Shown: one piece after another, positions 1 to 59,633 of the stretch | Layout of the letters: the number at the start of each line of letters is the position of its first letter | How positions within the stretch are numbered: position 1 is the first letter of the stretch | NCBI GenBank assembly: GCA_964389315.1 | Contig: CAYMDJ010000002.1 | Coordinates: 1-59,633 of the forward strand | Source of the DNA: an uncultured archaeon | GTDB taxonomy: Archaea > Aenigmatarchaeota > Aenigmatarchaeia > QMZP01 | Direction: 5' to 3' | DNA length: 59,633 nt | Notes under the pieces: generated by a model | The model's input: only the letters and a program-made list of their open reading frames with translations | What the model was told of the DNA's origin: nothing | The model's database searches: none | Position numbers and translations under genes: made by a program

Positions 1-155
1 TCAAGGACCTGCTCGAGGGGAAGATAATAGAGCAGGAAACCGTCTACAGGAAAGAGGACTATAAGAAGCTGCCGCAAATCAGAACGCAGCCAGGGCAGGC
101 TCCTCAGCAGGCAAGCCAGTATGGAAGCTATCCTCCGCAGAAGAAGAAAGGGTAA
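1..155 (+). CDS. 3' end of an unidentified CDS (5' part lies before the window)
   Basis: Frame 3 is open from the window edge to TAA at 153-155. The translated tail is ...KDLLEGKIIEQETVYRKEDYKKLPQIRTQPGQAPQQASQYGSYPPQKKKG, a Q/P/K-rich low-complexity end. No family recognised. Confidence 0.3.
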   Translation, partial: KDLLEGKIIEQETVYRKEDYKKLPQIRTQPGQAPQQASQYGSYPPQKKKG

Positions 156-195
156 TACTTTTAATAACAGGATACAAGTTCTATACGGATGGGAT

Positions 196-1071
196 ATGAA
201 GGTTGCAATCCTTGGCCCGGGAAAGAATGCCATCGGATACACGACAAAGAGGCTGCTTGAGGAGGCGAAGAATGCCAGGATGAAGGCAAGCCTCGTTCCA
301 ATCATAGACGTCAGGCTGGTGATAAAGAAGAAGCTTGACGCGGTTTATGAGAAGAAGAGCCTTTCTGATTTTGACTACATCCTTCCGAGGATTGATTCCA
401 AGAGGGCAAGGGTGGGCTATCCTGTGATGAGATTCCTTGACGAGATGGGTGTCATGAAGCCCTACAACGCAGAAACCGTGATGGTGGCACACAACAAATT
501 CATAACCCTGGAGAGGCTGGTATCGAAGGGGATAGAGGTTCCTGAAACATATATGACGGGGTCAAAAAGTTCAGCACTTTCGATAATAAGCAGGCATAAG
601 ATGCCGGTGATGCTCAAGCTCCTCTCAGGCTTCGGAGGGCAGGGTGTCATGTTGATGGAGAGCAAGGAGGCAGCAAGGTCTGCCATAGAAACCATGAGGG
701 TCCTGAAGCAGGAGATTCTCATCGAGAAATACCTCCCGAACCCGGGCGAGGACATGAGGGGCATAGTTGCCGGTGATGAGGTAATCGCCAGCTACAAGAG
801 GATTGCGGCAAAGGACGAGTCGCGCTCCAACATAAAGGCAGGGGGAAGAGGAGTGGCGTTCAAGCTCACCGGTGAGATGGAGGACATCTGCATCATGTCG
901 GCAAAGGCCATAGGGGCCAGGATATGTGCAGTGGACATGATAGATACGAAAGGAAAGATAAACGTCCTTGAGGTCAACATAAACCCCGGCCTTGAGGGTA
1001 TAGAGAAAGCAACCAACATAAACGTTGCCCAGAAGATTATCGATTTCGTGAAGTCAGAAGTAAAGGGGTAG
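196..1071 (+). CDS. RimK-family ATP-grasp ligase (alpha-L-glutamate-ligase-like)
   Basis: ORF 121-1071. I prefer the ATG at 196 (MKVAILGPG...) because a TATA-like CTTTTAATAA sits at ~158-168. The ~290-aa ATP-grasp layout is typical of RimK/LysX/MptN/CofF-type enzymes (LLSGFGGQGVMLMES glycine-rich loop, C-terminal LEVNINPGLEGIE motif). The substrate cannot be told from sequence. Confidence 0.75.
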   Translation: MKVAILGPGKNAIGYTTKRLLEEAKNARMKASLVPIIDVRLVIKKKLDAVYEKKSLSDFDYILPRIDSKRARVGYPVMRFLDEMGVMKPYNAETVMVAHNKFITLERLVSKGIEVPETYMTGSKSSALSIISRHKMPVMLKLLSGFGGQGVMLMESKEAARSAIETMRVLKQEILIEKYLPNPGEDMRGIVAGDEVIASYKRIAAKDESRSNIKAGGRGVAFKLTGEMEDICIMSAKAIGARICAVDMIDTKGKINVLEVNINPGLEGIEKATNINVAQKIIDFVKSEVKG

Positions 1072-2016
1072 CTAAAGGTTTTCCAGGAGGAGCTCGAAGT
1101 CCTCTGGGTTGACTATTGGTTTCTTGAACATCCTGGAATCCTCCCTTATCCTGGGGCAGGCGGTGTTTATCAGGGCATCTATTCCCATGCCCTCGAGCTG
1201 GGATGGAAGGAATTCGTTCGCGGCAAGGATGCACGCGGAGACCTTCTTCTTCCCGAGCCTCTTCTTCATCGAGATTGCTGCCTTTATCCCCATCTGCCCG
1301 GGCTTGGTGGACACCATGATTCCGAAGCTCTTTGCATGGGAGGCCTTTGCCACCTGGATCATCCTCATCTTCTCTGCGTTCCTCTTCTCGTTCCTCATGT
1401 CAGCGAGTTCTGTGGTCTCGTAATCGAGGAACAGGACGGGCTTCCTGACTGCCATCGCAAGGCCGACCGGGTGGAATGTCCCTGTTCCCAGGAAGAGGAA
1501 GCAGTCAACGACGCTCTCCAGGGGGACGGCCGCAGAGAAGTCGCAACCCAGGACCTGGCCGGGATATCTGGCAATGCTGGGGCTTCCCAGGAAGATTTTC
1601 TTTCCGTTAGCTTCGAGAAACCTCTTCGCCTTCGGGAGGCCGGAAAGATACTGGAGGGTCGTTACCAGGCAGAGCTTCTTGTACTCCTTCAGGCTGTTGA
1701 GGTGCCTCTTCAGGAGGGCAGTCGGGTCATAATCAATCCTGTATTCCTCGTAGATTACTGGAATCCTCGTCTTTATCCCATAGTCAGAGTGCCCGATGTG
1801 GACTATGAGATCGCAGCCGAGCATCCTTGCCTCGTCCTCCCTGAGGTCGCAGGCGCCGTAGCAGGGGGAGAGCGACAGGACGGTTTCTGTCCCTGACCTC
1901 TCAAGCATCATGCATAATCCGGTTGCCGCAGGCTTGAGACCCTCGGGGACCTGGACGAAGATTCTCCTCGGCTTCATTGCCCTCACCTTGCTCAGAACCC
2001 TTTCTGTTTCAATCAT
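1072..2016 (-). CDS. dph2: diphthamide synthesis radical-SAM enzyme Dph2 (2-(3-amino-3-carboxypropyl)histidine synthase)
   Basis: 314 aa, archaeal Dph2 size. It has three spaced Cys-containing motifs (SPCYGACD, VLGCDFS, INTACPRI) as in Dph2 [4Fe-4S] ligands. Its start overlaps the upstream gene stop as ATGA (2013-2016). Confidence 0.8.
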   Translation of the reverse strand: MIETERVLSKVRAMKPRRIFVQVPEGLKPAATGLCMMLERSGTETVLSLSPCYGACDLREDEARMLGCDLIVHIGHSDYGIKTRIPVIYEEYRIDYDPTALLKRHLNSLKEYKKLCLVTTLQYLSGLPKAKRFLEANGKKIFLGSPSIARYPGQVLGCDFSAAVPLESVVDCFLFLGTGTFHPVGLAMAVRKPVLFLDYETTELADMRNEKRNAEKMRMIQVAKASHAKSFGIMVSTKPGQMGIKAAISMKKRLGKKKVSACILAANEFLPSQLEGMGIDALINTACPRIREDSRMFKKPIVNPEDFELLLENL

Positions 2017-3245
2017 CTCTTCACTATCCTGACCTTCTTTATGGTCTTCTCATCAGAATCCTCGATTATTATCTTGACCTTCTTGAGGTGTATTATCTCT
2101 CCCTTCTTCGGTATCTCGCCTGTCCTCTTCTGTATTAGGCCCGCCATGGTATCGAACTCCTTATCCGGAAGGCCCAGGTCCATGTAATCATCCAGCATCT
2201 CCACGGTCACGCGGGCATCAACCAGCAGCTCCGAGGGGCTTATCCTCTTTATGTAGATGCTGGGCTTCTTGCTCTTGTCAAAGATGTCACCCACTATCTC
2301 CTCCATCACGTCATCCACGGTGACGAGGCCCTTAACATGGCCGAACTCGTCAACCACCACCGCGATGACCGTCCCCTTTGCCTCGAAATCATAGAGGAGG
2401 CTTGCTATCTCCTTGGTAGAGGGAACGAAGTAGGGCTTCCTGCTGATTCTCGAGATTTTCGTCTTCGTCTTGCCTGCCTTGAGCTTTGCCAGCATCTCGT
2501 CCACGTCCACTATTCCCACCACGTTGTCCTCATTATCCATGTATACAGGATACCTGGAATAGGGCGTCTTCACTACGAAGTCAATCACATCGCCTATCGT
2601 CCTGTTCCCGTCTATCATAAGCATCTCGTCCCTGTGCGTCATAACCTCGCCCACATGGGTCTTCTCGAACTTTATGAGGCTGTTCATCATCCCTGCTATC
2701 TCCCTCTTTATTATCCCCTGCTCTGCCCCCATGGTCACTATGGTCTTGAGCTCGTCCTCTGTGAGCTTTTCAGAACCCTTCTTCCCGAAGATTCTCATCA
2801 TGAGGTTGCTGAATGCCTCCAGGCTCCTCACTATGGGGAAGAGAATCTTGCTTATTATCTCGACCGTCCTTGCAACCCTGAGGGCTACCTTCTCTGAGTG
2901 GTGGGTGGAATAGGACTTCGGGGTTATCTCGCCGAACATCAGGACGAGCAGCGTCATTATGCCGGTCGCTATGCCAACGCCCGCGTCACCGAAAACCGAG
3001 GTAGCGACAGAGGTTGCAATGGCTGCCGCTGATATGTTGACTACGTTGTTCCCGACCAGTATGGTTACCAGGAGCCTCTCCGGGTTTGACTTTATCCTCT
3101 GCAGCGCTTCAGCGCCCCTCTTCTTCTGCCTCACCAGCGTCTTGACCTTTATGCTGCTTACCGACATGAGCGCAGTCTCTATGCCGGAGAAGAACGCAGA
3201 GAGGCACAGAAGTATCACAAGGGCTGCTATATGGACCTCAAGCAT
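2013..3245 (-). CDS. CNNM/CorC-type transporter (DUF21 membrane domain + CBS pair + CorC_HlyC domain)
   Basis: ORF 2013-3299. The ATG at 3243-3245 (MLEVHIAALVILLCLSAFFSGIETALMS...) gives the canonical DUF21 N-terminus. This is followed by hydrophobic helices, a tandem CBS region (VMTHRDEM...GIVDVDEM) and a C-terminal CorC_HlyC-like segment. The longer TTG-initiated form is less likely. Confidence 0.85.
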   Translation of the reverse strand: MLEVHIAALVILLCLSAFFSGIETALMSVSSIKVKTLVRQKKRGAEALQRIKSNPERLLVTILVGNNVVNISAAAIATSVATSVFGDAGVGIATGIMTLLVLMFGEITPKSYSTHHSEKVALRVARTVEIISKILFPIVRSLEAFSNLMMRIFGKKGSEKLTEDELKTIVTMGAEQGIIKREIAGMMNSLIKFEKTHVGEVMTHRDEMLMIDGNRTIGDVIDFVVKTPYSRYPVYMDNEDNVVGIVDVDEMLAKLKAGKTKTKISRISRKPYFVPSTKEIASLLYDFEAKGTVIAVVVDEFGHVKGLVTVDDVMEEIVGDIFDKSKKPSIYIKRISPSELLVDARVTVEMLDDYMDLGLPDKEFDTMAGLIQKRTGEIPKKGEIIHLKKVKIIIEDSDEKTIKKVRIVKR

Positions 3246-3349
3246 ACTATAATATTGTCTTCCGGGGTAATAATGCTTTTGGTCCGGTGGGTTGGGCAAT
3301 AAGCGTTGCCGGAAAGAATGCTTTTTAAATAGTTTCCTGCAACTTTCTA

Positions 3350-4621
3350 ATGATGTCTGATATTAAGGGTAAGAGTTCTGAGATAAGCGGGTTTCATAAG
3401 CTCAGTGTGGACGAGAAGCTCTCTGCCATAAAGGATTTTGCCGGCCTCGACGAGGAGGACCTGAAAATCCTCCGAAAGACCGGGAGCCTGGGGCTTGACG
3501 TTGCGACCAGGATGATAGAGAACGTGGTCGGGACGTTCGAGTTCCCCTTTGGCGTTGCAACGAACTTCAGGATAAACGGGAAGGACTATCTCATTCCGAT
3601 GGTAATCGAGGAGCCGAGCGTCGTGGCAGCTGCCTCGTATGCCGCGAAGCTGGCAAGGCCCAACGGATTCGAAGCAGAGACGGACGAGCCGGTGATGATA
3701 GGACAGGCCCAGATAGTGGACGTCCCGGACATGGAGAAGGCAAAGAGGGGGATAGAAGATAGGAAGGAAGAACTGATAGAACTCGCGAGGAAGCAGGACT
3801 CCATGCTTGAGAGGTTCGGCGGCGGGCCGAGAGGACTGGAGGTCAGGGAGATTGAGACTGATGCAGGAAGGATGCTTATTATTCACCTGCTGGTTGACGT
3901 GAGGGACGCAATGGGAGCCAACGCTGTCAACACCATGGTGGAGAAGATATCGCCCATGCTCGAGGAAATCACAGGGGGGAAGATGAGGCTCAGGATAATA
4001 TCGAACCTCGCAACCAAGCGCCTTGCCAGAGCCAGGGCGGTCTGGGGGAAGGACGTCCTGGGGGAGGATGTCATAGACGGGATAATACAGGCATACAATT
4101 TCGCGGTCAAGGACCCGTTCAGGTGCACCACGCACAACAAGGGAGTCATGAACGGGATAGACGCAGTCACCATAGCCACGGGCAACGATTTCCGTGCAGT
4201 GGAAGCGGGGATGCATTCCTACGCAGCGATTGACGGATACAAGCCGATAACGAAGTATGAGAAGGACAAGGGAGGGAACCTGGTCGGGAGCATAGAACTG
4301 CCGATAGCTGTAGGGACGGTTGGCGGGTGCACGAGGACCAATCCCGTAGCGAAGGTATCGCTGAAGATTCTCGGAGTGAAGACAGCGCAGGAACTCGCCG
4401 GCGTGATTGCTTCGGTCGGCCTTGCACAGAACTTTGCCGCCCTAAGGGCGCTCGCTACGGAAGGAATACAACGTGGGCACATGAAATTGCATGCCACTAA
4501 TCTTGCTATAGTGGGAGGAGCGACCGGTGAGATGGCCGAGAGGGTCGCGAAGAGGATGATAGAAGAAGGCGACGTCTCCGCCTCCAGAGCAGAGCAGCTC
4601 GTCAAGGAAATGGGCAAATAG
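3350..4621 (+). CDS. hmgA: HMG-CoA reductase, class II type
   Basis: 423 aa with no membrane domain. Motifs are IENVVGTFEFPFGVA, EEPSVVAA, DAMGANAVNTM and GTVGG, matching the length and layout of class II (MvaA-like) enzymes. A TATA-like TTTTTAAATA lies at 3323-3332. Confidence 0.9.
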   Translation: MMSDIKGKSSEISGFHKLSVDEKLSAIKDFAGLDEEDLKILRKTGSLGLDVATRMIENVVGTFEFPFGVATNFRINGKDYLIPMVIEEPSVVAAASYAAKLARPNGFEAETDEPVMIGQAQIVDVPDMEKAKRGIEDRKEELIELARKQDSMLERFGGGPRGLEVREIETDAGRMLIIHLLVDVRDAMGANAVNTMVEKISPMLEEITGGKMRLRIISNLATKRLARARAVWGKDVLGEDVIDGIIQAYNFAVKDPFRCTTHNKGVMNGIDAVTIATGNDFRAVEAGMHSYAAIDGYKPITKYEKDKGGNLVGSIELPIAVGTVGGCTRTNPVAKVSLKILGVKTAQELAGVIASVGLAQNFAALRALATEGIQRGHMKLHATNLAIVGGATGEMAERVAKRMIEEGDVSASRAEQLVKEMGK

Positions 4622-4669
4622 CCGACAACTTATATTATATACAATTATAGAATAGTTAACCGTGATTGC

Positions 4670-6016
4670 ATGGATTATTCGATATTCAGGGCATATGACA
4701 TAAGGGGCGTTTACGGGGAGAACCTGACAGATGGGATAATGGAGAATATAGGCAACCTCGTCTGCCAGCACGCAGAGAAGAAGGATTTCGTGGTGGCCAG
4801 GGACGGGAGGCTTTCCTCGCCAGCGCTCTCTGAGGCCTTGATAAGGGGTGTGAGGAAGGCAGGAGGGAACGTTGTTGATGTGGGAATAAACCCTCTCGGT
4901 AGCGGGTTCTTCCGTGCATGGAAGAGCGGGATGTTTTTTCTCTATGTAACGGGCTCCCACCTGGGAAAGGAGCACAACGGCGTCAAGCTCTTCCGCCCCA
5001 ATGGCGAGGGGTTCAGGGAAGAGGAGATAATGAGGATAAGGGACCTGTTCAAGGAGGGCAGGTTCGTTGAGAAGGGAAGGGGAAGGCTTGAGGTTGTGGA
5101 TAACAGGAAGGTCATCGGGGAGTATGTTGACTATCTCCTGTCACGGATAAGGCCGAAAAGGAAGATGAAAATTATTCTGGACTGCGGGAACGGCGCCGCC
5201 TCCCTGATTGCAGGGGAGCTGTTCGAGAGGGCGGGGTTCGAGGTAAAGGTCCTCTTTGGAGGGTTGGACGGGAACTTCCCCAACAGGCATCCTGACCAGA
5301 TGAAGGACCCTCTCAATGCCCTGAGGGAGAGCGTCAGGGAATATGAACTCGGTATAGCATACGACGGGGACGGGGACAGGATAACGCCTGTTGACGACAG
5401 GGGGAGGAAGCTCGAGCCAGAGCAGACTTCATACGTTATCCTGTCGGAGGTGCTCAAGAAAGAGAAGGGGCCTGTGATAGCCAACGTGGAGTGCACGAGG
5501 ATGCTGGATGACATAGCAGGAAGGTTCGGAAGGCGCGTGGAGAGGATAAAGGTCGGGCATACCTTCCTCACAGAGTTCACGCATAAGCTCAAGGGGGCGT
5601 TCGGGGTGGAGAGGTCAGGCCATTTCGTGCTTCCCTCATTGATTCCTTACGACGATTCGCTAGCCATATCCTATTACATGGCATGCATTCTATCGTCGCA
5701 GGACAAAAAGCTCTCGGAAATCATTGACGGGATAAAATCGTCCCCGTTTGACAGGGACGGCTTCGAGTGCCCTGACAGCGTGAAGTTCAGGGTCATAGAG
5801 AACCTCCAGGAGAGGTTCAGCAGGGAGTTTGACAACGTCAACACCCTAGACGGGGTGAGGGTCGACTTCCCGGACGGCTGGGTCCTGATAAGGGCGTCCA
5901 ACACCTCGCCCAAGATAAGGATAACCGTGGAGGCAGACAACGAGGAACGTCTCAGGGAAATAAAGGAGAGGTTCGGGAAGGAATTAAGGAAGGAGATAAG
6001 CTCATTAAAGGGGTAA
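4670..6016 (+). CDS. phosphomannomutase/phosphoglucomutase (alpha-D-phosphohexomutase family)
   Basis: N-terminal FRAYDIRG, a phosphoserine loop TGSHLGKEHNG (divergent from TxSHNPxxxNG), a metal loop DGDGDR and a sugar loop GVERSGH. There is an AT-rich TATA-like stretch at 4630-4651. Confidence 0.85.
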   Translation: MDYSIFRAYDIRGVYGENLTDGIMENIGNLVCQHAEKKDFVVARDGRLSSPALSEALIRGVRKAGGNVVDVGINPLGSGFFRAWKSGMFFLYVTGSHLGKEHNGVKLFRPNGEGFREEEIMRIRDLFKEGRFVEKGRGRLEVVDNRKVIGEYVDYLLSRIRPKRKMKIILDCGNGAASLIAGELFERAGFEVKVLFGGLDGNFPNRHPDQMKDPLNALRESVREYELGIAYDGDGDRITPVDDRGRKLEPEQTSYVILSEVLKKEKGPVIANVECTRMLDDIAGRFGRRVERIKVGHTFLTEFTHKLKGAFGVERSGHFVLPSLIPYDDSLAISYYMACILSSQDKKLSEIIDGIKSSPFDRDGFECPDSVKFRVIENLQERFSREFDNVNTLDGVRVDFPDGWVLIRASNTSPKIRITVEADNEERLREIKERFGKELRKEISSLKG

Positions 6017-6063
6017 GTATATAAACCCCTGTCACAATTATCTTAAGCGCAAAAGGTGGTTTC

Positions 6064-6333
6064 ATGGAGCTAACGGTCATTGAAAAGGGCAAGGATAAAT
6101 TGAAGGTAGAAGTCCAGGGGGAGACCCACACGCTGCTCAATGTCCTGAGGGAGAATGCATGGAAGGCCGGTGCGGGGCAGGCATCGTACATTATAGAGCA
6201 CCCTTATATGGCAAAGCCCAAGATAATAGTCAAGGCAAAGGACCCAAAGAAGATTCTCACTTCAGCAGCGCAGGCCATGTCAGACGATTCTAAGGCCTTT
6301 CTCACATCATTCAAGAGGGCGTGCAAAAGATAA
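6064..6333 (+). CDS. rpoL: DNA-directed RNA polymerase subunit L (Rpo11)
   Basis: 89 aa. The product MELTVIEKGKDKLKVEVQGETHTLLNVLRENAW...IEHPYMAKPKIIVK has the typical Rpo11/RpoL signature (GEDHTLxNxL-type plus HP). GGTGG lies 6 nt upstream of the ATG. Confidence 0.85.
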   Translation: MELTVIEKGKDKLKVEVQGETHTLLNVLRENAWKAGAGQASYIIEHPYMAKPKIIVKAKDPKKILTSAAQAMSDDSKAFLTSFKRACKR

Positions 6334-6344
6334 TTATTTAAATA
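6333..6344 (+). promoter_or_regulatory. TATA-like box upstream of aglB
   Basis: ATTATTTAAATA follows directly after the rpoL stop, ~30 nt before ATG 6373. Confidence 0.4.
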
Positions 6345-6372
6345 CCACTATTAAATAGTGACATGTGATTAT

Positions 6373-8697
6373 ATGCCTGGAAAGCTTTCTGGAAGGGTCA
6401 ACTTAAAGGAACTTGTAATGAAATACTGGTGGCTTGTAGCTTTAGTGCTCATAGTTTCCAGCGCGTTCTGGATAAGGTCGTTCCCCGCGAGGTTCGGGGA
6501 GCTGCAGGCACTTGACCCTTTCTTCTTCTACAGGACAGGCGAGCATGCCCTGCAGAACGGCCTGAGCGTGAATTATCATGACGACCTGAGATACTATCCC
6601 GATGGTGTGAACACATACCAGATAGAATACATGCTTCCCATATACCTTCCCATATTCGGTTATCTGTTGGTATCTTTCCTCGGTTCCCAGATGACGTTCC
6701 TGCAGTTCAGCATAATCTTCCCTGCAATAATGGGAGCTCTATCGATTGTCGTGGTGTATTTCCTCGGTAGGGAGCTCTTCCAGAGCAGGCTCGCAGGAAT
6801 CTCCTCGGCATTCTTCATGGCAGTGATACCAGCGGCAGTGACGAGAACCTCCGCAGGGTTCATCGAGAAGGAGCCCGTTGCCGCGATATTCATACCGCTC
6901 ACAGCATACTTCTTCGTGAGGGCATTCCGGAGGAAGTCACTGATTGACGGGGTCATGTCAGGTATCTCTCTCGCAATGCTCGGGATGTCATGGGGCGGCG
7001 TCCAGTATATATATGTCCTCTATGTCGGGTTCTTCGGTATCCTGTTCCTCACAGGAGGGATTCTCGTGCTCCTCAACTACCTGTTCGGGGGACTTGACAA
7101 GTGGATAAGCTCGATAGAGTCGTGCTATGACGAGAGGATTGTCTTCTCGTTCCTTCCGCTGATGCTCATAGGGATTCCTCTGCACTGGGTTTTCCCGCAC
7201 AGCATAACCACCAATGCGGTGGCTGTCCAGCTCTCGTTTGCCGTTGCAGGCGTTCTCGCAGGCAGGTATGGACTTGAGAGGTTCAAGCTGGTGAAATCAG
7301 AGCTCCTTCCCTATGTGATACCTGCGATAATGGTCATGGGTGTCGTTGGCCTGCTCACGGGCTCCATGTTCATAGACAGCCTCTCAAGAGGGGTTTCCGA
7401 ATTCACTGGCCTTATGACGTTCCAGAAGGGTGTCATAGGGACGACCGTAGCTGAGAACGCTCCCGGGGACTGGAATGCCATACAGTCAACGACAGGCAAC
7501 AGCTATTCGTCCGCTTACCTGCCTTATCTTTCTCCGGTGGCGTGGTTCTTCTCAGCAAGCCTGCTCATGATTCTCGGCATAGGCGCGATAATATACAGGG
7601 TGTGGAGAAGGAAGGACTGGATTCTCATCCTTCCTGCAATATGGTTCTTCACCAGCATATTCGCGGTCTTCTATTACGTCAGGCTGGTCTTCCTGATAGC
7701 GGTCCCTGCATCCCTCCTTTCCGGATTCTTTGCATACTGGGTAGTGGACAGGTCAAAAAGGACCGGGGCATATAAGCGAATGGCTGACGCAGGAAAGAGG
7801 TTCAATCCCATAGCAATAGTCCTGGCTGCGCTGGCAATCCTCCTGGTAATGACGAATTTTGCAAGCGCGTATGCATACGGCATAAACCTGGGTCCTTCGA
7901 TATGCTTCCCCAGGTATAATTCCAACAATCCGTTCGATGTCGAGCCCTGCATCACGTATGATGGGAACGGCAACGAGGTCTTTGCAGACAACCAGCCATG
8001 GTATGAGGCATTCGCGTTCTTCAGGGACCAGACCCCCGAGGACAGCGTCATCCTTTCATGGTGGGACTTCGGCCACTGGTTCCACGCGAGGGCCGAAAGA
8101 GCGTCGGTCGCTGACGGCGGTAACATCTTCGGCTCAACCATAAACGTCCCTATAGCCCAGTGGTACGTGGACGACGTCTCGAACTGGGGCGGGCACGAGG
8201 AATGGATAAAGAGCAGGGGGGTTACTCACATACTGATGGATTATACCCTTCCCGGAAAGTACGGGGCAATATCAAAGATTGCATCTAATGGCGAGCAGAT
8301 AATAGGATACCTCCAGATGAGCCAGTCGGGCGCTCAGCAGAGGGACAATGACACGATATATATATTCAGCAACGGACCCTATGAGCTGTGGCTTCCGATG
8401 GGACCGGATGGGGGGCTTTCAGGGACGCCCATGTTCCTCATCTCGCAGAACGGGCAGTATTACCAGAGGAGTTACGTGAACGACGTATGCACCAACCAGG
8501 GTATACTGACCGTCGGAAACCAGACACCATCAATGCCGGGTTGTGTGGGGCTAGCGGACTTCGGTGTGTTTTACGTCCCCCCGGAGGCAGAGAACTCTAT
8601 ATTCAACAGCCTTATGTTCCTTGACGGCAAGGGACTTCCCGTTAAGAAGGTCTTTGACAACAGATACATAAAGATTTACGAAGTGGAATACAGATAG
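6373..8697 (+). CDS. aglB: archaeal oligosaccharyltransferase AglB (STT3 family)
   Basis: The N-terminal half is multi-TM. The catalytic WWDYG-type motif reads WWDFGHW (DNA ~8056-8079), followed by a soluble C-terminal domain. The ORF track starts at GTG 6358; ATG 6373 or ATG 6418 (MKYWWLVAL...) are more likely, so the start is uncertain. Confidence 0.9.
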   Translation: MPGKLSGRVNLKELVMKYWWLVALVLIVSSAFWIRSFPARFGELQALDPFFFYRTGEHALQNGLSVNYHDDLRYYPDGVNTYQIEYMLPIYLPIFGYLLVSFLGSQMTFLQFSIIFPAIMGALSIVVVYFLGRELFQSRLAGISSAFFMAVIPAAVTRTSAGFIEKEPVAAIFIPLTAYFFVRAFRRKSLIDGVMSGISLAMLGMSWGGVQYIYVLYVGFFGILFLTGGILVLLNYLFGGLDKWISSIESCYDERIVFSFLPLMLIGIPLHWVFPHSITTNAVAVQLSFAVAGVLAGRYGLERFKLVKSELLPYVIPAIMVMGVVGLLTGSMFIDSLSRGVSEFTGLMTFQKGVIGTTVAENAPGDWNAIQSTTGNSYSSAYLPYLSPVAWFFSASLLMILGIGAIIYRVWRRKDWILILPAIWFFTSIFAVFYYVRLVFLIAVPASLLSGFFAYWVVDRSKRTGAYKRMADAGKRFNPIAIVLAALAILLVMTNFASAYAYGINLGPSICFPRYNSNNPFDVEPCITYDGNGNEVFADNQPWYEAFAFFRDQTPEDSVILSWWDFGHWFHARAERASVADGGNIFGSTINVPIAQWYVDDVSNWGGHEEWIKSRGVTHILMDYTLPGKYGAISKIASNGEQIIGYLQMSQSGAQQRDNDTIYIFSNGPYELWLPMGPDGGLSGTPMFLISQNGQYYQRSYVNDVCTNQGILTVGNQTPSMPGCVGLADFGVFYVPPEAENSIFNSLMFLDGKGLPVKKVFDNRYIKIYEVEYR

Positions 8698-8702
8698 TTG
8701 TT

Positions 8703-9149
8703 TTATTCCTTTTCTCCCATGAACCCGCCCTTCTTGTAGGCAGCATAGAATATCATTAGCAGGAGGATTCCTGCCACGATGAAGACCGAATTCTCTGAAG
8801 AGAGCCAGGGAACGTAGCTCTCCACGAAGTCCTGCTGGCTCGAGACGAAGACCAGGACGAGGGCCGCTATCACCGCAACAAGGGAAAAATCGACCTTCTT
8901 GTCCTCTCCCCTGAAGACGTTGAGTATGAAGCCCAGGACGAAAAAGATAACGAACAGGATTGCAGCGTAGGGGAGGATGTCCATGACAAAGACCGTCACT
9001 GCCTCTGATGTGAGTGTAACGGCGGCTATGGCGAGGGATATCAGTCCCTTGACAGAGGACTTCCTGAATACGTTGGATACCTCCAGCGACCCATACACCA
9101 CTGCCAGGACGAAGAAGAACGGAATCGCAATCTCAACGAACGTTGCCAT
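8703..9149 (-). CDS. small integral membrane protein (about 4 TM), unknown function
   Basis: 148 aa with four long hydrophobic segments. It lies 2 nt downstream of the preceding minus-strand gene, so it is probably co-transcribed. No family recognised. Confidence 0.55.
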   Translation of the reverse strand: MATFVEIAIPFFFVLAVVYGSLEVSNVFRKSSVKGLISLAIAAVTLTSEAVTVFVMDILPYAAILFVIFFVLGFILNVFRGEDKKVDFSLVAVIAALVLVFVSSQQDFVESYVPWLSSENSVFIVAGILLLMIFYAAYKKGGFMGEKE

Positions 9150-9151
9150 GA

Positions 9152-9853
9152 TTATCGCCTCTTTGATTTGAAATATTCATTCTGGAGTTTCTGTACCTTA
9201 TCGCCAAGGTCGTCAATCTTCTGTGCCCTTTTGCGGTCGGTGTCTATCAGGCCACCCATTAATCCGACTTCTGTGAGTGCGCGCAATCTGCCTTCAATGC
9301 TTGTAAACAAAGCCTCTATAGTTTGTGCAAGCCGGGTATTGTCTTGACCCCCCCTTTTACTTTTATAATCATCCACATAGCCTTCCAGACGGCCTATCTC
9401 ATGGTCTATGGAACTGAATTCCTTAGGGTCGTCCTTCCTTATGTTTCTTGCGGCCTTTCCTGCAAGATAACCCGTGAGTCCTCCGGCCATTGCCCCTGCA
9501 AGAGGTCCGCTACCGCCCTTCTTCCTGTCCCTGAAGAGGAGGCGGAAGAAGAACACCCATGCACCGACTATTAGTATCAGGACAATCCACCAGAACTGGC
9601 TGAGGGGGATGAACAGGGTCATCAATCCGTTGAGGACTATCACGGCGTAGAGAGCTATTGATATGAGGAGGCGGAGCCCTCCTCTCACCTCGTCGAGGAT
9701 GTACTGGAGGATGAGGTAAATTATCAGGAGTATGAAGACCGTGGGGAAGAAGAAGAGGTTGAATATCGCGTCTATCTGGTTGGTGTAGTAGCAGTTCACG
9801 GTGCTGCAGTTTATCCTGAGGACTTCAATAAGCATCTGTATGAGGTCTGCCAT
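9152..9853 (-). CDS. membrane protein with C-terminal cytoplasmic helical/coiled-coil tail, unknown function
   Basis: 233 aa with 3-4 hydrophobic helices. These are followed by a Gly-rich segment (GGSGPLAGAMAGGLTGYLAG) and a charged helical tail (...DDLGDKVQKLQNEYFKSKRR). No family recognised. Confidence 0.55.
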   Translation of the reverse strand: MADLIQMLIEVLRINCSTVNCYYTNQIDAIFNLFFFPTVFILLIIYLILQYILDEVRGGLRLLISIALYAVIVLNGLMTLFIPLSQFWWIVLILIVGAWVFFFRLLFRDRKKGGSGPLAGAMAGGLTGYLAGKAARNIRKDDPKEFSSIDHEIGRLEGYVDDYKSKRGGQDNTRLAQTIEALFTSIEGRLRALTEVGLMGGLIDTDRKRAQKIDDLGDKVQKLQNEYFKSKRR

Positions 9854-10055
9854 GCTTTAATTTGAATTAGCAAGCTTATATTAATTGGACATTCGTGGAT
9901 TCGTGACCGGCAGTGATAGGATGGCGGTCATTGAAGGGTTTGTTGGAAACGCGCAGCAGACGGTGACAATAAAAAACCGCAATAAAACGTAACGATATAA
10001 TTTATTAAGAACAACGGATATAACATTAATAATACAATAATTAACAGTGAAGCTA

Positions 10056-13000
10056 ATGGAGCTGGGTTTTGTTCGCGGGGGGAAACTGGCAGTCCTCCTT
10101 CTGGCAGGACTATTACTTATTCTCGTTTCACAGGGCGGCGTGTTCGCCGCAGGAGGGAACCTCACCGTGACGATGACAGGACCGGCGAACGGAAGCTTTG
10201 TCAGCGGGATAGAGACCTTCACAGCAACCAGCGTGACCGGAGTGAACATGACCTGGAGGTATTACGATTCCGGCTACTTTACCGTCTGCTTCAACACCAG
10301 CTCAACGACGTCTTTCTATAACGAGAGCTGCGACCTTTCCGGAATCTCCGACGGAACATATAATTTCAGCGCGTGGGCAAACCTCACTGCTGACAACGAG
10401 AGCTGGTCTGACAACGTGACTCTTATTGTTGACAACACATACCCTGAGGTGGATTTCGCCACGAACAATCCAGCCGATGGCAACTGGACCAACAGCGGAA
10501 CGGTGACGCTGAACGTGACCATAACCGACGACAATCCAAGCATCTGCATATTCGAGCTGAACCATTCTGCGTGGGCAACTGCAGTCAACTATACTAACAC
10601 CACATCAGGCGGCTCGTGCTCTTACTATTTTTCCGGTCTCCCTGACGGGAACTGGACGTATACTGCATGGGCGAACGACAGCGCATCCAATTACAACAGC
10701 ACGGAAACCAGATGGGTTGTGGTGGAGACCGAATATCCCTCTGTGACAGTCCACACCCCCGGCTCGACAAATCTGAGCAGCCTTCCCGTTATCTTCAACT
10801 TCACCGTGGTGGACGAGGTGGAGTCGAACTTCACCTGCCATGTATGGTTCAACGGAAGCCTGGTCAACACCAGTTATCCCCTTAACAACACGCCAACGGA
10901 GTTCAATGTGGTGGGCCTTGGGAAGGGCGACCAGACGTGGGAGATTAACTGCTCTGACGCCAACTACACGTATGCATCCGGCAACACCACCTTTGGCTTG
11001 TATCCCAACGTGGCGATTGAGGATTTCTGGTGGTCACACTACCCGGACAACAACACCGCCGTTGGGGACGACATCAACGTTACCGTCCTCGTAAACCTCA
11101 CGGGGAGCTTCAACCTGACCGACAACTTCACGGTAGGGATAAGGCTGGATTCAGGGACGTGGTATTACCAGAACGTGAGCAATTCCATGCTCACGACAGA
11201 GAGTCCCTCCCTCCCGCTCACCTTCATAGACAACATAACAGTCACCACAGCAGGGAACCACACGCTGAGCGCGCAGCTCACCCTTTACGAACCAGAGGGG
11301 GATTCTTTTGGCAACACCGCAACCACTTACGTGTATGCGGGCTACATAGTTGAACTCATCAATGTCTGCTACGACGGGACCTGCACGTACAACAATGTGA
11401 ATGAGGCGCCTGTCCCGCCAGGCGAGAACGTGACGGTGAACGTCTCTGTCCAGTACCCGAACGGGAGCTATGTGACATCGGGCCTTTCGTCAGTGAATTT
11501 CAAGGTCTATAACAGGAAGGATTCGGGGAGCGTCCCTTACAACCCCACATGGACGAACTCATCCATGGGAACGGTTCAGGGTGGCGGCGCGACCGGCCAC
11601 TACCAGTTCAACTACACCATACCCGACCTGGTGTGGGGTTCCAATTATCACAACCTTGCGGATGCTCCGGGAAGGTATTACCTTTACATGAACGTTACCA
11701 GCGGGAATTACGTCAACCCGGCGAGCCTCGATTATGCGTTCTACAACATAAGCGCCGGATACCTCACAATCAGCTACAGCATACCCTCTGACGTGGCTGA
11801 CCTTGAGGGAGAGGATTACAAGGTTGCTTACTTAAACATCACGGTATCCAACCAGTATGGGACGGCCGGCTTGCAGCAGATACAGCTGGCAGAGGACGAG
11901 TCAGACGGTATAGAGTCCTTCCAGTTCGGGACGTATGACGGAAGCCCTGACTGCGTCACCGCGAACATAACGACCCTTGCGGGGGGTTCGACCCACACGC
12001 TATGCAGGATGAGGATAAAGACCTCAAGCACAGGGGACGACCAGTGGACCAACGTGACCGCAGTGGGGCGCGACGCTAACAACAACCTGTATTATTATTC
12101 GCTCAAGAGGACGTTCGATATAGAGGATTCTTACACGAGCGGTGATACAGATCCGGGAACGACGGGAGGGACGCCGAGCGGAGGGGATGACTTCGACTTC
12201 GCAGTGAGCATAACCAGCTATCCCTCGAAGGTCTATGCATATCCGGGCGGGGGCAACAGGACGAACGTGACCGTAAAGAACTCAGGGGACACGGTCCTGG
12301 TGGCAAAGCTGAAGGTCACGGCATCCGGGATAATAGACAGCACCACAATCACGCCCGTGAGCTACAGCCTTAGCCCCGGTTCCAGCTGGAACTTCACAGT
12401 TGACTTCACCCTGGCGAGCGACGCAGAGGTCGGGGAGTATACGGGAATATTCACAGCCTACATGTCAACCGATGCTGACACCAACGACGCGAAGACCTTC
12501 AAGGTGGTCGTCCTCGCGACAGAGGAGCTTGCAGAGCAGATAAACGCTTCATGCCGGAACAAGACTGCCATGGTGGAGGCGATGTTCGCGAGGTTCAGGC
12601 TCATAAACCCCGCGGCCGTCAACGACAGCAACTACACGGTCGTGAAGAATCTCATGGACGCGCTCAATTCGACCTTCAATGCTTTATTGGCTGCGGTGGA
12701 CGCGGAGGACTGGACCACTGCAAACACCATCCTGCCAACCCTGCAGGCAGACATTGACAATGCAGAGACCGCTCTCGCTGACCTCGAGCTGGAGCAGACC
12801 ATGGCGTGGGGAGGCAGCTGGTCAGGCATATGGTTCTGGGTCATAATAGTCGTGGTAATGGTCATAGTGGTGGGGTTCGTTGCATACCTGTTCTACCCGC
12901 AGAAGAAGGGGCTCGGCTTCGGCCCGCCAATGCAGAAGAGAGGCTTCCTTGACGGCCTCAAGGCGAGGTTCTCATCGGCATCGAAAATCAAGGGTAAGGT

Positions 13001-13217
13001 GAAGACGCCAAAAATCGGGAAGAAGAAAGAGCCGGAACCAGAGGGTCCGCCGAGATACATAGAGGGATATGAGAAGCACGCCAGGGACTTCCAGTACAAG
13101 AAACCCGGAGGGATAATCAAGAAGATAAAGGACAAGTTCAAGAAGAAGAAGCCCCAGAAGGACATGTCAGAGTTCTTCTCCTCTGACAGCACAGAGAGGA
13201 TAGTTAGCGATTACTAA
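10056..13217 (+). CDS. secreted, membrane-anchored sequon-rich surface glycoprotein (Ig-like/CARDB-like array; S-layer or adhesin candidate)
   Basis: It has a signal-like N-terminus (MELGFVRGGKLAVLLLAGLLLILVSQGGVFAAG; GTG 10047 is an alternative start). I count 11 N-x-S/T sequons in the first ~165 residues and many more beyond. It contains repeated beta-rich modules, a G/T/P-rich linker (DPGTTGGTPSGGDD) and a CARDB-like VTVKNSGDTVLVAKLKV. A helical stalk follows, then a single C-terminal TM (IWFWVIIVVVMVIVVGFVAYLFY) and a Lys-rich cytoplasmic tail. Confidence 0.8.
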   Translation: MELGFVRGGKLAVLLLAGLLLILVSQGGVFAAGGNLTVTMTGPANGSFVSGIETFTATSVTGVNMTWRYYDSGYFTVCFNTSSTTSFYNESCDLSGISDGTYNFSAWANLTADNESWSDNVTLIVDNTYPEVDFATNNPADGNWTNSGTVTLNVTITDDNPSICIFELNHSAWATAVNYTNTTSGGSCSYYFSGLPDGNWTYTAWANDSASNYNSTETRWVVVETEYPSVTVHTPGSTNLSSLPVIFNFTVVDEVESNFTCHVWFNGSLVNTSYPLNNTPTEFNVVGLGKGDQTWEINCSDANYTYASGNTTFGLYPNVAIEDFWWSHYPDNNTAVGDDINVTVLVNLTGSFNLTDNFTVGIRLDSGTWYYQNVSNSMLTTESPSLPLTFIDNITVTTAGNHTLSAQLTLYEPEGDSFGNTATTYVYAGYIVELINVCYDGTCTYNNVNEAPVPPGENVTVNVSVQYPNGSYVTSGLSSVNFKVYNRKDSGSVPYNPTWTNSSMGTVQGGGATGHYQFNYTIPDLVWGSNYHNLADAPGRYYLYMNVTSGNYVNPASLDYAFYNISAGYLTISYSIPSDVADLEGEDYKVAYLNITVSNQYGTAGLQQIQLAEDESDGIESFQFGTYDGSPDCVTANITTLAGGSTHTLCRMRIKTSSTGDDQWTNVTAVGRDANNNLYYYSLKRTFDIEDSYTSGDTDPGTTGGTPSGGDDFDFAVSITSYPSKVYAYPGGGNRTNVTVKNSGDTVLVAKLKVTASGIIDSTTITPVSYSLSPGSSWNFTVDFTLASDAEVGEYTGIFTAYMSTDADTNDAKTFKVVVLATEELAEQINASCRNKTAMVEAMFARFRLINPAAVNDSNYTVVKNLMDALNSTFNALLAAVDAEDWTTANTILPTLQADIDNAETALADLELEQTMAWGGSWSGIWFWVIIVVVMVIVVGFVAYLFYPQKKGLGFGPPMQKRGFLDGLKARFSSASKIKGKVKTPKIGKKKEPEPEGPPRYIEGYEKHARDFQYKKPGGIIKKIKDKFKKKKPQKDMSEFFSSDSTERIVSDY

Positions 13218-13284
13218 AACCAGGAACGCTGCGCGAAAATCTGACATTCGTCAGCGATTACTGAGCCCAGGAAATCTGTGCGAA

Positions 13285-14316
13285 TTATTTAAGGATGTCC
13301 ATCAGGGGGAAGTCCATGTCCAGTCGGGACGTGTCCATTCCCTCAAGGGATTTGAATATATTGTCTATTTGCCTGTTGGTGAGTGATTTGTAGAGTTCCC
13401 TGAACATCAGGCCTGCCCTTATCGACCTGCCGATGGTCCTGTGCCAGCGCTCCTCATATATGGAAAGGAAGGATTCTGAGAAATCGTTCTTCCTGAAGGC
13501 CTCCTTCAGGACTTCTGCGGCTATCCTCCCGCAAGCCATTCCGTAGACAATCCCTCCGCCTGACCAGGGCTTTGTCTGTGACGCGGCGTCGCCGACCAGG
13601 AGGGTCCTGGTGAAAGATGTCCTGTGGAGACCAAAGGGGAGGATGCCTGCCCTCTTATCAAAATTCCTGAGCTTGAAGAATCTCTTGAGAACGGGGAACG
13701 AGCACCCTGCCCCGAGCATCCCGTATTCCGTCCTTCTCCCACGCGGGATTCTCCAGAGGAAGCCGTCAGTCCTTTTTTTATCAAACCAGAGCTCCACGAA
13801 ATCCTCCTCTCCGGGTTTGTCCTCTATCGCGATTATCCCGGGAACGCTCTCTGACCTCTGCCTGAAATGCTTCCTGACGAGGGAGGAAGGACCGTCCGCG
13901 CCGACCAGGATTTCGGATTTGAGGGTTTCTCCTTCGGTGGAGACTGTGACGCCCTTTCCTGTAACGGATATCTTCCTGACTCTGGTGCCGAGAAGCTTCT
14001 CTGACCTGCTTCTGTCCAGGAGGGAGCGGTCAAACCTCTGACGGTCTATAACGTAGGCCGTTGTTCTCTTTTTCATGAGCTCCAGCTTCCCTCCTCCGGG
14101 AGAGTGGAGAACCGCTCCCCTGACCGTGTGCTCTATGCAACCGGAGGGACGGAAGAACCTGTCAACGTTCCTGGATATGAGGCCAGAGCACTGGATTGGG
14201 CTTCCAGGCTCCTTCTTCTGGTCAATGAGGAGCGTGCGGAGGGTCTTGCTACACTGCCCTGAAACATAGGCCCCGGAGGGCCCGGCACCGATAACAATAA
14301 TATCGTGCTTCTCCAT
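13285..14316 (-). CDS. geranylgeranyl reductase family FAD-dependent oxidoreductase
   Basis: Rossmann FAD motif DIIVIGAGPSGA at the N-terminus. LVGADG and LVGDAA motifs are typical of GGR/digeranylgeranylglycerophospholipid reductases. ATG 14314-14316 is preferred over the TTG at 14337. Confidence 0.85.
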   Translation of the reverse strand: MEKHDIIVIGAGPSGAYVSGQCSKTLRTLLIDQKKEPGSPIQCSGLISRNVDRFFRPSGCIEHTVRGAVLHSPGGGKLELMKKRTTAYVIDRQRFDRSLLDRSRSEKLLGTRVRKISVTGKGVTVSTEGETLKSEILVGADGPSSLVRKHFRQRSESVPGIIAIEDKPGEEDFVELWFDKKRTDGFLWRIPRGRRTEYGMLGAGCSFPVLKRFFKLRNFDKRAGILPFGLHRTSFTRTLLVGDAASQTKPWSGGGIVYGMACGRIAAEVLKEAFRKNDFSESFLSIYEERWHRTIGRSIRAGLMFRELYKSLTNRQIDNIFKSLEGMDTSRLDMDFPLMDILK

Positions 14317-14389
14317 AACATTTATAAGCCTTTTCAATATTTATAACCTAAAACAAGAGTATGTTATAGGCTTCTTCAGAGTGAATATC

Positions 14390-15244
14390 ATGTCAAAGGG
14401 TAAAGGCGTCCTGGCTTCAAAATCAGTAATAATCATCCCCATGATAATTCTCCTGTTCTCTGTGGGTTTCCTGGTATACGGCTACATGCAGACAGGGGAA
14501 TGGTTCCAGCGCTCCATAGAGCTGAAGGGAGGGACCCTGATAACAGTGAACAGCCCCTCGGGATTCGATATCGGTGATGTGAAAGAATCGCTTGAGGGAA
14601 TGTTCGGGACGACTGTCGTGAGGGAGCTCAGGAGCTTCTCGGGGTATGCAATGACGATAGAGGTCTCATCTGACGTGAATCCGGACAGCGTCATGGAAAC
14701 GCTCGGCTCGCTGGGGGTGGATGTGACAGATTCCTCTGTGGAGACTATAGGGCCCTCGCTCGGCGAGGCATTCTGGTTCCAGGCGCAGATCGGTATAATA
14801 ATAGCGTTCGTGCTGATGGGGGTAATAGTCTTCGTGATATTCCGGACCCCTGTCCCCTCTGCGGCGGTGATGATGGCCGCGGTCTCTGACATAATAATAA
14901 CGCTCGCGATGATGCAGGTCTTCGGCATTGAGCTATCTCTCGCGAGCTTTGCCGCTCTCCTGATGCTCATAGGTTACTCGATTGACACGGACATACTGCT
15001 CACGACAAGGATACTCAGGACAGAGGGCGAACTGGACGGGAAGATAAGGTCTGCATTCAAGACAGGAATCACGATGACTGGCACGACCCTGGGCGTCCTG
15101 GTTGCCATACTGATTACAACGTCATCTACTGTCCTGTTCGGGATAGCGTCCGTCCTCGCGATAGGCCTTGCTATAGATATCGTGAACACGTGGCTCCAGA
15201 ACGCGACCATACTGAGGTGGCACGCAGAGAGGAGGGGGCTGTGA
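14390..15244 (+). CDS. secF: protein-export membrane protein SecF
   Basis: An N-terminal TM is followed by IELKGGT, a periplasmic domain and a 5-TM bundle (FALLMLIGYSIDTDILLTTRIL). ATG 14390 is preferred over GTG 14381. The stop overlaps the secD start (TGATG at 15242-15246). Confidence 0.85.
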   Translation: MSKGKGVLASKSVIIIPMIILLFSVGFLVYGYMQTGEWFQRSIELKGGTLITVNSPSGFDIGDVKESLEGMFGTTVVRELRSFSGYAMTIEVSSDVNPDSVMETLGSLGVDVTDSSVETIGPSLGEAFWFQAQIGIIIAFVLMGVIVFVIFRTPVPSAAVMMAAVSDIIITLAMMQVFGIELSLASFAALLMLIGYSIDTDILLTTRILRTEGELDGKIRSAFKTGITMTGTTLGVLVAILITTSSTVLFGIASVLAIGLAIDIVNTWLQNATILRWHAERRGL

Positions 15245-17043
15245 TGCTCAAGTACTGGAGGGTCTGGCTTCTGGTGGTGATGGTATTCGCATCGATAATG
15301 GCAATAGGCTTCAAGACATATCCTTATGGCAGGAATGCGGTGGAGATAGTCTATGTCTCAAACGATTCTTCTGCAAGGGGGATTCTCGAGCAGGGCATGT
15401 TCATAACGAACATCAACGGTGAGAAGGTTCCTGACATAGAAGCATGGAACCTGATAACATCGGGAATCAGGGACCAGAACGTGACGCTCATGGTCAACGG
15501 GAAGAGTTATGAATTCTACGTGAATGACAGCATCGGGATAGATGCAATAGACATAGACAGGACCAACCTCAACTTCGGCCTTGACCTCAGGGGAGGGACT
15601 AGGATTATCCTGAAGCCGAAGGAAAACGCAACGAAAGAGACCATAGACCAGGTTATATCAACGCTCCAGACGAGGGCCAACATATACGGCCTCAGGGAGA
15701 TGAACTTCTTCTCCGTCCGGGGAGCGGACGGCGACTATTACCTGCAGATAGAGGTCGCGGGGATAAAGAGGGACATAATCGACGAGCTGCTCTCGGCGCA
15801 GGGCAGGTTCGAGGCAAAGATATCAAAGCCCGTGGAGATATCAGGAGGCTCGGGGACAATCCAGCTGGTCTCTGAATCATATCCTGTCGCCCTGGCGGGC
15901 AACGACAGTATAATCATTGAAGGGACAGCCTATGAGCAGGGTGACATCTTCACCCTGGGGGGGATAGAATTCGAGTACGTTAACGCAACTGATACGAGGG
16001 TCTTACTGATGGGAAAGGCGTATGACGGGGACGACATAGAGCTAATCTATTCTGACCCGCAGAGGTCCGGCATCATGCCCATACAGGGGGGTTACAGGTT
16101 CTTCTTTGGCGTGCTTGTCTCACCAGAGGGTGCGCAGAGGTTTGCTGACATAACGGCAGGCGTGCAGAGCTACCTGGACCTTGTCGGTGGGGAGAGATAC
16201 CTGGAGAGCGAGATATTCCTTTACCTGGATGAGCAGCTCGTATCGAGCCTTAGGATATCATCAGACCTCGGAGGAAGAATCGTCCAGGAGCCCCAGATTA
16301 CCGGAAGCAGGGTAGAGCAGGAGGATGCGATACAGGAGAAGCTTCGGCTCCAGGCAATACTCAGGTCAGGCGAGCTTCCGACCTCCCTGGAAACCGTTTC
16401 CGTGGGCGTGATATCGCCAGCCCTGGGGGAGGAGTTCTTCAACTCAACCCTGTATGCCGCTTTGTTTGCTGCCGGCGCGGTCATAATCATAATATTCATC
16501 AGGTACAGGAGCCTGAAGATTTCCATTCCCATGGTGTTCATTGGATTGTCAGAGGTCATAATAATACTGGGGATATCCGCGGCCGATGACGCGATGATAT
16601 GGCTGGTGGCCCTCCTCATAAACTTCCTGATAGTCTCGATATCGTGGTGGAAGAAATTCGAGATTGACATATACGCATGGGTCGGGGCGATACTGATACC
16701 ACTCCTCGGAATGGCGTCGTGGACCATAGACCTTCCGGCGATAGGTGGTATAATCGCTGCCATAGGGACCGGCGTTGACCACCAGATAATAATAGCGGAC
16801 GAGACCCTGAGCAGCAGGGGTGGCGACAAGAGGGACTACACCGTGAAGGAGAAGATAAAGAGGGCGTTCTTCATAATATTCGGTGCGGCCGCGACGACCA
16901 TAGCGGCGATGATTCCCCTCATGTCAATAGGGATAGGATTCGTCAGGGGTTTCGCGATAACCACCATAGTGGGCGTCCTGGCAGGCATCCTGGTGACGAG
17001 ACCCGCTTACGCCAGGATAATAGAGGCCATGAACAAGGAATAA
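15244..17043 (+). CDS. secD: protein-export membrane protein SecD
   Basis: MLKYWRVWLLVVMVFAS TM, the GLDLRGGTRI signature, a large extracytoplasmic domain and a C-terminal 5-TM bundle. It is coupled to secF. Confidence 0.85.
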   Translation: MLKYWRVWLLVVMVFASIMAIGFKTYPYGRNAVEIVYVSNDSSARGILEQGMFITNINGEKVPDIEAWNLITSGIRDQNVTLMVNGKSYEFYVNDSIGIDAIDIDRTNLNFGLDLRGGTRIILKPKENATKETIDQVISTLQTRANIYGLREMNFFSVRGADGDYYLQIEVAGIKRDIIDELLSAQGRFEAKISKPVEISGGSGTIQLVSESYPVALAGNDSIIIEGTAYEQGDIFTLGGIEFEYVNATDTRVLLMGKAYDGDDIELIYSDPQRSGIMPIQGGYRFFFGVLVSPEGAQRFADITAGVQSYLDLVGGERYLESEIFLYLDEQLVSSLRISSDLGGRIVQEPQITGSRVEQEDAIQEKLRLQAILRSGELPTSLETVSVGVISPALGEEFFNSTLYAALFAAGAVIIIIFIRYRSLKISIPMVFIGLSEVIIILGISAADDAMIWLVALLINFLIVSISWWKKFEIDIYAWVGAILIPLLGMASWTIDLPAIGGIIAAIGTGVDHQIIIADETLSSRGGDKRDYTVKEKIKRAFFIIFGAAATTIAAMIPLMSIGIGFVRGFAITTIVGVLAGILVTRPAYARIIEAMNKE

Positions 17044-17110
17044 TCCTTACAGGGGTTTCTGGTTCTTGATAAACTTTATTACAGGCGTGGCCCAAGTATA
17101 AACAGGTGAT

Positions 17111-19405
17111 TTGTTGGGATTCATATTATGGTTTGATGACATAGGAAAGGGCGACATAGAGAAGGTCGGGGGGAAATGCGCAAACCTCGGAGAGATTGCA
17201 GGAATACACGTCCCTACTTTGCCGGGGTTTGCAATAACTGCAGATGCCTATGACCACTTCATAAAGGGCGCAGGCCTGAGGGAGCATATAAAAAAGACCC
17301 TGGAAGGGCTCGATGTGAAGAACATAAGGGACCTGAGGAAGAGGGGCGCGGAAATAAGGAAAAGCGTTTCCTCTGCAATAATCCCCGATGATCTCAGCAA
17401 GGATATAATCAGTTCCTACAGGAAACTGGGCAAGAAGCTCGGGGTGCCGAACCCTTTCGTTGCAGTGAGGTCCTCGGCGACCGCAGAGGACCTTCCGGGC
17501 GCAAGCTTTGCAGGCCAGCAGGACACGTTCCTGAACGTCTCGGGTGAGAAAGACCTCCTGCAGAAGGTAAGGAACTGCTTCGCTTCACTGTTCACAGACA
17601 GGGCAATATCGTACAGGGTTGACAAGGGATTCGACCACCTGAAGGTCAAGCTTTCCATAGGCGTCCAGAAGATGGTGAGGAGCGACGTCGGCTCCTCGGG
17701 TGTGATGTTCACCATGGATCCGGATTCAGGGTTCGATGGAGTGGTGGTGATAAACGGGACGTATGGGTTGGGGGAGTATCTGGTCCAGGGAAAGGTCACG
17801 CCAGACACCTTCATAGTCTTCAAGAAGACCATGAAGATAATAGAGAAGAGCCTCGGGAGCAAGAGGGTCAAGCTTATAAGGGGAGGGAGAGGCAACAGGG
17901 AGGCCCGCGTCTCCGAGGAGGACAGGGGCAAGTTCTGCATCACGGACGAGCAGGCAAAGAAGCTTGCAGAGTATGCAATGATGATAGAGGACCATTACAG
18001 GCGGCCAATGGACATAGAATGGGCAATAGACGGCGAGACAGGGGATTTGTACATAGTCCAGGCAAGGCCCGAGACCGTCCATTCGGCAGGGAAGAAGAAC
18101 ATAATAAGGGACTTTGTCCTGGAGGAGAAGGGCAGGGTAATCGTCACAGGAAGCGCGGTAGGAAGGAAGATAGGCGTGGGCAAGGTGAACGTCATCAGGT
18201 CGTCAAAGGACATATACAGGTTCAAGGTCGGCGAGGTCCTGGTGACAGAAATGACAGACCCGGACTGGGAGCCCATAATGAAGATAGCTTCAGCTATAGT
18301 GACTGACAGCGGCGGCCAGACGAGTCACGCAGCCATAGTATCAAGGGAGTTGGGCGTCCCGTGTATAATCGGGACGGAAAACGCAACAGGGCTCCTCAAA
18401 ACAGGCCAGGAGGTAACCATAGACTGCTCGACAGGCGAGGGAAGGGTCTTCCGGGGTTTTCTGAAGTTCAGGATAATCGAGAAGGACGTGAGCAGGATAC
18501 CGAGGACCAGGACGAAGATAATGCTGAACATAGGCGAGCCTAGCAGGGCATTCAGCCTTGCGAAGCTCCCTGTTGATGGAGTGGGTCTCGCTAGGGAGGA
18601 GTTCATAATAAGCAGCCACGTGGGGAAGCATCCCCTCTATCTCCTTGAGAAGGGCATGGGGGACGTTTACGTCCAGGCCCTCGCGACCGGCATAGGGAAG
18701 ATAGCAGCAGCGTTCTATCCGAGGCCTGTAATAGTGAGGCTTTCTGACTTCAAGACAGACGAGTATGCTAACCTCAAGGGTGGAGAACATTACGAGCCAA
18801 AGGAGGACAACCCCATGCTGGGGTGGAGGGGGGCTTCGAGATACTATGACAAGATATTCTCGCTCGCGTTCGAGCTGGAATGCAAGGCCCTCCGGATGGT
18901 CAGGGAAGACCTGAAGCTGGACAACGTTATAATAATGGTCCCCTTCTGCAGGACAGTGGAGGAGGCGAAGAGGGTGAAGAGCGAGCTTTCCAGGTTCGGG
19001 CTGGACAGGAAATCCGGATGTGAGATGTACATGATGGCAGAGCTGCCCAGCAACATAATACTTGCCGACGAGTTCGCAAAGCTCTTTGACGGCTTCTCCA
19101 TAGGCTCGAACGACCTCACCCAGCTGACCCTGGGGCTTGACCGGAACTCTGACAAGCTTTCCTATCTCTTTGATGAGAGGAACGATGCTGTCAAGCGCCT
19201 TATAGAGATGCTGATTAAGACGGCCCACAGGAACAAGCCGAGGAGGAGCGTGGGGATATGCGGTGAGGCCCCTTCCAACTACCCGGATTTCACCGAATTC
19301 CTGGTGAGGAGGGGGATAGATTCCATATCTGTTGAGCCCGACGTCGCGCTCAAGACCATCCTCCTGGTGGACCGGGTCGAGAAGAAGCTCAGGACAAAAG
19401 GCTGA
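17111..19405 (+). CDS. ppsA: phosphoenolpyruvate synthase (pyruvate, water dikinase)
   Basis: N-terminal ...KVGGKCANLGE, the phospho-histidine swivel motif GGQTSHAAIVSRELGVPCI, and a C-terminal PEP-utilising TIM-barrel ending in ...GICGEAPS. There is no in-frame ATG near the 5' end. TTG 17111 or 17114 follows an AGGTGA at 17104-17109. Confidence 0.9.
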   Translation: MLGFILWFDDIGKGDIEKVGGKCANLGEIAGIHVPTLPGFAITADAYDHFIKGAGLREHIKKTLEGLDVKNIRDLRKRGAEIRKSVSSAIIPDDLSKDIISSYRKLGKKLGVPNPFVAVRSSATAEDLPGASFAGQQDTFLNVSGEKDLLQKVRNCFASLFTDRAISYRVDKGFDHLKVKLSIGVQKMVRSDVGSSGVMFTMDPDSGFDGVVVINGTYGLGEYLVQGKVTPDTFIVFKKTMKIIEKSLGSKRVKLIRGGRGNREARVSEEDRGKFCITDEQAKKLAEYAMMIEDHYRRPMDIEWAIDGETGDLYIVQARPETVHSAGKKNIIRDFVLEEKGRVIVTGSAVGRKIGVGKVNVIRSSKDIYRFKVGEVLVTEMTDPDWEPIMKIASAIVTDSGGQTSHAAIVSRELGVPCIIGTENATGLLKTGQEVTIDCSTGEGRVFRGFLKFRIIEKDVSRIPRTRTKIMLNIGEPSRAFSLAKLPVDGVGLAREEFIISSHVGKHPLYLLEKGMGDVYVQALATGIGKIAAAFYPRPVIVRLSDFKTDEYANLKGGEHYEPKEDNPMLGWRGASRYYDKIFSLAFELECKALRMVREDLKLDNVIIMVPFCRTVEEAKRVKSELSRFGLDRKSGCEMYMMAELPSNIILADEFAKLFDGFSIGSNDLTQLTLGLDRNSDKLSYLFDERNDAVKRLIEMLIKTAHRNKPRRSVGICGEAPSNYPDFTEFLVRRGIDSISVEPDVALKTILLVDRVEKKLRTKG

Positions 19406-20044
19406 TTAGAAGCCGCCGAGTATGTCCCTCAAAACGTCCTCTGGGTTGTTTGATTTCAGGACAGCGGATGATACCAGGGCCCCGTTTGCGCCGAGAGCCA
19501 GGACGGCCACGACATCCTGCCCGGAATTCGCGGATGCCAGAACCCTGACCGCGGGGTTCGCGGCCCTGACCCTGCTTATCGTCTCCTCCAGGAGGTCTCT
19601 GGAATCCGAAATTGGAGCATCACCTGGGGGCTCAATAGCAACGTGGTTAGGTCCCATGCGCGCTATCTCCTCTGCCTGCACGGCATCTGGTGCAAAGACA
19701 ACCGTGGATAGGCCCACGTTCTTGGCACGCTCAATCCTGTGCCTTATATCGTCCATGGAGAGCATCCTTTCATGATGATTTATCAGGGTCCCTTTTGCTC
19801 CGGCCCCTTTCACTGCCTCGGGAAGGATGTGCCCTGTGCTCGGGCCGTAAGGAATGGGGTCTATGTGCTGGGCAAAGACCTCGTTCTTGTAGGAGAGGCT
19901 CTCTATGTCAGTCGGCTGGGCAGCCAGGACTATCCTAACCCCGCTGTCATTAGAAAGCCTGTTGACTATGTCACCTATGAACCTTGCCTTCCTGCCTATA
20001 CCCTGTTCATGAGACTTAAGATTAACTATAAGAAGCTTTTCCAT
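19406..20044 (-). CDS. tpiA: triosephosphate isomerase, short archaeal type
   Basis: 212 aa. VNLKS (catalytic Lys), VFAQHIDPI, TGHILPEAVKGAGAKGTLINHHE (catalytic His) and AIEPPG (catalytic Glu) align by eye with Pyrococcus-type TIM. Its stop abuts the ppsA stop with a 0-bp spacer. Confidence 0.8.
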   Translation of the reverse strand: MEKLLIVNLKSHEQGIGRKARFIGDIVNRLSNDSGVRIVLAAQPTDIESLSYKNEVFAQHIDPIPYGPSTGHILPEAVKGAGAKGTLINHHERMLSMDDIRHRIERAKNVGLSTVVFAPDAVQAEEIARMGPNHVAIEPPGDAPISDSRDLLEETISRVRAANPAVRVLASANSGQDVVAVLALGANGALVSSAVLKSNNPEDVLRDILGGF

Positions 20045-20117
20045 TCACAATTGTTGTATCAATGATTAATAAGCTAATAAGGACAGGTAAGATTCTGTAG
20101 GCAAAATGTAAGCGAAG

Positions 20118-23100
20118 TCAGGCCTTTGAGCTGAGCCTCTTTATCATGCTTATCTCTTCTTTCCTCGTCGCGGGGATTGTTGCAGGACCTGTCGCGGGGG
20201 CGCTTATCTCCACGGGCGCTCCAGAAACCTCTGGGTAGACAATCTTTATCTCCTTCCTTTTCTCCCCGCTCTCCTGAAGGCTTCTCCATGCCTCCAGCTG
20301 GCCTGACATGTAGTCAACCCTGTTCTTGAAGGCATCCATCTCGGAGTCCATTATGTCCTCGTTGGTCTTTATGCGAGTCTCTATCTCGTCCCTGAGGTCG
20401 CTCACCTTTGCCTCCATGTCCTTGCCGTAATCCTTGATGCCACCGAGCCTTGTCCTCAGCTCCGTCACTGTCTCGCTGAGCTCCTTTATGGTATGCTCTG
20501 ATTCAGATAACCTCTTTACAAGTTCCTTCTGTCCCTCTGACATCTTCTTCATGGATTCCAGACCCATCTTCTCTATGCTCTCGCTGAGCTTCTCCTCTAT
20601 CCCGGGCATGCTCGCGAGCTCCCTTCCGAAGTCCTTTATCGCATTCTTTGTCCTTGACTCAAGCTCTCTGGATTCCCTGAGCACCTTGTCAAAATCCCGC
20701 TTTCTCCTCTCCTCTGACAGCTCGATGTCGCCAGCCACCTCTGAAATCTCCTTCTTGGCCTCGGCAAGGACCAGCCTCTTGTGGTCGTCCAGCATGCTCC
20801 TCGTCCTCATCTCCTGGTCCTTTGACAGCGACACGATGTCTGATTCTATCCTGGACATCCTCTCCCTCTCTGCGGATAGCTCTCCCTGAAGGCTTCTTAT
20901 CTCCTTAAGGGACGACTTGCCCTCTTCCTCAAGGCCCTCTATCTTCTCTGATATGTCCGAGAGGGAGGATATCTTTCCTGCCATCTCCTTTATCCTGGCA
21001 GAGTTGCTTCCGAAGACCTTGAGCAGGGAATCCATGACGGCAAGCTTGCTGCCAATCTCGTCTATCTCCCCGGCCGATATGTTCGAGAGGTTCTCCAGGT
21101 TCGCGAGGCCTGATATCCTCTCCTTTATATCGTTAATCTCCTCGAGGCCGGATTCCGTCTTCTTGGTCAGAGCGGAGACGCTGGATGACAATGATTTCTC
21201 CAGGACAGCTATCCTGCTGTTGAGGGTATTCTGTATGTCCTCCTGGGACGCTTTTACCAGGCTCAAATCAGAAGCCGTCCTGTTGATTAGTTCCGTGCTC
21301 TCGTCCAAATCAGAAGAGAGCTTGCTGTCCGTTTCCCTGTTACCGGATTCTATGTCATCAATCCTCTTGCTTATCGAATTCACCGTGCTGATGAATTCCG
21401 ATTCCGTGACAATCCCTCTGCCGAGGCCCTCGCTCATCTTTGAGAGGTGGGAAACCCTCTCCTTCAGGACCTGCACGTCGGCAGTCATGGACTCTGCCCT
21501 TGTCAGGCTCTTAGCGAGGTTGCCTGATACTATTGCCTGGGCCTTGAGCTCGTCATCGAGGGATATCAGATTCTCAGATAGCTTGCCGAGCCTCTTCTCG
21601 TTGCCTGACATGTATGAGTTGATTTTCTTCTCCGCGTCCTTTGTCCTTGCAAGCCATGCCTTTATGTCCTTTGTGTGCAGGCCTGCCTGCTCCTTCCTGG
21701 CTGCGGCTATGTCCAGTGAGAGCTGCTTCGTCCTTTCGTTTATTCCGGACTGGAGGGACTGGAAAGTATCCTTCTGGTCACTGGAGAGCTGCTTCACCCT
21801 CTCGTCAATCTCATTCTGGAGGGATATGCTGAAATCCTTCTGGTCCTGTGAAAGCTGCTTGATTCTCTCGTCAATCTCGTTCTGTAGAGAGAGGTTTATT
21901 TCCTCCTGTTCCCCTGAGAGCTGCTTCACCTTCCTGTCAATCTCAGAGCGCAGGGATGCAAGGATTTCCTTCTGACCTTCAGAAACAGCCTCAACGAACT
22001 TCCTCTGGTCATCTATCTCCTGCCTGATTGAGGACATATCCTGGAAAACCCTGTCAAGACGTGACTCCTTCTTCCTGTCAGTCCCGCCGAAGACCTTCTC
22101 CATCGCCGCTATCCTCTGCCTCTCGTCAGAGAGGCTCTCCTCAACGGACTTGAGCTGCTTTGAGAACATCTGGAAAATCTTTGAGCTTGACTCGATGTCC
22201 GTTATCCTCGCCATGAGGTTTTCAATATTTTCATGCAGTGAAGTGACGTCTTCCCGTTGCTTAACTGCCATTTGCTTAATCCTCTGGCTGATTTCAGAGC
22301 GTGCTGATGAAGAGACGGCCTTCTGCTCGTCAGAAAGTTTTCCGAGGATTTTCCTCTGCTCACCAATCTCCTTGTTGAGTGCCTTGGAATTCGAATCAAT
22401 GACCGTCATCCTTTCCGTAATCTTCTTGATGTCGTTCATCAGACCGGGGAAGGTTTTCGTGTCCGATTCCATCCTTGTAATCCTCGCCATGAGGTTTTCA
22501 ATGCCGTCCATTATTTCCGGGAGCGGCTTGGTTCCCATCTCGAGTGCAATCACCCTTCCCTTGACGTCATCGAGCTCCACCATGGCCTTCGGGAGGAGCT
22601 TTATGTTAGCAATCATCTCCCTTATCTTCTGCACCATGTCCATTGTCTTGGGTATCTGGCTGATCACCGCCTCCATGCCGATAAGCCTCTCCTCAAGATC
22701 ATCAACGGATTTGGTGTTGTCAGAGACATCGGCTACTATGTTCTCAAGTTTTGTCACCCTGTCCCTCATCGAATGTATATTGTCAACGCTCTGCTGGACG
22801 GTCTTCGAGAAGGACTCCAGCCTGACGAGGGTCTTTGAGAATTCCTCTATTTCAGAGCCGTGCTTCCCGACCGCGTCAATGAGCGGCTTGAGAGAGGAGA
22901 CCTTTTCCGAGAGCTTCTTTATCTCAGATTCGTGGAGGGATATTGATTTTATCGGGGCATCCAGGGAAGCGAGCCTCTGTGTTATTGCCTTTATCTCCTT
23001 CTCGTGCTCAGGTAACATACCTATGTCAGCTATCCTGTCCCTTATCCCCGATATCAGCTGCTGGTTCTTTGAGACGTCCGTGACCGCGAGGTCAAGTGCG

Positions 23101-25253
23101 ACCAGCTTCTCCCTGAGGGAGGCGATAATCTTCGCGTTCTCCGAAGCCTGCTTTGAGACCGAATCATAATCAGAAGAAAGGGCCTTGGAGTCAGAGAGCG
23201 TCTGCTGAAGCGCTGTTTCTATGTTATCCATGTCAGACCTCATGCCAGGTATTTCAGAAGCAGAATTCTGTAGGGAGACAATATCCTTCTGCATCCCGTC
23301 AAATCTCTTCTCCTGCGACTTGGAGTAGCCGTCCATCTCCGAAGCGAGGCCTGAAATGCGCTTCATCTCTTCAGAGAGCTTCGAGAGCTGCTCGCTCTTC
23401 TCCTTGTCAATCCTCCTGTCCATCTCAGACCTTATGCTCTTTGATTCCTTGCTGAGCTTTTCGTCAAGAATCTTCGAGAAGCTGTCAACGCTGTCAAGCC
23501 TCGAACGGACCACGTCTATCTCGGCGAGCGCATTCCTCACCTCACCAATCTCCCTGTCTATCCTGTCAAGACGTGACTCCTTCTTCCTGTCAGTCCCGCC
23601 GAAGACCTTCTCCATCGCCGCTATCCTCTGCCTCTCGTCAGAGAGGCTCTCCTCAACGGACTTGAGCTGCTCTGCAAGGGACTGGCTCCGCTCAAAGAGG
23701 ATCTCCTTGGCCTCGTTTATCTTTCCCACCGAATCCTCAACAGAGGATATTCTCTTAGGGACCTCCCTTGTCATCGCGTCAATGTTCCGTGTCCTTTCCC
23801 TGAGATTTTCCAGAACATCCTGGTTGTCTGATATCTGCTTGGAGGCCAGCTCCATCTTCGTCAGCCTCTCCTTCAGTTTCGCTATAGCATCAGCGTTCTC
23901 CTCGAGTGTGTCTATTCCCGATATCTGCTCCCTTATCTTTGATATTGTCTCGGCGTTCGATTTTGCCTGTCCGGTTATGGCCTTCAGGTTGCCGGACATC
24001 CTGCTGTCAATCTCTGCGATTTTCTCGGCTATCACCTTCCTGACGCTCTCCTGAGTCCTGTTGATTATCTTCTCGTCAGAGGCCAGCTCCATTATCTGCT
24101 TCTCTATGCCTGCCCTCTCTGAGGCGAGCCTCTTGTCAAGGGAGAAGAGCCTGCTCTCCGAGTCCTCGAGCCGCTTGTTGAGGTTGGAGAAGAGGTCTGA
24201 GAACTCTGAGCGGTTCACGGAATTCTTGGCGAAACCAGCTAGCATGGAATCTGCCTCTGAGAGCTTCTGCTTGATTATCTTTATCTCGGACGGGGCGTCC
24301 TCGAGCAGCCTGGAAAGCCTTGATAACTCTGAGTCCTGGGATTTCTTGTATCCCCTTATCTCCTCCTCGAGGTTGGATATCCGGTTTATCTCTGTCCTGA
24401 ATTCCATGAGCTGGGCCTTGTTGTCATCGAGCCTCTTCTGGTCAAAGTCCTTCCTTATGGAATCGGCAGCCTTCTGGAGGTCCTTCAGGAGTTCTGACCT
24501 GAGTTCTGCGAGGGAATCTCCCTGGAACCGGGAGAGCTTGCCCAGCTTTGAGTCCAGCGCCTTGGAGAACTCCTCAGCGCTGTCCGCCCTCTTCCTCAGA
24601 AGCTTTATCTCCGCCAGCGTCCCCTCCAGGTCAGCTATATTCTGGCTTATCTTGTAGAAAGCGCTGTCCTGGGTCTTCTTGTATGCACGGAACTCTTCCT
24701 CTATCCCGGCTATCCTCTTTATCTCATTCTTGAACTCTGATATCTGGGACTTGATGTCCTGGACGCGCTTCTTCTCGAAATCATTCTTTATCGAGTCTAT
24801 GTTCCTCTCCAGCTCCCTTATCATCTCCCTCCTCGTCTCTTCGAGGGACTTCGACTGGTCTCGGAGGCTTGAACGGAGAAGGTTTACTGATTCTAGGTCC
24901 TTCTGCATCATGTTAATCTGATTGATTAGAGAGTTTATGACAGACTCGTTCTTATCGCTCCTCTTCTTCTGCGAAGAAATTTCCTTATCAATGTCGTCTA
25001 TCGATCTGAGCTCGACGCCCATCTCAGCGAGCCGCTCCTTTATGGGTTCTACCTGGTTCTTCACGAAATCCATTATCCTCTGGCTCGCCTGCTGGAACGA
25101 TTCCTGCATCCTGTTGAGCCGCTCGGAAAAGGAGTTGGACCTGGTGATGAGCTCTTCCTTCTCCTTCTCGAGTGCGGCTATTATCCTCCTCTGCTGCTCC
25201 TCGTTCTTCTTGAGGCGGAGCACCCCTGCCTCAAGGTCGCTGAGCTCCTTCAT
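20118..25253 (-). CDS. giant cytoplasmic coiled-coil protein (1,711 aa), unknown function
   Basis: E/K/S/L/I/R-rich heptad-like sequence nearly end to end. There is no signal peptide, no TM and no P-loop. It carries internal repeats, including an exact 110-nt duplication. Its start overlaps the stop of the upstream coiled-coil gene (ATGA at 25250-25253). Confidence 0.8.
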   Translation of the reverse strand: MKELSDLEAGVLRLKKNEEQQRRIIAALEKEKEELITRSNSFSERLNRMQESFQQASQRIMDFVKNQVEPIKERLAEMGVELRSIDDIDKEISSQKKRSDKNESVINSLINQINMMQKDLESVNLLRSSLRDQSKSLEETRREMIRELERNIDSIKNDFEKKRVQDIKSQISEFKNEIKRIAGIEEEFRAYKKTQDSAFYKISQNIADLEGTLAEIKLLRKRADSAEEFSKALDSKLGKLSRFQGDSLAELRSELLKDLQKAADSIRKDFDQKRLDDNKAQLMEFRTEINRISNLEEEIRGYKKSQDSELSRLSRLLEDAPSEIKIIKQKLSEADSMLAGFAKNSVNRSEFSDLFSNLNKRLEDSESRLFSLDKRLASERAGIEKQIMELASDEKIINRTQESVRKVIAEKIAEIDSRMSGNLKAITGQAKSNAETISKIREQISGIDTLEENADAIAKLKERLTKMELASKQISDNQDVLENLRERTRNIDAMTREVPKRISSVEDSVGKINEAKEILFERSQSLAEQLKSVEESLSDERQRIAAMEKVFGGTDRKKESRLDRIDREIGEVRNALAEIDVVRSRLDSVDSFSKILDEKLSKESKSIRSEMDRRIDKEKSEQLSKLSEEMKRISGLASEMDGYSKSQEKRFDGMQKDIVSLQNSASEIPGMRSDMDNIETALQQTLSDSKALSSDYDSVSKQASENAKIIASLREKLVALDLAVTDVSKNQQLISGIRDRIADIGMLPEHEKEIKAITQRLASLDAPIKSISLHESEIKKLSEKVSSLKPLIDAVGKHGSEIEEFSKTLVRLESFSKTVQQSVDNIHSMRDRVTKLENIVADVSDNTKSVDDLEERLIGMEAVISQIPKTMDMVQKIREMIANIKLLPKAMVELDDVKGRVIALEMGTKPLPEIMDGIENLMARITRMESDTKTFPGLMNDIKKITERMTVIDSNSKALNKEIGEQRKILGKLSDEQKAVSSSARSEISQRIKQMAVKQREDVTSLHENIENLMARITDIESSSKIFQMFSKQLKSVEESLSDERQRIAAMEKVFGGTDRKKESRLDRVFQDMSSIRQEIDDQRKFVEAVSEGQKEILASLRSEIDRKVKQLSGEQEEINLSLQNEIDERIKQLSQDQKDFSISLQNEIDERVKQLSSDQKDTFQSLQSGINERTKQLSLDIAAARKEQAGLHTKDIKAWLARTKDAEKKINSYMSGNEKRLGKLSENLISLDDELKAQAIVSGNLAKSLTRAESMTADVQVLKERVSHLSKMSEGLGRGIVTESEFISTVNSISKRIDDIESGNRETDSKLSSDLDESTELINRTASDLSLVKASQEDIQNTLNSRIAVLEKSLSSSVSALTKKTESGLEEINDIKERISGLANLENLSNISAGEIDEIGSKLAVMDSLLKVFGSNSARIKEMAGKISSLSDISEKIEGLEEEGKSSLKEIRSLQGELSAERERMSRIESDIVSLSKDQEMRTRSMLDDHKRLVLAEAKKEISEVAGDIELSEERRKRDFDKVLRESRELESRTKNAIKDFGRELASMPGIEEKLSESIEKMGLESMKKMSEGQKELVKRLSESEHTIKELSETVTELRTRLGGIKDYGKDMEAKVSDLRDEIETRIKTNEDIMDSEMDAFKNRVDYMSGQLEAWRSLQESGEKRKEIKIVYPEVSGAPVEISAPATGPATIPATRKEEISMIKRLSSKA
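22050..22159. repeat. 110-bp exact direct repeat, copy A (inside the 1,711-aa coiled-coil gene)
   Basis: I read 22050-22159 as identical to 23562-23671, base for base. In the protein both encode ...QLKSVEESLSDERQRIAAMEKVFGGTDRKKESRLDR.... Confidence 0.85.
23562..23671. repeat. 110-bp exact direct repeat, copy B
   Basis: See copy A. The copies are 1,512 bp apart and in frame (504 codons). Confidence 0.85.
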
Positions 25254-27760
25254 GATGACAGCTCCTTTATTATGCTTCCGACCCTCTCCCTCTGCTCCCT
25301 GACGTCCCTCTCGAGCTGGCGCCTCTCTGCAATGTTCTGCTTGAGGGCCTTCTCGAGCTCCTTCATGTCCAGGTTTATCTTCTCCTCAAGGACGCCATAA
25401 AGAGACCTTATCTCCTTTACCTGCTTGTCTATCATTGATATCTGGCTGACTATCCTCGACATCTGGTCTGAGACCTTCTCACCGCTCGCGTCCATCCTTG
25501 AATCGAATGCCTTGCTTATGTCGTTCAGCTCGTCTGTCCTGTCCTTCAGGAACTTTATGTCCGCCAGCGCTCCCTGAAGCAGAGTAAGGTCGTTCCTGAG
25601 TGCATCGAGTCTTGACTCATGGGATTTGTTGGTTGCCTCGAGCGTCTCCTCAAGCGCGGCGAGCCTCTTGAAGTCTGCCTTTATCTGGTTGAGCTGCTCC
25701 TGCCTGTCAAGAATCCTTTTCTCATCAATGCCCTTCTCCATCTCTTTCAATCTCTTCTCAAGCGATGAGCGCAGCTCGTCGCTTATTACATCGAGCCTCT
25801 GCTTCTGGTATTGTATCATGTCGCTGAACTTCTTCTCGAGCTTCTCGGAAAAGCTCTCGACGTCAGATACCCTCGGGCCAAAGGCCAGGGCCCTTGATAC
25901 GCTGTCCTTCATCTTGCCCATCTCATCATTCAGCTTCTCGACGGATTTGTCCATGACCTTCCTGCCTGCCCTGAGCTCTTCCTCGAGGCTGGCCACCCTC
26001 TTGGTCTCTGACTTGAACTCCTCGAGCTGGTTCTTGGAGTCAATCTCCCTCCTCTTGTCCATCTCCTTCTTTATGTCAGAGACCTCGTTCTTGAGCTCCT
26101 TCTTCAGGGAATCGCCGAGCTTTGAGATGCTCTGCTTCTGCCCCTCAAGGAGCTCATTGAACCTGGCCTCCTGAATCGTCAGCCTCTGCGCCATCGCTGA
26201 AATGTCCTCGCGGTTGGTAGAGAGCTTCTCTGCGAGGCCGCTGATTTCCAGGCCCATTGATTCTGACCTCTGGACAACCATGTTCCTTGCCTCTAGGAAC
26301 TTGTTGATTGCGATGTCCTGGTTGTCAATCCTCTTGGGAAGGGTCTTTGTCTCTGACCATATGGTATTGATGTTATCCCTGGTCCCCTCGTTCAGCTTCA
26401 GCTGCTTCTCAGTGAATCTCTTCAGCCTGTTGACGTCTGCCTGGAGTCCCCTCTCTATCGAGGACACCCTCTTCTCGAGCCAGGCCTTTATGTTCTCCGG
26501 TGCCTCTATGTTCTTTATTGCCTCGTATAATTCGTTCTCTCTCTTGTCAGAGAGCTTCATCCTCTCATCAATCAGCATGTCCCTCTTCTCGAGCTCCGCA
26601 AACCTCGGCTGGATGAGCGAAAGGAAGGTCTTGTGGATGTCCTTGTCAATCTTGTCCATGTCCTTCTTCTGGATTTCCCTGAGGTCCTGGTATATCTTTT
26701 CAGTGACGCTCTCTATCTTCTTCTTGATGTCATCCCTGAGGCCCTTGACACCGTCTGAGAGTCGCTCCTCCTGCTCGTCCATGTCCTTGGAGAGCTGGTC
26801 CTTGTCTGACCTGAGCTCTGCTATGTCCTCCCTGAGCTTCTGGAGGTTCAGGACCTCCTCCTTGAGGTGGTTGAGCCTGACGTTGAAATCATTGACCAGG
26901 TCCCTCATGTCCCTTACCTCGTTCACGGCAGGGTCGAGCTTTGTCTTGAGCTTCTTGCCTACCAAATCCGGTATCACCTGCTCTATTATCTCGTCGCTGG
27001 AGAATATCAGCTTCCTGAGCTTCTGGACGTTGTCAGGCCCGAGCTTCTGGTTCAACTGCTCGTATCTCTCCTCAAGGTCAGGGAACCTCTCGAGTATCTT
27101 TGACTTGTCCTCCAGGTTGGAAACGCGGTAATCCAGCTTCTTGCTGGTGTTGTCAACGTTCCTCGCTATCTCCGATATTGCCTTCTTCAGGTCGAACATC
27201 TGCGACTGGAAATCAACCTCTTCCCCGAACGAGGCCAATTGCCTTCCCGCTGCTCCTCCAGCGGAGGGAACGGGCTGGAGTGCCTGCTGGTTTAATCTTT
27301 CGGTCAGTTCTGTTAATTTCGCTTCCATGTCAGAAAGCTTGCCGAGCTTGCTGAGTTCTTCTGACATCGCTGAAAGCTTTGAATCGACCTTCTTCTTTAT
27401 CATTTCTGATAATTCCTTTTTCATGCCCGATTCATTCTTTGATGAAGAATTCTGCGCAGGTGCCTGGGCTGGCTGGGGATTCGTGCTGGTTTGTTGCGGC
27501 TTTTCCTGGGCAGCAGCCTGGGATGATTTCAGCCCCTCCTCGAGATTTTGCGCGGCCTTGCCGAGGTTTGAAAGCCCTCCGGAATCGTTTTCCTTTCCCT
27601 CCGGCGATTCACGGACTCCCTTGGTCACCTCTTCTATTATGCTCGCGAGATTCCTGTTTTTCTCGAGAAGCTCAAGCTTTTCGCTCTCCAGCTTCTTGAT
27701 GTTGTCATTTTCCTTGTCAAGCTCCTTCTTTACGTTACCGAGCTTCTTTTCACCGGCCAT
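25250..27760 (-). CDS. cytoplasmic coiled-coil protein (836 aa), paralogous modules with the 1,711-aa protein
   Basis: Coiled-coil composition with a Q/P/A-rich linker near the N-terminus (AAQEKPQQTSTNPQPAQAPAQ). It has no TM or signal peptide. It shares ~90-aa modules with the downstream gene (for example IKKEMDKRREIDSKNQLEEFKSETKRVASLEEELRAG). Confidence 0.8.
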   Translation of the reverse strand: MAGEKKLGNVKKELDKENDNIKKLESEKLELLEKNRNLASIIEEVTKGVRESPEGKENDSGGLSNLGKAAQNLEEGLKSSQAAAQEKPQQTSTNPQPAQAPAQNSSSKNESGMKKELSEMIKKKVDSKLSAMSEELSKLGKLSDMEAKLTELTERLNQQALQPVPSAGGAAGRQLASFGEEVDFQSQMFDLKKAISEIARNVDNTSKKLDYRVSNLEDKSKILERFPDLEERYEQLNQKLGPDNVQKLRKLIFSSDEIIEQVIPDLVGKKLKTKLDPAVNEVRDMRDLVNDFNVRLNHLKEEVLNLQKLREDIAELRSDKDQLSKDMDEQEERLSDGVKGLRDDIKKKIESVTEKIYQDLREIQKKDMDKIDKDIHKTFLSLIQPRFAELEKRDMLIDERMKLSDKRENELYEAIKNIEAPENIKAWLEKRVSSIERGLQADVNRLKRFTEKQLKLNEGTRDNINTIWSETKTLPKRIDNQDIAINKFLEARNMVVQRSESMGLEISGLAEKLSTNREDISAMAQRLTIQEARFNELLEGQKQSISKLGDSLKKELKNEVSDIKKEMDKRREIDSKNQLEEFKSETKRVASLEEELRAGRKVMDKSVEKLNDEMGKMKDSVSRALAFGPRVSDVESFSEKLEKKFSDMIQYQKQRLDVISDELRSSLEKRLKEMEKGIDEKRILDRQEQLNQIKADFKRLAALEETLEATNKSHESRLDALRNDLTLLQGALADIKFLKDRTDELNDISKAFDSRMDASGEKVSDQMSRIVSQISMIDKQVKEIRSLYGVLEEKINLDMKELEKALKQNIAERRQLERDVREQRERVGSIIKELSS

Positions 27761-28057
27761 GCTGGTTCATGCCCCCTGGAAACGGTTTTTCCCGGATACT
27801 GCAAATTTTGAGCAAAATGAGAAAGTTTCTTCCGGGCAGGATTTTTCTCCTGGAATTCTCATAGTAAATAATTATAAAGGGGCTATATAAATCAAAAAGG
27901 GCTGTTTTATATATGTTAATACTAGTATGCCGATATTTATTTTTTTAGAAAAAAACGCCCAAAAAAAGATACTGTGTATACGACTTTTTGGGGGGTAAGC
28001 CTCATTTTTCGTTTTTTACGGAAAATTTTATATTACACGCATACAATACTTTATTGC

Positions 28058-28714
28058 ATGATAAAGAAAGAGAAGATAACGGACTACAGGAACTTCTGGC
28101 TCATCTGGCTCAGTTGCGCAGGAAAACCAGACAAGGGAGAGTCTCTATTCAAGATACAGGACGCGTGGAACATAAAGACCAACTATCTCTACCACCATGA
28201 GACCGGTCTCGGAAAGCCATTATACATGCATATGATAAGGAAAAACTACATCCGCAAGCAAAAGACGAAACTCGTCCCGAACTTTGCCTGGATAAACGAG
28301 CACATAAAGGAAATCGTTGGTGAGGGGGTGGGCAATACGTGGTATCCGAGCGTCTTCATCGGCGGGCGGTGGCCGGTTGTCCAGAGTTTCATAGAGAAGA
28401 ACGCGAACGTTCTTTTCAGCATGGAGAACCTAAAAATCCTCTACAAGGAAGATAGGAACATACTTGGCGAGTCCGGACGTCACATCTTTACAGACATTTT
28501 CCTTTACGTAATCTTTTCAAACATGATAGAGTTCTGTAAAAAATACCACGCTGACATTGTATTAAGGATCCTTTCTACCTTCATATCAGTGTTCGCGGAC
28601 AGGGACCTGCTCAATTACATAAGGAAGGTTCACAGCCAGATCGGTGATAACGTACCAGTATTGATATCCAACGAATCAGAGATGAACAGGCTGATGTATC
28701 CATTCAAATGGTAA
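28058..28714 (+). CDS. hypothetical protein (218 aa), orphan, AT-richer than its neighbours
   Basis: ORF 27974-28714. ATG 28058 (MIKKEKITDYRNFW...) is preferred because TTTTATATTA lies ~25 nt upstream. The protein is soluble and W/Y/K/N-rich. No motif recognised. Confidence 0.5.
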   Translation: MIKKEKITDYRNFWLIWLSCAGKPDKGESLFKIQDAWNIKTNYLYHHETGLGKPLYMHMIRKNYIRKQKTKLVPNFAWINEHIKEIVGEGVGNTWYPSVFIGGRWPVVQSFIEKNANVLFSMENLKILYKEDRNILGESGRHIFTDIFLYVIFSNMIEFCKKYHADIVLRILSTFISVFADRDLLNYIRKVHSQIGDNVPVLISNESEMNRLMYPFKW

Positions 28715-28765
28715 CCCGCTTACGGACGCCGGCGGCTTGGTTAAATCAGTGCAGTCGCAAGCGGG
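28715..28765 (+). repeat. hairpin-repeat copy 0 (GCTTRC ... GYAAGC family)
   Basis: CCCGCTTAC-(33 nt)-GCAAGCGGG starts immediately after the stop codon at 28712-28714. 8 of 9 stem positions pair. Confidence 0.5.
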
Positions 28766-29008
28766 TGAGCAACAATCAAATTATTCTAAAAAGCTCAACC
28801 AAGAAACGAACCCTTTTACTGCTCATTGCTTCGCCAGGCAACTGCGGCGAATGATGGTTGGTGACAAAAGCGTTCACGGAAAAAACAGGTGTAAATTCTA
28901 CGTGTTTGGCTTAAGCCTTTGTGGAAGCGAGTGTCTGCTTCCCGCATTGGTTATGTATTGAAAGAGCGGGCACTTTAGATCCGGTAAAGGCTTATTTGCG
29001 TGTTGCTC

Positions 29009-29059
29009 CTCGGCTTGCGACTAAAACAACATGGCAAGCGGTAGCGTCTGTAAGCTGAG
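29009..29059 (+). repeat. hairpin-repeat copy 1
   Basis: CTCGGCTTGCGAC-...-GTAGCGTCTGTAAGCTGAG forms a 10-bp stem with two G:U-type pairs. An internal GCAAGC (29034-29039) offers an alternative partner for GCTTGC. Confidence 0.55.
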
Positions 29060-29096
29060 AAGTAGCCTATTTATCCTCAAAGGTCTTCTGGTTGCT

Positions 29097-29149
29097 TATC
29101 AGCTTGCGACTGGACCAATGGGGCAGGCGGCAGCGTCTGTAAGCTGATA
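29097..29149 (+). repeat. hairpin-repeat copy 2
   Basis: TATCAGCTTGCGAC-...-GCAGCGTCTGTAAGCTGATA forms an 11-bp stem. The outer base pairs differ from copies 1 and 3 but stay complementary. It ends at the TATA-like box of the minD-like gene. Confidence 0.55.
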
Positions 29150-29195
29150 TTTATAAAGCTAAAGCCTGAATATAGAGTATCTGGGCCTGAAGGTG
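29147..29195 (+). promoter_or_regulatory. TATA-like box (ATATTTATAAAG, 29147-29158) and SD (AGGTG, 29191-29195) of the minD-like gene
   Basis: An AT-rich box lies ~43 nt upstream and a purine-rich GGTG motif lies 5 nt upstream of ATG 29201. Confidence 0.45.
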
Positions 29196-29200
29196 TGGAA

Positions 29201-29974
29201 ATGACCAGGATAATAGGCATAGTTTCAGGGAAGGGTGGGGTTGGAAAGACTACCGTGGCTATCAATCTGGCAACTTCCCTTGCGAAGAAATACAAGAAGG
29301 ACGTCATAATAGTTGACGGCAACGTGACGACCTCCCACCTCGGCCTTTACCTGGGGATGTACTATTATCCCATATCACTCAACCACGTCCTCTCCGGAGA
29401 CGTAGTGATAGACAAGGCCATGTATGACTACAGCATTCCCGGGGTGAGGATAATACCCGCCTCCTTATCGCTGGATGACCTCAAGGGAATGGACGTTTCT
29501 GACATGAAGAAGCATGTCAAGGAGCTGTTCGGCAAGGCTGATTTTGTCATACTCGATGGCGCGCCGGGATTCGGAAGGGAGGCAATGGCAACCATCCGCG
29601 CCTCCGATGAGATACTCTTCGTTATGACGCCCTTCGTCCCTCCCCTGATGGACGTCATAAAGTGCTACCAGGTCGCGGAGGAGCTCGGTGTCAGGTCCCT
29701 GGGCGTCGTCCTGAACATGACCGGGGAAGGGAGGCACGAGCTCGGAAAGCAGGAGGTAGAGCAATTGATAGAGCTTCCCGTGATATCAATGATACCGAGG
29801 GACAAGGAGGTCCTCAGGAGCCTCTCTGCAAAGCTTCCTGTCACGGACCTCAACCCCAATACCAAATCGAGCAGGGAGATTGACAGGCTTGCAGCATACA
29901 TAGCAGGTGAATACTACACCCCGCCGGGAATAGCTTCAAGGCTCTCCGGTTTGTTCAGAAGGTCAAAGGCCTGA
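29201..29974 (+). CDS. minD: MinD/ParA-family P-loop ATPase (archaeal MinD-like)
   Basis: Deviant Walker A SGKGGVGKTT, Walker B FVILDGAPG, and a C-terminal basic amphipathic tail (IASRLSGLFRRSKA) like a MinD membrane-targeting helix. AGGTG at 29191-29195 lies 5 nt before ATG 29201. GTG 29195 is the alternative start. Confidence 0.9.
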   Translation: MTRIIGIVSGKGGVGKTTVAINLATSLAKKYKKDVIIVDGNVTTSHLGLYLGMYYYPISLNHVLSGDVVIDKAMYDYSIPGVRIIPASLSLDDLKGMDVSDMKKHVKELFGKADFVILDGAPGFGREAMATIRASDEILFVMTPFVPPLMDVIKCYQVAEELGVRSLGVVLNMTGEGRHELGKQEVEQLIELPVISMIPRDKEVLRSLSAKLPVTDLNPNTKSSREIDRLAAYIAGEYYTPPGIASRLSGLFRRSKA

Positions 29975-30015
29975 TATCATTAGCAGAATGGATTTCAATA
30001 GTTTTCTGGTTGCTC

Positions 30016-30053
30016 CTCGGCTTGCATAAGGCGGAAGCCTATCGTAAGCCGAG
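30016..30053 (+). repeat. hairpin-repeat copy 3 (short form with GGAA-capped inner stem)
   Basis: CTCGGCTTGC-ATA-AGGC-GGAA-GCCT-ATC-GTAAGCCGAG. It shares the 5' flank TTCTGGTTGCT with copy 2. Confidence 0.55.
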
Positions 30054-30123
30054 AATAGTTTCTTATATCACGAAAACCATATTAATTAATAGTCGCTGTA
30101 ATGGAAATGTAGTGCTGGTTGGC

Positions 30124-30660
30124 ATGACGGGGAATATAGACTCCACTATAAAGAAGAATTCGATTTCCGTAATCGTGATGCCGAACACTGCCTATAACGA
30201 GACGCTGAAGGATATAGTTAGCGCTGCGCTGGATAAGCACGGTTCGCTTTGTTACATATCGCTGAACAAGCCCTATAACAGCGTGATGACATATCTGAAG
30301 AACAATGGTGTTGATTCTGGGAACATAATATTCATAGACGCCGTGACAAAGGAGACGGGATCCGATTCAGAGCAGGTGATATACGTTTCCTCGCCGACAG
30401 CGCTAACAGAGATTAACATAACCATGAACAAGATTCTCGAGGCAGGGGGGATAAAGGTCGTTCTCATAGATTCCATATCAACGCTGCTGCTCTACACCGA
30501 GGAATCGGTCGTCCTGAAGTTCGTGCATTCGATCGTCTCAAAGATGAGGAGTGACAAGAATGACTGCATAATGGCTGCAATCGAGGACGAATCAACCAGG
30601 GAACTTATAGATGACATGTCAATGTTCGTTGACGAGATTCTGGAACTCGGGAAGAAGTGA
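30124..30660 (+). CDS. KaiC/RecA-fold-like protein lacking a Walker A P-loop (paralog of 39733-40341)
   Basis: ORF 30010-30660. Its 5' part overlaps hairpin copy 3, so ATG 30124 (or GTG 30112), downstream of ATATTAATTAATA, is preferred. It has the beta-strand/helix pattern and the hhhhDSIS motif (VVLIDSISTLL) of KaiC-like proteins but no GxxGxGK[ST]. It aligns by eye with the 202-aa protein along its whole length. Confidence 0.6.
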   Translation: MTGNIDSTIKKNSISVIVMPNTAYNETLKDIVSAALDKHGSLCYISLNKPYNSVMTYLKNNGVDSGNIIFIDAVTKETGSDSEQVIYVSSPTALTEINITMNKILEAGGIKVVLIDSISTLLLYTEESVVLKFVHSIVSKMRSDKNDCIMAAIEDESTRELIDDMSMFVDEILELGKK

Positions 30661-30722
30661 GTCTCGTTTGGGAGATGATTGGTGGCAGGGAGAAGTCATG
30701 GTGTTGATATGGGGGATAGGGA

Positions 30723-33700
30723 ATGAACGTTTACACTATTTTGCCGCTGATTGCCTTTTTTTCAAATCTTGCGCTTGCCTTTTACATCCTTTACAGGAAT
30801 CCCAGGGGTGAACTGAACAGGCTATACAGCACCGTGATGTTTTCTTTTGCTGCATGGTCCATTGGAGAGTTTCTGTCTTTCGCCTCTGGAACGCCAGAGA
30901 TGGCGGTTCGCATTGACATGGTGAAATGGACGGGCGCTATTATCATGTCCGTCACGTTGCTCCATTTCTTCCTGGTTTTCACGAAGAGCAGGGTTGCCAG
31001 CAAGAAAAGGAACTTTGTTCTCATCTATCTTCCTTATGCCCTTTTCCAACACATCGTTCTGTTCATGCCGCAGCTTGTTACAGAATCCGCAGAGGCGGCA
31101 TACTGGGGATACAATTTCGTGCGCGGGGACCTTTACCCGGCACTCATATCGTTTGTGCTAATTTATGCGGTAACGAGCATCCTCCTTTGCTACAGGTTCT
31201 ACAGGAAATCTCAGGGAAGGGAACGGGCCCAGGCAAAGCTCCTCATCATTGCGGTGTGCATTCCTCTAATAAGCGGAATAGCAACGGAGGTGATTGGTCC
31301 GCTCATTGACTTTCCTGTACTGCCTCTAACAGTTCCCATGTCACCAGTCGCTGGGGCAATAGTGGCATACGCAATAATCAGGCACGGGCTCATGTCACCC
31401 ATTAGTTTCAGCATCCGCAGGAAGACTGCCACGGTCTTTTTGCTGTTCATCATAGCGTTTTTTGCTGTCACGTTTTCACTGGAAAGCCTTTTCGCGACAA
31501 GCACTGTTGATGCTCAGGCCAAGGACCATCTGGAAACTATAACGCAAATCAAGACTAACTGGATTAATTCTTATCTGAGTGATAGGGAGAGCGACATCAA
31601 ACTCCTTGCATCATCGTCTTCGGTCAGCCAGGCTTTCAACAGGAAACTCGATGCAGAGGTTGAGCTTGCGAAGGGCAGCATGAAGCAGAAAGCGCTGGAG
31701 GTCGCTGCCCAAATCGATGAATATATCAGCAGCCACCCCGGGATGACGCTAAGTGAACTACAGAACGACCCCACCTTTCAGGAGATTGCGGTCCAGCAGG
31801 TCGGAGAGACCGGATACACTGCATTAATTGATTATGATACGCTGACATGCAGGTTCCATAAGAACCCTGACCTCGTTGACGTTGATTTGCATGCCTTTGC
31901 TGACAGCCTTCCGGGATTCTGGTCGGTAATGTCACGGATAGAGGGAGGCAGGGAGGCAGAGGGTTTCTATGACTGGGAAGAGTCTGACGGCGGCATGAAG
32001 GAGAAATACATGTATATCGCGATTGTCGGAACGAGAACCGGTGATGGTGTGGGGCTTAGCGCCGCAGCAACTACCTATCTTGATGAATACGAATCCACGA
32101 TGAAGCTGGCAAAGGAATATGAGGACTATTTCATGGATTTCATGGAGAACTATGATTATCATGACATGTTCCTGGTAGGTGCGGATAGTGAGGTCTGGTG
32201 GGCAGCAAGGGAAAAGAGCATTATTGGAAAAGACCTGTATAAGGAACCTTATAACAATACGGCGCTGGCCCGGGCATACAGGAAATCCGGAAATGAGGGC
32301 AGGGCATTCTATGGCTATGATATAAATGAAACGGGAGATGCATCTTTCTTCGTTTCTGTCCCGGTCTATAGTGAAGGCAGGCTCGCGGGAATAATCGTCC
32401 TGCAGACAGGCACGGAAGATATTGACAGAATCATGGAAGACAGGACAGGCCTCGGGGAGACAGGCGAAAGCTATCTCGTGGGGCCGGATTACCTCATGAT
32501 ATCAGACTCGAGATTCTTTGAGGAAAGCACCATACTCAGGCTGAGGGTTGAGACTGATAACGCGAGGAACTGCTTCCTGCATGAAATCCTGACCGTGGAG
32601 GAAATCGGTGAAAGGCATCGCGAGATGAAAATAACGGAGAATTACATGGGAGAGAGCGTCCTAGGGACGTATGACTACATCCCTGAGATGGATTCGTGCC
32701 TCCTGGTTGAGATCAGCGAAGCTGAGGTGTTCGCACCAATAAGCGAAATGCAGCAATGGTTGTTGGTTTATCTCATCATAATCGTGGTTCTTGGGGTTTT
32801 GGTTTCCTTCTTTGTGTCCGAGTCTATAACAAGGCCCATCATCCGGCTAAGGGACGCCGTCGTTGAAATCGGAAAGGGAAAGCTTAACACAAAGATAGTG
32901 GTCGGGTCCGGGGATGAGATAGGTGAGCTTGCATCAGCATTCAGGAAGATGACCATAAACCTGAGGGATTCGCGCAGGGAGATAGAGAAGCGTGCCGAAG
33001 AGCTTGAAAATAACGTCCAGGAGAGGACAAAGCAGCTGGACATGAGGGTAAGGGAACTTACAGACACGAAGACTGCCGTCCTCAACATGATGGAGGACGT
33101 TGACAGGACAAACATGGAGCTTATGGATGCCCAGAAGCAGCTAAAAAAGAGCCTGGCAGAACTGGAAGAGGTTGATGTGAAGAAGAATCAGTTCATCTCC
33201 ATAGCCGCGCATGAGCTGAAGACTCCTCTTACGTCGATACATGGATTCTCGCAGCTCCTCCTGAACAAGAAGGTTGCAGAAAACGTTAAGATGAGAGACA
33301 ACTACCTGAAGATAATGGACCACGAAACCAGGAGGCTCTCAGACCTCGTTGATGACATTCTTGACTTGTCCAGGATAGACATGGGAACCATGAAATTCAA
33401 CCTGGAGACTGTTGACATTAACGAGCTGCTTGAAAGCATCAGGCAGGAGGCAAATGTCATGATAAAGAAAAAGGGTCTGAAACCCGAATATGAGATAGAG
33501 AAGAAACTGCCCAAGGTCAGGGCAGACTCCGAGAAGCTGACCCAGATACTGATAAACCTGATAAACAATGCAGTCAAATACACCCCAGAGGGAAGCGTGA
33601 CCCTGGGAGCCTCAAAGGAGGGCCAGAACATACATTTCTTTGTAAAGGATACTGGCATAGGAATACCGAAAAACAAGCATAAAAAGATATTCGAGAGGTT

Positions 33701-33968
33701 CTACCAGATTGACTCTTCATACACGAGGAGCGCGGGCGGGACCGGGCTGGGCCTTGCACTGTGCAAGGAATTCATTACCATGCTGGGCGGCGAGATGTGG
33801 GTGAAGAGCGAACCGAAAAGGGGAAGCGAGTTCCATGTCATAATGCCAATCAAGGCGGTCCTGAAAAAAGATGCCAAGGATAGGGCAAAGGAGAGCATAA
33901 TGAGGGCCGAGGGGATTGTGACAGTTGCGGACAATTCTACTTCGAGACGGCCCACTCAATCCTCCTGA
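30723..33968 (+). CDS. sensor histidine kinase (multi-TM N-terminal module, Cache-like extracytoplasmic domain, HAMP, HisKA, HATPase_c)
   Basis: 7-8 N-terminal hydrophobic helices are followed by a ~380-aa extracytoplasmic region with Cache-like segments (GETGYTALIDYD..., GETGESYLVGPDYLMISDSRF). Next come a TM, HAMP (RPIIRLRDAVVEIGKGKLNT...DEIGELASAFRKM) and the H-box FISIAAHELKTPLTSI. The N, G1 and G2 boxes are present (NLINNAVKYT, DTGIGI, GGTGLGLAL). Confidence 0.9.
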   Translation: MNVYTILPLIAFFSNLALAFYILYRNPRGELNRLYSTVMFSFAAWSIGEFLSFASGTPEMAVRIDMVKWTGAIIMSVTLLHFFLVFTKSRVASKKRNFVLIYLPYALFQHIVLFMPQLVTESAEAAYWGYNFVRGDLYPALISFVLIYAVTSILLCYRFYRKSQGRERAQAKLLIIAVCIPLISGIATEVIGPLIDFPVLPLTVPMSPVAGAIVAYAIIRHGLMSPISFSIRRKTATVFLLFIIAFFAVTFSLESLFATSTVDAQAKDHLETITQIKTNWINSYLSDRESDIKLLASSSSVSQAFNRKLDAEVELAKGSMKQKALEVAAQIDEYISSHPGMTLSELQNDPTFQEIAVQQVGETGYTALIDYDTLTCRFHKNPDLVDVDLHAFADSLPGFWSVMSRIEGGREAEGFYDWEESDGGMKEKYMYIAIVGTRTGDGVGLSAAATTYLDEYESTMKLAKEYEDYFMDFMENYDYHDMFLVGADSEVWWAAREKSIIGKDLYKEPYNNTALARAYRKSGNEGRAFYGYDINETGDASFFVSVPVYSEGRLAGIIVLQTGTEDIDRIMEDRTGLGETGESYLVGPDYLMISDSRFFEESTILRLRVETDNARNCFLHEILTVEEIGERHREMKITENYMGESVLGTYDYIPEMDSCLLVEISEAEVFAPISEMQQWLLVYLIIIVVLGVLVSFFVSESITRPIIRLRDAVVEIGKGKLNTKIVVGSGDEIGELASAFRKMTINLRDSRREIEKRAEELENNVQERTKQLDMRVRELTDTKTAVLNMMEDVDRTNMELMDAQKQLKKSLAELEEVDVKKNQFISIAAHELKTPLTSIHGFSQLLLNKKVAENVKMRDNYLKIMDHETRRLSDLVDDILDLSRIDMGTMKFNLETVDINELLESIRQEANVMIKKKGLKPEYEIEKKLPKVRADSEKLTQILINLINNAVKYTPEGSVTLGASKEGQNIHFFVKDTGIGIPKNKHKKIFERFYQIDSSYTRSAGGTGLGLALCKEFITMLGGEMWVKSEPKRGSEFHVIMPIKAVLKKDAKDRAKESIMRAEGIVTVADNSTSRRPTQSS

Positions 33969-34347
33969 CGAGGTCCTGATTGTCAAAGGGTTTTGTGATG
34001 TAGTCAGAAATCATCAGTTTCTTGAGAATCCTGTAATTAATCTCCTTTGATTTGAGGATGGTAATGAAGACTATCTTCATTTTCCTGGTCTTGGAATTTT
34101 CCCTTATCTTCCTCGCAACGTCAGTTCCTTTCATCCCGGGCATCATTATGTCAAGGACGAGGAGGTCCGGCTTCTCCTTCTCCAGCATGTCCAGGGCCTC
34201 CCTTCCATTGGTTGCAGTGACTATATCAAAACCCCTTGAAACGAGCAAATCCCTTATCAGAACTAACAGATTCTCTTCATCATCGACGACCATTATCTTT
34301 TTCTTCTTGGGCATGTCATATCCCGGGTGCGGATACAGTGATGTCAT
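33937..34347 (-). CDS. stand-alone response-regulator receiver (CheY-like)
   Basis: KIMVVDDEE...DLLVLDIMMPGMKG...YITKPF, with no output domain. The ATG at 34345-34347 overlaps the upstream receiver stop (ATGA). The alternative ATG at 34312-34314 (MPKKKKIMVVDD) would give 125 aa. The 3' end overlaps the convergent kinase gene by 32 bp. Confidence 0.85.
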   Translation of the reverse strand: MTSLYPHPGYDMPKKKKIMVVDDEENLLVLIRDLLVSRGFDIVTATNGREALDMLEKEKPDLLVLDIMMPGMKGTDVARKIRENSKTRKMKIVFITILKSKEINYRILKKLMISDYITKPFDNQDLVRRIEWAVSK

Positions 34348-34715
34348 CCGATAATCTTCCTGATTCTGTTCAGCAGGTCAGCATTATCAAAAGGCTTCGT
34401 GATGTAGTCTGAAACCCCCATCTTCTTCAGGGTATCCTTTCCTGATTCAGAGAACTTCGCAACCGTGAGGAAGGCTACCTTGAGGTCCTTTGTTTCCGGG
34501 TTTGCCCTTATCTTCTCGCATACCTCCCTTCCGCTCATCCCGGGCATCATCATATCAAGAAGAACAAGGTCTGGCTTGGTTTTCTTCAGCTTCTCTAGGG
34601 CCTCCCTGCCGTTGCTGACCGCTATGACGTTATAGCCCTCGGCCCCAAGGATTGCCTTTATCAGCTCGAGGAGTGAAGACTCGTCATCCACTGCCATTAT
34701 GGTCTTTGACATCAT
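34344..34715 (-). CDS. stand-alone response-regulator receiver (CheY-like)
   Basis: TIMAVDDESS...DLVLLDMMMPGMSG...YITKPF, 123 aa, no output domain. A TATA-like TTTAAATAAA (minus sense, 34731-34741) lies just upstream. Confidence 0.9.
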   Translation of the reverse strand: MMSKTIMAVDDESSLLELIKAILGAEGYNVIAVSNGREALEKLKKTKPDLVLLDMMMPGMSGREVCEKIRANPETKDLKVAFLTVAKFSESGKDTLKKMGVSDYITKPFDNADLLNRIRKIIG

Positions 34716-34749
34716 TATATTTTGTTTATGTTTTATTTAAATCCGACAA

Positions 34750-34780
34750 GGCGTCCGTTTTGCGGCGTCTGTTTTATAAA
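34750..34780 (+). promoter_or_regulatory. direct repeat GGCGTCYGTTTT x2 overlapping the TATA-like box TTTTATAAA of the KaiC-like/LamG operon
   Basis: GGCGTCCGTTTT (34750-34761) and GGCGTCTGTTTT (34764-34775) are separated by 2 nt. The second runs into TTTTATAAA (34772-34780). Confidence 0.4.
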
Positions 34781-34822
34781 CCGGTTCTCCAATATATTAA
34801 TTACTATAGTAGTGGTGGTTCT

Positions 34823-35674
34823 TTGGCAAAGGCTAGAAAGATAGACATCTCCAAGATAAAGAAGGCTGTCAAGAAGGAATTCGCAGAAAAAGGAAGCAAG
34901 ACAGAGTTCGTGACCAAGGTCGGGAGGGAATACATAAAGACCGGCATAAAAGGATTCGATGCGCTCTTTGAGATAGGGATACCCAGAGGCTCGACCGTGC
35001 TGGTTGCAGGAGGGCCCGGTTCGGGGAAGACGACGCTCTGCCTTCACATGATAATAAATGCTGCAAGGGCGGGCAGGAAATGCCTTTATATGTCATTCGA
35101 GGAGTCAGAGGAGAGGCTCTTCCAGCACATGGAGGACTTCGGCTGGGTCCCAAAGGCAGTGGACAAGAAGAATCTCCTTATCAGGAGGTTCAGCTCTTTT
35201 GACATAGCGAAGGCCATAGATGCGATGCTGGCCAAGCAGAAAGGCGAGCTCATGATAGATTTTGACCCCGTAATTCTTCCAAAGGGTTTCGTCCCGGACT
35301 TCGTGATAGTGGATTCCGTTAGCTCTATATCGTCCAACTTCATCGGCAGGGAGGAGAGCTACAGGTCATACATAGAGCACCTCTTCAGGTTCTTCGAGGA
35401 GAAGGGCTCAACCACCTTCATGATATCAGAGACCGACCAGAACACGGTCTCCTACAGCAGGACGGGTGTTGAGGAGTTCCTCGCGGACGGTGTCGTCGCA
35501 CTATACAACATAAGGAGGGGTGACGTCAGGGAGATGGCCCTTGAGGTGATAAAGATGAGAGGAACCAAGCACAAGAAGAAGCTCGTTGCAACAAAGGTCG
35601 TTGGCGGCGTGGGAATAGAGGTGTATCCGGAACAGGAAGTGTTCGGTGCGACAGAGGCGAGGCAGATAGGTTAG
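34823..35674 (+). CDS. KaiC-like single-domain RecA-superfamily ATPase
   Basis: IKTGIKGFDALFEIGIPRGSTVLVAGGPGSGKTTL (Walker A), CLYMSFEES, Walker B FVIVDSVSS and KMRGTKH. The ORF track starts at TTG 34652, inside the opposite receiver gene. I prefer TTG 34823, which is preceded by GGTGGT and a TATA-like box at 34772-34780. The start remains uncertain. Confidence 0.8.
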   Translation: MAKARKIDISKIKKAVKKEFAEKGSKTEFVTKVGREYIKTGIKGFDALFEIGIPRGSTVLVAGGPGSGKTTLCLHMIINAARAGRKCLYMSFEESEERLFQHMEDFGWVPKAVDKKNLLIRRFSSFDIAKAIDAMLAKQKGELMIDFDPVILPKGFVPDFVIVDSVSSISSNFIGREESYRSYIEHLFRFFEEKGSTTFMISETDQNTVSYSRTGVEEFLADGVVALYNIRRGDVREMALEVIKMRGTKHKKKLVATKVVGGVGIEVYPEQEVFGATEARQIG

Positions 35675-35686
35675 CCTCAAATTATT

Positions 35687-38600
35687 ATGGTATTTCATCT
35701 TCGCAGATTGCTGGCATTAAGCATCCTGTTTTTGATAGGAGCATCTGGTTCTGTGGCCGCTTCCCCGGGCGTGAGCCTGTCCTCACCAGACGACGGGAAC
35801 GTCTCGCTCTCTGGCAGCGTTACTTTTGAGTGCAACGCCACCGCAGACTCCCTGACTGAGATGACCTTGTATACCGACACTGGTGGGGACTGGTCGGCAT
35901 ATGGGAATGTCTATTACGGGGAGCTTCCCGACGGTTCCAATACGCTGCTGCTGTGCAACTTTACCGGATATATGTGCAGCGACTCCACGGGAACGGATTC
36001 CGGGACAGGGATAACGGCGGGTAAGATAGGAAGCGGCGTCTTTGTTGACGGGACCGACACGCTAACCTTTTCCAGTGCAGGAAACTTTGACGTCCTGGAG
36101 GGCTCTATCGAGATGTGGGTGAAGCCAGAGGGCAACCTGAGCGGCGAGCACTGGCTCTTCATAGTTGCGCAGAGCCCAACCCTTCACAACACAGAATATC
36201 GGCTCTGGATAGCGGATGACGTCCTCTATTTCAGGTTCCTGGATGAATATGAATCTCCATCCAGCGTGTGGACGGACGTTTCCTCGTGGAATCCCGGGGA
36301 GTGGCATCATGTTGCAGCTACGTGGAAAGCAAGCACGGATTCGATGGAACTTTATGTTGACTCTAGCACGGGCGGGAATTCCTATAATATCGGGGGCATG
36401 GGTTACATGGGCTCCATGGGGGACACGATGTATGTAGGAAGCTACAAGCTGGGGACAGGCCAGCTTAACGGAACGATTGATGAGTTAAGGATAAGCGATT
36501 ACGAGAAGAGCGCTTCGGAGATAAACGATTCGTATATGAGCGGGCTGACCAACGTGACCTTTGCCGGCGAACAGTGGACCGTCAACGGAATAAGCGACGG
36601 GACATACGTCTGGAACTGCAGGGCGACCGACAATGCATCAGGCACAGGATGGAACGACACCAACAGGACCCTGCATGTGGACGTGTCCAGCCCTCCCACC
36701 GTGAATTCAGTTACAACGGTCCCGAACACGACCGACGGGCTTGACCCGGGCATAGACGTCAACGTCACCGCGAACATAACGGACGTGAGCGGGGTAAATG
36801 CGAGCATACTCATGTTCAGGAGATCCGGGACATCGACCTGGAGCAACGTGACCATGAACAACATAACCTCAGACGTCTGGAACGGCTCCTTCTCCGTCCC
36901 ACTGCCTCCGGGCACGTGGGAATATGCTATATGGCACAATGACAGCAATGGCCATTCTGGCCAGACGGCTGTGATGAACGTCTCTGTGGAGTATGACTAT
37001 TCATGGTCTTTGTCTCCAGCGTCCCTCGGAACCACCTACATGGTCGCGGGGGAGAGCGGCACGCTCGGGGACCTTCACATAACGAACACTGGCGAATATC
37101 CGCTTAATTTCAACATATCGTCCACCTGGGGTGATACCTCATTCAACGTATCAGACCCGGACAGCTTTGACATAGGAGTAGGCCAGTCGAGGACCATAAA
37201 CGTGACGGTCACGGCATCTATGACGCCGTATGAATACGCAATCAACGTAACGATAGGCTGCACGACTCCCGGAGTAAGCACGACCTCCTCTGTGGTGGGT
37301 GCCTCCCTCATATCATACGTCGGGGGGCCTCAGCTCACGGTGACGATAACGAACCATCCTGTTTCAGTCTCACAGAGCCAGTCAAACATAGTCTTCAACG
37401 CGACCATAAAGAACATAGGTAACGAGACCGCGAACGACACGTGGATAAACTGGACATTCCCGGCGGGGTGGTCAAACTCTTCCGGAAACGTGACCTACTT
37501 TGCGGGCAACGTCACATCAGGCTCCACCTTCTACTCGAACCTTGTCATGTCCACGTCATCCTCTGCAGCGGCGGGAGTGTCACAGGTTTACCTGAACGCG
37601 AGCTCCAACCAGACCTATAACGACTCTGACAGCACCCTGGTCGGAATATCCTGCAGCAGCTCTGACGGTGTTTGCGGCTCAGGATGCACTTACCTGACCG
37701 ATTCCAACTGCGCATCCCCCGGGGGTGACACAGGAGGGAGCTCCTCAGGCACCGTGGTCTCAGGCGGCGGCAGGGCATCCTACTACAGGCTTGACCTGAA
37801 GCTTCCTGAAAGGCTTGACCTGTTCAGGGGGGACATAGAGAATGTTGAGGTGGTGATAAAGAATACTAACAACATCCGCTTTTCAGAGCTCATGCTTTCC
37901 TCAGAGGGATATAGGTCAACCCTAATATCCCTCTACTCGGGCCTACAGAACGGGACGATTGAAGCAAGCTCAGAACTTCCGTTCACCCTGCGCATAAACG
38001 TTCCAGGATACATGGCATACGGGGAGTATCCGGTAACAATCACTGCCACCGCATACGGCGGGGTAAACATAACGGTGGAGGGCTCTGCAACAATCAGGCT
38101 GTTCGTTCACAGCATTGATGAGAACGAGACCATCTCCCTTTTCAGGGAAGCGCAAAGGTCAATAGATATAATGAATGAACTGGGAATCCCAACGAACAGG
38201 ACGTCAAGGATTCTTGGCGCCGCATCCTCATACCTAGATGACTGGGATTATGACAAGGTAAAGGAGCTTTCCCTCCTCATAATAGAATACAAGAACAGCT
38301 CGCTTGCCGCAAGTGCAATGCTCGAGGAGCTGAACGGGGGGGTTTGGTATGCAGAGCGGTATGGCATGTCTTTCCCGGAAACCACCAAGCTCAAGTCGCT
38401 TGCATATTCGGCACTCGCAAGGGAGGATTTCCAGAGGGCCGAAGATAGGTCAGAATCCGCGCTCCTCACGCTTGCGGTGGAAACGGGAATGTTCCTTCCT
38501 GCATTCATGTTCATTGAAAACAACTGGATTCTGATTATCCTCTCTGTTGCCGGGATGTCCGTCCTTATATTCTTTGGTAGGAGAGTGGTCAGCCTGTCGC

Positions 38601-39736
38601 TGATAGGGAGGAGGCTGAAGCACCTATCCGAAGAGAACGGAATCCTTGAAAGGCTAATCGGGGATGCAGGCGCTGATTATTTCGTTAATAGCGTCATAAG
38701 CAAGGGCGAGTATGAGAAGAGCCTTGATGAATACAGCAGGAAATACTCAGGGAACAAGAGGGAGGAGATACGGCTCAGGGTCAGGAAGATGCTCCTTGAA
38801 TCGCGCGGCAGGAAGGCTGCGGAGGGAAAGAGGATGGAAATGCTGAGGGAACTGATGATTGAAACGCAGAACAGGTACTTCAAGGAAAGGAAGATTTCCA
38901 GGAGCGCATACAACTCAACGATAAGGGAGATATCCAGGGAGATTGCAGACCTTGAGAACAGGAAAATCCTTCCGAAGGTTGCGGTTCCCATAATCATTCT
39001 TCTCCTGCTTCTGCCTATGGGAGTTGGTGCAACGCCGCAGCAGGATGCTCTTGATGCGATAAAGGCAGCGGAGAGACAAATTTCAGAGATGGAATCCCTT
39101 GGGCTTGGAACGGAATATGCAAACGGCACCCTGAACGAGGCCATGTTCCTCTATAATGAGGGCTATTACGCCGGGGCGCAGTCACTTGCAGAAGGCGTCG
39201 GGGATATAAAGGAATCTGCAATAAGGGTTAATGAACTGGTAGATGAGGTGGAATCAAAGCTCTATGATGCCAGCATGCAGGAAATAGACGTGTCCGGACC
39301 GGAGGGGCTTTTCTACCAGGCAATGGGTTCATTGGAAATGGAGGATTTCGTTGCGGCAGAATCCCTCCTCGAGGATGCATACGAAAGGCTGGATGAGCTC
39401 GAGGAGCGCGCCTCCCTCGAGAGGGCGCTCGGGGGGAGTGACGTAATAGGCGCTGTCTTAAACAACTGGGAATGGTTTTTCCTGTTCCCGGCTCTTTTTG
39501 TCTTCTCTTTACTTGTCACGCGCAGGGCGGCATCAGGGGCCTTCATCAGGAAGAGGCTGAAAAGACTGGAGAGGGAGAGGGACAGCATCTCTGCCATGAT
39601 AAAGGAAGTCCAGAGTATGTATTTCCGGGATGAAAGCCTCGGGAAGATAGAGTATGAAAGCCGGATGGACAGGTACAACGAGAGGCTGGTTAACGTGAAG
39701 AAGAACATGACCGTCCTGAGGAAGAGGCTTGGCTAG
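35687..39736 (+). CDS. giant surface protein: signal peptide, LamG/concanavalin-like domain, Ig-like array, Cys motif plus Gly-rich linker, CARDB-like domain, three TM segments with helical cytoplasmic segments
   Basis: Signal-like N-terminus MVFHLRRLLALSILFLIGASGSVAASPG. LamG hallmarks are GSIEMWVKPEG...WLFIVAQ...YRLWIADDVLYFRF...WHHVAATW...MELYVDSS...LNGTIDELRISD. The protein is dense in N-x-S/T. Ig-like modules are shared with the >3,843-aa protein (PPTVNSVTTVP...ITDVSGVNAS...). TM segments lie near DNA ~38520-38580, ~38965-39030 and ~39470-39525. It starts 12 nt after the KaiC-like gene. Confidence 0.85.
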   Translation: MVFHLRRLLALSILFLIGASGSVAASPGVSLSSPDDGNVSLSGSVTFECNATADSLTEMTLYTDTGGDWSAYGNVYYGELPDGSNTLLLCNFTGYMCSDSTGTDSGTGITAGKIGSGVFVDGTDTLTFSSAGNFDVLEGSIEMWVKPEGNLSGEHWLFIVAQSPTLHNTEYRLWIADDVLYFRFLDEYESPSSVWTDVSSWNPGEWHHVAATWKASTDSMELYVDSSTGGNSYNIGGMGYMGSMGDTMYVGSYKLGTGQLNGTIDELRISDYEKSASEINDSYMSGLTNVTFAGEQWTVNGISDGTYVWNCRATDNASGTGWNDTNRTLHVDVSSPPTVNSVTTVPNTTDGLDPGIDVNVTANITDVSGVNASILMFRRSGTSTWSNVTMNNITSDVWNGSFSVPLPPGTWEYAIWHNDSNGHSGQTAVMNVSVEYDYSWSLSPASLGTTYMVAGESGTLGDLHITNTGEYPLNFNISSTWGDTSFNVSDPDSFDIGVGQSRTINVTVTASMTPYEYAINVTIGCTTPGVSTTSSVVGASLISYVGGPQLTVTITNHPVSVSQSQSNIVFNATIKNIGNETANDTWINWTFPAGWSNSSGNVTYFAGNVTSGSTFYSNLVMSTSSSAAAGVSQVYLNASSNQTYNDSDSTLVGISCSSSDGVCGSGCTYLTDSNCASPGGDTGGSSSGTVVSGGGRASYYRLDLKLPERLDLFRGDIENVEVVIKNTNNIRFSELMLSSEGYRSTLISLYSGLQNGTIEASSELPFTLRINVPGYMAYGEYPVTITATAYGGVNITVEGSATIRLFVHSIDENETISLFREAQRSIDIMNELGIPTNRTSRILGAASSYLDDWDYDKVKELSLLIIEYKNSSLAASAMLEELNGGVWYAERYGMSFPETTKLKSLAYSALAREDFQRAEDRSESALLTLAVETGMFLPAFMFIENNWILIILSVAGMSVLIFFGRRVVSLSLIGRRLKHLSEENGILERLIGDAGADYFVNSVISKGEYEKSLDEYSRKYSGNKREEIRLRVRKMLLESRGRKAAEGKRMEMLRELMIETQNRYFKERKISRSAYNSTIREISREIADLENRKILPKVAVPIIILLLLLPMGVGATPQQDALDAIKAAERQISEMESLGLGTEYANGTLNEAMFLYNEGYYAGAQSLAEGVGDIKESAIRVNELVDEVESKLYDASMQEIDVSGPEGLFYQAMGSLEMEDFVAAESLLEDAYERLDELEERASLERALGGSDVIGAVLNNWEWFFLFPALFVFSLLVTRRAASGAFIRKRLKRLERERDSISAMIKEVQSMYFRDESLGKIEYESRMDRYNERLVNVKKNMTVLRKRLG

Positions 39737-40341
39737 CCCGGGGGCAGCTCGGGGATGTCAAAACCTGACATTCCGTAAGGCCATGTGGTTCCTGGATCAG
39801 GAACGATCTTCCCTGCTTCTGGAGTGCTCCTTTCACCCATAGCCGTAAGGTCCTTTGTTTCATCAGCAAACATCACGAGGTCGTCTATGAATTCATCAAT
39901 GGCTTCAGAAACCGCATCCGTTGAAATCATGTAAATGATTTTCCCCGGATTCCCCATCTTGACGCTGTTGGTGAACCTGAGGATTGATGCGGGGTCATTA
40001 TATCTAAGGAGGCATGATATGTCGTCAAAGACGAAGGCATCACACTTCTTCATCATCTTCAGTATTGCACCGGACATCTCATCCATTGCAGAGGGCGAGG
40101 ATATGTATACGCACCTGTCTGTTGATTCCTGGCTCGAATAGTGACTGCTCAGGGTGTCTATGAAGCACATCCCTTTTGCATCAATGCTGTTGTTCTTTAG
40201 CGCCTGTATCGCAGAAGAAACAGTATCGCTGAGGCACACGTAGCATATCCTATGATTCCTGAGCTTCTTGATGATGCCTGTTTTCTTGAGTTGCTCATCA
40301 GACTTCATTAGGAAAACAAAGAGCCCGTTCTTCTCAAACAT
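39733..40341 (-). CDS. KaiC/RecA-fold-like protein lacking a Walker A P-loop (paralog of 30124-30660)
   Basis: 202 aa. CYVCLSD..., NNSIDAKGMCFIDT, VYISSPSAMDEM, AFVFDDISCLL and DDLVMFADET match CYISLNK..., NNGVDSGNIIFIDA, IYVSSPTALTEI, VVLIDSISTLL and DDMSMFVDEI of the 30124 gene. There is no GxxGxGK[ST]. The minus-sense spacer upstream (40342-40388) carries AAAAATATTTAAG. Confidence 0.6.
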   Translation of the reverse strand: MFEKNGLFVFLMKSDEQLKKTGIIKKLRNHRICYVCLSDTVSSAIQALKNNSIDAKGMCFIDTLSSHYSSQESTDRCVYISSPSAMDEMSGAILKMMKKCDAFVFDDISCLLRYNDPASILRFTNSVKMGNPGKIIYMISTDAVSEAIDEFIDDLVMFADETKDLTAMGERSTPEAGKIVPDPGTTWPYGMSGFDIPELPPG

Positions 40342-40388
40342 TGCAACACGAGTATTATTTGGTTCCCGGATAACTTAAATATTTTTCC

Positions 40389-43300
40389 CTACTTCAGGGC
40401 ATCCCTTATCTTCTTGTCAATGTCTCCAATCTTTTCCTCGCTCCTTTTCTTCATGCTCTCATAAGCCTCCTTTGATATTATTCCTGACTTATACTGGTTC
40501 TCCAGGAGCCTCAACATTCTCTGGTTTTTTGCCTTCTCTGTTCTCATTGTATCCACGTCGCTGCTCGGCTTGACCGCACCTGCCACCTGCCTTGCCTCGG
40601 ACAGCCTCCCCCTGAGAAGAATCTTCAGGTTCTTGGTCATCCTCCTCATGAAGATTACCAGGACTGCTATGACCGCTGCAAACACTATGATGAGTATGAC
40701 CCACCAGGGCAGGAGGCCGCGCGAGAGTATGTCATCCAGGAGGTCCTCTGCCTCCCTTATGAGCTGCCACGCATTGTAGACCGCATCGAGCGCGGCATCA
40801 TAAAGCTCCTTCTGCAGGTAGTTCTCAGCGAGCTCTATCTCGTTCTCTATGTCCTTTATCAGGTCCTCCACGGGCGAGACTTCATACCCCGATGCCTTCG
40901 CATTCTCTGTCCTGGTCTTGAGCTCCCTCAGCTTGGCCTTGAGCCTCACCAGCTCGAAGTCTATGAGCTCCTTCCTGGAGGTGAAGATAAAGAGTGTGAA
41001 TACCTCGCTGTCATCGGACTGGTTGGAGGTCGCGGTTATCATTACCTCGTGCTGGCCGGATTCTATCCCGAATGGGATGAGTATCTTCATCGTGAAGGTT
41101 GCTTCATCCCCTGCTGCCAGGGTTCCGATGTTCCTCGGTTCGATGATGAACCAGTTTTCTTCTGTGGAGCGCGCGGTTAGCTGGACGTTGGTGGCAGGAG
41201 AATCTCCGGTGTTCTTCACTACGACGTTGACGTACCTTATCACCCCAACCTCAACACCGACCTCCCTGTCATACTCTGTTATGTTCAGCCTGGCCTGTCC
41301 GCCCCCTCCGGGACCTGCCTCTTCGGGTGCGCCGCCCTCATCGCCTGACGGGGGCGGGGCAGGGGCCTCCCCTATGACGTCAAAGGTCTCGTTGGCCGTG
41401 GCATAGAGGTTGTTGATGCTGTTGTATGTCACCTTTACGTTAAGGGTGTAGGTCCCCGGCGGCTGGCTCGTGAATATGTAGGCGCTGACAGAGGGGTCAG
41501 TGCTCGCATCAAAAGTCTTGTTCTCTCCGGCACCTATGTTCGCTGAGAAATGCTGGTAGTCCCATGTCTGGCCCCCTCCTGATACCCAGTATTCTATCAG
41601 GACGTCAAGGTTGTCAACGTCGCCCTTGTTCTCAACGTAAAGCTCGAAGTTGAGGATGTCCCCTGGCTCGACCTCCTTGTTTAGTATGTTGACTCCGACA
41701 TCGTAGGGCCCTCCCAATGAGACTCTTATGTAATCATAAGCGACGGTCTGATACCCTCCGATGGAAGCGTTGAGTGAGACTTCATAAATCCCGACCGGCG
41801 CAAGGGGTGGCATGGCATAATTGTAGGTATAGACGCCAGTCGATTCCTTTGTCATGCTCGCCATTGTTGTGCTGAAATAAGGATTGTTCGCGGGGTTCAG
41901 GACATTGAGGCTTATGCTGTCAGGGTCTGTCAGCATGCCAGAGCTGTCAGTGAACCACATCACGAACTTCATGATGCTGTTCTGGTACCATAGAGGATAG
42001 ATTCTCATGTCAGCATGTATCCCGTAGCTTGGCGGGTGGTCGACCATGGTGAAGGTGTAGTTCTGGGTGCTGTTCACGAAGAAACCGACGCTGCTTTCAT
42101 AGTATGTGGAGTTGACGATGACCGTGTAGTTCCCTGCCGGATAACCGTAGGTGGGAAAGTCTATATATATCCCCCCGTAATCGTTCCTTATGAAACCGTC
42201 GCTCTCTGTCAGGTATGACTTGTTGAAGAATGTCTCGTTGCCAGGATTGATTATCACGACATCAACGGTGACATTGCCTATGTTCTGCTCGCCTGACGAA
42301 TCCTCTGCCCTGTAATACACAGAGCCCTGGTAGCCCTGGTTGCTGTACTCGTCGCTCAGGGTGAACATCATCGGGCTCAGCTTCGTGTATACATAGAAGG
42401 TGTCGCTTCCTGTCTCGTTCTCTCCCAGATCATCCTCTGCATAGACCCAGGCGGTGTAGTTCCCGGTGTAGGTGGTGTTGCCCCATGTTGAAGGATAGTA
42501 TGCATACCAGCACGAGGTGCTGCCAGGCCCTGAGCCGGTGCAACCCTGCCAGTAAAGCCTCGTCATCGGGACCGTGTCGTTGGTCCCGTCCGGCATGGTA
42601 ACGGTGGCGTTAACGGGCATCAGTATGGGGCGGTCGGACTGCGCCGTGACATTGGAATATATGAGGACGCTTCCCAGCTGTTCTGTGTAATCTGGTATTA
42701 CCTCGACGTCCACGAGGGGCTTTATGTAGGGGCTCAGTGTGATTTTCACGTCGATTTCATCAGGCTCTGCGGAAAGGTTTGTCGCATTTATCGTGTAATT
42801 CGCTGTCCATGTGGACTGTCCTGCTATACCGCTAACGTTGTAGTAGAACGTCAGCTTGTATTCATCATCCGAATCTATTGCGAAGCTCGTGGAGCTGACG
42901 TTGGTGTGGTTTACCTCTGCGGGGGTGACGTTGAAACCAATGAGCACGTTTCCTGTATTGTTTATCAGGACGATGCAGGCAACCCCCACGTCGGGACTCT
43001 GGGAATGCTCGCAATAGGTTTCGTTAACATACCAGCTGCCGTTCACAGGGACTGTCAGGCTGACGTTGAGGGAGAAGTTCTCGGCATTGTCCGAGGTTAT
43101 GTTGAGCGTCCCGTTGTAGGTTCCCGGCGCATATGCGAACGGGATGGTGGCGTTTAGAAGAATCTCCTGGGACTGGCCTGTGAAGAGGTCGTGGGGTCCC
43201 TCTGAGGAAAGGGTTGCTGATAGGCTCTCGAGGCCTGTCATGTTGAGGGTTACGTTGTAGACAATATCGTTTCCTGCAGAGAGGATGGTAACGTTGCCGA

Positions 43301-46300
43301 AGCTCCCCGAGGTCCCGTGCTCTAGCGAGCCCGTGATGTTTGTCCTGTCAACCTCCAGGGTAACGTTGGGGGTGACCGTGATGTTTACGATGCTCCAGTT
43401 GAACACGGTCCCTATGTCAATCTCCTCCCAGCTCACGGTGACGTTTATGGTGTGGTTTCCTGCTGGCGTCCCGTTCATGACAGTGAAGTTGTAAGTGACG
43501 TTGCACGAAGAGCTCACGGATATGTTGCCGCAGTCATAGGACGTCCCGTTGGTCGCATTGAAGTAGTTGAGGTTCATGGAGAGGTTTATCTCTGTGTCAA
43601 AGGCTGTCACAGTCCCTATGTTAGTGGTGTTGACAGAGAGGTTGAAGGAATCGCTGGTATACCAGTTTACGATGTCCGTGGTGAAGTTCTCGGGCGTAAC
43701 GTTGATTGAGACGTTTGTTCCTGACACTATAACAGTCAGGTTTATTATGTGGAAGCCGTAGTTGGATGCCGATACGTTGAGGGTTCCGTTGTAGGTTCCT
43801 GGTGTCTGGGAAGAAGAGACGTTCACCGTAACTGTGACGTCCTGGTCTGTGCCCGGGTTTATGAAGGATATCGGGCCCGGGGGGTTGAATGTGAACTGGA
43901 AGTCGTCCAGCCCTGTCACGGTGAAGTTGACGTCATCAATCCTGTAGTTTCCGGTCGAGTTCACGTTTATCGTCCCCATCTGCTTCTCGAATCCGGGCCC
44001 CACCCTCACCGAGAGGTTGTCCGCGTCAACGAGCATTATGGGATTCTGCGCTATCGTGACGTTGAAGAGCGTGTAGTTATAGTCAGTGGAGTCGTCGGGG
44101 TTGGTCCAGTCTATCGTTATGTTGAATTCATAGGTCTCGTTTGTTGAGGTTGCAAGGGCCGTTATGTTGAAGTACCTGACACAGTTGAGGTCTATGAGGA
44201 CGTCATTGCAGGAATAGAAGGTCTCGTTCGATGAGAAATTCTGGGGGACCGTCACCGTCATGTTCGTGCCATATGTTGTTCCGTTCCCTATGTTGCTCAT
44301 CGTTACCGTGAGGATGAAGCTTTCGTTGTCATACCAGGTAACGTTGGTGAGGACCTTGGAGAGCGGACTGGTGATTACAGAGGCATTGGTTATCGGTGCC
44401 TCTACGGCAAAGTTGTCGTAGACCGTCCTGTTGTTGCCGTCCTTTGTGGCAGTGCAGTTCAGGTAGTAGAGACCGAGTTCGCTGGGAGCTGTGAAGTTTA
44501 TGCTGTAGCTTCCGTCCATGTTATCCGTTATGTTGTCAACGTTCGTCTTGTCCCCGGGATTGTCATTGTGATAATAAGTGCAGTTGACATCCTCTGCGTT
44601 TGAGATGTTGGTATCCTGCCTGTAGTTCTTGAGCCACAGGGTTGCATTGACCTCCCTGTCTGGCAGGCCGCTTGCGGTGGATTCATTAATCACGAGGCTC
44701 GCATAGAGCTGGGCTGTCACGTTGAATGTGTGGTAGGACTCGTTGAGAATGTAGCTGTCATTGTTGAAAATCCTTGCGGTCAGGTTCCATTCCCCCTCCG
44801 CAGAGTCGTTCGGGAGGATATAGATGTTGGACCAGACGTTGTCCCCTGCGACCTGGTCACCGTGGCCTGAATCACCGTCATCATAAAGGATGACCGTCAG
44901 GTCGTCGGCTGTAGAGGGCGTCCCCATGTCAAGTGTCGCATTGGTGTGGTTAGTGAGGTTCCACCCGTCAACCGTGATATTGACCCATAGCAGGACGGTC
45001 TCGTTCCTGTTATATACAGTGTAGTTCGCTTGTGGGTAGGATTCTATGACCCACTTCTCTGCTGCCGAGACCGCCACGTCAATTGGTGTCAGAATCCCGT
45101 CCCTGACGTCATAGACGATGTCCGGGGCACGGGTGCTGTGACCTGATATGAAGATTGACTTCAGCCAAAGGAAGGAATCGGGTGGGAGATTCACTGAGCT
45201 GAGGTTGATACCCACATAGTCGAGATTGCTCTCGTTGTCAACACGGAAGTCAGGGATGCTCTCGTTCTCGAGGATTATCCCGAGCTCGTGACCGGGGTTT
45301 GTTGTCGAGTATACCCTGAGGAAGGATGCGGGATCTGTCTTGTTCTGGTCAAATATCCCGGGCGTGTCGTATGCCAGGCTCGCATCAAACCTCGGGGCTC
45401 CCAGCTCTGCGCTCCTGTTAACGGGCTGGGTTCCTGTGTTCGTCACGTTGAACTCGAGCCTGTACCACCGGATGTTAGGGTAGAAGAAATACCTCTTGAC
45501 TGTGCTGGTCTCGTTCGTCTCGTTTGAAGGTTCGTTCCAGTATATCTCTTCACCTTGCTGCGTGACCGTTATCCTGACCGGGCCCGTGGTGAAAGTGACA
45601 TTGCCATTCATATACCAGGTAAAATTATGGCTGCCGTTAGTGAACTTCAGATACTCCCTTGTCCTCTGGTTTCCGGTGCTGTATATGAAGTTCTCCTCCT
45701 CCCAGACGATGTCATATATCCTGTAGAGGCCCGACGTGTTCTCACCGCCGTCTGTATCGAAATAGAACAGGTAGTTGGTGTTGTTTATCGTGAATGCCTC
45801 ACCGTCCCAGGTATAGCTCATGTTGTAGCCGAGCTCTGATGGGTTCCATGTCCTCTCCTCCTTCTGACCGTTCTCGACGGTGTCGAAGTAGAGGTAGAAG
45901 AACCTGCTGTTGCTGTTGTTGGAGAGCATCGTTCCGTTCAGTATGAACACCACATCGCCTGTCGCTGATTCTGATGCATCATAGTTCCCGTCAGGGTCGA
46001 ACTGGACAGGGAGCTCGTGGAGGACAGAGCCGTCAGAGCCGTTGTATTCAACCAGCCTTGCGGAGAGGTTGTCAAAGGTTCCGGGAACTGACATGTTCTC
46101 AAGGAGATGGGTGAAGTTCATCTGGTATTCTACCGGCCAGTCCGTCCTGTTAATGGCGCTGTGGTTTACCTCGAACATTATCCTGTAGTGCCAGGAGGAG
46201 TTCCACCAGACATCATCATAGTTCTCAGACCTGGTAAAGCTGTTGCTGAGGATAAACCCTGCCAACACGATTGCCAGTATAACTACCAGACCAATCCTTT

Positions 46301-46307
46301 TCTTCAT
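40389..46307 (-). CDS. giant surface protein (1,972 aa): N-terminal signal/anchor, sequon-dense beta-rich array, P/G linker, CARDB-like domains, helical stalk, TM, SHOCT-like cytoplasmic tail
   Basis: MKKRIGLVVILAIVLAGFILSNS at the N-terminus, with hundreds of residues of N-x-S/T-rich beta-type sequence. CARDB-type motifs are EVEPGDILNFELYVENKGDVDN and YVNVVVKNTGDSPATNVQL. The linker is APAPPPSGDEGGAPEEAGPGGGG, the stalk is ...LVRLKAKLRELKTRTENAK..., and the TM is LLPWWVILIIVFAAVIAVLVIF. The tail ends ...LENQYKSGIISKEAYESMKKRSEEKI.... The start directly follows the upstream stop (TAGATG at 46305-46310). Confidence 0.85.
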   Translation of the reverse strand: MKKRIGLVVILAIVLAGFILSNSFTRSENYDDVWWNSSWHYRIMFEVNHSAINRTDWPVEYQMNFTHLLENMSVPGTFDNLSARLVEYNGSDGSVLHELPVQFDPDGNYDASESATGDVVFILNGTMLSNNSNSRFFYLYFDTVENGQKEERTWNPSELGYNMSYTWDGEAFTINNTNYLFYFDTDGGENTSGLYRIYDIVWEEENFIYSTGNQRTREYLKFTNGSHNFTWYMNGNVTFTTGPVRITVTQQGEEIYWNEPSNETNETSTVKRYFFYPNIRWYRLEFNVTNTGTQPVNRSAELGAPRFDASLAYDTPGIFDQNKTDPASFLRVYSTTNPGHELGIILENESIPDFRVDNESNLDYVGINLSSVNLPPDSFLWLKSIFISGHSTRAPDIVYDVRDGILTPIDVAVSAAEKWVIESYPQANYTVYNRNETVLLWVNITVDGWNLTNHTNATLDMGTPSTADDLTVILYDDGDSGHGDQVAGDNVWSNIYILPNDSAEGEWNLTARIFNNDSYILNESYHTFNVTAQLYASLVINESTASGLPDREVNATLWLKNYRQDTNISNAEDVNCTYYHNDNPGDKTNVDNITDNMDGSYSINFTAPSELGLYYLNCTATKDGNNRTVYDNFAVEAPITNASVITSPLSKVLTNVTWYDNESFILTVTMSNIGNGTTYGTNMTVTVPQNFSSNETFYSCNDVLIDLNCVRYFNITALATSTNETYEFNITIDWTNPDDSTDYNYTLFNVTIAQNPIMLVDADNLSVRVGPGFEKQMGTINVNSTGNYRIDDVNFTVTGLDDFQFTFNPPGPISFINPGTDQDVTVTVNVSSSQTPGTYNGTLNVSASNYGFHIINLTVIVSGTNVSINVTPENFTTDIVNWYTSDSFNLSVNTTNIGTVTAFDTEINLSMNLNYFNATNGTSYDCGNISVSSSCNVTYNFTVMNGTPAGNHTINVTVSWEEIDIGTVFNWSIVNITVTPNVTLEVDRTNITGSLEHGTSGSFGNVTILSAGNDIVYNVTLNMTGLESLSATLSSEGPHDLFTGQSQEILLNATIPFAYAPGTYNGTLNITSDNAENFSLNVSLTVPVNGSWYVNETYCEHSQSPDVGVACIVLINNTGNVLIGFNVTPAEVNHTNVSSTSFAIDSDDEYKLTFYYNVSGIAGQSTWTANYTINATNLSAEPDEIDVKITLSPYIKPLVDVEVIPDYTEQLGSVLIYSNVTAQSDRPILMPVNATVTMPDGTNDTVPMTRLYWQGCTGSGPGSTSCWYAYYPSTWGNTTYTGNYTAWVYAEDDLGENETGSDTFYVYTKLSPMMFTLSDEYSNQGYQGSVYYRAEDSSGEQNIGNVTVDVVIINPGNETFFNKSYLTESDGFIRNDYGGIYIDFPTYGYPAGNYTVIVNSTYYESSVGFFVNSTQNYTFTMVDHPPSYGIHADMRIYPLWYQNSIMKFVMWFTDSSGMLTDPDSISLNVLNPANNPYFSTTMASMTKESTGVYTYNYAMPPLAPVGIYEVSLNASIGGYQTVAYDYIRVSLGGPYDVGVNILNKEVEPGDILNFELYVENKGDVDNLDVLIEYWVSGGGQTWDYQHFSANIGAGENKTFDASTDPSVSAYIFTSQPPGTYTLNVKVTYNSINNLYATANETFDVIGEAPAPPPSGDEGGAPEEAGPGGGGQARLNITEYDREVGVEVGVIRYVNVVVKNTGDSPATNVQLTARSTEENWFIIEPRNIGTLAAGDEATFTMKILIPFGIESGQHEVMITATSNQSDDSEVFTLFIFTSRKELIDFELVRLKAKLRELKTRTENAKASGYEVSPVEDLIKDIENEIELAENYLQKELYDAALDAVYNAWQLIREAEDLLDDILSRGLLPWWVILIIVFAAVIAVLVIFMRRMTKNLKILLRGRLSEARQVAGAVKPSSDVDTMRTEKAKNQRMLRLLENQYKSGIISKEAYESMKKRSEEKIGDIDKKIRDALK

Positions 46308-48086
46308 CTATCCACCCAAAAGTTTTTTCGTCTTCTCATACGCCCCCTTGCTTATCAGGCCGCTACTGAAGGATTCCTCAAGCCCCCTGAGCATCATCTC
46401 CTTCTTCGAGAGCCCTGGCTTCTCCGTTTCCTCCTTCTCCGGTCGTTTTGATTCCTTTTTGCCCGGTTTTCTTGCAATTTCCCTTTCCAGCTCTTTTGTC
46501 CCTTCGCTTGTCTCCGCAGGCTCCTCCCTGCCCTTTTCTGCAGCGGGTTTCTCCGCAGGCTCCCTTTCCTGCTCGCCTGTTTCCGCAGGCTCTGTTGAGG
46601 GAGCGGGTGCGGAAATCCTTCCTTCAGGGACGGATGCGCCACTCCTCTCCTCTGATATATTCTTCTCAATCTCCCTCAGCCTGTCCAGGTTCAGCTTCTT
46701 TGCCTTCTCATATTCATCCTTCTTCAGCGTCCCTGCCTTGAGCTGCTCCTCCATCATCTCGAGGACGGTATTTATCTCATCCTTCTGCTCCTGGTACTTG
46801 ACGAGCCTGGGCGATTCCTGCATGCCTGTGTCTGCCATGGCAGACATCCTTGTCTCAAGGTTGTCCCTGAGCTCCTCGAGCTCCTCCTTTGTCACGAGGC
46901 CCGACATCTTGGTGTTGACTTCGTCCATGCCCTTCATCATCTCCTGTATGAGCTCGCTGGCGGTGTCCTGCTTTGCCTTGTATAGCATGAAGCTCTCAAG
47001 CCTCTTGTTCAGTTCCATGAATATTCCGTCAATCTTGTCCCCCACCCTCTTTATCCTCTTCTCTGTCTCGTCGACCATTATCATCCTGCTGGCTATGTTC
47101 TTGCTGAACTCTACCACCTTCTCGAGGCTTCCCATCTCGCTGAGAACGTCCTCTATCAGGCCCACCTTCTTTATGATGACCGAGGAGATTTCATCGAGCT
47201 TCTCTATCTTGGCCTCGTTCTGCTTTATGCCGGAGTCCAGCTTCGTGAGTAGCTTGGTGAACCTCTCCGGCTTGAGCATGGCCATGGTTTCTGTTATATC
47301 GTCTGTCTTGATTGAAACGTCGCTTAGCCTGCCATCTATGCTCGCGGTGCTGGATCTAAGCTCGCCCAGCTCCTCCATTATCCGTCTCACTGTGTCTGCG
47401 TTGCCGTCCTTCTCATCCTTCACGGCGTCTATGAATGCCTTGAGCTTCTCGAGCTGGACCTGCATCTTCTCGACCCTGGGCAGGACCTCTATTCCAGAGG
47501 GCCTTATCTCGTTCACGAGCTTCGTTATGATGTTCTTTATGTCAGAGGTGTCAACCGTTCCTACTGCTGCCATGTCCTTTGAAATCTTCTTTGCCGGCTC
47601 GGTTGGTGCAGCAGGTTCAGCGGAGGAAATTTCGTCCCCGCCAAGACCCTCGCCCGGACCGGGTTGTGACATGGGGATTATGGGCTCATCATACTTCTCC
47701 TCTTTCGGTTCCTTCGTAGGCTCGCCTGTCTCCGCAGGTTCGGCCTTCCTGGTCTTCTTCGCCCTCTTTGCCTTTCCTTTGCCTTTCTTCGGTTTCTCCG
47801 CTGGTTCCTTTGCATGTTCGCCTGTCTCCTTTGCCTGTTCGCCTGTCTCCTTTGCCTGTTCGCCTGTCTCCGCGGGTTCTGGGGCAGACTTTCCAATCTC
47901 CTCCTCAAGTTTCGCTATATCTGACCTGATTTCTTCGAGCTTCTTCTGGTTCTTTCCCTTCACCTCGCTGTAATGCTCCTCGCTTATGCTTGCCTCGTTG
48001 TATGCCTCTTCCAGGGAGGACAGGAGCATCTCTATATCCTCCCTGTGCTTCTGCAGTTCAACGAGTTTTTCCTTCTTTCCGGGCAT
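46308..48086 (-). CDS. cytoplasmic coiled-coil protein (592 aa) with acidic PAETGE repeats and SHOCT-like motifs
   Basis: No signal peptide or TM. Long heptad-like stretches are flanked by E/K/P/A-rich low-complexity segments (PAETGEQAKETGEQAKETGEHAKE; PAETGEQEREPAEKPAAEK). The motif G-h-I/L-S-K-x-x-Y-E occurs at the N-terminus, mid-protein and C-terminus. A perfect SD AGGAGGTG lies 5 nt upstream of the ATG. Confidence 0.8.
   Translation of the reverse strand: MPGKKEKLVELQKHREDIEMLLSSLEEAYNEASISEEHYSEVKGKNQKKLEEIRSDIAKLEEEIGKSAPEPAETGEQAKETGEQAKETGEHAKEPAEKPKKGKGKAKRAKKTRKAEPAETGEPTKEPKEEKYDEPIIPMSQPGPGEGLGGDEISSAEPAAPTEPAKKISKDMAAVGTVDTSDIKNIITKLVNEIRPSGIEVLPRVEKMQVQLEKLKAFIDAVKDEKDGNADTVRRIMEELGELRSSTASIDGRLSDVSIKTDDITETMAMLKPERFTKLLTKLDSGIKQNEAKIEKLDEISSVIIKKVGLIEDVLSEMGSLEKVVEFSKNIASRMIMVDETEKRIKRVGDKIDGIFMELNKRLESFMLYKAKQDTASELIQEMMKGMDEVNTKMSGLVTKEELEELRDNLETRMSAMADTGMQESPRLVKYQEQKDEINTVLEMMEEQLKAGTLKKDEYEKAKKLNLDRLREIEKNISEERSGASVPEGRISAPAPSTEPAETGEQEREPAEKPAAEKGREEPAETSEGTKELEREIARKPGKKESKRPEKEETEKPGLSKKEMMLRGLEESFSSGLISKGAYEKTKKLLGG
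47809..47871. repeat. 3 x 21-bp in-frame tandem repeat (encodes ETGEQAK/ETGEHAK heptads)
   Basis: The units are TTTGCATGTTCGCCTGTCTCC, TTTGCCTGTTCGCCTGTCTCC and TTTGCCTGTTCGCCTGTCTCC on the plus strand. They lie within the 592-aa gene. Confidence 0.85.
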
Positions 48087-48091
48087 TCAAA

Positions 48092-48099
48092 CACCTCCT
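48092..48099 (-). promoter_or_regulatory. Shine-Dalgarno site for the 592-aa gene
   Basis: The minus-strand reading is TAA-AGGAGGTG-TTTGA-ATG. It sits in the 13-nt spacer between the giant gene stop (48100-48102) and the ATG at 48084-48086. Confidence 0.65.
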
Positions 48100-51000
48100 T
48101 TATTTGACTGTTCCTCCGATTTTCCGGATTCTGTTCTTGACAGAATCCATATATGTCTTGGCCATCGTGAACATCGTCTGCCTGACCTTGTCCTTGGCCA
48201 GCTTCAACTCAAACTCGATGTCAGTCACGTCAAGTCCCCTTGACTTCAGCCTTGCAATCTCCATCTCTATGTTATTGAGCTCGGTGTCATACTTGACGTA
48301 GGTGTTTATCTCTACCTCTGACAATCTTCCCACGTCATGCAGAAGCGGCCTGAACTCTATGAAATAGGGCTTTCCGTGATTGAACTCTGCGTTCTGGAAC
48401 ATTCCCGTTCCTGTCTTGAGCTTGGTGATGGTTGAAGCATACTCTGAGCCGTATTTCTGCTTGACCCTCCTTATGTCGCCGGTGTATTTCGTCCTCATCT
48501 GTATCTCGTTCGATATGTTGGCCCTGATGGCTCCCTTGAAGTCCATGAGGACCTGCGATATCAGCCAGATACCAATCCCCCACTTTCTGAATTCTCTGCA
48601 TCCTCTCTCCAGTGCGACGTAGCCGCCCTTTCCGCCGTACTTCGGGAGCAGCCTGTGGACCTCGTCATAGACTACGAAGAGCTTGAGCTCCCTTGCCTCT
48701 GGCCAGGGTATCTTGAACATGTCGCTTATCGTCCTCCTCACGAAGGTGTCAAGCTGCGCGGGATCCATGCTGTCTATCAGCACGACCGTTATCTCGCCAG
48801 GGGTCATGTAGTTCCTGACGTCTATGCTGGTCTCGGGGTCGGTTATCTTGATTAGCCTTCCGGGGAACCTCCTGGCATCCGTTGGCTTCAGACCGAAGTT
48901 GGGGTAGAGGTCAAGCATCTTCTTGTCCCTGCAGGGCCTCAGGAATCCTGTCCACTGCGCAGTGGGGTCAAAGACTATGATGGGAATCTTCCTCTTCAGC
49001 AATTCCTCCACCGCAATCATCGCAGAGACGGTCTTTCCTGCCCCCGTAGAGCCTGCGGATATTCCGTGGGTCTGGAGCTGCCTTACGTCCATGTATGCAT
49101 TGACGTCTGTCTCGGCAATCCTGCCTATCAGGAATGAATCTTTCCCGGGCTGCGGAAGCTTCTTCATATCCATCGGGAAGATGTATCTTGATTTCTTCTT
49201 GTGCTTCTCCTTCCACCATCTCCAGCCATAGAACCCGCCGTATACGGCGGGAATCATCATGAACATTATAAGATAGGTCACCCATGACATGAAGACGTTC
49301 CTCAGGGCAACCAGGAGGCCTGGAAGCTCGGTGACCTCGAAGGAGTCTGAGGCGAAGGCGTATTTCGTCCCGTACCAGTAAGAGACATTGGCCTCTATGA
49401 CATACCTGTCGTAGGGGATGTCATCCGGGATGGTGATGTTCCTCCTGAATGCATACTTCTGGTCAACCCCCACGGTTTCCTTCATGGTGGTGATGACCTC
49501 GTCTGTGTTGAGGTTCTTTATCTTGTATTCGGCTACTATGTCCTCGACTGTCGCGGTCTCCCCCATGTTGACGAGCGTGACCTCGAACCTGAACTCCTCT
49601 CCCGGAGCGACCGCCTTCGTGAGGGCCTTTATGGCAACGTCAAGTAGGGGTATCGGGACCTGGACCACGTTTATAGTGACCGGCGTCCTGTACGTCTTGT
49701 TGAGCTCCACCAGGTGGGTTATTATGTCGCCCGTGTATATCCCCGGTGCCGTATTGGGCATGCTGTAGAGCTTTATCTTTATCTGCTCTGTCTGGCCGCC
49801 GGCAACCGTTATCAGCGGCCTCTCTATGGTTACCATGTCCCATATGGGCGAGCCTGCCTGCACGCTGGTCTCAACTGTTATGGGGGTATTCCTGTTGTTC
49901 CTGATTTCCATGGAGTGTATCTCATAATCCCCCTGGTCAAGGACGACGTATATCAGCGTTGAATCTATCTCTATCTGTGGCGCCCCTGCCGCCGCTCCTG
50001 CTGCTGCCCCGGCACCTGCCCCGGCACCTCCGGCAGCTCCTCCACCCCCGCCGCCCTCTGCCGGTGGGGGAGGCTCAGGGATGATTATCGGGCAGTCAGA
50101 CGGGCAGTTGGCGTTCGATTCTCCGTAATCGTCCTCGCAGTTGTTGTCGCCGCATATGAACTGCGCGAGCACGAATGCCCCTGTCATCGTGGTCGAGTTT
50201 GCGGTCACGATTCCGGATGATGTGTTGACGTCCGTGTCGAGCCTCGTCCATCCGGTCGCGTTGGTGCACCCTGACAGCAGAATCCATGAAGAGCACCTGT
50301 ATATCCCGAGCGACGTGAGGGAGAAGTCGCTCGTCTTGCAGGTGCCTGCTGTGTAGCATTCCTCAGAGGTGAAGTTCATCGTGCCGTAGGTGTAGTTGAG
50401 CTGGCTAGTGTTTATCCAGACCCCCTTGAGGGATTTGGTCGGAAGGCGGACGTTGGGTATCTCGCCGAACATGTAGGGGTTGTAGACGTCGTCCTGGAGG
50501 TAGACGCTGTAAAGGGTCGCCGTCTCGTCCAGGAAGTCTGTCCTTATGTCATAGGTCCTGAGGTCAATGGTCTCGTTGTAGTATCCACCGAGCGTGGCGT
50601 TGCTGGCAAAGCTGAAAAGCTCGGTATTCGTTCCCGGAACGAAGAGAGTGAAATTGACGCTTATCGGGGGCTTGTGTATCTTCTCCTCGTCCCTGGTGTA
50701 GCCCTGGAATATGACAGCCGGGTAAATCTCAAAGGACGTGTTGGTCGAGTTGCAGTTACCCGAATAGTCGCACGCAGTGGTGCTTGCGTAATGGACCCCC
50801 ACCTGACTCGTGTTGGAGAAGAACTGGCGGAATACATAGACGTCATCCACCATATAGAGCTGTGTCATGTTAAAGCTTTGTGTTGAGTTGTCAGGGTATG
50901 TTATGGTCAGGGTCGCGTTCTTCACCCCGCCCGTATCGGTCGCGTTCGTTATTATCTCGACTGTGGAGTTTGACGGGACCTTCGCTGGGACGAACAGGCT

Positions 51001-54000
51001 GATAAGGGGCGGGAACGGGTCCTGGTATATTATGGCCTTTATTTCGTAGTCCGAGAGCACGAGGCTGTAGTTAGTGTATATCACCGTGAGGTTTATGTCA
51101 TATCCCCTTGCGAGGGATATGTTGGGGGCCGTTATGTTCATCCCCCAGAGGTTGGTGGTGTTGGAGAACGTCAGGTTATTGAATGTCATCTGCTGGGACC
51201 ACGTCGCATTACTCATAACAAGGGTGAAGTTGAGGTAGTTGCTGTCGTTCAGCGGAAGGCCTGCATAGGTCACGTTGGCATAAACCCAGACGCTCTGGCC
51301 GGGGGTTATGTTTATGGTCGGGCTTGTCTCAGTGGGACTGGTTATGTTGAGGGAATAGGGGTGAACGCGGAGGTAGACCGTCGTGTATCTGGTCGGCGGG
51401 TCTGCGCTCACGTTCTGGGTGGTTATCAGGCCGGAGTAGTTGGTGAGCTGGGTGACGAAGGGTGCGGTGTAGTTTATCCTCAGGGTCTCGTAGTTCCCTA
51501 TCGGCATGTAGAGCTTTGTTGCGTTGATTCCTATGAACGGATAGATGTCGCCTGACCTGACGACGTCCAGGATTATGTATGCGTTTCCTATGTTGTGTAT
51601 CTCTATGTATCCGAAGGTTCCCTCTGTCTCGTGGCTTACCGTGACGTCAATCAGTGACGGGACCTGCGACCATGAGAGGTTCAGCGGGACCATTATTATC
51701 AGGACGACCGTATCCGTTGATTCTCCTGATGCATTGGCCTCGAGGGTCCCCAGATACTGGCCTGTCTCATACATTAGCGGGACCTCAACCTGAACTTCTA
51801 CGTCTTCGGAGTTGCCTGGCTCCATGAGAGAGATGTTCACGGGATAGAACGTCTGGCTGAATTCCGAGCAGACCGTGCCTGAAAGGCAGTGGAAGGTTAT
51901 GTTGGTCGCGTTGGCGTTTCCTATCGACTGGATTGTCATGGTGTTGTTGTATGAGTTCCCGCCCATTATCACGTAGGAGAGGTTGTCCTGGACTATATCT
52001 ATCACGGGATTCGGGAGGACGTTCACTATTATGGAGGTTAGGTTGCTTCCCTCTGATGAGTCAAGGTTGGTCCAGTTGGAGCTTATGTTGACGTAATACT
52101 CGCCCGGGGCGGTCCCGTTGACTATGAATATGGAAGCCTCTCCTGTGCCGGAGTTGTATTTCATTATCGTCCCCACGGAGAATGCTGAGGGTATGGAAGT
52201 CCAGCCAGACGGGACGCTTATGTTAGCGTTCACGCTGTATGCACGCGCGTATTCTGGCGATAGGGTGAAGTTGACGTCAAAGGAGCTTCCTGTGTAGAGC
52301 ATCACGTCCGAGATGTTTATGTCTGTCACGTTGGGCTCTATTAGCATGGGCGTGTTCGCGGCGCCGAGGACAGGGACCTTTGCAGTGCATCCCCAGAGCC
52401 CTGCAGTGTCGTTCGCGCAGACACTTATGTTGTGATAGCCTCCTGAGGTTCCGTTATATGTTACGTTGTATACCGGCTTCAGGGAGGCGTTCATGTTCTG
52501 CTTCAGGATGGTCCCGTTCGGCAGGGTCACGTTTATCCAGGCCGTGCTCACATCGAAGTTGTCCGTTATGTGCGCGGATACGTTCACGACCTCGAATCCC
52601 ACCTCGAATATCATTGGGGTTATGTTGACCTGGGTTATGTTGGGAGGAATGTCGGTGACGTTAAGGTAGAAGTCCGTGCCGTATTCGTTGGGTGTTGCTG
52701 TCGTGTTCCTTATAAGGAGGTTCACGTAATACAGGCCCTGCTGCTGGCCGGTGAGGATCTGGTAGTATACGGAAACGTTCCTTCTCGTCTGCTTGTCAAG
52801 GTCAAAGTAGCTCGGTTCCGTGTAGACCAGGTCTGTCCCGTTGCCGAGCTTGTATACCCTGAAGGCGGTCTTCCTGTTGCCCGTGTTGAACACGCTTATG
52901 TTGCCTATGAAGCCCGAGGTGTTGAGGAGGGCGAGGACCTGGGTGAAGCTGGTTGGCGTCCTCCACCATGAGGTGTTGAGCGGGACCGTCAGGTTCAGCA
53001 TCGAATCGTCTATTCCGGCGTTGCTCGTGGTTGCCCTCAGGTATGTCCAGTAGTCATCGGGGTCCTGGCCCGCGGGTATGATTGCGGTTAGCTGGACAGT
53101 GAAGTTGTATCCTGCTGCAAGGAAGCCCTGGGTCGAGGGTATTATCGTTATCTCACACTCCGGGCATTCTGTCGCAAAGTTGCCTGCCGCGTCAACGAGC
53201 GCAAGCTCTATGTCCTCCACGGCATCGTTGCCCGAGGATATGACCGTCACCGTTCCTATATAGGTTGTCCTGTCATGTGGAGTGGTGTTGTGCAGGTAGC
53301 TGGGATTTATCTCCACCACGGGGTTGGATGAGACATCCAACATCGTGTAGTTGCTGCTCATGTTGGTCGTAAGTTCGGGATTGGTCCATGTGGCGTTGAC
53401 CCACAGCTTTATCAGCATCGGGGGCGTTCCCTCAGGGACCCTCACGTGGAGGTCCCACGTGCAGTTATCCCAGGGGGCCATGTCACCGCACGACTGGAAG
53501 GTATCGTTAATCTCTATGGTGTCGTTGGGCTCATCGTAAGCTATCAGCTCGACATCGTACATGTTAGCAGGGCCCTCGCTGGTGAAGTTGACGACGAGGT
53601 CCACGTCGAAGTCGTTGGTCTGGGTTATCCCATTGACAAGAATCTCGTAGGTAGTATAGACCCTGCCCCATGACTTGCCCCAGACAGAGAGGTTGCCTGC
53701 ATAGCTGTAGTTCTTGTTGTATTCCCAGCCGAGGTCGCGCGCCCAGACCGTCACGGCGTGCTCACCATCTATCAGAGGGATATAGGTGAGCCTGTAAAGG
53801 TCGCCTGTGGGGGTCATGTTGGTCATGGTGTGGTTGTGGATGCTGCCGTTCGGGAGCTCTATCTGCGCCCAGACCAGGTCGACCCCAATGTCATCTGTCA
53901 CGTTCGCCGTTATGTTGGTGTAGTTCAGGTTGGCTTCGAGGCTCGAGTTAGGAATCGCTGATACGTTGGTTATGACAGGAGGTGTCACGTCGCGGACATA

Positions 54001-57000
54001 GAGGCTGCCCTCTGCTTCAGGCGTGTTAACGATTATCTCCATCTCAGGCGCGTCCGTTATGTTGCACTTGAAGGTTATGTTGCCCTTCTGCGTCGGCTCG
54101 AAGGTGTAGTTGGTATAGCCGGTGCTGTTGGTGGTGAAGTTGTCTATGAACTGGTAAGGCTGGCTATACCAGTGATACCAGAGGTCAACGCCATAGTTCG
54201 GAATGCCGTTCAGGGATTCTGAGTCGATGACCCTGCACATGGTGGTGAAATTGATAGGGTATGGCAGCTGAGTCCCGTTCACCGGATACTTCCACTGGAC
54301 TATGGAGAGGCCTGAAACTATTATCGTGACAAAATCCTCGCCGGACGCGTAATAGGTCTTGCTGGCATTGACCTTTATCGTCCTGTTGCCGGTTGCCTGG
54401 TAACTCAGGTTGAGAGGGATTGACATCCCGTTGCCCAGGAAGCCTGACTCGTTCCACCAGTTCGGTGTCGTGCTCACCTGGCTGCCAGCCTCATCCGTCA
54501 CGTTGACCGTGAGCGTTATCGTCTCGTTCTTTGCATGGGCAGTGTTGTTCTCAGGGGACGTTATGTTCAGGACGAGAACCCCCCTCGCCTCCAGGTATGT
54601 TTCATAGGTATCGGAGTCCTCGAGCCCTGCCTTTGTGGCATTCATGTATACGGTGTAGTTGCCTGGTGAGATTGTGTCAGTGACGTTGTAGGTGATGTTG
54701 CAGTCTCCGATGGAGTTGGTTATGCAGAAGTCAATGAATCCGCTGGAGTTCCAGAATGTCACGTTCGCTCCCGCTGCATTGCCAACGTTTGCATCCTTCA
54801 CGTGCACGCCTATCTCTGTCTCGTGCGGGTCGTAGCTGTCGTTCCTGTATATCCAGCCCTCTGAAAGGTCAATGTCATCTATCTTGAGCTGCCTCCTGAC
54901 CCTTATTATCGAGGTCCTGTAGCTCATGTTCGCAGTGGTGTTGTAATACAGGGAAACGTCGTTGCCTATCGTGCAGGTTATGTTGTAATAGTCCGGGTCC
55001 TCCAGGCCGGTGTTCCAGTCCCAGGTCGCCTCACCGGCGGAGCTCGTATCGTCGCTGTCCTGGTATGTCCCGTTCTTGTAGAACGAGACGTTGTATCCTG
55101 TTATTGGCTGGTCGGTGTTGTTGTCGCGCACGTAACACCTGACAGTGACCCACGTCCCGGCATCAATCTCTGTCCCGTTGGCCGGGAGTATGTTGTAAAC
55201 CCAGCTCCACCCGTAGATAAGGATGCTCGTCTGGTTGTTTCCGAGGTCGTAATACTGCCTCGTTGCATTGGTGTTTATCGTCGCCGGGCCGAGGCCGTAG
55301 CTGGGCGGGACCAGCCAGGTGGAGTTATACCAGCCCTGGCTTCCGTCCGTCGTATCATTGAGCAGGACCCAGGTCCCGTTGAACCAGTATGCATGGGCAT
55401 CGTCTATCCGGTCACCGCAGTCGTCCCCTACGGTGAGGTTGAGGGTCTCTGTAACGTTCCTGTTGAGGACCTGCCCTGTGGAGGGGGCGGTGGTGTTGAT
55501 ATAGAGCTGGCCGTAGACCGTGAGCTGGCGCGCGCTCGTGTTGAGCGGCTGGTAGCAGGAGTCCCAGGTCCCTCCTATCCAGTTCTGGACTCCCACGTAG
55601 GAGTCGCAGTCAGGCGGGTAGTTGACCGAGCACCTGCCGCTGTTCGCAGAGGTGCAGTCCATCTCCACCGTGTAGTTGGTCTGATTCTCTGTTATCCATA
55701 CCTTTCCGTCCGTCCCGTTGGGATACTCGAGTCTTTCGGCATCCAGGTCCCTTATTATGAATTCAAGGAAGGCTGTCCCTCCCTCTCTCCTCACGGTCGC
55801 GTTGGAAGCGCCAAGCTGGAAGGTCACGTTGTCTGCCTCTATGGTGAAGTTCAGCGGGGAGGTCTCATCAGAGAAGTTGAACTGGTCTATTATATGGTAT
55901 TTATATTGATTGACCCCCATGTCAGAGCACGAGAACCACTGGTAGAAGTATATGTTCCTGTTGCTTCCCACGAGGTTGTTCCTGTAAGTCTGGTTTATCA
56001 GGGTCCAGTTAGTCCAGTTTCCTTCTGACTGGTTCCACATCCTCTTCCACAGGGTTATGTTGTTGTAGTTTCCGTCGCTGTCCGTTGCAAGGACATAGAA
56101 TTCAAAGGTTTCTCCCCACCCTCCCAAGGACGGGTAAACGCTCGGGCTCGTGACGGTTGGCGGATATCCCAGGAAGAACTTGTCGGTGTAGAAGGTGAAG
56201 TTATCCCCGTAGAAGGTCTTTGTGGTTTTCATCCCGAGGCTATACCACCCGGTTGAACGCTCCGTGTCCAGCCACGTGTAGTTGTACCATCCGCCGCCCT
56301 CGGACCACTGGCCGCTCGTGTTGTGCGCAGGCAGGTAGTTCGTCCTGTTGTATTGGTTCGGGAACTTGTATATGTTGTAGAGGATGTTGACCCCCTCCAC
56401 AAGCGAGCAGTCGTCCTCGACTGTTCCTGCGAAAGGAACGGGCTGTCCCCATTCGTAACCGTCGCCATCAGGATACCATATAACGGGCTTCAGGTTGCTC
56501 TGGACCTCGAGGTCGAACGCGCTCGAGTTCTTCGAGCTGAAGCATGTGTCGTTGTCTATCCCTCCTACACCACCCTTCCATTTCTGGATGCCCACGGAAT
56601 AGTTGCAGTCAGGTTCCGGGGCCTCTGTCGGGAAGATGTATTTTATGTGCGAGCTTGCGTTTGACACGACGGGGTTTCCTATGTCCCACGAGGAGGAGTT
56701 GGATGCGTTCTTTGTCACCCAGAAGGTGGCGTTTATGTTCTCCCCTGCTATCGTGTTCCTGTCAGTGTCCCATATGAGGAGGGCAAGCTCTGTCGCGTTT
56801 GTTCCGTTCCTCCATACGGTGTTTCCATTACCGTAATAGTATTGGACCTCGACATCGTCCTTCTCTATGGTGAAGTTGGCAGGTGAAGTTTCGTTCCAGA
56901 GCGCAGGAATCCTGGTGTCCTCTGCCCGCAAATAATATTCCCAGGTCCCTATGTTGTAGCAGTCCTCATCCCGCCAGGAAAGTATAACATTCTGGGACTG

Positions 57001-59633
57001 GGGTCCCTCCACCATGGTGCTGTTCTTTGGCGAGCCCCAGGTCCCGATGCCATATTCCTTTATGTAAAGGTATATGGTGACGTTGTCAAGGTCCTCGTCA
57101 GTGGCAGTCACGTTGAAATAGAACCTCTCCCCCCAACCTCCCGGGTCTGTCATCGGGTATGAGTCGTTGAGGACGGGCTTTGTGCTTATGAAGAAGTGGT
57201 CTGCCTGGTAGTCGCTTCCGTTATAGTAATAGTCCTTGCTGGAGTTGGAGGTGGTTGAATACCACCTTGCCGGCTTCCCTGCGGTGTCCCACTCGCATTC
57301 ATAGTAACCGAAGGTCTCGTTCGTTACAGGTGTGCAACCGAATTCCGTTCCGCTGTCATTGTTAGTCACGGAAAGGGAGACGTTCACGTCATCCCTGTAG
57401 GAATCGCAGTCATCATCCACGTATATCCTGAGGGTCACGTTCTCTATTATCCTCTCGAAATCGTCCCCTATGCTGGGTTCCTGTATGTCGTCGAACAGGG
57501 CTCCCCATATCCCTATATAGTATTCGGGCGTGACGTTGTTGTAGTAGCAGGTGTCTGTTATACGGGCGTAGAGCGTCTGGTTCCCGGGGATATAGACAGG
57601 AACGTCACACGCGGGCGCGAAGTGTATGTCAGTATAGCCAGACGAGTTGGTCGTGTTGAGCGTCCCGTAATCATACTCAGAGCCGTTGTATGTCACGTAG
57701 AGCGTAACGTTGTATCCCTGTGAAACAAGGACGTTCTTTATGGTATCAGTGACGTTGAAGGTTATCACGCCGGGAGTGCCTGAACGGACCACAGAAGCTG
57801 GTGAGGAGACATACCGGATTATGGCGCTGTCTGCCGTTATGTTCGGCCCTGATATGTTGCTGGTGTAGTTGGTGTTGGTCCCGTCCATTATCTTGAAGTG
57901 GAACAGGTTGTCGTCACCTATGTGGCTGCAGTCAAAGCTTCCAACCGTCAGGTTGCACCAGTCCCTTCCGCCTATTATGGTGGTGTTGTTCATCAGCTGG
58001 TAGGACGACCCTCCGTTGGTTGATACGTAGAGCTCGCAGGTGATGTTGTCCTGCTGGGTATCCCATATATACGTTGAGTATTCGAACACGTCCCCCCAGC
58101 CGCTCTGGTTAGGTGTCAGTCCGGTCTGGTTTATGGTAGGCGGCGTATTCACAAGGAATACCCAATCGTCCCAGACAGTGGAATTACTGTTGTACCATGC
58201 CTTGCTGGAATTCAGCCTTATGTCCCAGAACCCACCCATGTGGAAAACAGTGGCCCAGGTGTAGTTATACCACCCAGAGCCATTCACGTCCGGGGGGTAT
58301 GATTCCCAGTCACCGAGCGGCGAGCCGAACGACATGTCTACGGATACAGAATCCTGCAAATCGCTCATCCCGCAATCCGTGGTTATATTGAAGCTCGTGA
58401 ACAGAGGATCTCCCACTGCCGTCACGTTTCCTTCTTCCGGAAGGTATATCTGGTTCTTGAGCTGGCCTATTATGCTCATGTTGTAGCTGCTGCCGAAGGC
58501 AGGAGTGTAATAGCATTCGTCTTCGGACGTTATGTTGGCCCTGAACCTATGTGTGCCTGTCGTGTAGAGGGGGGTGCACACAGGGTCAAAATAGATACCC
58601 AGGTCACCGCTGGAATTTGTCTGATTGAGCGTTCCTGAATCCCAGTCATTCAGATCAGTTCCGTTGAGGTTGACGAATATGGTTCCGTTTATTCCCCCGC
58701 TTGTTATGATGCCACTGCCGTTGTCAAGATCTATGAAGTAGAATGCGAGGTATGTTGTTTCAGAACCCTCCCTGTTGACCATGGAGTTTATGCTAAAGCT
58801 CCTTGGTATCGCGGTGAGCCTGTCCTTCAGCATGTCAAAGCTTCTCGTGTCTGTCGTGGACGTGTCGCCCCACATGTCAGTCGCATTGATCTTGAAGTAG
58901 TTCGTTCCCACGTCATTGCACTCAAAGCTCATTGTCAGGTTGTACTCCTGCTCTCCACTGGGCGTTAGCGTGAGGTTCGTAACAAGTGTCCAGTTGTCTG
59001 TTGAGTTGTAGGACTTCCATAGATAGACGTCATTTGAATCACCGAGCGGAATCTCACCATCCTTCAGGGTGATGTTGAAGTTGTGGATGGAGCCCCATGC
59101 ATACGTGGGGATTGCCGAATGCCACACCGGTCCCCAGTCAAGCTGCGGAACCTCGCTCAGCCAGAAGGAATCGTTGTCCTTGTACGTTCCCGAGGAGTTG
59201 TAGTAATTCTTACTCGCGGAGACAGTGGTGTTGAAATCCCCGAGACAGAAGTCTCCCCACACGGCTGTTTCGGTTGTGCTGAAATTGCAGTTATACCAGC
59301 CACCGGTCTCGTCCTCGGTGTTACCCTGCGTGCATGAAAACGCGCACGTGACCTCGTTCTCTGCGCCGAACTGCACGGTGGCTCCTGCAACATCTCCTGC
59401 GGAACCGCTGCATTCGTCGCTGACGTACGCCCTTACAGTGATATTGTCAATCCCTCTCCTGTAATGCTCGCCGTCCGGTATGTCCATCGCTATTTCAAGC
59501 GGGTCTGTCCAGACATTGTACTCAAAATTCTCTGATATGTTGTCCTGGTAGCAGTCTGAATCAACCAGGGATGCCTTCCATTCCTGAGGGCCGGTGCTGT
59601 ATTTTGGTGAGCATCCTGGGTCAAATATACTAT
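48100..59633 (-). CDS. giant surface protein (>3,843 aa, 5' end beyond the window) with C-terminal TM helix and cytoplasmic HerA/FtsK-type (DUF87-like) P-loop ATPase domain
   Basis: The listed ORF starts at an internal Met (59487). I translated 59488-59633 in the same frame and found no stop (...SIFDPGCSPKYSTGPQEWKASLVDSDCYQDNISENFEYNVWTDPLEIA-MDIPDG...), so the gene continues past the window. More than 3,300 residues are N-x-S/T-rich beta-type modules, followed by a Cys motif, a poly-Gly/Ala linker and CARDB-like domains. The TM is at 49222-49293, followed by KEKHKKKSR. See the ATPase domain feature for its motifs. Confidence 0.9.
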   Translation of the reverse strand, partial: SIFDPGCSPKYSTGPQEWKASLVDSDCYQDNISENFEYNVWTDPLEIAMDIPDGEHYRRGIDNITVRAYVSDECSGSAGDVAGATVQFGAENEVTCAFSCTQGNTEDETGGWYNCNFSTTETAVWGDFCLGDFNTTVSASKNYYNSSGTYKDNDSFWLSEVPQLDWGPVWHSAIPTYAWGSIHNFNITLKDGEIPLGDSNDVYLWKSYNSTDNWTLVTNLTLTPSGEQEYNLTMSFECNDVGTNYFKINATDMWGDTSTTDTRSFDMLKDRLTAIPRSFSINSMVNREGSETTYLAFYFIDLDNGSGIITSGGINGTIFVNLNGTDLNDWDSGTLNQTNSSGDLGIYFDPVCTPLYTTGTHRFRANITSEDECYYTPAFGSSYNMSIIGQLKNQIYLPEEGNVTAVGDPLFTSFNITTDCGMSDLQDSVSVDMSFGSPLGDWESYPPDVNGSGWYNYTWATVFHMGGFWDIRLNSSKAWYNSNSTVWDDWVFLVNTPPTINQTGLTPNQSGWGDVFEYSTYIWDTQQDNITCELYVSTNGGSSYQLMNNTTIIGGRDWCNLTVGSFDCSHIGDDNLFHFKIMDGTNTNYTSNISGPNITADSAIIRYVSSPASVVRSGTPGVITFNVTDTIKNVLVSQGYNVTLYVTYNGSEYDYGTLNTTNSSGYTDIHFAPACDVPVYIPGNQTLYARITDTCYYNNVTPEYYIGIWGALFDDIQEPSIGDDFERIIENVTLRIYVDDDCDSYRDDVNVSLSVTNNDSGTEFGCTPVTNETFGYYECEWDTAGKPARWYSTTSNSSKDYYYNGSDYQADHFFISTKPVLNDSYPMTDPGGWGERFYFNVTATDEDLDNVTIYLYIKEYGIGTWGSPKNSTMVEGPQSQNVILSWRDEDCYNIGTWEYYLRAEDTRIPALWNETSPANFTIEKDDVEVQYYYGNGNTVWRNGTNATELALLIWDTDRNTIAGENINATFWVTKNASNSSSWDIGNPVVSNASSHIKYIFPTEAPEPDCNYSVGIQKWKGGVGGIDNDTCFSSKNSSAFDLEVQSNLKPVIWYPDGDGYEWGQPVPFAGTVEDDCSLVEGVNILYNIYKFPNQYNRTNYLPAHNTSGQWSEGGGWYNYTWLDTERSTGWYSLGMKTTKTFYGDNFTFYTDKFFLGYPPTVTSPSVYPSLGGWGETFEFYVLATDSDGNYNNITLWKRMWNQSEGNWTNWTLINQTYRNNLVGSNRNIYFYQWFSCSDMGVNQYKYHIIDQFNFSDETSPLNFTIEADNVTFQLGASNATVRREGGTAFLEFIIRDLDAERLEYPNGTDGKVWITENQTNYTVEMDCTSANSGRCSVNYPPDCDSYVGVQNWIGGTWDSCYQPLNTSARQLTVYGQLYINTTAPSTGQVLNRNVTETLNLTVGDDCGDRIDDAHAYWFNGTWVLLNDTTDGSQGWYNSTWLVPPSYGLGPATINTNATRQYYDLGNNQTSILIYGWSWVYNILPANGTEIDAGTWVTVRCYVRDNNTDQPITGYNVSFYKNGTYQDSDDTSSAGEATWDWNTGLEDPDYYNITCTIGNDVSLYYNTTANMSYRTSIIRVRRQLKIDDIDLSEGWIYRNDSYDPHETEIGVHVKDANVGNAAGANVTFWNSSGFIDFCITNSIGDCNITYNVTDTISPGNYTVYMNATKAGLEDSDTYETYLEARGVLVLNITSPENNTAHAKNETITLTVNVTDEAGSQVSTTPNWWNESGFLGNGMSIPLNLSYQATGNRTIKVNASKTYYASGEDFVTIIVSGLSIVQWKYPVNGTQLPYPINFTTMCRVIDSESLNGIPNYGVDLWYHWYSQPYQFIDNFTTNSTGYTNYTFEPTQKGNITFKCNITDAPEMEIIVNTPEAEGSLYVRDVTPPVITNVSAIPNSSLEANLNYTNITANVTDDIGVDLVWAQIELPNGSIHNHTMTNMTPTGDLYRLTYIPLIDGEHAVTVWARDLGWEYNKNYSYAGNLSVWGKSWGRVYTTYEILVNGITQTNDFDVDLVVNFTSEGPANMYDVELIAYDEPNDTIEINDTFQSCGDMAPWDNCTWDLHVRVPEGTPPMLIKLWVNATWTNPELTTNMSSNYTMLDVSSNPVVEINPSYLHNTTPHDRTTYIGTVTVISSGNDAVEDIELALVDAAGNFATECPECEITIIPSTQGFLAAGYNFTVQLTAIIPAGQDPDDYWTYLRATTSNAGIDDSMLNLTVPLNTSWWRTPTSFTQVLALLNTSGFIGNISVFNTGNRKTAFRVYKLGNGTDLVYTEPSYFDLDKQTRRNVSVYYQILTGQQQGLYYVNLLIRNTTATPNEYGTDFYLNVTDIPPNITQVNITPMIFEVGFEVVNVSAHITDNFDVSTAWINVTLPNGTILKQNMNASLKPVYNVTYNGTSGGYHNISVCANDTAGLWGCTAKVPVLGAANTPMLIEPNVTDINISDVMLYTGSSFDVNFTLSPEYARAYSVNANISVPSGWTSIPSAFSVGTIMKYNSGTGEASIFIVNGTAPGEYYVNISSNWTNLDSSEGSNLTSIIVNVLPNPVIDIVQDNLSYVIMGGNSYNNTMTIQSIGNANATNITFHCLSGTVCSEFSQTFYPVNISLMEPGNSEDVEVQVEVPLMYETGQYLGTLEANASGESTDTVVLIIMVPLNLSWSQVPSLIDVTVSHETEGTFGYIEIHNIGNAYIILDVVRSGDIYPFIGINATKLYMPIGNYETLRINYTAPFVTQLTNYSGLITTQNVSADPPTRYTTVYLRVHPYSLNITSPTETSPTINITPGQSVWVYANVTYAGLPLNDSNYLNFTLVMSNATWSQQMTFNNLTFSNTTNLWGMNITAPNISLARGYDINLTVIYTNYSLVLSDYEIKAIIYQDPFPPLISLFVPAKVPSNSTVEIITNATDTGGVKNATLTITYPDNSTQSFNMTQLYMVDDVYVFRQFFSNTSQVGVHYASTTACDYSGNCNSTNTSFEIYPAVIFQGYTRDEEKIHKPPISVNFTLFVPGTNTELFSFASNATLGGYYNETIDLRTYDIRTDFLDETATLYSVYLQDDVYNPYMFGEIPNVRLPTKSLKGVWINTSQLNYTYGTMNFTSEECYTAGTCKTSDFSLTSLGIYRCSSWILLSGCTNATGWTRLDTDVNTSSGIVTANSTTMTGAFVLAQFICGDNNCEDDYGESNANCPSDCPIIIPEPPPPAEGGGGGGAAGGAGAGAGAAAGAAAGAPQIEIDSTLIYVVLDQGDYEIHSMEIRNNRNTPITVETSVQAGSPIWDMVTIERPLITVAGGQTEQIKIKLYSMPNTAPGIYTGDIITHLVELNKTYRTPVTINVVQVPIPLLDVAIKALTKAVAPGEEFRFEVTLVNMGETATVEDIVAEYKIKNLNTDEVITTMKETVGVDQKYAFRRNITIPDDIPYDRYVIEANVSYWYGTKYAFASDSFEVTELPGLLVALRNVFMSWVTYLIMFMMIPAVYGGFYGWRWWKEKHKKKSRYIFPMDMKKLPQPGKDSFLIGRIAETDVNAYMDVRQLQTHGISAGSTGAGKTVSAMIAVEELLKRKIPIIVFDPTAQWTGFLRPCRDKKMLDLYPNFGLKPTDARRFPGRLIKITDPETSIDVRNYMTPGEITVVLIDSMDPAQLDTFVRRTISDMFKIPWPEARELKLFVVYDEVHRLLPKYGGKGGYVALERGCREFRKWGIGIWLISQVLMDFKGAIRANISNEIQMRTKYTGDIRRVKQKYGSEYASTITKLKTGTGMFQNAEFNHGKPYFIEFRPLLHDVGRLSEVEINTYVKYDTELNNIEMEIARLKSRGLDVTDIEFELKLAKDKVRQTMFTMAKTYMDSVKNRIRKIGGTVK
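48103..49200 (-). other. HerA/FtsK-superfamily ATPase domain (C-terminal, cytoplasmic) of the giant protein
   Basis: Walker A HGISAGSTGAGKT (GSTGAGKT = 49030-49053) is followed by IIVFDPTAQW. Walker B is LFVVYDEVHRLLP (48643-48681). The REFRKWGIGIWLISQ...NEIQMRT block resembles the HerA/DUF87 RKyGvgL..SQ..ir block. A C-terminal helical tail follows. Confidence 0.75.

Follow-up and report, generated by a model that had tools for sequence, protein, structure and literature searches.

The genes between positions 20118 and 59633 of the window (the whole 59,633-nucleotide stretch analysed here) raise the question of whether giant surface proteins, long coiled-coil proteins, ATPases and a two-component system that lie side by side in an archaeal genome belong to one apparatus, and what it might do. 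The original prediction divided this region into 14 genes. Re-derivation of the open reading frames and domain searches bore out their coordinates, strands, lengths, junctions and domains, and the domain searches confirmed that the region holds no enzyme of metabolism or information processing. An Rfam scan of the entire window returned no RNA family. The gene island runs on past the window end. Seven of the 14 genes form a conserved cluster, and we consider it fairly probable that the island, which belongs to a tiny symbiotic DPANN archaeon whose closest named relatives are Aenigmatarchaeota, is that lineage's form of a conserved, SPEARE-centred DPANN cluster and encodes an apparatus for cell-surface contact, backed by a scaffold in the cytoplasm.

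The largest gene (48100-59633, minus strand) has no in-frame stop codon up to base 59633 and thus encodes more than 3,843 aa, the C-terminal part of the protein, inside the window; its N-terminus is encoded past the window end and is reached by none of the contigs recovered for the species. On a JGI contig the same gene exceeds 4,190 aa, and a complete counterpart in one relative encodes 4,395 aa. Most of the protein lies outside the cytoplasm, and one transmembrane (TM) helix close to the C-terminus separates this part from a cytoplasmic C-terminal region. This is the topology of the SPEARE proteins of Nanohaloarchaeota (Hamm et al., 2019, PMC6642349; new annotation in La Cono et al., 2023, PMC10266531), a family for which a part in host adhesion or secretion has been proposed. 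The gene content had been predicted to match no known surface system, SPEARE included. This proved incorrect: the giant's cytoplasmic domain aligns directly, over its full length, with the C-terminal SPEARE sequence of Ca. Nanohaloarchaeum antarcticus printed in Fig. S18 of the supporting information of PMC6642349 (BLASTP, 40% identity over 359 columns, E 3e-90). This intracellular C-terminal P-loop domain is the region that underlies the SPEARE family phylogeny and, by sequence, the giant is a member of that family. Within the window, the 3,438 ectodomain residues of the giant gave no Pfam match to LamG (the neighbouring 1,349-aa protein has one), nor was a serine-protease or toxin-like domain detected in the windowed part. 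A set of domains listed as defining for SPEARE had no Pfam match there. Since La Cono et al. dispute these domains in the founding SPEARE members too (PMC10266531), they are doubtful as defining features.

The giant's ectodomain consists of beta-sandwich modules (NPCBM_assoc, Rib and Ig-like matches), and NPCBM_assoc/MG2/Rib beta-sandwich modules are carried by the giants in general. It ends, after an Ala/Gly linker, in a membrane-proximal beta-sandwich pair (residues 3220-3435; 49327-49974, minus strand) that is kept in minimal members of 722 aa, which align to giant residues 3179-3838. Among homologues, ectodomain length (450 to >7,600 aa) and sequence are hugely variable; short homologues (loci L003 and L085) have clear signal peptides. 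The single TM helix (residues 3439-3465; 49237-49317, minus strand), recognized by hydrophobicity and modelled as a long helix (40-70), leads via a basic stretch into a P-loop ATPase with a C-terminal three-helix coiled-coil region (48103-49236, minus strand; DUF87/HerA match and model). The residues of its Walker A (49030-49053, minus strand) and Walker B (48655-48675, minus strand) motifs are invariant across phyla in the 20 sequences compared. Foldseek searches with the ATPase model (pLDDT 84.5) returned the hexameric HerA translocases 9x1l (E 1.2e-11) and 4d2i (E 1.9e-11), both with probability 1.0, ahead of TcpA, DndH, B204 and FtsK, and a sequence search of the PDB agrees. The domain models as a HerA-type hexameric DNA translocase fold, with the RecA-like core of the FtsK-HerA superfamily. 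We rejected identification as a DNA-repair or anti-phage HerA helicase: NCBIfam HerA scores of 15.8-24.6 bits are far under the cutoffs of 800-970, PADLOC HerA matches are partial only, and domain searches of the island proteins found no NurA, Sir2 or DUF4297 partner in the window; none turned up in the related loci, which were searched with the window's own proteins.

The gene for the giant is followed by that for cc592 (46308-48086, minus strand), a cytoplasmic coiled-coil protein. The junction reads TAA-AGGAGGTG-ATG, a 13-nt spacer with a Shine-Dalgarno sequence, and in relatives stop and start codons overlap, which together indicate translational coupling. A PDB profile search with the cc592 family gave generic coiled coils only (E 0.029 or worse). 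The next junction, TAGATG, leads into the gene for surf1972 (40389-46307, minus strand), a second giant. It combines a signal anchor at the N-terminus with a beta-sandwich ectodomain, a helical stalk outside the cell, one TM helix (40647-40703, minus strand) and a cytoplasmic tail. Topology predictions hold for the large ectodomains, single TM helices, motif-bearing cytoplasmic tails and cytoplasmic coiled coils that had been proposed. The giant shares Ig-like modules with surf1972 (E 1.5e-11), as does the 1,349-aa protein (LamG1349; E 2.6e-5). These modules stood up to re-analysis; the membrane-proximal cassette thought to be common to the giants is weakly backed, at E 2e-7 to 4e-4 in small-database comparisons. 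N-glycosylation sequons number 203 in the ectodomain of the SPEARE giant and 115 and 41 in further ectodomains, and AglB is encoded within the window.

cc592 and the tail of surf1972 have a SHOCT-like motif of ∼ 30 aa in common. An HMM built from homologues in other genomes was run on all 522 six-frame segments of the window, and its matches were confined to cc592, with three sites (47928-48023, 46668-46757 and 46317-46388, minus strand) at iE values of 8e-4, 4e-7 and 1e-9, and to the surf1972 tail (40419-40514, minus strand; iE 1.4e-12). The motif had also been assigned to LamG1349, but there it was not significant (iE 0.66 or worse). Pfam SHOCT (PF09851) gave a sub-threshold match to the surf1972 tail alone (E 2.3e-4; 21.2 bits, gathering cutoff 27) and gave no match to the cc592 motifs. 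Across genomes the motif is carried by 57/87 cc592 homologues and 35/88 surf1972 homologues, mostly 17-32 aa from the C-terminus, compared with 0/187 background ORFs.

The remaining genes of the cluster lie at the other end of the region. The 218-aa protein (orph246; 28058-28714, plus strand), whose true start is probably M29 at base 28058, had been called an orphan; searches for homologues and synteny place it in a conserved Aenigmatarchaeota family that adjoins MinD, which follows it in 41/49 loci. It combines an N-terminal winged-helix-like domain with a helical C-terminal domain, and a fold search gave nothing below E 0.1, only weak winged-helix look-alikes. The MinD gene (29195-29974, plus strand) encodes an archaeal MinD (TIGR01969, 203.7 bits; NCBIfam cutoff 201.75) with the deviant Walker A motif GKGGVGKT and a C-terminal amphipathic tail. 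Archaeal MinD proteins can act in the positioning of envelope machines, as in the case of Haloferax MinD4. On the opposite strand, cc836 (25250-27760), a cytoplasmic coiled-coil protein with no ATPase head, and cc1711 (20118-25253), a giant cytoplasmic coiled-coil protein, are encoded by genes joined by an ATGA overlap. As anticipated, the two share a repeat module, ∼ 110 aa long (27% identity over 292 aa, E 8e-21). Matches of both to SMC/Rad50 are at the level of the coiled coil only and Walker A heads are absent; we rejected this identity.

Comparison with 150 related loci gave a canonical, collinear order: giant HerA-fusion, cc592, surf1972, 218-aa protein, MinD, cc836, cc1711 (L104, L105, L108, L112, L121-L123, L125 and others), relative to which the cluster is rearranged in the window's genome. 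Besides the pairing of the 218-aa protein with MinD, cc592 follows the HerA fusion in 70/72 species-level genome loci, surf1972 follows cc592 in 34/58 loci (MinD comes first in a further 9/58), cc836 follows MinD in 22/31, and either surf1972 or a divergent cc836 lies upstream of the 218-aa gene in 32/38. Most of the sampled Aenigmatarchaeota genomes contain the cluster. A basal module of four genes extends across DPANN phyla, including loci labelled Altiarchaeota (L063) and Nanoarchaeia (L079); the taxonomic labels of some metagenome-assembled homologues (e.g. Heimdallarchaeota and Nitrosarchaeum) may stem from binning errors. Of the four proteins of the module, one carries a signal peptide, a pair of beta-sandwich domains, a single TM helix, the HerA-fold ATPase and a coiled coil, another is the coiled-coil partner, a third spans the membrane once, its TM helix linking a beta-sandwich and stalk to a SHOCT-like tail, and the last is MinD. 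Short-form and other loci that carry it are L003, L085, L071 and L074. The SHOCT-like motif is conserved in such minimal systems as well.

That the genes belong together was thus decisively upheld by these counts; homologues are not scattered. Coincidental adjacency of independent surface, signalling and coiled-coil genes, to which the several oppositely oriented transcription units of the window might point, is refuted for the seven-gene core by an order kept in dozens of species-level genomes and metagenome contigs, some of them collinear on a single strand, and the motif common to cc592 and the surf1972 tail also argues against it; we regard it as extremely improbable. The cluster is chromosomal, with SecDF, AglB and core metabolism genes as neighbours, and relatives keep the same flanks (SecDF and FAD-binding, FAD_binding_3, genes). 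A mobile island or horizontal acquisition was rejected on these conserved flanks and the absence of a compositional break, integrase or tRNA.

The other seven genes fared differently. They constitute a lineage-specific sensory insertion of ∼ 11 kb that splits the conserved cluster in the window's genome, and they are found in the closest relatives only (at most 4/42 loci); locus L156 has the same divergent layout as the window and lacks the insertion. The kinase, receivers, KaiC-like proteins and LamG protein had been proposed as parts of the machine, and on these counts they are not core. The insertion encodes a P-loop-less KaiC-like protein (iKaiC; kaiCless1, 30010-30660, plus strand, start probably near base 30121), a Cache-type sensor histidine kinase (30723-33968, plus strand; HisKA_7TM, extracellular dCache, HAMP, HisKA and HATPase_c), two receiver-only response regulators with an ATGA overlap (34344-34715 and 33937-34347, minus strand; together 33937-34715), a KaiC-family ATPase with an intact Walker A motif (34652-35674, plus strand, true start probably downstream of 34715), LamG1349 (35687-39736, plus strand; signal peptide, LamG, beta-sandwich and a multi-TM helical C-terminal region), encoded after a 12-nt spacer, and a second iKaiC (39733-40341, minus strand). 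kaiCless1 matches Pfam KaiC at profile positions 52-160 (32 bits, cutoff 26.6) and GxxxxGK[ST] is absent from both iKaiC proteins; their predicted paralogy holds (29% identity, E 7e-18).

In the apparatus we propose, and for which we infer the functional steps beyond domain identity and gene linkage, the ATPase domains would assemble into a hexameric ring under the membrane, as is the case for all close structural relatives of the ATPase. The ring would gather the glycosylated ectodomain fibres at a single point of the cell surface. Produced together with the giant, cc592 would dock the SHOCT-like tail of surf1972 to the base through its own SHOCT-like modules, MinD and its small 218-aa partner would place or license the assembly, and cc836 and cc1711 would provide a coiled-coil scaffold beneath the membrane. 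In the window's lineage, the kinase, CheY-like receivers and KaiC/iKaiC proteins may attune the apparatus to a signal from outside the cell. As a whole it would serve contact with another cell, presumably a host, and ATP hydrolysis would power translocation or remodelling of some substrate. The conserved core lacks a polytopic channel-forming membrane protein and so offers no obvious conduit for translocation of a polymer across the membrane.

The missing channel bears on a more specific reading, in which a membrane-anchored HerA/FtsK-type hexamer pumps DNA over the symbiont membrane, either taking up host DNA to obtain nucleotides or exchanging DNA, while the ectodomains grip the partner cell and the DNA is handled by MinD/ParA and the winged-helix-like protein. 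Every one of the best fold matches is a dsDNA translocase, be it a HerA (HerA-NurA, that of Sulfolobus or the anti-phage type), the TcpA coupling protein, FtsK or B204, the packaging ATPase of STIV2. NCBIfam gave weak matches to both CedD and TraD, the ParA/MinD gene is paired with that of the winged-helix-like protein, and SPEARE-mediated DNA uptake and degradation was proposed by Hamm et al. (PMC6642349). However, the core has neither a CedA-like or FtsK-like polytopic channel nor a nuclease, the CedD match spans the P-loop only (22.8 bits, cutoff 600), the winged-helix assignment, with a best Foldseek E of 0.68, falls short of significance and La Cono et al. report no endonuclease domain in SPEARE (PMC10266531); we judge this reading unlikely. 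Type IV-secretion-like delivery, with the ATPase as a VirB4/TraG-type motor that injects effectors into the host, seems to us very unlikely: no VirB4 structure ranks among the 50 best fold matches, which HerA dominates, channel and pilus components (VirB6, VirB8, VirB3-like) and a coupling protein with a relaxase are missing from the cluster (Pfam and NCBIfam searches of the island), candidate effector genes are not conserved, and cc592 takes the place of the second nanohaloarchaeal VirB4/TraG ATPase in the window and in 70/72 loci. In its favour are the VirB4/TraG-like annotation of the domain and the effector role suggested for the nanohaloarchaeal giants by La Cono et al. (2023; PMC10266531), precomputed matches of homologues to the TraG/VirD4, TrwB and AAA_10 families, and TcpA among the fold matches.

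A housekeeping role would require no partner at all: the giants would be the organism's own coat, anchored to a cytoskeleton of coiled coils and placed by MinD, serving shape or division with no special role in contact with other cells. The chromosomal setting beside SecDF, AglB and core metabolism, the lack of a compositional anomaly and the presence of the cluster in most sampled Aenigmatarchaeota genomes are consistent with this, and MinD and long coiled coils are typical cytoskeletal or division parts. Yet an ATPase with a strongly conserved active site fused to a coat protein has no S-layer precedent, the variability of the ectodomains is that expected of partner-recognition proteins, and a distinct candidate S-layer-type glycoprotein is encoded by a separate gene at 10047-13217. 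We think such a scaffold quite unlikely.

The contact apparatus with a cytoplasmic scaffold remains our preferred reading. A bolder form of it, which we hold only tentatively and think rather unlikely, is that the cluster encodes parts of a DPANN cell-cell contact organelle in which a HerA-type motor ring with giant glycosylated fibres moves a macromolecule between symbiont and host. Here the motors would be tied through SHOCT-like modules to the second giant and to a MinD-placed sub-membrane coiled-coil lattice, and DNA would be the best guess, from the fold, for what is moved. If this is true, the basal module of four genes would represent an ancient type of system, common to DPANN archaea and not described before. 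To our knowledge, all cultivated DPANN archaea need physical contact with a host cell. Contact structures have been seen by cryo-tomography, and the conserved partners are concrete candidates for the contact machinery; the imaging papers PMC11420986 and PMC11329633 make no mention of HerA, MinD, an ATPase, a coiled-coil protein or such a gene cluster, and a tie to the YN1 cone organelle is an analogy only. The short list of proteins and contacts can be tested in nanohaloarchaeal co-cultures if the cultivated strains carry the partner genes.

Several known systems resemble parts of the cluster. A type IV pilus or archaellum locus was rejected: in archaea, KaiC-family ATPases, inactivated KaiC, receivers and FleN/MinD are linked to surface structures and signalling (Makarova, 2016, PMC4858521; Galperin, 2018, PMC5847659), but those systems are type IV pili or archaella and the island has no pilin, FlaI/PilB or TadC. 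The predicted archaeal secretion/remodelling complex of arCOG01314 (Makarova et al., 2015; PMC5898192) is likewise an envelope complex with Ig-like membrane proteins, S-layer-like proteins and an ATPase; its MoxR ATPase, vWA and DUF4350 proteins are all absent from the island. HerA translocases (HerA-NurA and the anti-phage Sir2-HerA and DUF4297-HerA) have the same RecA-like fold with Walker A and B motifs and are the best PDB matches, whereas the giant's ATPase is membrane-anchored behind a giant ectodomain. FtsK/SpoIIIE, the type IV coupling proteins TrwB/TcpA and the crenarchaeal Ced ATPase place an N-terminal anchor before a cytoplasmic FtsK-HerA motor, as the giant does, but they lack an ectodomain and have at least two TM helices or channel subunits that are separate proteins; CedD and TraD match the giant weakly, at the P-loop level only.

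The closest likeness is to SPEARE itself, with a very large ectodomain of putative adhesion domains, a TM helix near the C-terminus, and in the cytoplasm a conserved P-loop domain that ends in a coiled coil, and with short (∼ 720 aa) as well as giant forms in both families. The taxa recovered here, Aenigm-, Woese- and Micrarchaeota and Altiarchaeales, are those in which Hamm et al. had already noted homologues; they found no SPEARE-like sequences in Nanoarchaeota (PMC6642349). SPEARE proteins are the leading adhesion candidates, and the papers cited here treat them almost as stand-alone giants: neither cc592, surf1972, the 218-aa protein, MinD, cc836 and cc1711 as conserved partners nor a SHOCT-like motif common to cluster proteins is described there (PMC6642349; PMC10266531), and a literature search found no earlier account of the cluster. 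The present analysis adds that the SPEARE gene belongs to a conserved, operon-like cluster, whose other members encode a dedicated coiled-coil partner, MinD, another giant that crosses the membrane once and two very long coiled-coil proteins, that two SPEARE partners have a short docking-type motif in common, and that a minimal four-gene form is spread over DPANN phyla. In nanohaloarchaea, a second VirB4/TraG ATPase is encoded downstream of SPEARE, where the present cluster has a coiled-coil gene instead. The SPEARE cytoplasmic domain was published as a restriction enzyme or VirB4; the present one models as HerA, an assignment that would correct those annotations and give the SPEARE motor a DNA-translocase fold.

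The giant surface protein-HerA fusion encoded at 48100-59633 on the minus strand is a member of the SPEARE family. Against the C-terminus of the founding SPEARE protein, as printed in the supplement of PMC6642349, it shows 40% identity (E 3e-90) across the entire cytoplasmic region, and its architecture is that of SPEARE proteins. These data contradict the original prediction, which held the gene content to be unlike SPEARE-type systems. SPEARE proteins are known from Nanohaloarchaeota (PMC6642349) and were re-annotated in PMC10266531; similar cytoplasmic domains in Aenigm-, Woese- and Micrarchaeota and in Altiarchaeales were already noted by Hamm et al. (PMC6642349). Homologues of the TM and ATPase end number in the hundreds, and those with a name come mostly from Aenigmarchaeota and other DPANN groups. 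When one genome per GTDB species was scanned, relatives were present on at least 593 contigs. The best of these, from an archaeal MAG, is 97% identical, the phylum-named relatives at 72-75% identity (L008, L011) are Aenigmatarchaeota, and others are labelled Micr-, Woese-, Nano-, Nanohal-, Alti- and Parvarchaeota. An exhaustive HMMER search returned 365 clusters (50% identity) at E 1e-30 or better; their proteins range from 450 to 7,665 aa, with the domain usually C-terminal.

The reading frame of the giant stays open to base 59633, and its N-terminus lies beyond that point. On a JGI contig the same gene extends over > 4,190 aa; a relative, on a contig of 270 kb, is complete at 4,395 aa. In most assemblies the gene is found at the end of a contig, probably a result of assembly breaks at its repeated modules. 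At one related locus (L002, JGI Ga0527077_0545, 1-11203) gene calling gives an 8,615-aa giant, then several short fragments and, as a separate ORF, a HerA of 400 aa; this giant gene could be frameshifted or pseudogenised, or could reflect an assembly error within the repeats. Some genomes carry two separate SPEARE-type loci (L079 and L083 in one Nanoarchaeia MAG; L060 and L077 in one MAG), and four have been reported for Ca. Nanopetramus SG9.

The predicted gene layout was reproduced exactly by our ORF map, and all of the quoted gene junctions were correct. We mapped the window proteins on six-frame ORFs from two sets of loci, 85 with the ATPase as anchor and 70 with the 'orphan', the protein encoded next to MinD. 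In most genome loci the 10-kb upstream flank is taken up entirely by the giant ORF. A homologue of the coiled-coil protein cc592 follows the giant on the same strand within 1.5 kb in 70 of 72 loci, often overlapping it or within 60 nt. Next comes a homologue of the second giant, surf1972, in 34/58 loci, with MinD placed first in a further nine of the 58. The 'orphan' is followed by MinD (41/49 loci) and MinD by the coiled-coil protein cc836 (22/31), while the gene 5' of the 'orphan' is surf1972 on the same strand in 22 of 38 loci and a divergent cc836 in 10. On many contigs (for example L104, L121, L122 and L123) all seven genes are collinear, in the order giant > cc592 > surf1972 > orphan > MinD > cc836 > cc1711, the last being a further coiled-coil protein. 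The divergent layout of the window is common to its closest relatives. The block of iKaiC1, kinase, receivers, KaiC, LamG protein and iKaiC2 is present in at most 4 of 42 loci, and L156 has the divergent layout without it, adjoining the same SecDF and FAD-binding (FAD_binding_3) genes. We therefore regard the block as a lineage-specific insertion.

The short systems L003 and L085 consist of four genes, encoding a HerA protein (722-727 aa) with a clear signal peptide, a coiled-coil protein (527 aa), a single-pass protein (333-344 aa) and MinD. L063 has similar cc592-, surf1972- and MinD-type genes, its HerA gene being cut at the contig end. The minimal-system proteins align to residues 3179-3838 of the giant, to residues 204-413 and the N-terminal motif of cc592 (coiled-coil protein) and to residues 1675-1966 of surf1972 (single-pass protein). 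The predicted SHOCT-like motif, with the consensus LEEQYKKGLISKEAYEKLKKRNEKKL, occurs both in the minimal coiled-coil protein and in the tail of the single-pass protein. Among all complete homologues, its strict form lies near the C-terminus of 57/87 cc592-type and 35/88 surf1972-type proteins, vs 0/187 background ORFs. In L003 (1-4434) the 722-aa HerA gene is preceded by four small genes without annotation (180, 194, 46 and 303 aa) and by one of > 719 aa. Three independent contigs show this same order; the encoded proteins resemble no protein of the island, and the genes might also belong to the minimal system. In L063 (5378-6736, labelled Altiarchaeota) a 452-aa protein with a MinD domain and an extra region directly follows the surf1972-type gene, and is itself followed by a second, ordinary MinD.

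In the window, an HMM of the SHOCT-like motif, built from homologues of other genomes, matched cc592 at three sites and the surf1972 tail (iE 1.4e-12), and nothing else among all 522 six-frame segments; the proposed copy in the 1,349-aa LamG surface protein was not significant. The Pfam SHOCT model gave E 2e-4 with the isolated surf1972 tail, under its cutoff. The three large membrane proteins do have beta-sandwich modules in common (E 1.5e-11 to 8e-4), as predicted, whereas the idea of a shared membrane-proximal cassette was weakly supported. Their ectodomains (40389-59633 and 35687-39736) carry 203, 115 and 41 N-x-S/T sequons and an oligosaccharyltransferase gene lies in the same window, which suggests heavily glycosylated fibres. 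The modules common to cc836 and cc1711 were recovered (27% identity over 292 aa, E 8e-21; a ~ 110-aa repeat module is seen by eye); both proteins are Glu/Lys/Leu-rich coiled coils without ATPase heads, and a PDB search with the cc592 family profile found generic coiled coils only. The two P-loop-less KaiC-like proteins are indeed paralogues (E 7e-18) and fit the published idea of inactivated KaiC (iKaiC; PMC5847659). With its annotated TTG start, the KaiC gene overlaps the opposite-strand receiver gene by 64 nt (34652-34715). Since KaiC homologues align only from about residue 62 onward, the true start is probably further downstream.

The 'orphan', whose true length is probably 218 aa, is no orphan: its family comprises 86 clusters, all unnamed, and every taxon-labelled one is from Aenigmarchaeota. 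Its confident model (pLDDT 88.9) has an N-terminal domain of three helices and a beta-hairpin and a helical C-terminal domain. Foldseek found no significant match, the weak top matches being winged-helix regulators. The neighbouring MinD matches the model for archaeal MinD, and its C-terminus is amphipathic. The spacer between the two genes is unusually long (480 nt vs roughly 30-215 nt in relatives). A ~ 19-nt core, TGGTTGCTCCTCGGCTTGC, occurs on the plus strand at 29000-29018, 29089-29107 and 30007-30025 with 0-3 mismatches (0.01 copies expected by chance), twice in this spacer and once just past the minD stop codon, within hairpin-forming elements of ~ 60 nt. The third copy has a folding z of -3.0. 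Possible identities of these elements are a small repeat, a regulatory hairpin and a terminator.

As predicted, Pfam and NCBIfam find no enzyme of metabolism or information processing from 20118 onward. Archaeal housekeeping genes occupy the left 20 kb (RimK, Dph2, CNNM, phosphoglucomutase, AglB/STT3, SecDF, PEP synthase and TIM); base composition shows no break at the island edge, and no RNA families were found in the window. A 1,056-aa ORF (10047-13217, plus strand) with a signal peptide, 52 N-glycosylation sequons and a C-terminal TM helix has no Pfam match. AglB/STT3 (6358-8697), on the same strand, ends 1.3 kb upstream of this ORF, and three minus-strand ORFs separate the two. The ORF product, encoded outside the island, is a candidate S-layer-type glycoprotein.

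The Walker A and B residues of the giant's ATPase are invariant in a cross-phylum alignment of 20 sequences. A PDB profile search ranked HerA first (4d2i, E 2e-12), and the AlphaFold model (pLDDT 84.5, pTM 0.79) best matched hexameric HerA DNA translocases (E about 1e-11), followed by TcpA, DndH, STIV2 B204 and FtsK. VirB4 was not among the top 50 fold matches. Consequently, the published labels 'restriction enzyme' and 'VirB4/TraG' are better replaced by 'HerA-fold, FtsK-HerA superfamily'. Membership in a repair or anti-phage HerA family was rejected. A hexameric ring beneath the membrane is the probable form of the ATPase, by analogy with all its close structural relatives. The cluster might be read as a DNA conduit, as a type IV-like system for effector delivery, as a housekeeping envelope scaffold or as a chance adjacency of genes, the last of which is refuted for the conserved core. 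DNA as the motor substrate is favoured by the fold, with caution called for because both a channel protein and a nuclease are lacking.

Going beyond the observed gene linkage and the domain and topology assignments, we infer an assembly that probably serves cell-cell contact, presumably with the host. The SHOCT-like motif would dock cc592 to the surf1972 tail, MinD probably positions the assembly, and cc836 and cc1711 are its likely sub-membrane scaffold. The giant is a new member of an already known family, and its proposed role has also been published. Text searches and papers that cite SPEARE or report cryo-ET, which cover the literature incompletely, yielded no prior description of the conserved partners, the common motif, the minimal four-gene module or the HerA fold. 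The cluster supplies testable candidates for the missing parts of DPANN contact structures.

Follow-up and report, generated by a model that had tools for sequence, protein, structure and literature searches.

What do two giant coiled-coil proteins, encoded by overlapping genes, do inside the cell of a DPANN archaeon? Members of this group have very small cells that have for the most part escaped cultivation, and hardly anything is known about how these cells are organised inside. The genes in question lie in a 59,633-nt stretch of DNA (the window) from a metagenome-assembled genome of the Aenigmatarchaeota (DPANN). Both are on the reverse strand: cc836 (25250..27760; 836 aa) precedes cc1711 (20118..25253; 1,711 aa), and the counterparts of the latter at related loci are referred to as ccLong. 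The two open reading frames and the ATGA in which the cc836 stop meets the cc1711 start (25250..25253, reverse strand) are found exactly where the initial annotation had placed them. An AAGGAG motif lies 8 nt upstream of this overlap, where it falls within the codons for K-E in the C-terminal motif of cc836. At most related loci the cc836-like and ccLong genes either overlap in the same way (-4) or are spaced by -1 to +4 nt. The two genes are translationally coupled, and their proteins are produced together. Third-codon-position bias relative to the ortholog at locus L005 shows that both are real coding genes under purifying selection. Their sequences evolve fast, with the heptad pattern retained. 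Rfam and tRNA scans of the 59.6-kb window gave no matches.

Both translations are a canonical heptad coiled coil almost throughout. They are rich in E, K, L, S, I, R and D, with 1-2% Pro, and their hydrophobicity is periodic, with maxima at 3.47 and 3.53 residues and a local power 3-4 times that of shuffled sequence. The a/d heptad score exceeds the 95th percentile of the shuffles in 58% (cc1711) and 43% (cc836) of 28-aa windows, against 2% and 8% for the neighbouring MinD-type ATPase and p218 protein, respectively, and 90-95% of residues fall inside a significant heptad window; overall, the pair is about 85-95% alpha-helix with a heptad pattern. No 19-aa window of either protein reaches a transmembrane-like hydropathy (maximum 1.15), neither has a signal peptide, and a Walker A motif is absent from cc836; the sole regular-expression match in cc1711 (GLEEEGKS, aa 1440) lies within heptads. 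The earlier description of the pair as nearly pure heptad-like, cytoplasmic and headless is thus borne out. The AlphaFold2 (AF2) model of cc836, a low-confidence monomer (pLDDT 63.5, pTM 0.21) that is silent on oligomeric state, is helical for 711 of 836 residues (85%) rather than mostly disordered, with disorder confined to aa 43-112 and 156-185 and with long helices (aa 268-419, 481-623, 634-755 and 763-835), among them some of 120-150 residues. The power at 3.67 is half of that at 3.5, so a hendecad or 51-residue periodicity of the Scy/FilP kind was discarded.

Scans of Pfam, NCBIfam, PADLOC and PHROGs returned only sub-threshold matches to coiled-coil arms for both proteins. Profiles of SMC, Rad50, ASRP, LmuB, JetC and SbcC score 14-90 bits against cut-offs of 300-1,087, over arm regions only (SMC_prok_B, the best, 89.8 versus 567; ASRP 76 versus 300; Rad50 77 versus 700), and the Pfam entries DUF7310 (26.3 versus 40), Baculo_PEP_C (20 versus 38), NPV_P10 (24.2 versus 29.8) and Fib_alpha (17.6 versus 29.9) also remain below threshold. 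These weak matches and the JGI names of the source annotations, which label relatives 'chromosome segregation ATPase', are what could be cited for degenerate DNA-organising or repair proteins of the SMC/Rad50/ASRP type, with which the pair shares long antiparallel-capable coiled-coil arms. However, neither protein has an ABC ATPase head, Walker B motif, hinge or zinc hook, the scores are far below the cut-offs, and a PDB sequence profile search with the pair returned generic coiled coils only. We regard such an origin as extremely unlikely, and the automated labels on these headless coiled-coil proteins are corrected accordingly.

Nor do we give much credence to an extracellular fibre or S-layer stalk (tetrabrachion-like), or to a virus-derived tape-measure protein, which the great length of the pair and the giant surface proteins of the same gene cluster might bring to mind. 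In addition to the lack of a signal peptide or transmembrane segment, no phage tail or tape-measure family in PHROGs matches either protein (cc1711 matches one family of unknown function and an SbcC-like arm, cc836 nothing). The surrounding genes are housekeeping and cluster genes with no viral context, the G+C of the region resembles that of its surroundings, and a single chromosomal position is conserved across the phylum; both versions therefore appear highly improbable. A Foldseek search with the cc836 model gave no usable match. The check for known families proposed in the initial annotation has thus found none, among SMC-like, tape-measure, Pfam and NCBIfam families, that claims the pair. 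As to phylogenetic distribution, the coiled-coil family is small: 1.84 billion proteins yielded 39 clusters at E≤1e-30, and every named member belongs to the Aenigmatarchaeota. A description of the family or of its gene cluster was not found in the literature on Aenigmatarchaeota, DPANN MinD and archaeal dark matter. The pair is a previously undescribed family.

The two proteins are related to each other. Residues 538-812 of cc836 match residues 130-414 of cc1711 over 292 aa at 27% identity (E 6e-22); the score is 89.7 bits, whereas none of 30 shuffled controls went beyond 26 bits. The four module peptides quoted in the initial annotation were all found (cc1711 aa 155 and 266; cc836 aa 563 and 678); the sharing of a module is confirmed, but its length had been put at about 90 aa, whereas the period is 111-115 aa. 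Two tandem modules of ~111 aa are present in cc1711 (24198..24857, reverse strand; aa 133-244 and 244-352), followed by diverged copies at aa 535-604 and 598-685, and two homologous ones in cc836 (25475..26140, reverse strand; aa 541-652 and 652-762), where the AF2 helix breaks fall at aa 624-633 and 756-762. A spectrin-like repeat, i.e. a three-helix bundle of ~106 aa with helices of ~30 residues as in EzrA, was rejected for this module because in the low-confidence AF2 model each ~111-aa unit of cc836 sits within one continuous helix of 120-143 residues. The correspondence between the C-terminal half of cc836 and the N-terminal part of ccLong recurs at L001, L002, L005, L006, L011 and L016, and reaches 72% identity over 444 aa at L008; it is detectable only in the clade of the window. 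Judged from these alignments, cc836 and cc1711 are paralogs with module exchange. Two further repeats lie inside cc1711, both on the reverse strand: a 66-nt (22-aa) tandem repeat in 3-4 copies (21718..21965), and a 99% identical duplication of 113 nt (22050..22162 and 23562-23674) that encodes a 36-aa motif, QLKSVEESLSDERQRIAAMEKVFGGTDRKKESRLDR, twice (aa 1033-1068 and 529-564). Both copies of this motif are also present, in diverged form, in the orthologs, and its RIAAxEK..D..KE.RLD residues are invariant family-wide.

The layout of cc836 comprises a Lys-rich N-terminal helix (7 Lys and 6 acidic residues among the first 25), disordered P/Q/A/S-rich linkers, a conserved core and the long coiled-coil helices. 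The non-repetitive core (26471..27253, reverse strand; aa ~170-430) is marked by invariant and near-invariant alignment columns, with the motifs LASFGEEVDFQ, KLGPxNVQKLRKLIFSSDEI, IPxLV and IEAPENxKxW. The N-terminal motif IKKExxKE is kept only in the clade of the window. The C-terminal motif ..IIKELSS is conserved, the ending being ..LLKEL[KR] across all lineages, and most ccLong proteins end in a similar LLKE or LLK and begin with a conserved MKELxELExGxxRLKK. The conservation of these termini suggests that they are docking sites and, together with the conserved non-coiled core of cc836, that the proteins have specific partners.

A fully extended cc1711 would measure ~250 nm (1,711 x 0.15 nm), within the span of DPANN cell sizes, and the initial annotation had raised a molecular ruler as one option beside a cytoskeletal filament and a tether. 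Such a ruler would define how long some structure is, or how large the cell is in one dimension. Yet the ccLong orthologs, which always follow a cc836-like gene, are anything between ~640 and 1,913 aa long, and the cc836-like proteins between ~590 and 1,267 aa; even close relatives differ by gains and losses of modules, and cc1711 itself lacks 68 aa that its closest relatives possess. The hinges predicted in the low-confidence AF2 model of cc836 also argue against a rigid measure. Because of this variation in length and module content, we consider a ruler very unlikely.

Among the neighbours of the pair, an archaeal MinD-type ATPase is encoded on the forward strand (29195..29974, with a likely start at the ATG at 29201); it passes the TIGR01969 cut-off (203.7 versus 201.75 bits), matches the Pfam ParA/CbiA families and has a deviant Walker A motif (GKGGVGKT, aa 12). 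Its C-terminal amphipathic tail, ..GIASRLSGLFRRSKA, is a predicted membrane-targeting helix, and equivalent F/L-rich basic tails occur in more than 40 loci. The initial annotation had tentatively linked this ATPase to the pair through the SKA endings of cc1711 and MinD. Both endings are present in the window, but they are not a conserved shared element: the cc1711 ending has a counterpart (...SKT) only in its two closest relatives, L005 and L006, and the MinD tails at other loci end differently. The link itself is real and is provided by gene order conserved throughout the phylum. MinD directly follows p218, a gene described below, in 45 loci, and p218, MinD, cc836 and ccLong are adjacent in about 40, in two arrangements that differ by an in-place inversion of p218-MinD. 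Three p218-MinD loci have no adjacent pair (L043, in a 742-kb 'chromosome' record, L047 and L054), and a fourth (L056) has only a 273-aa coiled-coil ORF nearby.

At co-directional loci, MinD and the cc836-like gene are ~230-440 nt apart, which indicates that the pair forms its own transcription unit. This independence would suit a stand-alone intermediate-filament-like cytoskeleton (crescentin- or FilP-like) that gives the small cell mechanical support or shape, its place in the cluster reflecting co-expression or genome streamlining instead of a shared function; so would the long segmented heptad rods with short hinges, the paralogy of the two proteins and their fast evolution under a preserved heptad pattern. 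Nevertheless, the adjacency to p218-MinD persists through the local inversion and through p218 divergence to ~43% identity, which is rare for unrelated genes, and the core and terminal motifs of cc836 suggest specific partners. A cytoskeleton working on its own is therefore, in our opinion, unlikely.

The conserved neighbourhood extends further, to a seven-gene cluster whose commonest order is G3795, G592, G1972, p218, MinD, cc836 and ccLong. Homologs of G1972 (1,956-2,113 aa) adjoin p218-MinD in 34 loci, and those of G592 and G3795 are found in 20 and 18, the rest being cut by contig ends; in the window, MinD and G1972 are set apart by an insert of 10 kb. The first reading of this DNA had missed this larger cluster, with its giant envelope proteins and with p218 between the pair and MinD. 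G1972 (40389..46307, reverse strand; ~1,970 aa) is a giant membrane protein composed of an N-terminal signal anchor, ~1,840 extracellular residues (NPCBM_assoc/MG2), a transmembrane segment (aa 1869-1887) and a SHOCT-like cytoplasmic tail of 85 aa. G592 (46308..48086, reverse strand; ~590 aa) is cytoplasmic, highly charged and helical or disordered; its conserved C-terminal SHOCT-like motif is common to the G1972 tail (47% identity over 45 aa). Homology of G592 to cc836 or cc1711 was rejected by BLAST. G3795 (48100..59633, reverse strand) is a second giant membrane protein, of at least approximately 3,800 aa, its ORF running off the end of the window. Its extracellular part exceeds 3,390 residues and is followed by a transmembrane segment (aa ~3398-3416) and, on the cytoplasmic side, a P-loop domain of the HerA/FtsK type (GSTGAGKT; DUF87 36 versus 23.2 bits, HerA_C 35 versus 22), and both domain matches recur in its homologs at L019, L035 and L016.

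On this basis, we tentatively favour a reading in which the two proteins assemble together into a cytoplasmic scaffold that cooperates with MinD and an envelope complex. After coupled synthesis, cc836 and cc1711 would co-assemble into a segmented rod or filament beneath the membrane; this scaffold would organise or anchor the cytoplasmic side of a complex of G1972, G3795 and G592, and the putatively membrane-binding MinD ATPase would position or remodel the whole assembly. The co-assembly, the contacts with MinD and the membrane proteins, and the cellular role are inferred; gene order is the sole link of the pair to MinD and to the envelope proteins. A more elaborate version places the pair at the cytoskeletal heart of an envelope organelle in its own right: a platform, positioned by MinD, to which the two giant, adhesin-like membrane proteins would dock by their cytoplasmic tails. 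One of the two would bring a HerA/FtsK-type translocase, and the organelle would serve contact with a host cell or the transfer of DNA or protein to or from that cell, in convergence with the Mycoplasma attachment organelle. So specific a version is quite unlikely, and a host-contact role is pure conjecture.

The remaining member of the cluster, p218 (28058..28714, forward strand), encodes an orphan conserved protein of 218 aa with a winged-helix-like N-domain and a helical C-domain. Its family comprises 201 clusters, in which all taxon-bearing source names say Aenigmatarchaeota, and it has neither a Pfam match nor a PDB sequence match. The AF2 model (pLDDT 88.5) has an H-H-H-beta-beta N-domain whose top Foldseek matches are PadR, MarR and IclR regulators, all at E≥0.14 and TM≤0.29. 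A Gibbs sampler detected a palindromic motif, with the family consensus TAGTATATTTATACTATT, from which a position weight matrix was built using the p218 upstream regions. In the window, the only match scoring ≥8 is an unstranded box at 27909..27926, midway between the divergent genes cc836 and p218, and nearly all related loci have two or three boxes upstream of p218. Matches number 86 near p218 versus 6 elsewhere in 807 kb, with a matrix trained on these same upstream regions, and the boxes overlap a TATA-like promoter sequence. Of 25 co-directional spacers upstream of the cc836-like gene, only 5 contain the box, which was therefore rejected as a common operator. A structured leader or small RNA between the boxes was also dropped (3 pairs and zero covariation in RNAalifold).

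These features could fit chromosome segregation or anchoring, with p218 as an adaptor on centromere-like boxes, MinD as a ParA-type motor and the pair as a matrix for anchoring, comparable to Scy/ParA, PopZ/TipN or PomXY. The winged-helix-like fold, the concentration of boxes upstream of p218 and the constant position of p218 directly upstream of MinD agree with this, as do the Lys-rich p218 N-terminus with its conserved MxKKxK, a feature of many ParA partners (PMC7993993), and the precedent of the ParA-Scy interaction (PMC3718342). However, the fold matches are all weak, and the promoter overlap and the training of the matrix temper the box count. Homologs of p218 occur without MinD at L049-L053, as would befit an ordinary autoregulating transcription factor, and the ATPase belongs to the MinD type and has a predicted membrane-targeting helix, unlike a DNA-binding ParA. 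The giant membrane proteins would moreover be left unexplained. Segregation is thus a rather improbable function. In the scaffold reading, which is retained as the preferred one, p218 probably binds the boxes upstream of its own gene. The cluster provides named candidates for an archaeal coiled-coil cytoskeleton and for the cargo of an archaeal MinD. It occupies ~28 kb, roughly 3% of genomes of ~0.7-1.1 Mb (sizes of three near-complete records), and is conserved across the sampled members of the Aenigmatarchaeota; this cost and this conservation argue for a central cellular role.

Several bacterial systems are reminiscent of this organisation. The succession of Lys-rich N-terminus, disordered P/Q/A/S-rich linkers and long coiled coils in cc836 recalls that of scaffolds which activate ParA/MinD ATPases, such as PomX; as charged N-termini are common among coiled-coil proteins, this resemblance is weak evidence. 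In the PomX/PomY/PomZ system of Myxococcus xanthus, a ParA/MinD ATPase is likewise encoded beside two coiled-coil-rich scaffold proteins, and PomX combines a charged N-terminal peptide that activates PomZ, an unstructured linker rich in Ala and Pro, and a coiled coil that forms filaments (PMC7993993). There is no homology, however, and the archaeal pair is 2-4 times longer, paralogous and translationally coupled; PomZ acts on the nucleoid, whereas the archaeal ATPase is of the MinD type and has a predicted membrane-targeting helix, and the archaeal cluster adds giant membrane proteins and a winged-helix-like protein.

The Mycoplasma terminal organelle offers a giant coiled-coil cytoskeletal core combined with giant surface proteins: HMW2, a mostly coiled-coil core protein of ~1,800 aa, lies beneath giant surface adhesins in a genome-reduced, host-associated cell. 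It is bacterial and not homologous, and we know of no MinD- or HerA-type ATPase in that organelle. The Scy and FilP genes of Streptomyces are, like the present pair, adjacent and paralogous and encode very long coiled-coil proteins, but these use an unusual 51-residue repeat where the archaeal proteins have the canonical 3.5 periodicity, and they are non-homologous and part of a bacterial ParA rather than an archaeal MinD context. Scy interacts with ParA (PMC3718342), and FilP forms intermediate-filament-like assemblies (PMC6599971). The archaeal Dip oscillator, also considered, is an unrelated GTPase system. MinD4 of Haloferax volcanii, from another phylum, is likewise an archaeal MinD-family ATPase, for which the two abstracts cited here mention neither a coiled-coil pair nor giant membrane proteins; according to these abstracts, it positions large envelope-associated machines, the archaellum and the chemosensory arrays, and not the division ring (bioRxiv 10.1101/2020.04.03.021790; PMC11588486).

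Taken together, the data show that cc836 (836 aa; 25250-27760, minus strand) and cc1711 (1,711 aa; 20118-25253, minus strand) are a paralogous, co-translated, headless cytoplasmic coiled-coil pair. The stop codon of cc836 and the start codon of cc1711 share the sequence ATGA, the overlap recorded in the initial annotation. In both proteins E, K, L, S, I, R and D are abundant and proline is scarce; the core hydrophobic periodicity is 3.47 residues in cc1711 and 3.53 in cc836, with local power there exceeding the shuffled-sequence level by a factor of 3-4. When a/d heptad register was scored, 58% of the 28-aa windows of cc1711 and 43% of those of cc836 exceeded the 95th percentile of shuffles, against 2% and 8% for the products of the neighbouring genes, the archaeal MinD-type ATPase (MinD) and the 218-aa orphan protein p218; 90-95% of the residues of the pair lie inside at least one significant window. 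The AlphaFold2 model of cc836 (22 homologs as input) is 85% helical (helices 268-419, 421-472, 481-623, 634-755 and 763-835), with disorder at residues 43-112 and 156-185; its low confidence (pLDDT 63.5, pTM 0.21) is expected of an isolated rod. The heptad score and, for cc836, this low-confidence model favour coiled coils over mostly disordered chains. The initial annotation had also excluded transmembrane segments and P-loops, and indeed none of the 19-residue windows had TM-like hydropathy and a motif scan found no genuine Walker A in either protein. Differences from the orthologs in L005, one of the two closest relatives, fall mostly at third codon positions (78/40/238 for cc836 and 179/125/559 for cc1711 at the three positions), a pattern that marks both as genuine genes kept by purifying selection; their rate of evolution is higher than that of p218 and MinD.

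Profile and structure searches place the pair in no known family. Every Pfam match was under the gathering threshold. The NCBIfam SMC, Rad50 and ASRP models scored 14-90 bits against cut-offs of 300-1,087, and matched arm regions only, as did, likewise below threshold, PADLOC LmuB/JetC and the PHROGs SbcC-like family; no specific match came from a profile-based scan of PDB sequences or from Foldseek with the cc836 model. An SMC-like protein, of which only the arms are resembled, and a surface fibre rank lowest among the alternatives by weight, both being contradicted by sequence features. The cc836 family is small, with 22 matches in a word-indexed search and, among 1.84 billion representative proteins searched exhaustively with a profile, 39 at E<=1e-30 and 67 at E<=1e-10. 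Its named members are Aenigmarchaeota proteins annotated "hypothetical protein" or carrying the automated label "chromosome segregation protein". In a literature search, neither the coiled-coil families nor the gene cluster was found described.

The two proteins had been said to share a recurring module of about 90 aa. All four peptides quoted for it are present, at aa 155 and 266 of cc1711 and aa 563 and 678 of cc836, but these positions give a period of 111-115 aa. Residues 538-812 of cc836 align with 130-414 of cc1711 (27% identity over 292 aa, 89.7 bits, E 6e-22), whereas the best of 30 shuffles of cc1711 scored 26 bits. A module HMM finds strong copies at 133-244 and 244-352 of cc1711 and at 541-652 and 652-762 of cc836, and diverged copies at 535-604 and 598-685 of cc1711; a further collinear match (cc836 458-523, cc1711 482-547) is centred on a common xPKR hinge motif. 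In addition, cc1711 carries a 22-aa tandem repeat and two copies of a 36-aa motif, identical in this genome and encoded by a 113-nt intragenic duplication (22050-22162 and 23562-23674, 1,512 nt apart, 99% identical). Because the two copies have diverged from each other in relatives, this near-identity points to recent gene conversion or assembly collapse. The common modules and internal repeats show cc836 and cc1711 to be paralogs enlarged by module duplication. Outside the window's clade, no paralogy between cc836-like proteins and their long partners was detectable. In one related locus (L008, 4412-9804), the neighbouring cc836-like and long-partner genes are 72% identical over 444 aa, which indicates a very recent module exchange or duplication between them. 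The length of the long partner varies among loci, and the initial suggestion that such a rod serves as a molecular ruler, third among the alternatives, is for this reason unlikely.

Residues ~170-430 of cc836 form a conserved core without repeats, with the motifs LASFGEEVDFQ (predicted to be disordered), KLGPxNVQKLRKLIFSSDEI, IPxLV and IEAPENxKxW. All cc836-like proteins end in ..LLKEL[KR], and most long partners combine an LLKE/LLK-type C-terminal ending with an MxELxELExGxxxLKK N-terminus. The K-E codons of this C-terminal motif of cc836 read AAGGAG in the window's clade and lie 8-12 nt upstream of the next start codon; since lineages with AAAGAG instead still preserve the peptide, the motif is constrained at the protein level. 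The SKA tail proposed as an element common to cc1711 and MinD does not hold up, as this ending of cc1711 is shared only by the window and the two relatives nearest to it, and MinD tail endings differ among loci.

With p218 (28058-28714) as a tracer, 52 loci were recovered from species-representative genomes. Nearly all of the named records are Aenigmatarchaeota MAGs, and the loci include two "chromosome" records (742 kb and 1.05 Mb) and one 1.1-Mb contig. No match to p218 was found in Pfam or among PDB sequences. Its homologs form 201 clusters of constant length, and its AF2 model is confident (pLDDT 88.5), in which a helical domain follows an N-domain of helix-helix-helix-hairpin form; the top Foldseek matches are PadR, MarR and IclR regulators, none of them significant. 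We consider p218 a probable DNA-binding protein. Nearly all loci (L001-L053) have two or three copies of a palindromic box, TAGTATATTTATACTATT, upstream of p218. Of its matches in 807 kb of loci, 86 fall between -300 and +100 relative to the p218 start and 6 elsewhere; the matrix was trained on those same upstream regions, so that the scarcity elsewhere is the informative part. The single strong copy in the window (27909-27926) lies midway between the divergent start codons of cc836 and p218, and a weaker proximal copy is found at 28029-28046. The distal box keeps a conserved spacing of about -130 to -175 nt, and one clade retains the block AACAAACAnCnCCGAGCCTnTGG between boxes, in which no RNA structure was found. 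Built around p218 and these boxes, a Par-like system anchoring the chromosome is the first-ranked alternative, if a rather improbable one.

The MinD protein scores over the cut-off of the archaeal MinD model with a deviant Walker A, and its C-terminal amphipathic basic helix is preserved across the phylum. The p218-MinD spacer (28715-29194) measures 480 bp in the window versus 30-100 bp in most loci. Its insert of ~350 bp, missing in the closest relatives (L005 and L006) and without an Rfam match, contains a 57-nt direct repeat (29002-29058 and 29091-29147, 81% identical) with inverted partial copies at 28749-28781, and may be a small mobile element.

Synteny was assessed by comparing the window's proteins with the ORFs of all loci (phmmer) and then clustering all neighbours. 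MinD directly follows p218 throughout, except in L049-L053, where p218 homologs (~42% identity) on contigs labelled Bathyarchaeota, Nanohalarchaeota or Aenigmatarchaeota have neither MinD nor coiled-coil genes as neighbours; p218 can thus occur alone. In ~40 loci, p218-MinD adjoins a cc836-like gene with a long coiled-coil gene behind it, the two coiled-coil genes being -4 to +54 nt apart (-4 to +4 in most). Clustering revealed three additional conserved genes, and the majority order, all co-directional, is G3795, G592, G1972, p218, MinD, cc836, long partner; the window's clade (L001, L010, L015, L016, L024) departs from it by an in-place inversion of p218-MinD alone. Three loci (L043, L047, L054) have p218-MinD without an adjoining pair. 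In one of these (L043, CP070804.1, the 742-kb record; 9989-13044), only a 141-aa remnant matching G1972 lies upstream, and the opposite strand downstream of MinD carries Rad50- and Mre11-like ORFs. Confined to this genome and close relatives, a 10-kb block (30010-40341) between MinD and G1972 encodes two small KaiC/ArlH-like proteins (30010-30660 and 39733-40341), a 7TM-Cache-HAMP histidine kinase (30723-33968), a response regulator (33937-34347), a full KaiC-like ATPase (34652-35674) and the LamG surface protein G1349 (35687-39736). In 8 loci of the clade with the inverted arrangement, MinD is followed by a small KaiC-like gene.

The three additional genes are on the minus strand. In the G1972 product (40389-46307), a signal anchor precedes ~1,840 extracellular residues that include NPCBM_assoc and MG2 matches, and a TM helix leads into a cytoplasmic tail of 85 aa; G592 (46308-48086) encodes a cytoplasmic, strongly charged, partly low-complexity protein. 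G3795 (48100 to the window end) exceeds 3,800 aa, of which more than 3,390 are extracellular, its single TM helix being followed by a cytoplasmic HerA/FtsK-type P-loop ATPase domain that is over Pfam thresholds in the window and three other loci; this architecture, a giant extracellular protein fused to a HerA-type ATPase, is unusual. The G1972 tail (40389-40650) and the G592 C-terminus (46308-46450) have in common a SHOCT-like motif (47% identity over 45 aa), LLExEYKxG(I/L)ISxxAYxxLKKRN, strongly conserved in every locus examined; the G1349 C-terminus has a looser form. This envelope operon (40389-59633 in the window) also stands beside p218-MinD across Aenigmatarchaeota in L016, L019, L022, L024 and L026-L048.

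At the level of sequence, the data show a cluster kept across one phylum, joining the coiled-coil pair to a MinD predicted to bind membranes, a probable DNA-binding protein and two putative giant single-pass membrane proteins that carry cytoplasmic domains or tails. The most economical reading is that cc836 and cc1711 would form a scaffold beneath the membrane for an envelope complex of the giant proteins and G592, which MinD may position or remodel. We infer all contacts among the cluster products from gene order and architecture. The 230-440-nt spacer ahead of the cc836-like gene, the p218-MinD loci that lack a neighbouring pair and the clade-limited paralogy all speak against a tight coupling. 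An autonomous intermediate-filament-like skeleton, second among the alternatives, is likewise rather improbable. For this reading there are three precedents: in PomXYZ, a ParA/MinD ATPase is activated by coiled-coil scaffold proteins and in turn moves them (PMC7993993); Scy interacts with ParA (PMC3718342); and Haloferax MinD4 positions envelope machines and not the division ring (bioRxiv 10.1101/2020.04.03.021790, PMC11588486). In kind, the pair represents a new version of the long coiled-coil scaffolds found alongside ParA/MinD ATPases, and we conjecture that the whole cluster may be more distinctive still.

What the first reader, a model, noticed from the sequence alone, without database searches (positions are those of the whole stretch)
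28715..30053. A family of four covarying hairpins (GCTTRC...GYAAGC core) bracketing the minD-like gene inside an unusually long non-coding region
Elsewhere in this genome spacers are 0-70 bp. Here 28715-29200 (486 bp) has no convincing ORF and contains three copies of one element, with a fourth in the 149-bp spacer after minD.
- Copy 0: CCCGCTTAC...GCAAGCGGG, 28715-28765.
- Copy 1: CTCGGCTTGCGAC...GCGTCTGTAAGCTGAG, 29009-29059.
- Copy 2: TATCAGCTTGCGAC...GCGTCTGTAAGCTGATA, 29097-29149.
- Copy 3: CTCGGCTTGC-AGGC-GGAA-GCCT-GTAAGCCGAG, 30016-30053.

The core is conserved. The outer stem pairs change in a compensatory way: CGG/CCG in copy 3, CAG/CTG in copy 2, CGG/CTG with G:U in copy 1, and CCCG/CGGG in copy 0. 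A G:T pair in the core is present in every copy from 1 to 3. G:U-type pairs only work on the plus-strand transcript, the same sense as minD, kaiC-like and the kinase. This argues for an RNA-level element rather than a protein-binding DNA palindrome. Copy 1 also contains an alternative partner (GCAAGC, 29034-29039) for the 5' arm, which allows mutually exclusive folds. Copies 2 and 3 share the 5' flank TTCTGGTTGCT. Candidate roles are a processing or stability element, a protein-binding RNA motif, a small RNA family or an attenuator. A centromere-like site for the ParA/MinD ATPase is the DNA-level alternative.
Basis: partly seen in the sequence, partly recalled or inferred. Interest (0 to 1): 0.62.

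Follow-up and report, generated by a model that had tools for sequence, protein, structure and literature searches.

The report
Dispersed modular hairpin repeats, not minD-specific
The four hairpins around the minD-like gene are real, but they are ordinary copies of a repeat family with about 40 members per genome in this tiny DPANN archaeon; the copies are gained, lost and swapped between close relatives and share building blocks with the organism's tRNA and rRNA introns, so they are not a minD-specific regulatory RNA.

Summary
**Observation.** It is confirmed with corrections. All four hairpins exist at the stated places. Copy 0 is inverted and belongs to the minus strand.

**What they are.** They belong to a family with a defined layout:
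- a T-rich leader, then GTTGC and 2 nt;
- a covarying 4-bp outer stem;
- a GCTTGC/GTAAGC core with a G·T pair;
- a 3-bp helix flanked by two single-base bulges;
- a variable apical part of 10 to about 75 nt.

A covariance model finds 39-45 copies in this ~1-Mb Aenigmatarchaeota MAG and 37 in its congener. Other genera of the order have 0-18. Copies lie on both strands and only outside confirmed genes. Structure is strongly conserved: 98% of cells are paired and 15 of 16 pairs show double changes.

**Turnover.** Between the two congeners the flanks stay nearly identical. The hairpins themselves are absent, replaced by another family member, or tandemly duplicated.

**Placement.** The hairpin end sits flush against stop codons, promoter boxes or tRNA 5' ends.

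**Link to introns.** The inner hairpin and its companion modules also occur in tRNA introns, a 5S rRNA insert, 23S flanks and this genome's own 23S insert.

**Best reading.** This is a proliferating, recombining structured repeat (REP/MITE/BOX-like, related to intron bodies), not a minD regulator or centromere. The way it spreads is unknown, and no RNA data exist.

The parts
28714..28773 (-). Copy 0 unit, medium type. It consists of the GTTGCTC tag (28767-28773) plus a hairpin ACCC-GCTTGC-GAC-[insert]-GC-GTC-C-GTAAGC-GGGT (28714-28766). Its hairpin end overlaps, by one base, the TAA stop codon (28712-28714) of the upstream plus-strand ORF.
   Evidence: R1 hit, 33.3 bits, minus strand. Folds. 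Absent from the congener G001.
28809..28873 (+). Module X-Y, a hairpin of the inverted type: AACCCTTTTAC...(inner stem-loop)...GACAAAAGCG. It is followed by the tail AAAAGCGTTCACGGAAAAAAC (28866-28886). The same two modules open the T-loop introns of this genome's tRNAs and its 81-nt 23S insert.
   Evidence: The fold has a weak z-score, so the module is recognised by its recurrence, not by its folding energy.
28915..28991 (+). Divergent forward-type hairpin GCCTTTG...TAAAGGC with a long inner stem.
   Evidence: -29.2 kcal/mol, z = -3.2; the minus strand gives only -18.5. The same CCGTAAAGGC-TTATTTGCGT-GTTGC junction recurs at C50. A related GTGTTTGGCTTAAGCC start lies ahead of a tRNA on C4.
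28992..29059 (+). Copy 1 unit, medium type. It consists of the leader TTATTTGCGT, the tag GTTGCTC, and the hairpin CTCG-GCTTGC-GAC-[insert]-GC-GTC-T-GTAAGC-TGAG (29009-29059).
   Evidence: (31 bits). Absent from G001.
29076..29148 (+). Copy 2 unit, medium type. It consists of the leader CTCAAAGGTCTTCTG, the tag GTTGCTT, and the hairpin ATCA-GCTTGC-GAC-[insert]-GC-GTC-T-GTAAGC-TGAT (29098-29148).
   Evidence: (33.4 bits). G001 has only a degenerate remnant here.
29149..29178 (+). Candidate promoter region of minD. It holds two TATA-like boxes: ATTTATAAAG directly after copy 2, and AATATAGA at -31 to -24 from the ATG. Both lie downstream of copy 2.
   Evidence: Read from the sequence. Genome-wide, TTTAWA peaks at -30 to -26 from ORF starts. 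This stretch is identical in G001. The promoter assignment is an inference.
29201..29974 (+). The minD-like ATPase gene. It is context only, not part of the element.
   Evidence: Orthologues are 94% identical in G001 and 57-69% identical in eight other genera.
29993..30053 (+). Copy 3 unit, short type. It consists of the leader TTTCAATAGTTTTCTG, the tag GTTGCTC, and the hairpin CTCG-GCTTGC-ATA-A-GGC-GGAA-GCC-TAT-C-GTAAGC-CGAG (30016-30053).
   Evidence: 71.1 bits; z = -5.4. At the same site, with identical flanks, G001 carries a 112-nt composite of another subtype.
30054..30063 (+). AATAGTTTCT, an imperfect direct repeat of the leader's AATAGTTTTCT. It flanks copy 3 on its 3' side and is conserved in G001.
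   Evidence: Such a flanking repeat is not seen at most other copies, so it is not good evidence for a target-site duplication.

Best explanation
The four hairpins are members of a dispersed, modular family of hairpin-forming repeats. The family has expanded in one genus of Aenigmatarchaeota (DPANN) and occurs sporadically across the order.

**The unit.** A unit is polar. It starts with a T-rich leader of about 17 nt, then GTTGC and 2 nt. The hairpin that follows has:
- a base of 10 bp, made of a variable 4-bp outer stem and the GCTTGC/GTAAGC core with a G·T pair;
- a 1-nt bulge (C or T) on the 3' strand;
- a 3-bp helix (AGA/TCT, ATA/TAT or GAC/GTC);
- on the 5' strand, either a bulged A or an insert of 15 to about 55 nt;
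- a short apical stem with a 4-nt loop.

**How it behaves.** Units behave as selfish or neutral DNA. They occupy only non-coding DNA, in either orientation, alone or as mosaics and tandem arrays. They turn over quickly by insertion, loss, tandem duplication and exchange between copies, probably by gene conversion across the shared arms or by repeated insertion at the same sites.

**Inferences.**
- The strict conservation of the fold, the two bulges and the mismatch suggests that the folded single strand (DNA or RNA) is what the copying or recombination machinery recognises, as in REP, IS200/IS605 ends or attC sites. This is not shown.
- At minD the copies are most likely passengers. At most they have generic effects, such as a stable hairpin on read-through transcripts or spacing between transcription units.
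- The modules are shared with the bodies of tRNA and rRNA introns of the same lineage. Introns and spacers of stable-RNA genes therefore appear to be one of the family's habitats, and possibly its source.

**Shown here:** family membership, anatomy, covariation, distribution, turnover and sharing of modules with introns.

**Inferred only:** mobility, its mechanism, and the lack of a dedicated function.
For: **Family size and spread.**
- R1 finds 39-45 hits in G000 and 37 in G001. Across 91 genomes of the order, other genera have 0-18 hits, and numbers are patchy even within genera: 5, 18 and 7 in one; 6 and 0 in another.
- The upstream neighbour is on the same strand in 16 of 28 copies, the downstream neighbour in 13 of 27.

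**Structure.**
- 97.8% of 734 cells are paired. 15 of 16 pairs show changes on both sides. No shuffle out of 500 reaches the observed values, and slid controls give 26-47% paired.

**Turnover between congeners.**
- MinD is 94% identical between G000 and G001, yet copies 0 and 1 are missing in G001 and copy 3 is replaced.
- Interiors are swapped between conserved arms at C65 (upstream of a tRNA) and at C3.
- At C12, three of the four outer-stem pairs differ on both sides (ATCA/TGAT against CTCG/CGAG) while the interior is nearly the same.
- C47 has two different units where G001 has three identical 77-nt tandem units.
- G000 has empty sites at C20 and C18.
- At five sites G001 has only a unit where G000 has one or two ORFs.
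- In G001:C8, two units are each flanked by the 13-nt direct repeat CCGGCCAGGCCCA, which is the 3' end of a tRNA.

**Polarity of placement.**
- The hairpin end lies -1 or 0 nt from the stop codon of a convergent gene in 9 of 14 such cases, plus C5:6226.
- It lies 0-3 nt from tRNA position +1 in two cases.
- It lies 1-9 nt upstream of BRE/TATA-like boxes at several genes.
- The leader side is never flush.

**Modules shared with introns.**
- The inner hairpin lies in tRNA intron bodies in G012 and G013, in a 5S rRNA insert in G039, and about 30 nt from the 23S ends in G018 and G025.
- G000's own 81-nt 23S insert and its tRNA T-loop introns carry the X, Y and interior modules found in intergenic copies.

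**Other.** Rfam gives no match.
Against: - No mobilising enzyme was identified. No Y1 transposase or RAYT is present in five genomes that hold copies. Reverse-transcriptase genes occur in G000, but none was found in G001 or three other copy-bearing genomes.
- Target-site duplications are not consistent. One 13-nt case was seen, but none at the two clean empty sites.
- The very strong structural conservation, the constant bulges and the precise abutment to stop codons and tRNA 5' ends could equally mean a host function, for example 3'-end protection, a processing signal or a protein-binding site.
- G000 and G001 are about 88% identical at the DNA level, so "empty" sites cannot be separated from precise deletions.
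- Both genomes are incomplete MAGs (87% and 80%).
- The covariation counts come from an alignment fitted to the model, and subfamilies inflate the cell counts.
- There are no transcription data.
Confidence: 0.6

Rival explanations
1. RNA-mediated spread of intron-derived modules. In this reading the hairpin units are bodies of archaeal bulge-helix-bulge (BHB) introns or pre-rRNA/pre-tRNA spacers that proliferate through an RNA intermediate. The route could be reverse splicing or ligation into transcripts followed by reverse transcription and recombination, or SINE-like target-primed copying of a hairpin-plus-A-rich-tail RNA. Intergenic copies would then be off-target landings.
For: - The inner hairpin lies inside tRNA introns, a 5S rRNA insert and 23S flanks. 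In all six cases outside the genus it has the same orientation relative to the RNA gene.
- A BHB can be drawn by hand around G000's 81-nt 23S insert (h GGGCG/CGCCC, H GCAG/CUGU, h' AACC/GGUU) and around the G012 tRNA intron, with the hairpin as the intron body.
- Read on the other strand, the unit is a hairpin followed by GCAAC and an A-rich tail.
- One insertion has a 13-nt direct repeat on each side.
- G000 encodes two reverse transcriptases.
- tRNA intron modules recur at 15 or more other places in G000.
Against: - The hairpin itself is not a BHB: its bulges are 1 nt and its helix 3 bp.
- Within the genus, the tRNA-adjacent copies (C65, C4, G001:C8) have the opposite orientation to that seen in other genera, so the orientation rule is not general.
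- No reverse transcriptase was found in G001 or in G018, G023 and G012, all of which hold copies. G002 has one but holds no copies.
- Only 6 of 27 copies examined outside the genus lie in or beside recognised RNA genes.
- Splicing is not demonstrated, and the BHBs were drawn by hand.
Confidence: 0.2
2. A host-functional cis-acting RNA element. Read in the sense of the upstream gene, the hairpin would protect or define mRNA 3' ends directly behind stop codons, or act as a processing or insulating signal between transcription units. The repeats would then be maintained by selection for that role, as REP elements stabilise upstream mRNA in E. coli.
For: - Hairpin ends abut stop codons exactly in about 10 cases and abut tRNA position +1 in two.
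- The fold, the bulges and the G·U pair are strongly conserved across genera.
- Forward-strand folds are 3-5 kcal/mol more stable than their complements, and the apical loops resemble GNRA tetraloops.
- All copies lie outside confirmed coding sequence.
Against: - There is no orientation bias relative to neighbouring genes.
- The copies that abut stop codons present the weaker A·C version to that gene's mRNA.
- No U-run follows the hairpin in either sense, so it is not a terminator. Copies 2 and 3 lie upstream of the promoter boxes of the next gene.
- Close relatives and orthologous loci do without the copies.
- Content is swapped freely at conserved sites.
Confidence: 0.15
3. A centromere-like or operator DNA site for the ParA/MinD ATPase, or an attenuator or riboswitch specific to the minD - kaiC-like - kinase operon.
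For: Three or four copies cluster around minD in an unusually long spacer.
Against: - About 36 further copies lie elsewhere in the genome, next to unrelated genes and tRNAs.
- Eight orthologous minD loci in other genera have none.
- The congener lacks two of the four.
- The distance between the two arms varies from 18 to about 75 nt, which does not suit a dimeric DNA-binding site.
- The alternative pairing in copy 1 is not conserved.
Confidence: 0.02

Closest known systems
REP / BIME / REPIN elements of Proteobacteria, mobilised by RAYT (a Y1 transposase); see the GTAG- and CGTC-tagged palindromes in PMC3733652
   Same: Both are short, imperfect extragenic palindromes with a conserved tag on one side. 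Both occur in tens to hundreds of copies, on both strands, often directly behind stop codons. Both form mosaics and inverted pairs, carry conserved mismatches or bulges in the stem, and have a patchy distribution among relatives.
   Different: The tag here is GTTGC, 2 nt ahead of the stem, not GTAG or CGTC. No RAYT or Y1 transposase gene was found. The apical part is highly variable in length and modular. The host is archaeal (DPANN). Modules are shared with introns.
Modular bacterial repeats and MITEs: pneumococcal BOX (boxA-B-C) and RUP, Neisseria Correia elements (own knowledge; reviews PMC3184786 and PMC10969869)
   Same: Both are non-autonomous and non-coding, are built from combinable modules, and fold into stable hairpins. 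Both sit in intergenic DNA next to promoters and gene ends, and both are gained and lost between strains.
   Different: No terminal inverted repeats of an identifiable IS were found. There is no regular target-site duplication. The unit is a single polar hairpin with a one-sided leader.
Transposed tRNA introns of Thermoproteales (Fujishima et al. 2010) and short hairpin BHB introns of archaeal rRNA genes
   Same: Related hairpin sequences recur in introns of different tRNA and rRNA genes of one lineage. This suggests that intron bodies move or are copied. A BHB can be drawn around the inserts that carry the modules.
   Different: Most copies here are intergenic, not in RNA genes. The hairpin itself lacks a BHB. 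Splicing has not been shown.
Integron attC sites
   Same: Both conserve structure more than sequence. Both have extrahelical bases on opposite strands and a terminal structure of variable length. Both lie directly after stop codons. At some sites gene content differs between relatives.
   Different: There are no complementary R''/R' boxes: GTTGCTC has no partner 3' of the hairpin. There are no cassette arrays and no integron integrase context. The copies are dispersed and lie in both orientations.

Membership tests
REP/REPIN-RAYT | Short, imperfect extragenic palindromes in many copies on both strands | tested here: met
   39-45 copies in G000, all outside confirmed genes, on both strands.
REP/REPIN-RAYT | A conserved GTAG or CGTC tetranucleotide at the foot of the palindrome | tested here: not met
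   The conserved flank is GTTGC plus 2 nt, on the 5' side only.
REP/REPIN-RAYT | A cognate RAYT (Y1 transposase, PF01797) gene in the genome | tested here: not met
   No hit in G000, G001, G018, G023 or G012, while the control genomes gave hits. All five are incomplete MAGs, so absence is not proven.
MITE | Terminal inverted repeats matching a resident IS, with a target-site duplication of fixed length | tested here: inconclusive
   The stem arms could serve as terminal inverted repeats. One 13-nt direct repeat was seen. None was seen at the two empty-site comparisons. A parent IS was not searched for systematically.
Archaeal BHB intron | An hBHBh' motif (3-nt bulge, 4-bp helix, 3-nt bulge) at the element's boundaries | tested here: not met
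   The hairpin has 1-nt bulges separated by 3 bp. A BHB can be drawn only around the larger 23S and tRNA inserts that contain related modules.
Archaeal BHB intron | Location inside an RNA gene and removal from the mature RNA | not testable with these tools
   The four window copies are intergenic. Related copies lie inside tRNA, 5S and 23S genes. No RNA data exist.
Integron attC | Complementary R'' (RYYYAAC) and R' (GTTRRRY) boxes at the base of the stem, in cassette arrays beside intI | tested here: not met
   GTTGCTC has no complementary partner 3' of the hairpin, and the copies are dispersed and not arrayed. No attC model was run.
Intrinsic or archaeal terminator | A run of T (U) at or just after the element, in the sense of the terminated gene | tested here: not met
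   The T-rich leader precedes the hairpin. No T-run follows it on either strand. The generic scan found nothing at the copies.
parS-like centromere or operator of a ParA/MinD system | Sites confined to the par/min locus and conserved with it | tested here: not met
   The copies are genome-wide. They are absent from eight orthologous minD loci and partly absent in the congener.
Known RNA families (Rfam 15) | A match at or near the gathering score | tested here: not met
   No hit at gathering threshold in the window. Only chance-level hits (E > 5) in 28600-30200.
K-turn / L7Ae-binding hairpin | A 3-nt bulge followed by tandem sheared G·A pairs | tested here: not met
   Read from the sequences: no tandem GA/AG flanks the bulges in any subtype.

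The most novel reading that the evidence does not exclude
The family may be a non-autonomous element that moves through RNA. In this reading a small structured RNA (hairpin, GCAAC and an A-rich tail) lives as the body of BHB introns and of spacers in tRNA, 5S and 23S genes. It is copied into new sites behind stop codons, ahead of promoters and at tRNA ends. That would offer a direct, testable route by which protein-less archaeal introns are gained and spread. It would also be a first SINE-like or intron-derived retro-element in Archaea.
Probability: 0.15. Interest if true: 0.85.

Novelty: new variant of a known kind. Interest (0 to 1): 0.48.

Why it matters
**For annotation.** The long minD spacer is a pile-up of repeat modules. 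The hairpins should not be annotated as a minD regulator, a small RNA or a centromere.

**For biology.** Three points stand out.
- A roughly 1-Mb, streamlined DPANN genome tolerates about 40 copies of a structured repeat.
- Orthologous copies are re-sampled between congeners: whole outer stems or interiors are exchanged while the flanks stay fixed.
- The same modules build the bodies of tRNA and rRNA introns.

Together these features make the lineage a natural system for asking how small hairpin repeats, and perhaps archaeal introns, proliferate without an obvious transposase. The exact placement of the hairpin end at stop codons, promoter edges and tRNA 5' ends is unexplained. It could point to a target rule or to a generic host use.

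Tried and rejected
- **Rfam.** The window at gathering threshold and the region at E <= 10 gave nothing.
- **tRNA scan of the window.** None found.
- **RNA-seq runs.** None are available. Only salt-marsh DNA metagenomes hold the stretch. Laying their contigs recovered the G001-like alleles but showed no polymorphism within the G000 strain.
- **CRISPR-like array.** G001:C4 has 77-nt periodic copies, but the "spacers" are identical, so this is a tandem duplication.
- **Y1 transposase / RAYT.** Absent.
- **Reverse transcriptase as mobiliser.** It is present in G000 but does not correlate with copy number across genomes.
- **Strand asymmetry of wobble pairs in the variable stems.** Too weak to use: 7 G·U against 3 A·C.
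- **Uniform orientation relative to stable-RNA genes.** It holds in six of six cases outside the genus, but tRNA-adjacent copies inside the genus are reversed.
- **Inverted duplication of the target.** I considered whether the outer stem is copied from the flank, because G001 shares CCCGCT at the copy-0 site. The other empty sites do not support this.
- **The AAAGCTTTAAA box after several hairpins as part of the element.** Only 3 of about 40 copies have it, so this stays undecided.
- **Viral contigs.** No exact match to the inner hairpin.
- **Bacterial-type promoter and terminator scan.** Uninformative for an archaeon.
- **Literature.** Two full-text searches found no description of this family.
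Full report
**1. The observation**

The pattern GCTTGC-N8-38-GTAAGC occurs five times in the window against 0.14 expected, and no shuffle out of 100 reaches five. The fifth match, at 7513-7560, lies inside a gene and is unrelated.

Each copy folds as described.

| Copy | Energy (kcal/mol) | z-score |
|---|---|---|
| 3 | -22.9 | -5.4 |
| 1 | -16.1 | -2.1 |
| 2 | -18.7 | -1.6 |

One correction is essential. Copy 0 is an inverted copy. The repeat finder pairs 28749-28781 with the 5' halves of copies 1-3 as inverted repeats. On the minus strand copy 0 reads GTTGCTC-ACCC-GCTTGC-GAC...GTC-C-GTAAGC-GGGT. On the plus strand its core carries an A·C mismatch.

Rfam has nothing at gathering threshold, and only chance-level hits at E <= 10. 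The window holds no tRNA.

**2. Anatomy of the family**

The window is contig C2 of a ~1-Mb MAG in 108 contigs, 87% complete. Earlier notes of this scan assign it to Aenigmatarchaeota. A related genome with the same element is titled Candidatus Aenigmatarchaeota.

Regular-expression scans of the whole genome showed a polar unit:
- a T-rich leader, either TTTCAATAGTTTTCTN or TAATTTTTGCGT;
- GTTGC and 2 nt;
- a 4-bp outer stem that varies but stays paired (ATCA/TGAT, CTCG/CGAG, CTCA/TGAG, CCCC/GGGG, CACA/TGTG, TGCA/TGCA and others);
- the core GCTTGC/GTAAGC with a G·T pair;
- a single bulged C or T on the 3' strand;
- a 3-bp helix (AGA/TCT, ATA/TAT or GAC/GTC);
- on the 5' strand, either a single bulged A (short type, 36-38 nt; copy 3) or an insert of 15-20 nt (medium type; copies 0-2) or about 55 nt (long type);
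- a 2-3-bp apical stem with a 4-nt loop (GGAA, GGGA, GGCA, CGCA, GGTA).

On 14 short-type copies, 98% of cells pair, five pairs show changes on both sides, and no shuffle out of 500 reaches the observed values. On 59 matches from 20 or more genomes, 97.8% of cells pair. There 15 of 16 pairs show changes on both sides, and slid controls give 26-47% paired. That alignment is fitted to the model.

The fold is therefore real and selected.
- In the variable outer stems G·U occurs 7 times and A·C 3 times among 236 pairs.
- The core G·U is replaced by U-A in 8 of 55 members.
- The alternative partner in copy 1 is not conserved in other copies.

**3. Distribution**

A covariance model of the short type (R1) gives these counts:

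| Genomes | Hits |
|---|---|
| G000 (this genome) | 39-45 |
| G001 (same genus) | 37 |
| Other genera, 91 genomes of the order | 0-18 |

Numbers are patchy even within genera: 5, 18 and 7 in one; 6 and 0 in another; 0-4 in a third. Many distant genomes hold only one or two matches to the inner hairpin, UUGC-AGA-A-GGC-GGAA-GCC-UCU-C-GUAA.

In G000 the copies lie outside real genes and on both strands. There is no bias towards the strand of either neighbour: the upstream neighbour is on the same strand in 16 of 28 copies, and the downstream neighbour in 13 of 27.

Orthologous minD loci of eight other genera (57-69% protein identity) have no copy. This excludes a minD-specific element and a Par/Min centromere.

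**4. The long spacer is a mosaic**

Reading 28715-29200 against the family gives, in order:
- copy 0, inverted, with its hairpin end overlapping the upstream TAA by one base;
- an inverted-type hairpin AACCCTTTTAC...CAAAAGCG (28809-28873) with the tail AAAAGCGTTCACGGAAAAAAC;
- a divergent forward hairpin GCCTTTG...TAAAGGC (28915-28991; -29.2 kcal/mol, z = -3.2);
- copy 1;
- copy 2;
- directly after copy 2, two TATA-like boxes ahead of minD.

TTTAWA boxes peak at -30 to -26 from ORF starts in this genome, so most mRNAs have little or no leader. Copies 2 and 3 therefore lie upstream of the likely promoters of minD and of the kaiC-like gene, not in their 5' UTRs. This placement is an inference.

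**5. Turnover between congeners**

G001 has a MinD that is 94% identical, and its coding DNA is about 88-93% identical to G000.

At the minD locus:
- Downstream of minD the flanks are letter-for-letter the same up to GGTTGCTC and again from GTAAGCCGAG onward. Between them G001 has a 112-nt composite of another subtype instead of the 38-nt copy 3.
- Upstream, the G001 spacer is about 150 nt. It lacks copies 0 and 1 and keeps only a degenerate trace of copy 2.
- The metagenome contigs contain both alleles.

I imported 26 further G001 loci and mapped their flanks onto G000. The outcomes fall into five groups:
1. **Same element kept:** C15, C11, C17.
2. **Same site, different family member:**
   - At C65, upstream of a tRNA, and at C3, the short interior AGAAGGCGGGAGCCTCTC is replaced by a medium interior GACTG...GCGTCC between conserved arms.
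   - At C12 the interior is the same, but three of the four outer-stem pairs differ on both sides.
   - At C47 two different units in G000 correspond to three identical 77-nt tandem units in G001.
3. **Empty site in G000:** C20 has 8 nt against an 84-nt unit, and C18 has 4 nt against a 176-nt composite. Neither shows a clear target duplication.
4. **Gene content differs:** at five sites G001 has only a unit where G000 has one or two ORFs.
5. **Flanking repeat:** in G001:C8 two units follow a tRNA. Each is flanked by the 13-nt direct repeat CCGGCCAGGCCCA, which is the 3' end of that tRNA.

Three double compensatory changes in a 4-bp stem between such close genomes cannot plausibly arise by point mutation. 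They indicate either exchange between copies or repeated insertion at the same spot.

**6. Polarity of placement**

The hairpin end of the unit is flush with a functional boundary:
- It lies -1 or 0 nt from the stop codon of a convergent gene in 9 of 14 such cases, plus C5:6226.
- It lies 0 and 3 nt from position +1 of two tRNAs.
- It lies 1-9 nt upstream of BRE/TATA-like boxes at several genes.

The leader end is never flush. I have no explanation for this asymmetry. It could reflect a target rule, or a generic host use such as a 3' hairpin.

**7. Link to introns**

Outside the genus, 6 of 27 examined matches lie in or beside stable-RNA genes:
- tRNA intron bodies in G012 and G013;
- an insert of about 60 nt in a 5S rRNA gene in G039;
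- 33 nt before a 23S gene in G018 and 28 nt after one in G025;
- 72 nt after a tRNA in G026.

In all six cases the hairpin is antisense to what I call the forward orientation.

Within G000:
- The 3' part of the 23S gene (C19) carries inserts of 128 and 81 nt.
- The 81-nt insert is built of AACC, an inverted-type hairpin CUUUUUAC...GCAAAAAG, the tail GCGUUUGCGGAAAAAC and a forward-like UUGC-AAC...GUU-CU-GUAA. A bulge-helix-bulge can be drawn around it by hand.
- ARAGORN finds only nine tRNAs. The tRNAs I read by eye carry T-loop introns that start CTGAACCC and hold the same modules.
- These modules recur at 15 or more other places, including inside two family members, C36:8106 and C24:12726.
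- tRNA-adjacent copies inside the genus are in the forward sense. The orientation rule is therefore not general.

**8. Candidate machinery**

- No Y1 transposase or RAYT was found in five genomes that hold copies.
- G000 has two reverse-transcriptase genes, on C36 and C41. None was found in G001, G018, G023 or G012. G002 has one but holds no copies.
- The inner hairpin has no exact match in viral contigs.
- No paper describing this family was found.

**9. Verdict**

The hairpins are real and structurally constrained. They are four members of a proliferating, recombining, modular repeat family, not a device of the minD operon. The family works most like REP/BIME, BOX or MITE elements and is related to the intron bodies of this lineage.

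Mobility is inferred from distribution and turnover, and its mechanism is unknown. An RNA-mediated, intron-linked route is possible (about 0.15-0.2). A generic host RNA role is also not excluded (about 0.15).

Earlier AI notes of this scan describe similar hairpin repeats and mini-introns in other Aenigmatarchaeota genomes. I used them as leads only and tested the relevant points here on this family.

Noticed in passing
G000 contig C36:2063-2950 (+) and C41:2390-3037 (-); outside the window: Two reverse-transcriptase genes (RVT_1, E = 1e-24; motif YLDDFVIF). On C36, a partial inverted hairpin lies 300 nt downstream of the gene. That hairpin and a full hairpin (C36:5169) bound a two-gene segment that is absent from the congener.
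   Followed up: partly
G000 contig C19:1-686, and the ORF from about 700: The 3' part of the 23S rRNA gene carries two inserts (128 nt and 81 nt) at model positions of about 2571 and 2628. Directly after the 23S end an A-rich ORF begins (MEIKIDSILKQ...GFWIGDNWSNREG). It looks like a LAGLIDADG-type homing endonuclease.
   Followed up: partly
G000 whole genome; for example C65:1-230 (-), C4:28157-28380 (-), C35:1890-2070 (-): ARAGORN finds only nine tRNAs. tRNA genes read by eye carry two introns each: one in the anticodon loop and one in the T loop that starts CTGAACCC. Standard tRNA finders therefore miss most of them.
   Followed up: partly
G000 contig C47:1075-1746 (-): An ORF of 223 codons reads through two hairpin units (1115-1236) before it reaches a stop. 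The orthologous G001 region has a different number of units. Either the C-terminus is encoded by repeat DNA or the ORF call is too long.
   Followed up: no
G039 locus L025:161-340: A 5S rRNA gene of another family of the order holds an insert of about 60 nt that contains the inner hairpin. It is either a mini-intron or an expansion segment.
   Followed up: partly
window 28866-28886, and 15 or more sites genome-wide: The motif AAAAGCGT(T/G)(C/T)(A/G)CGGAAAAA recurs on both strands in intergenic DNA, in tRNA T-loop introns and in the 23S insert. In some copies it forms a small hairpin, CGTTCGC-GGAAAA-GCGAATG.
   Followed up: partly
G000 C66:916-1866 against G001:C20, and C14 against G001:C8: Some contigs of the two MAGs are 99-100% identical over about 1 kb, although the genomes otherwise differ by about 10%. 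This could mean shared or mis-binned contigs, or recent exchange.
   Followed up: no
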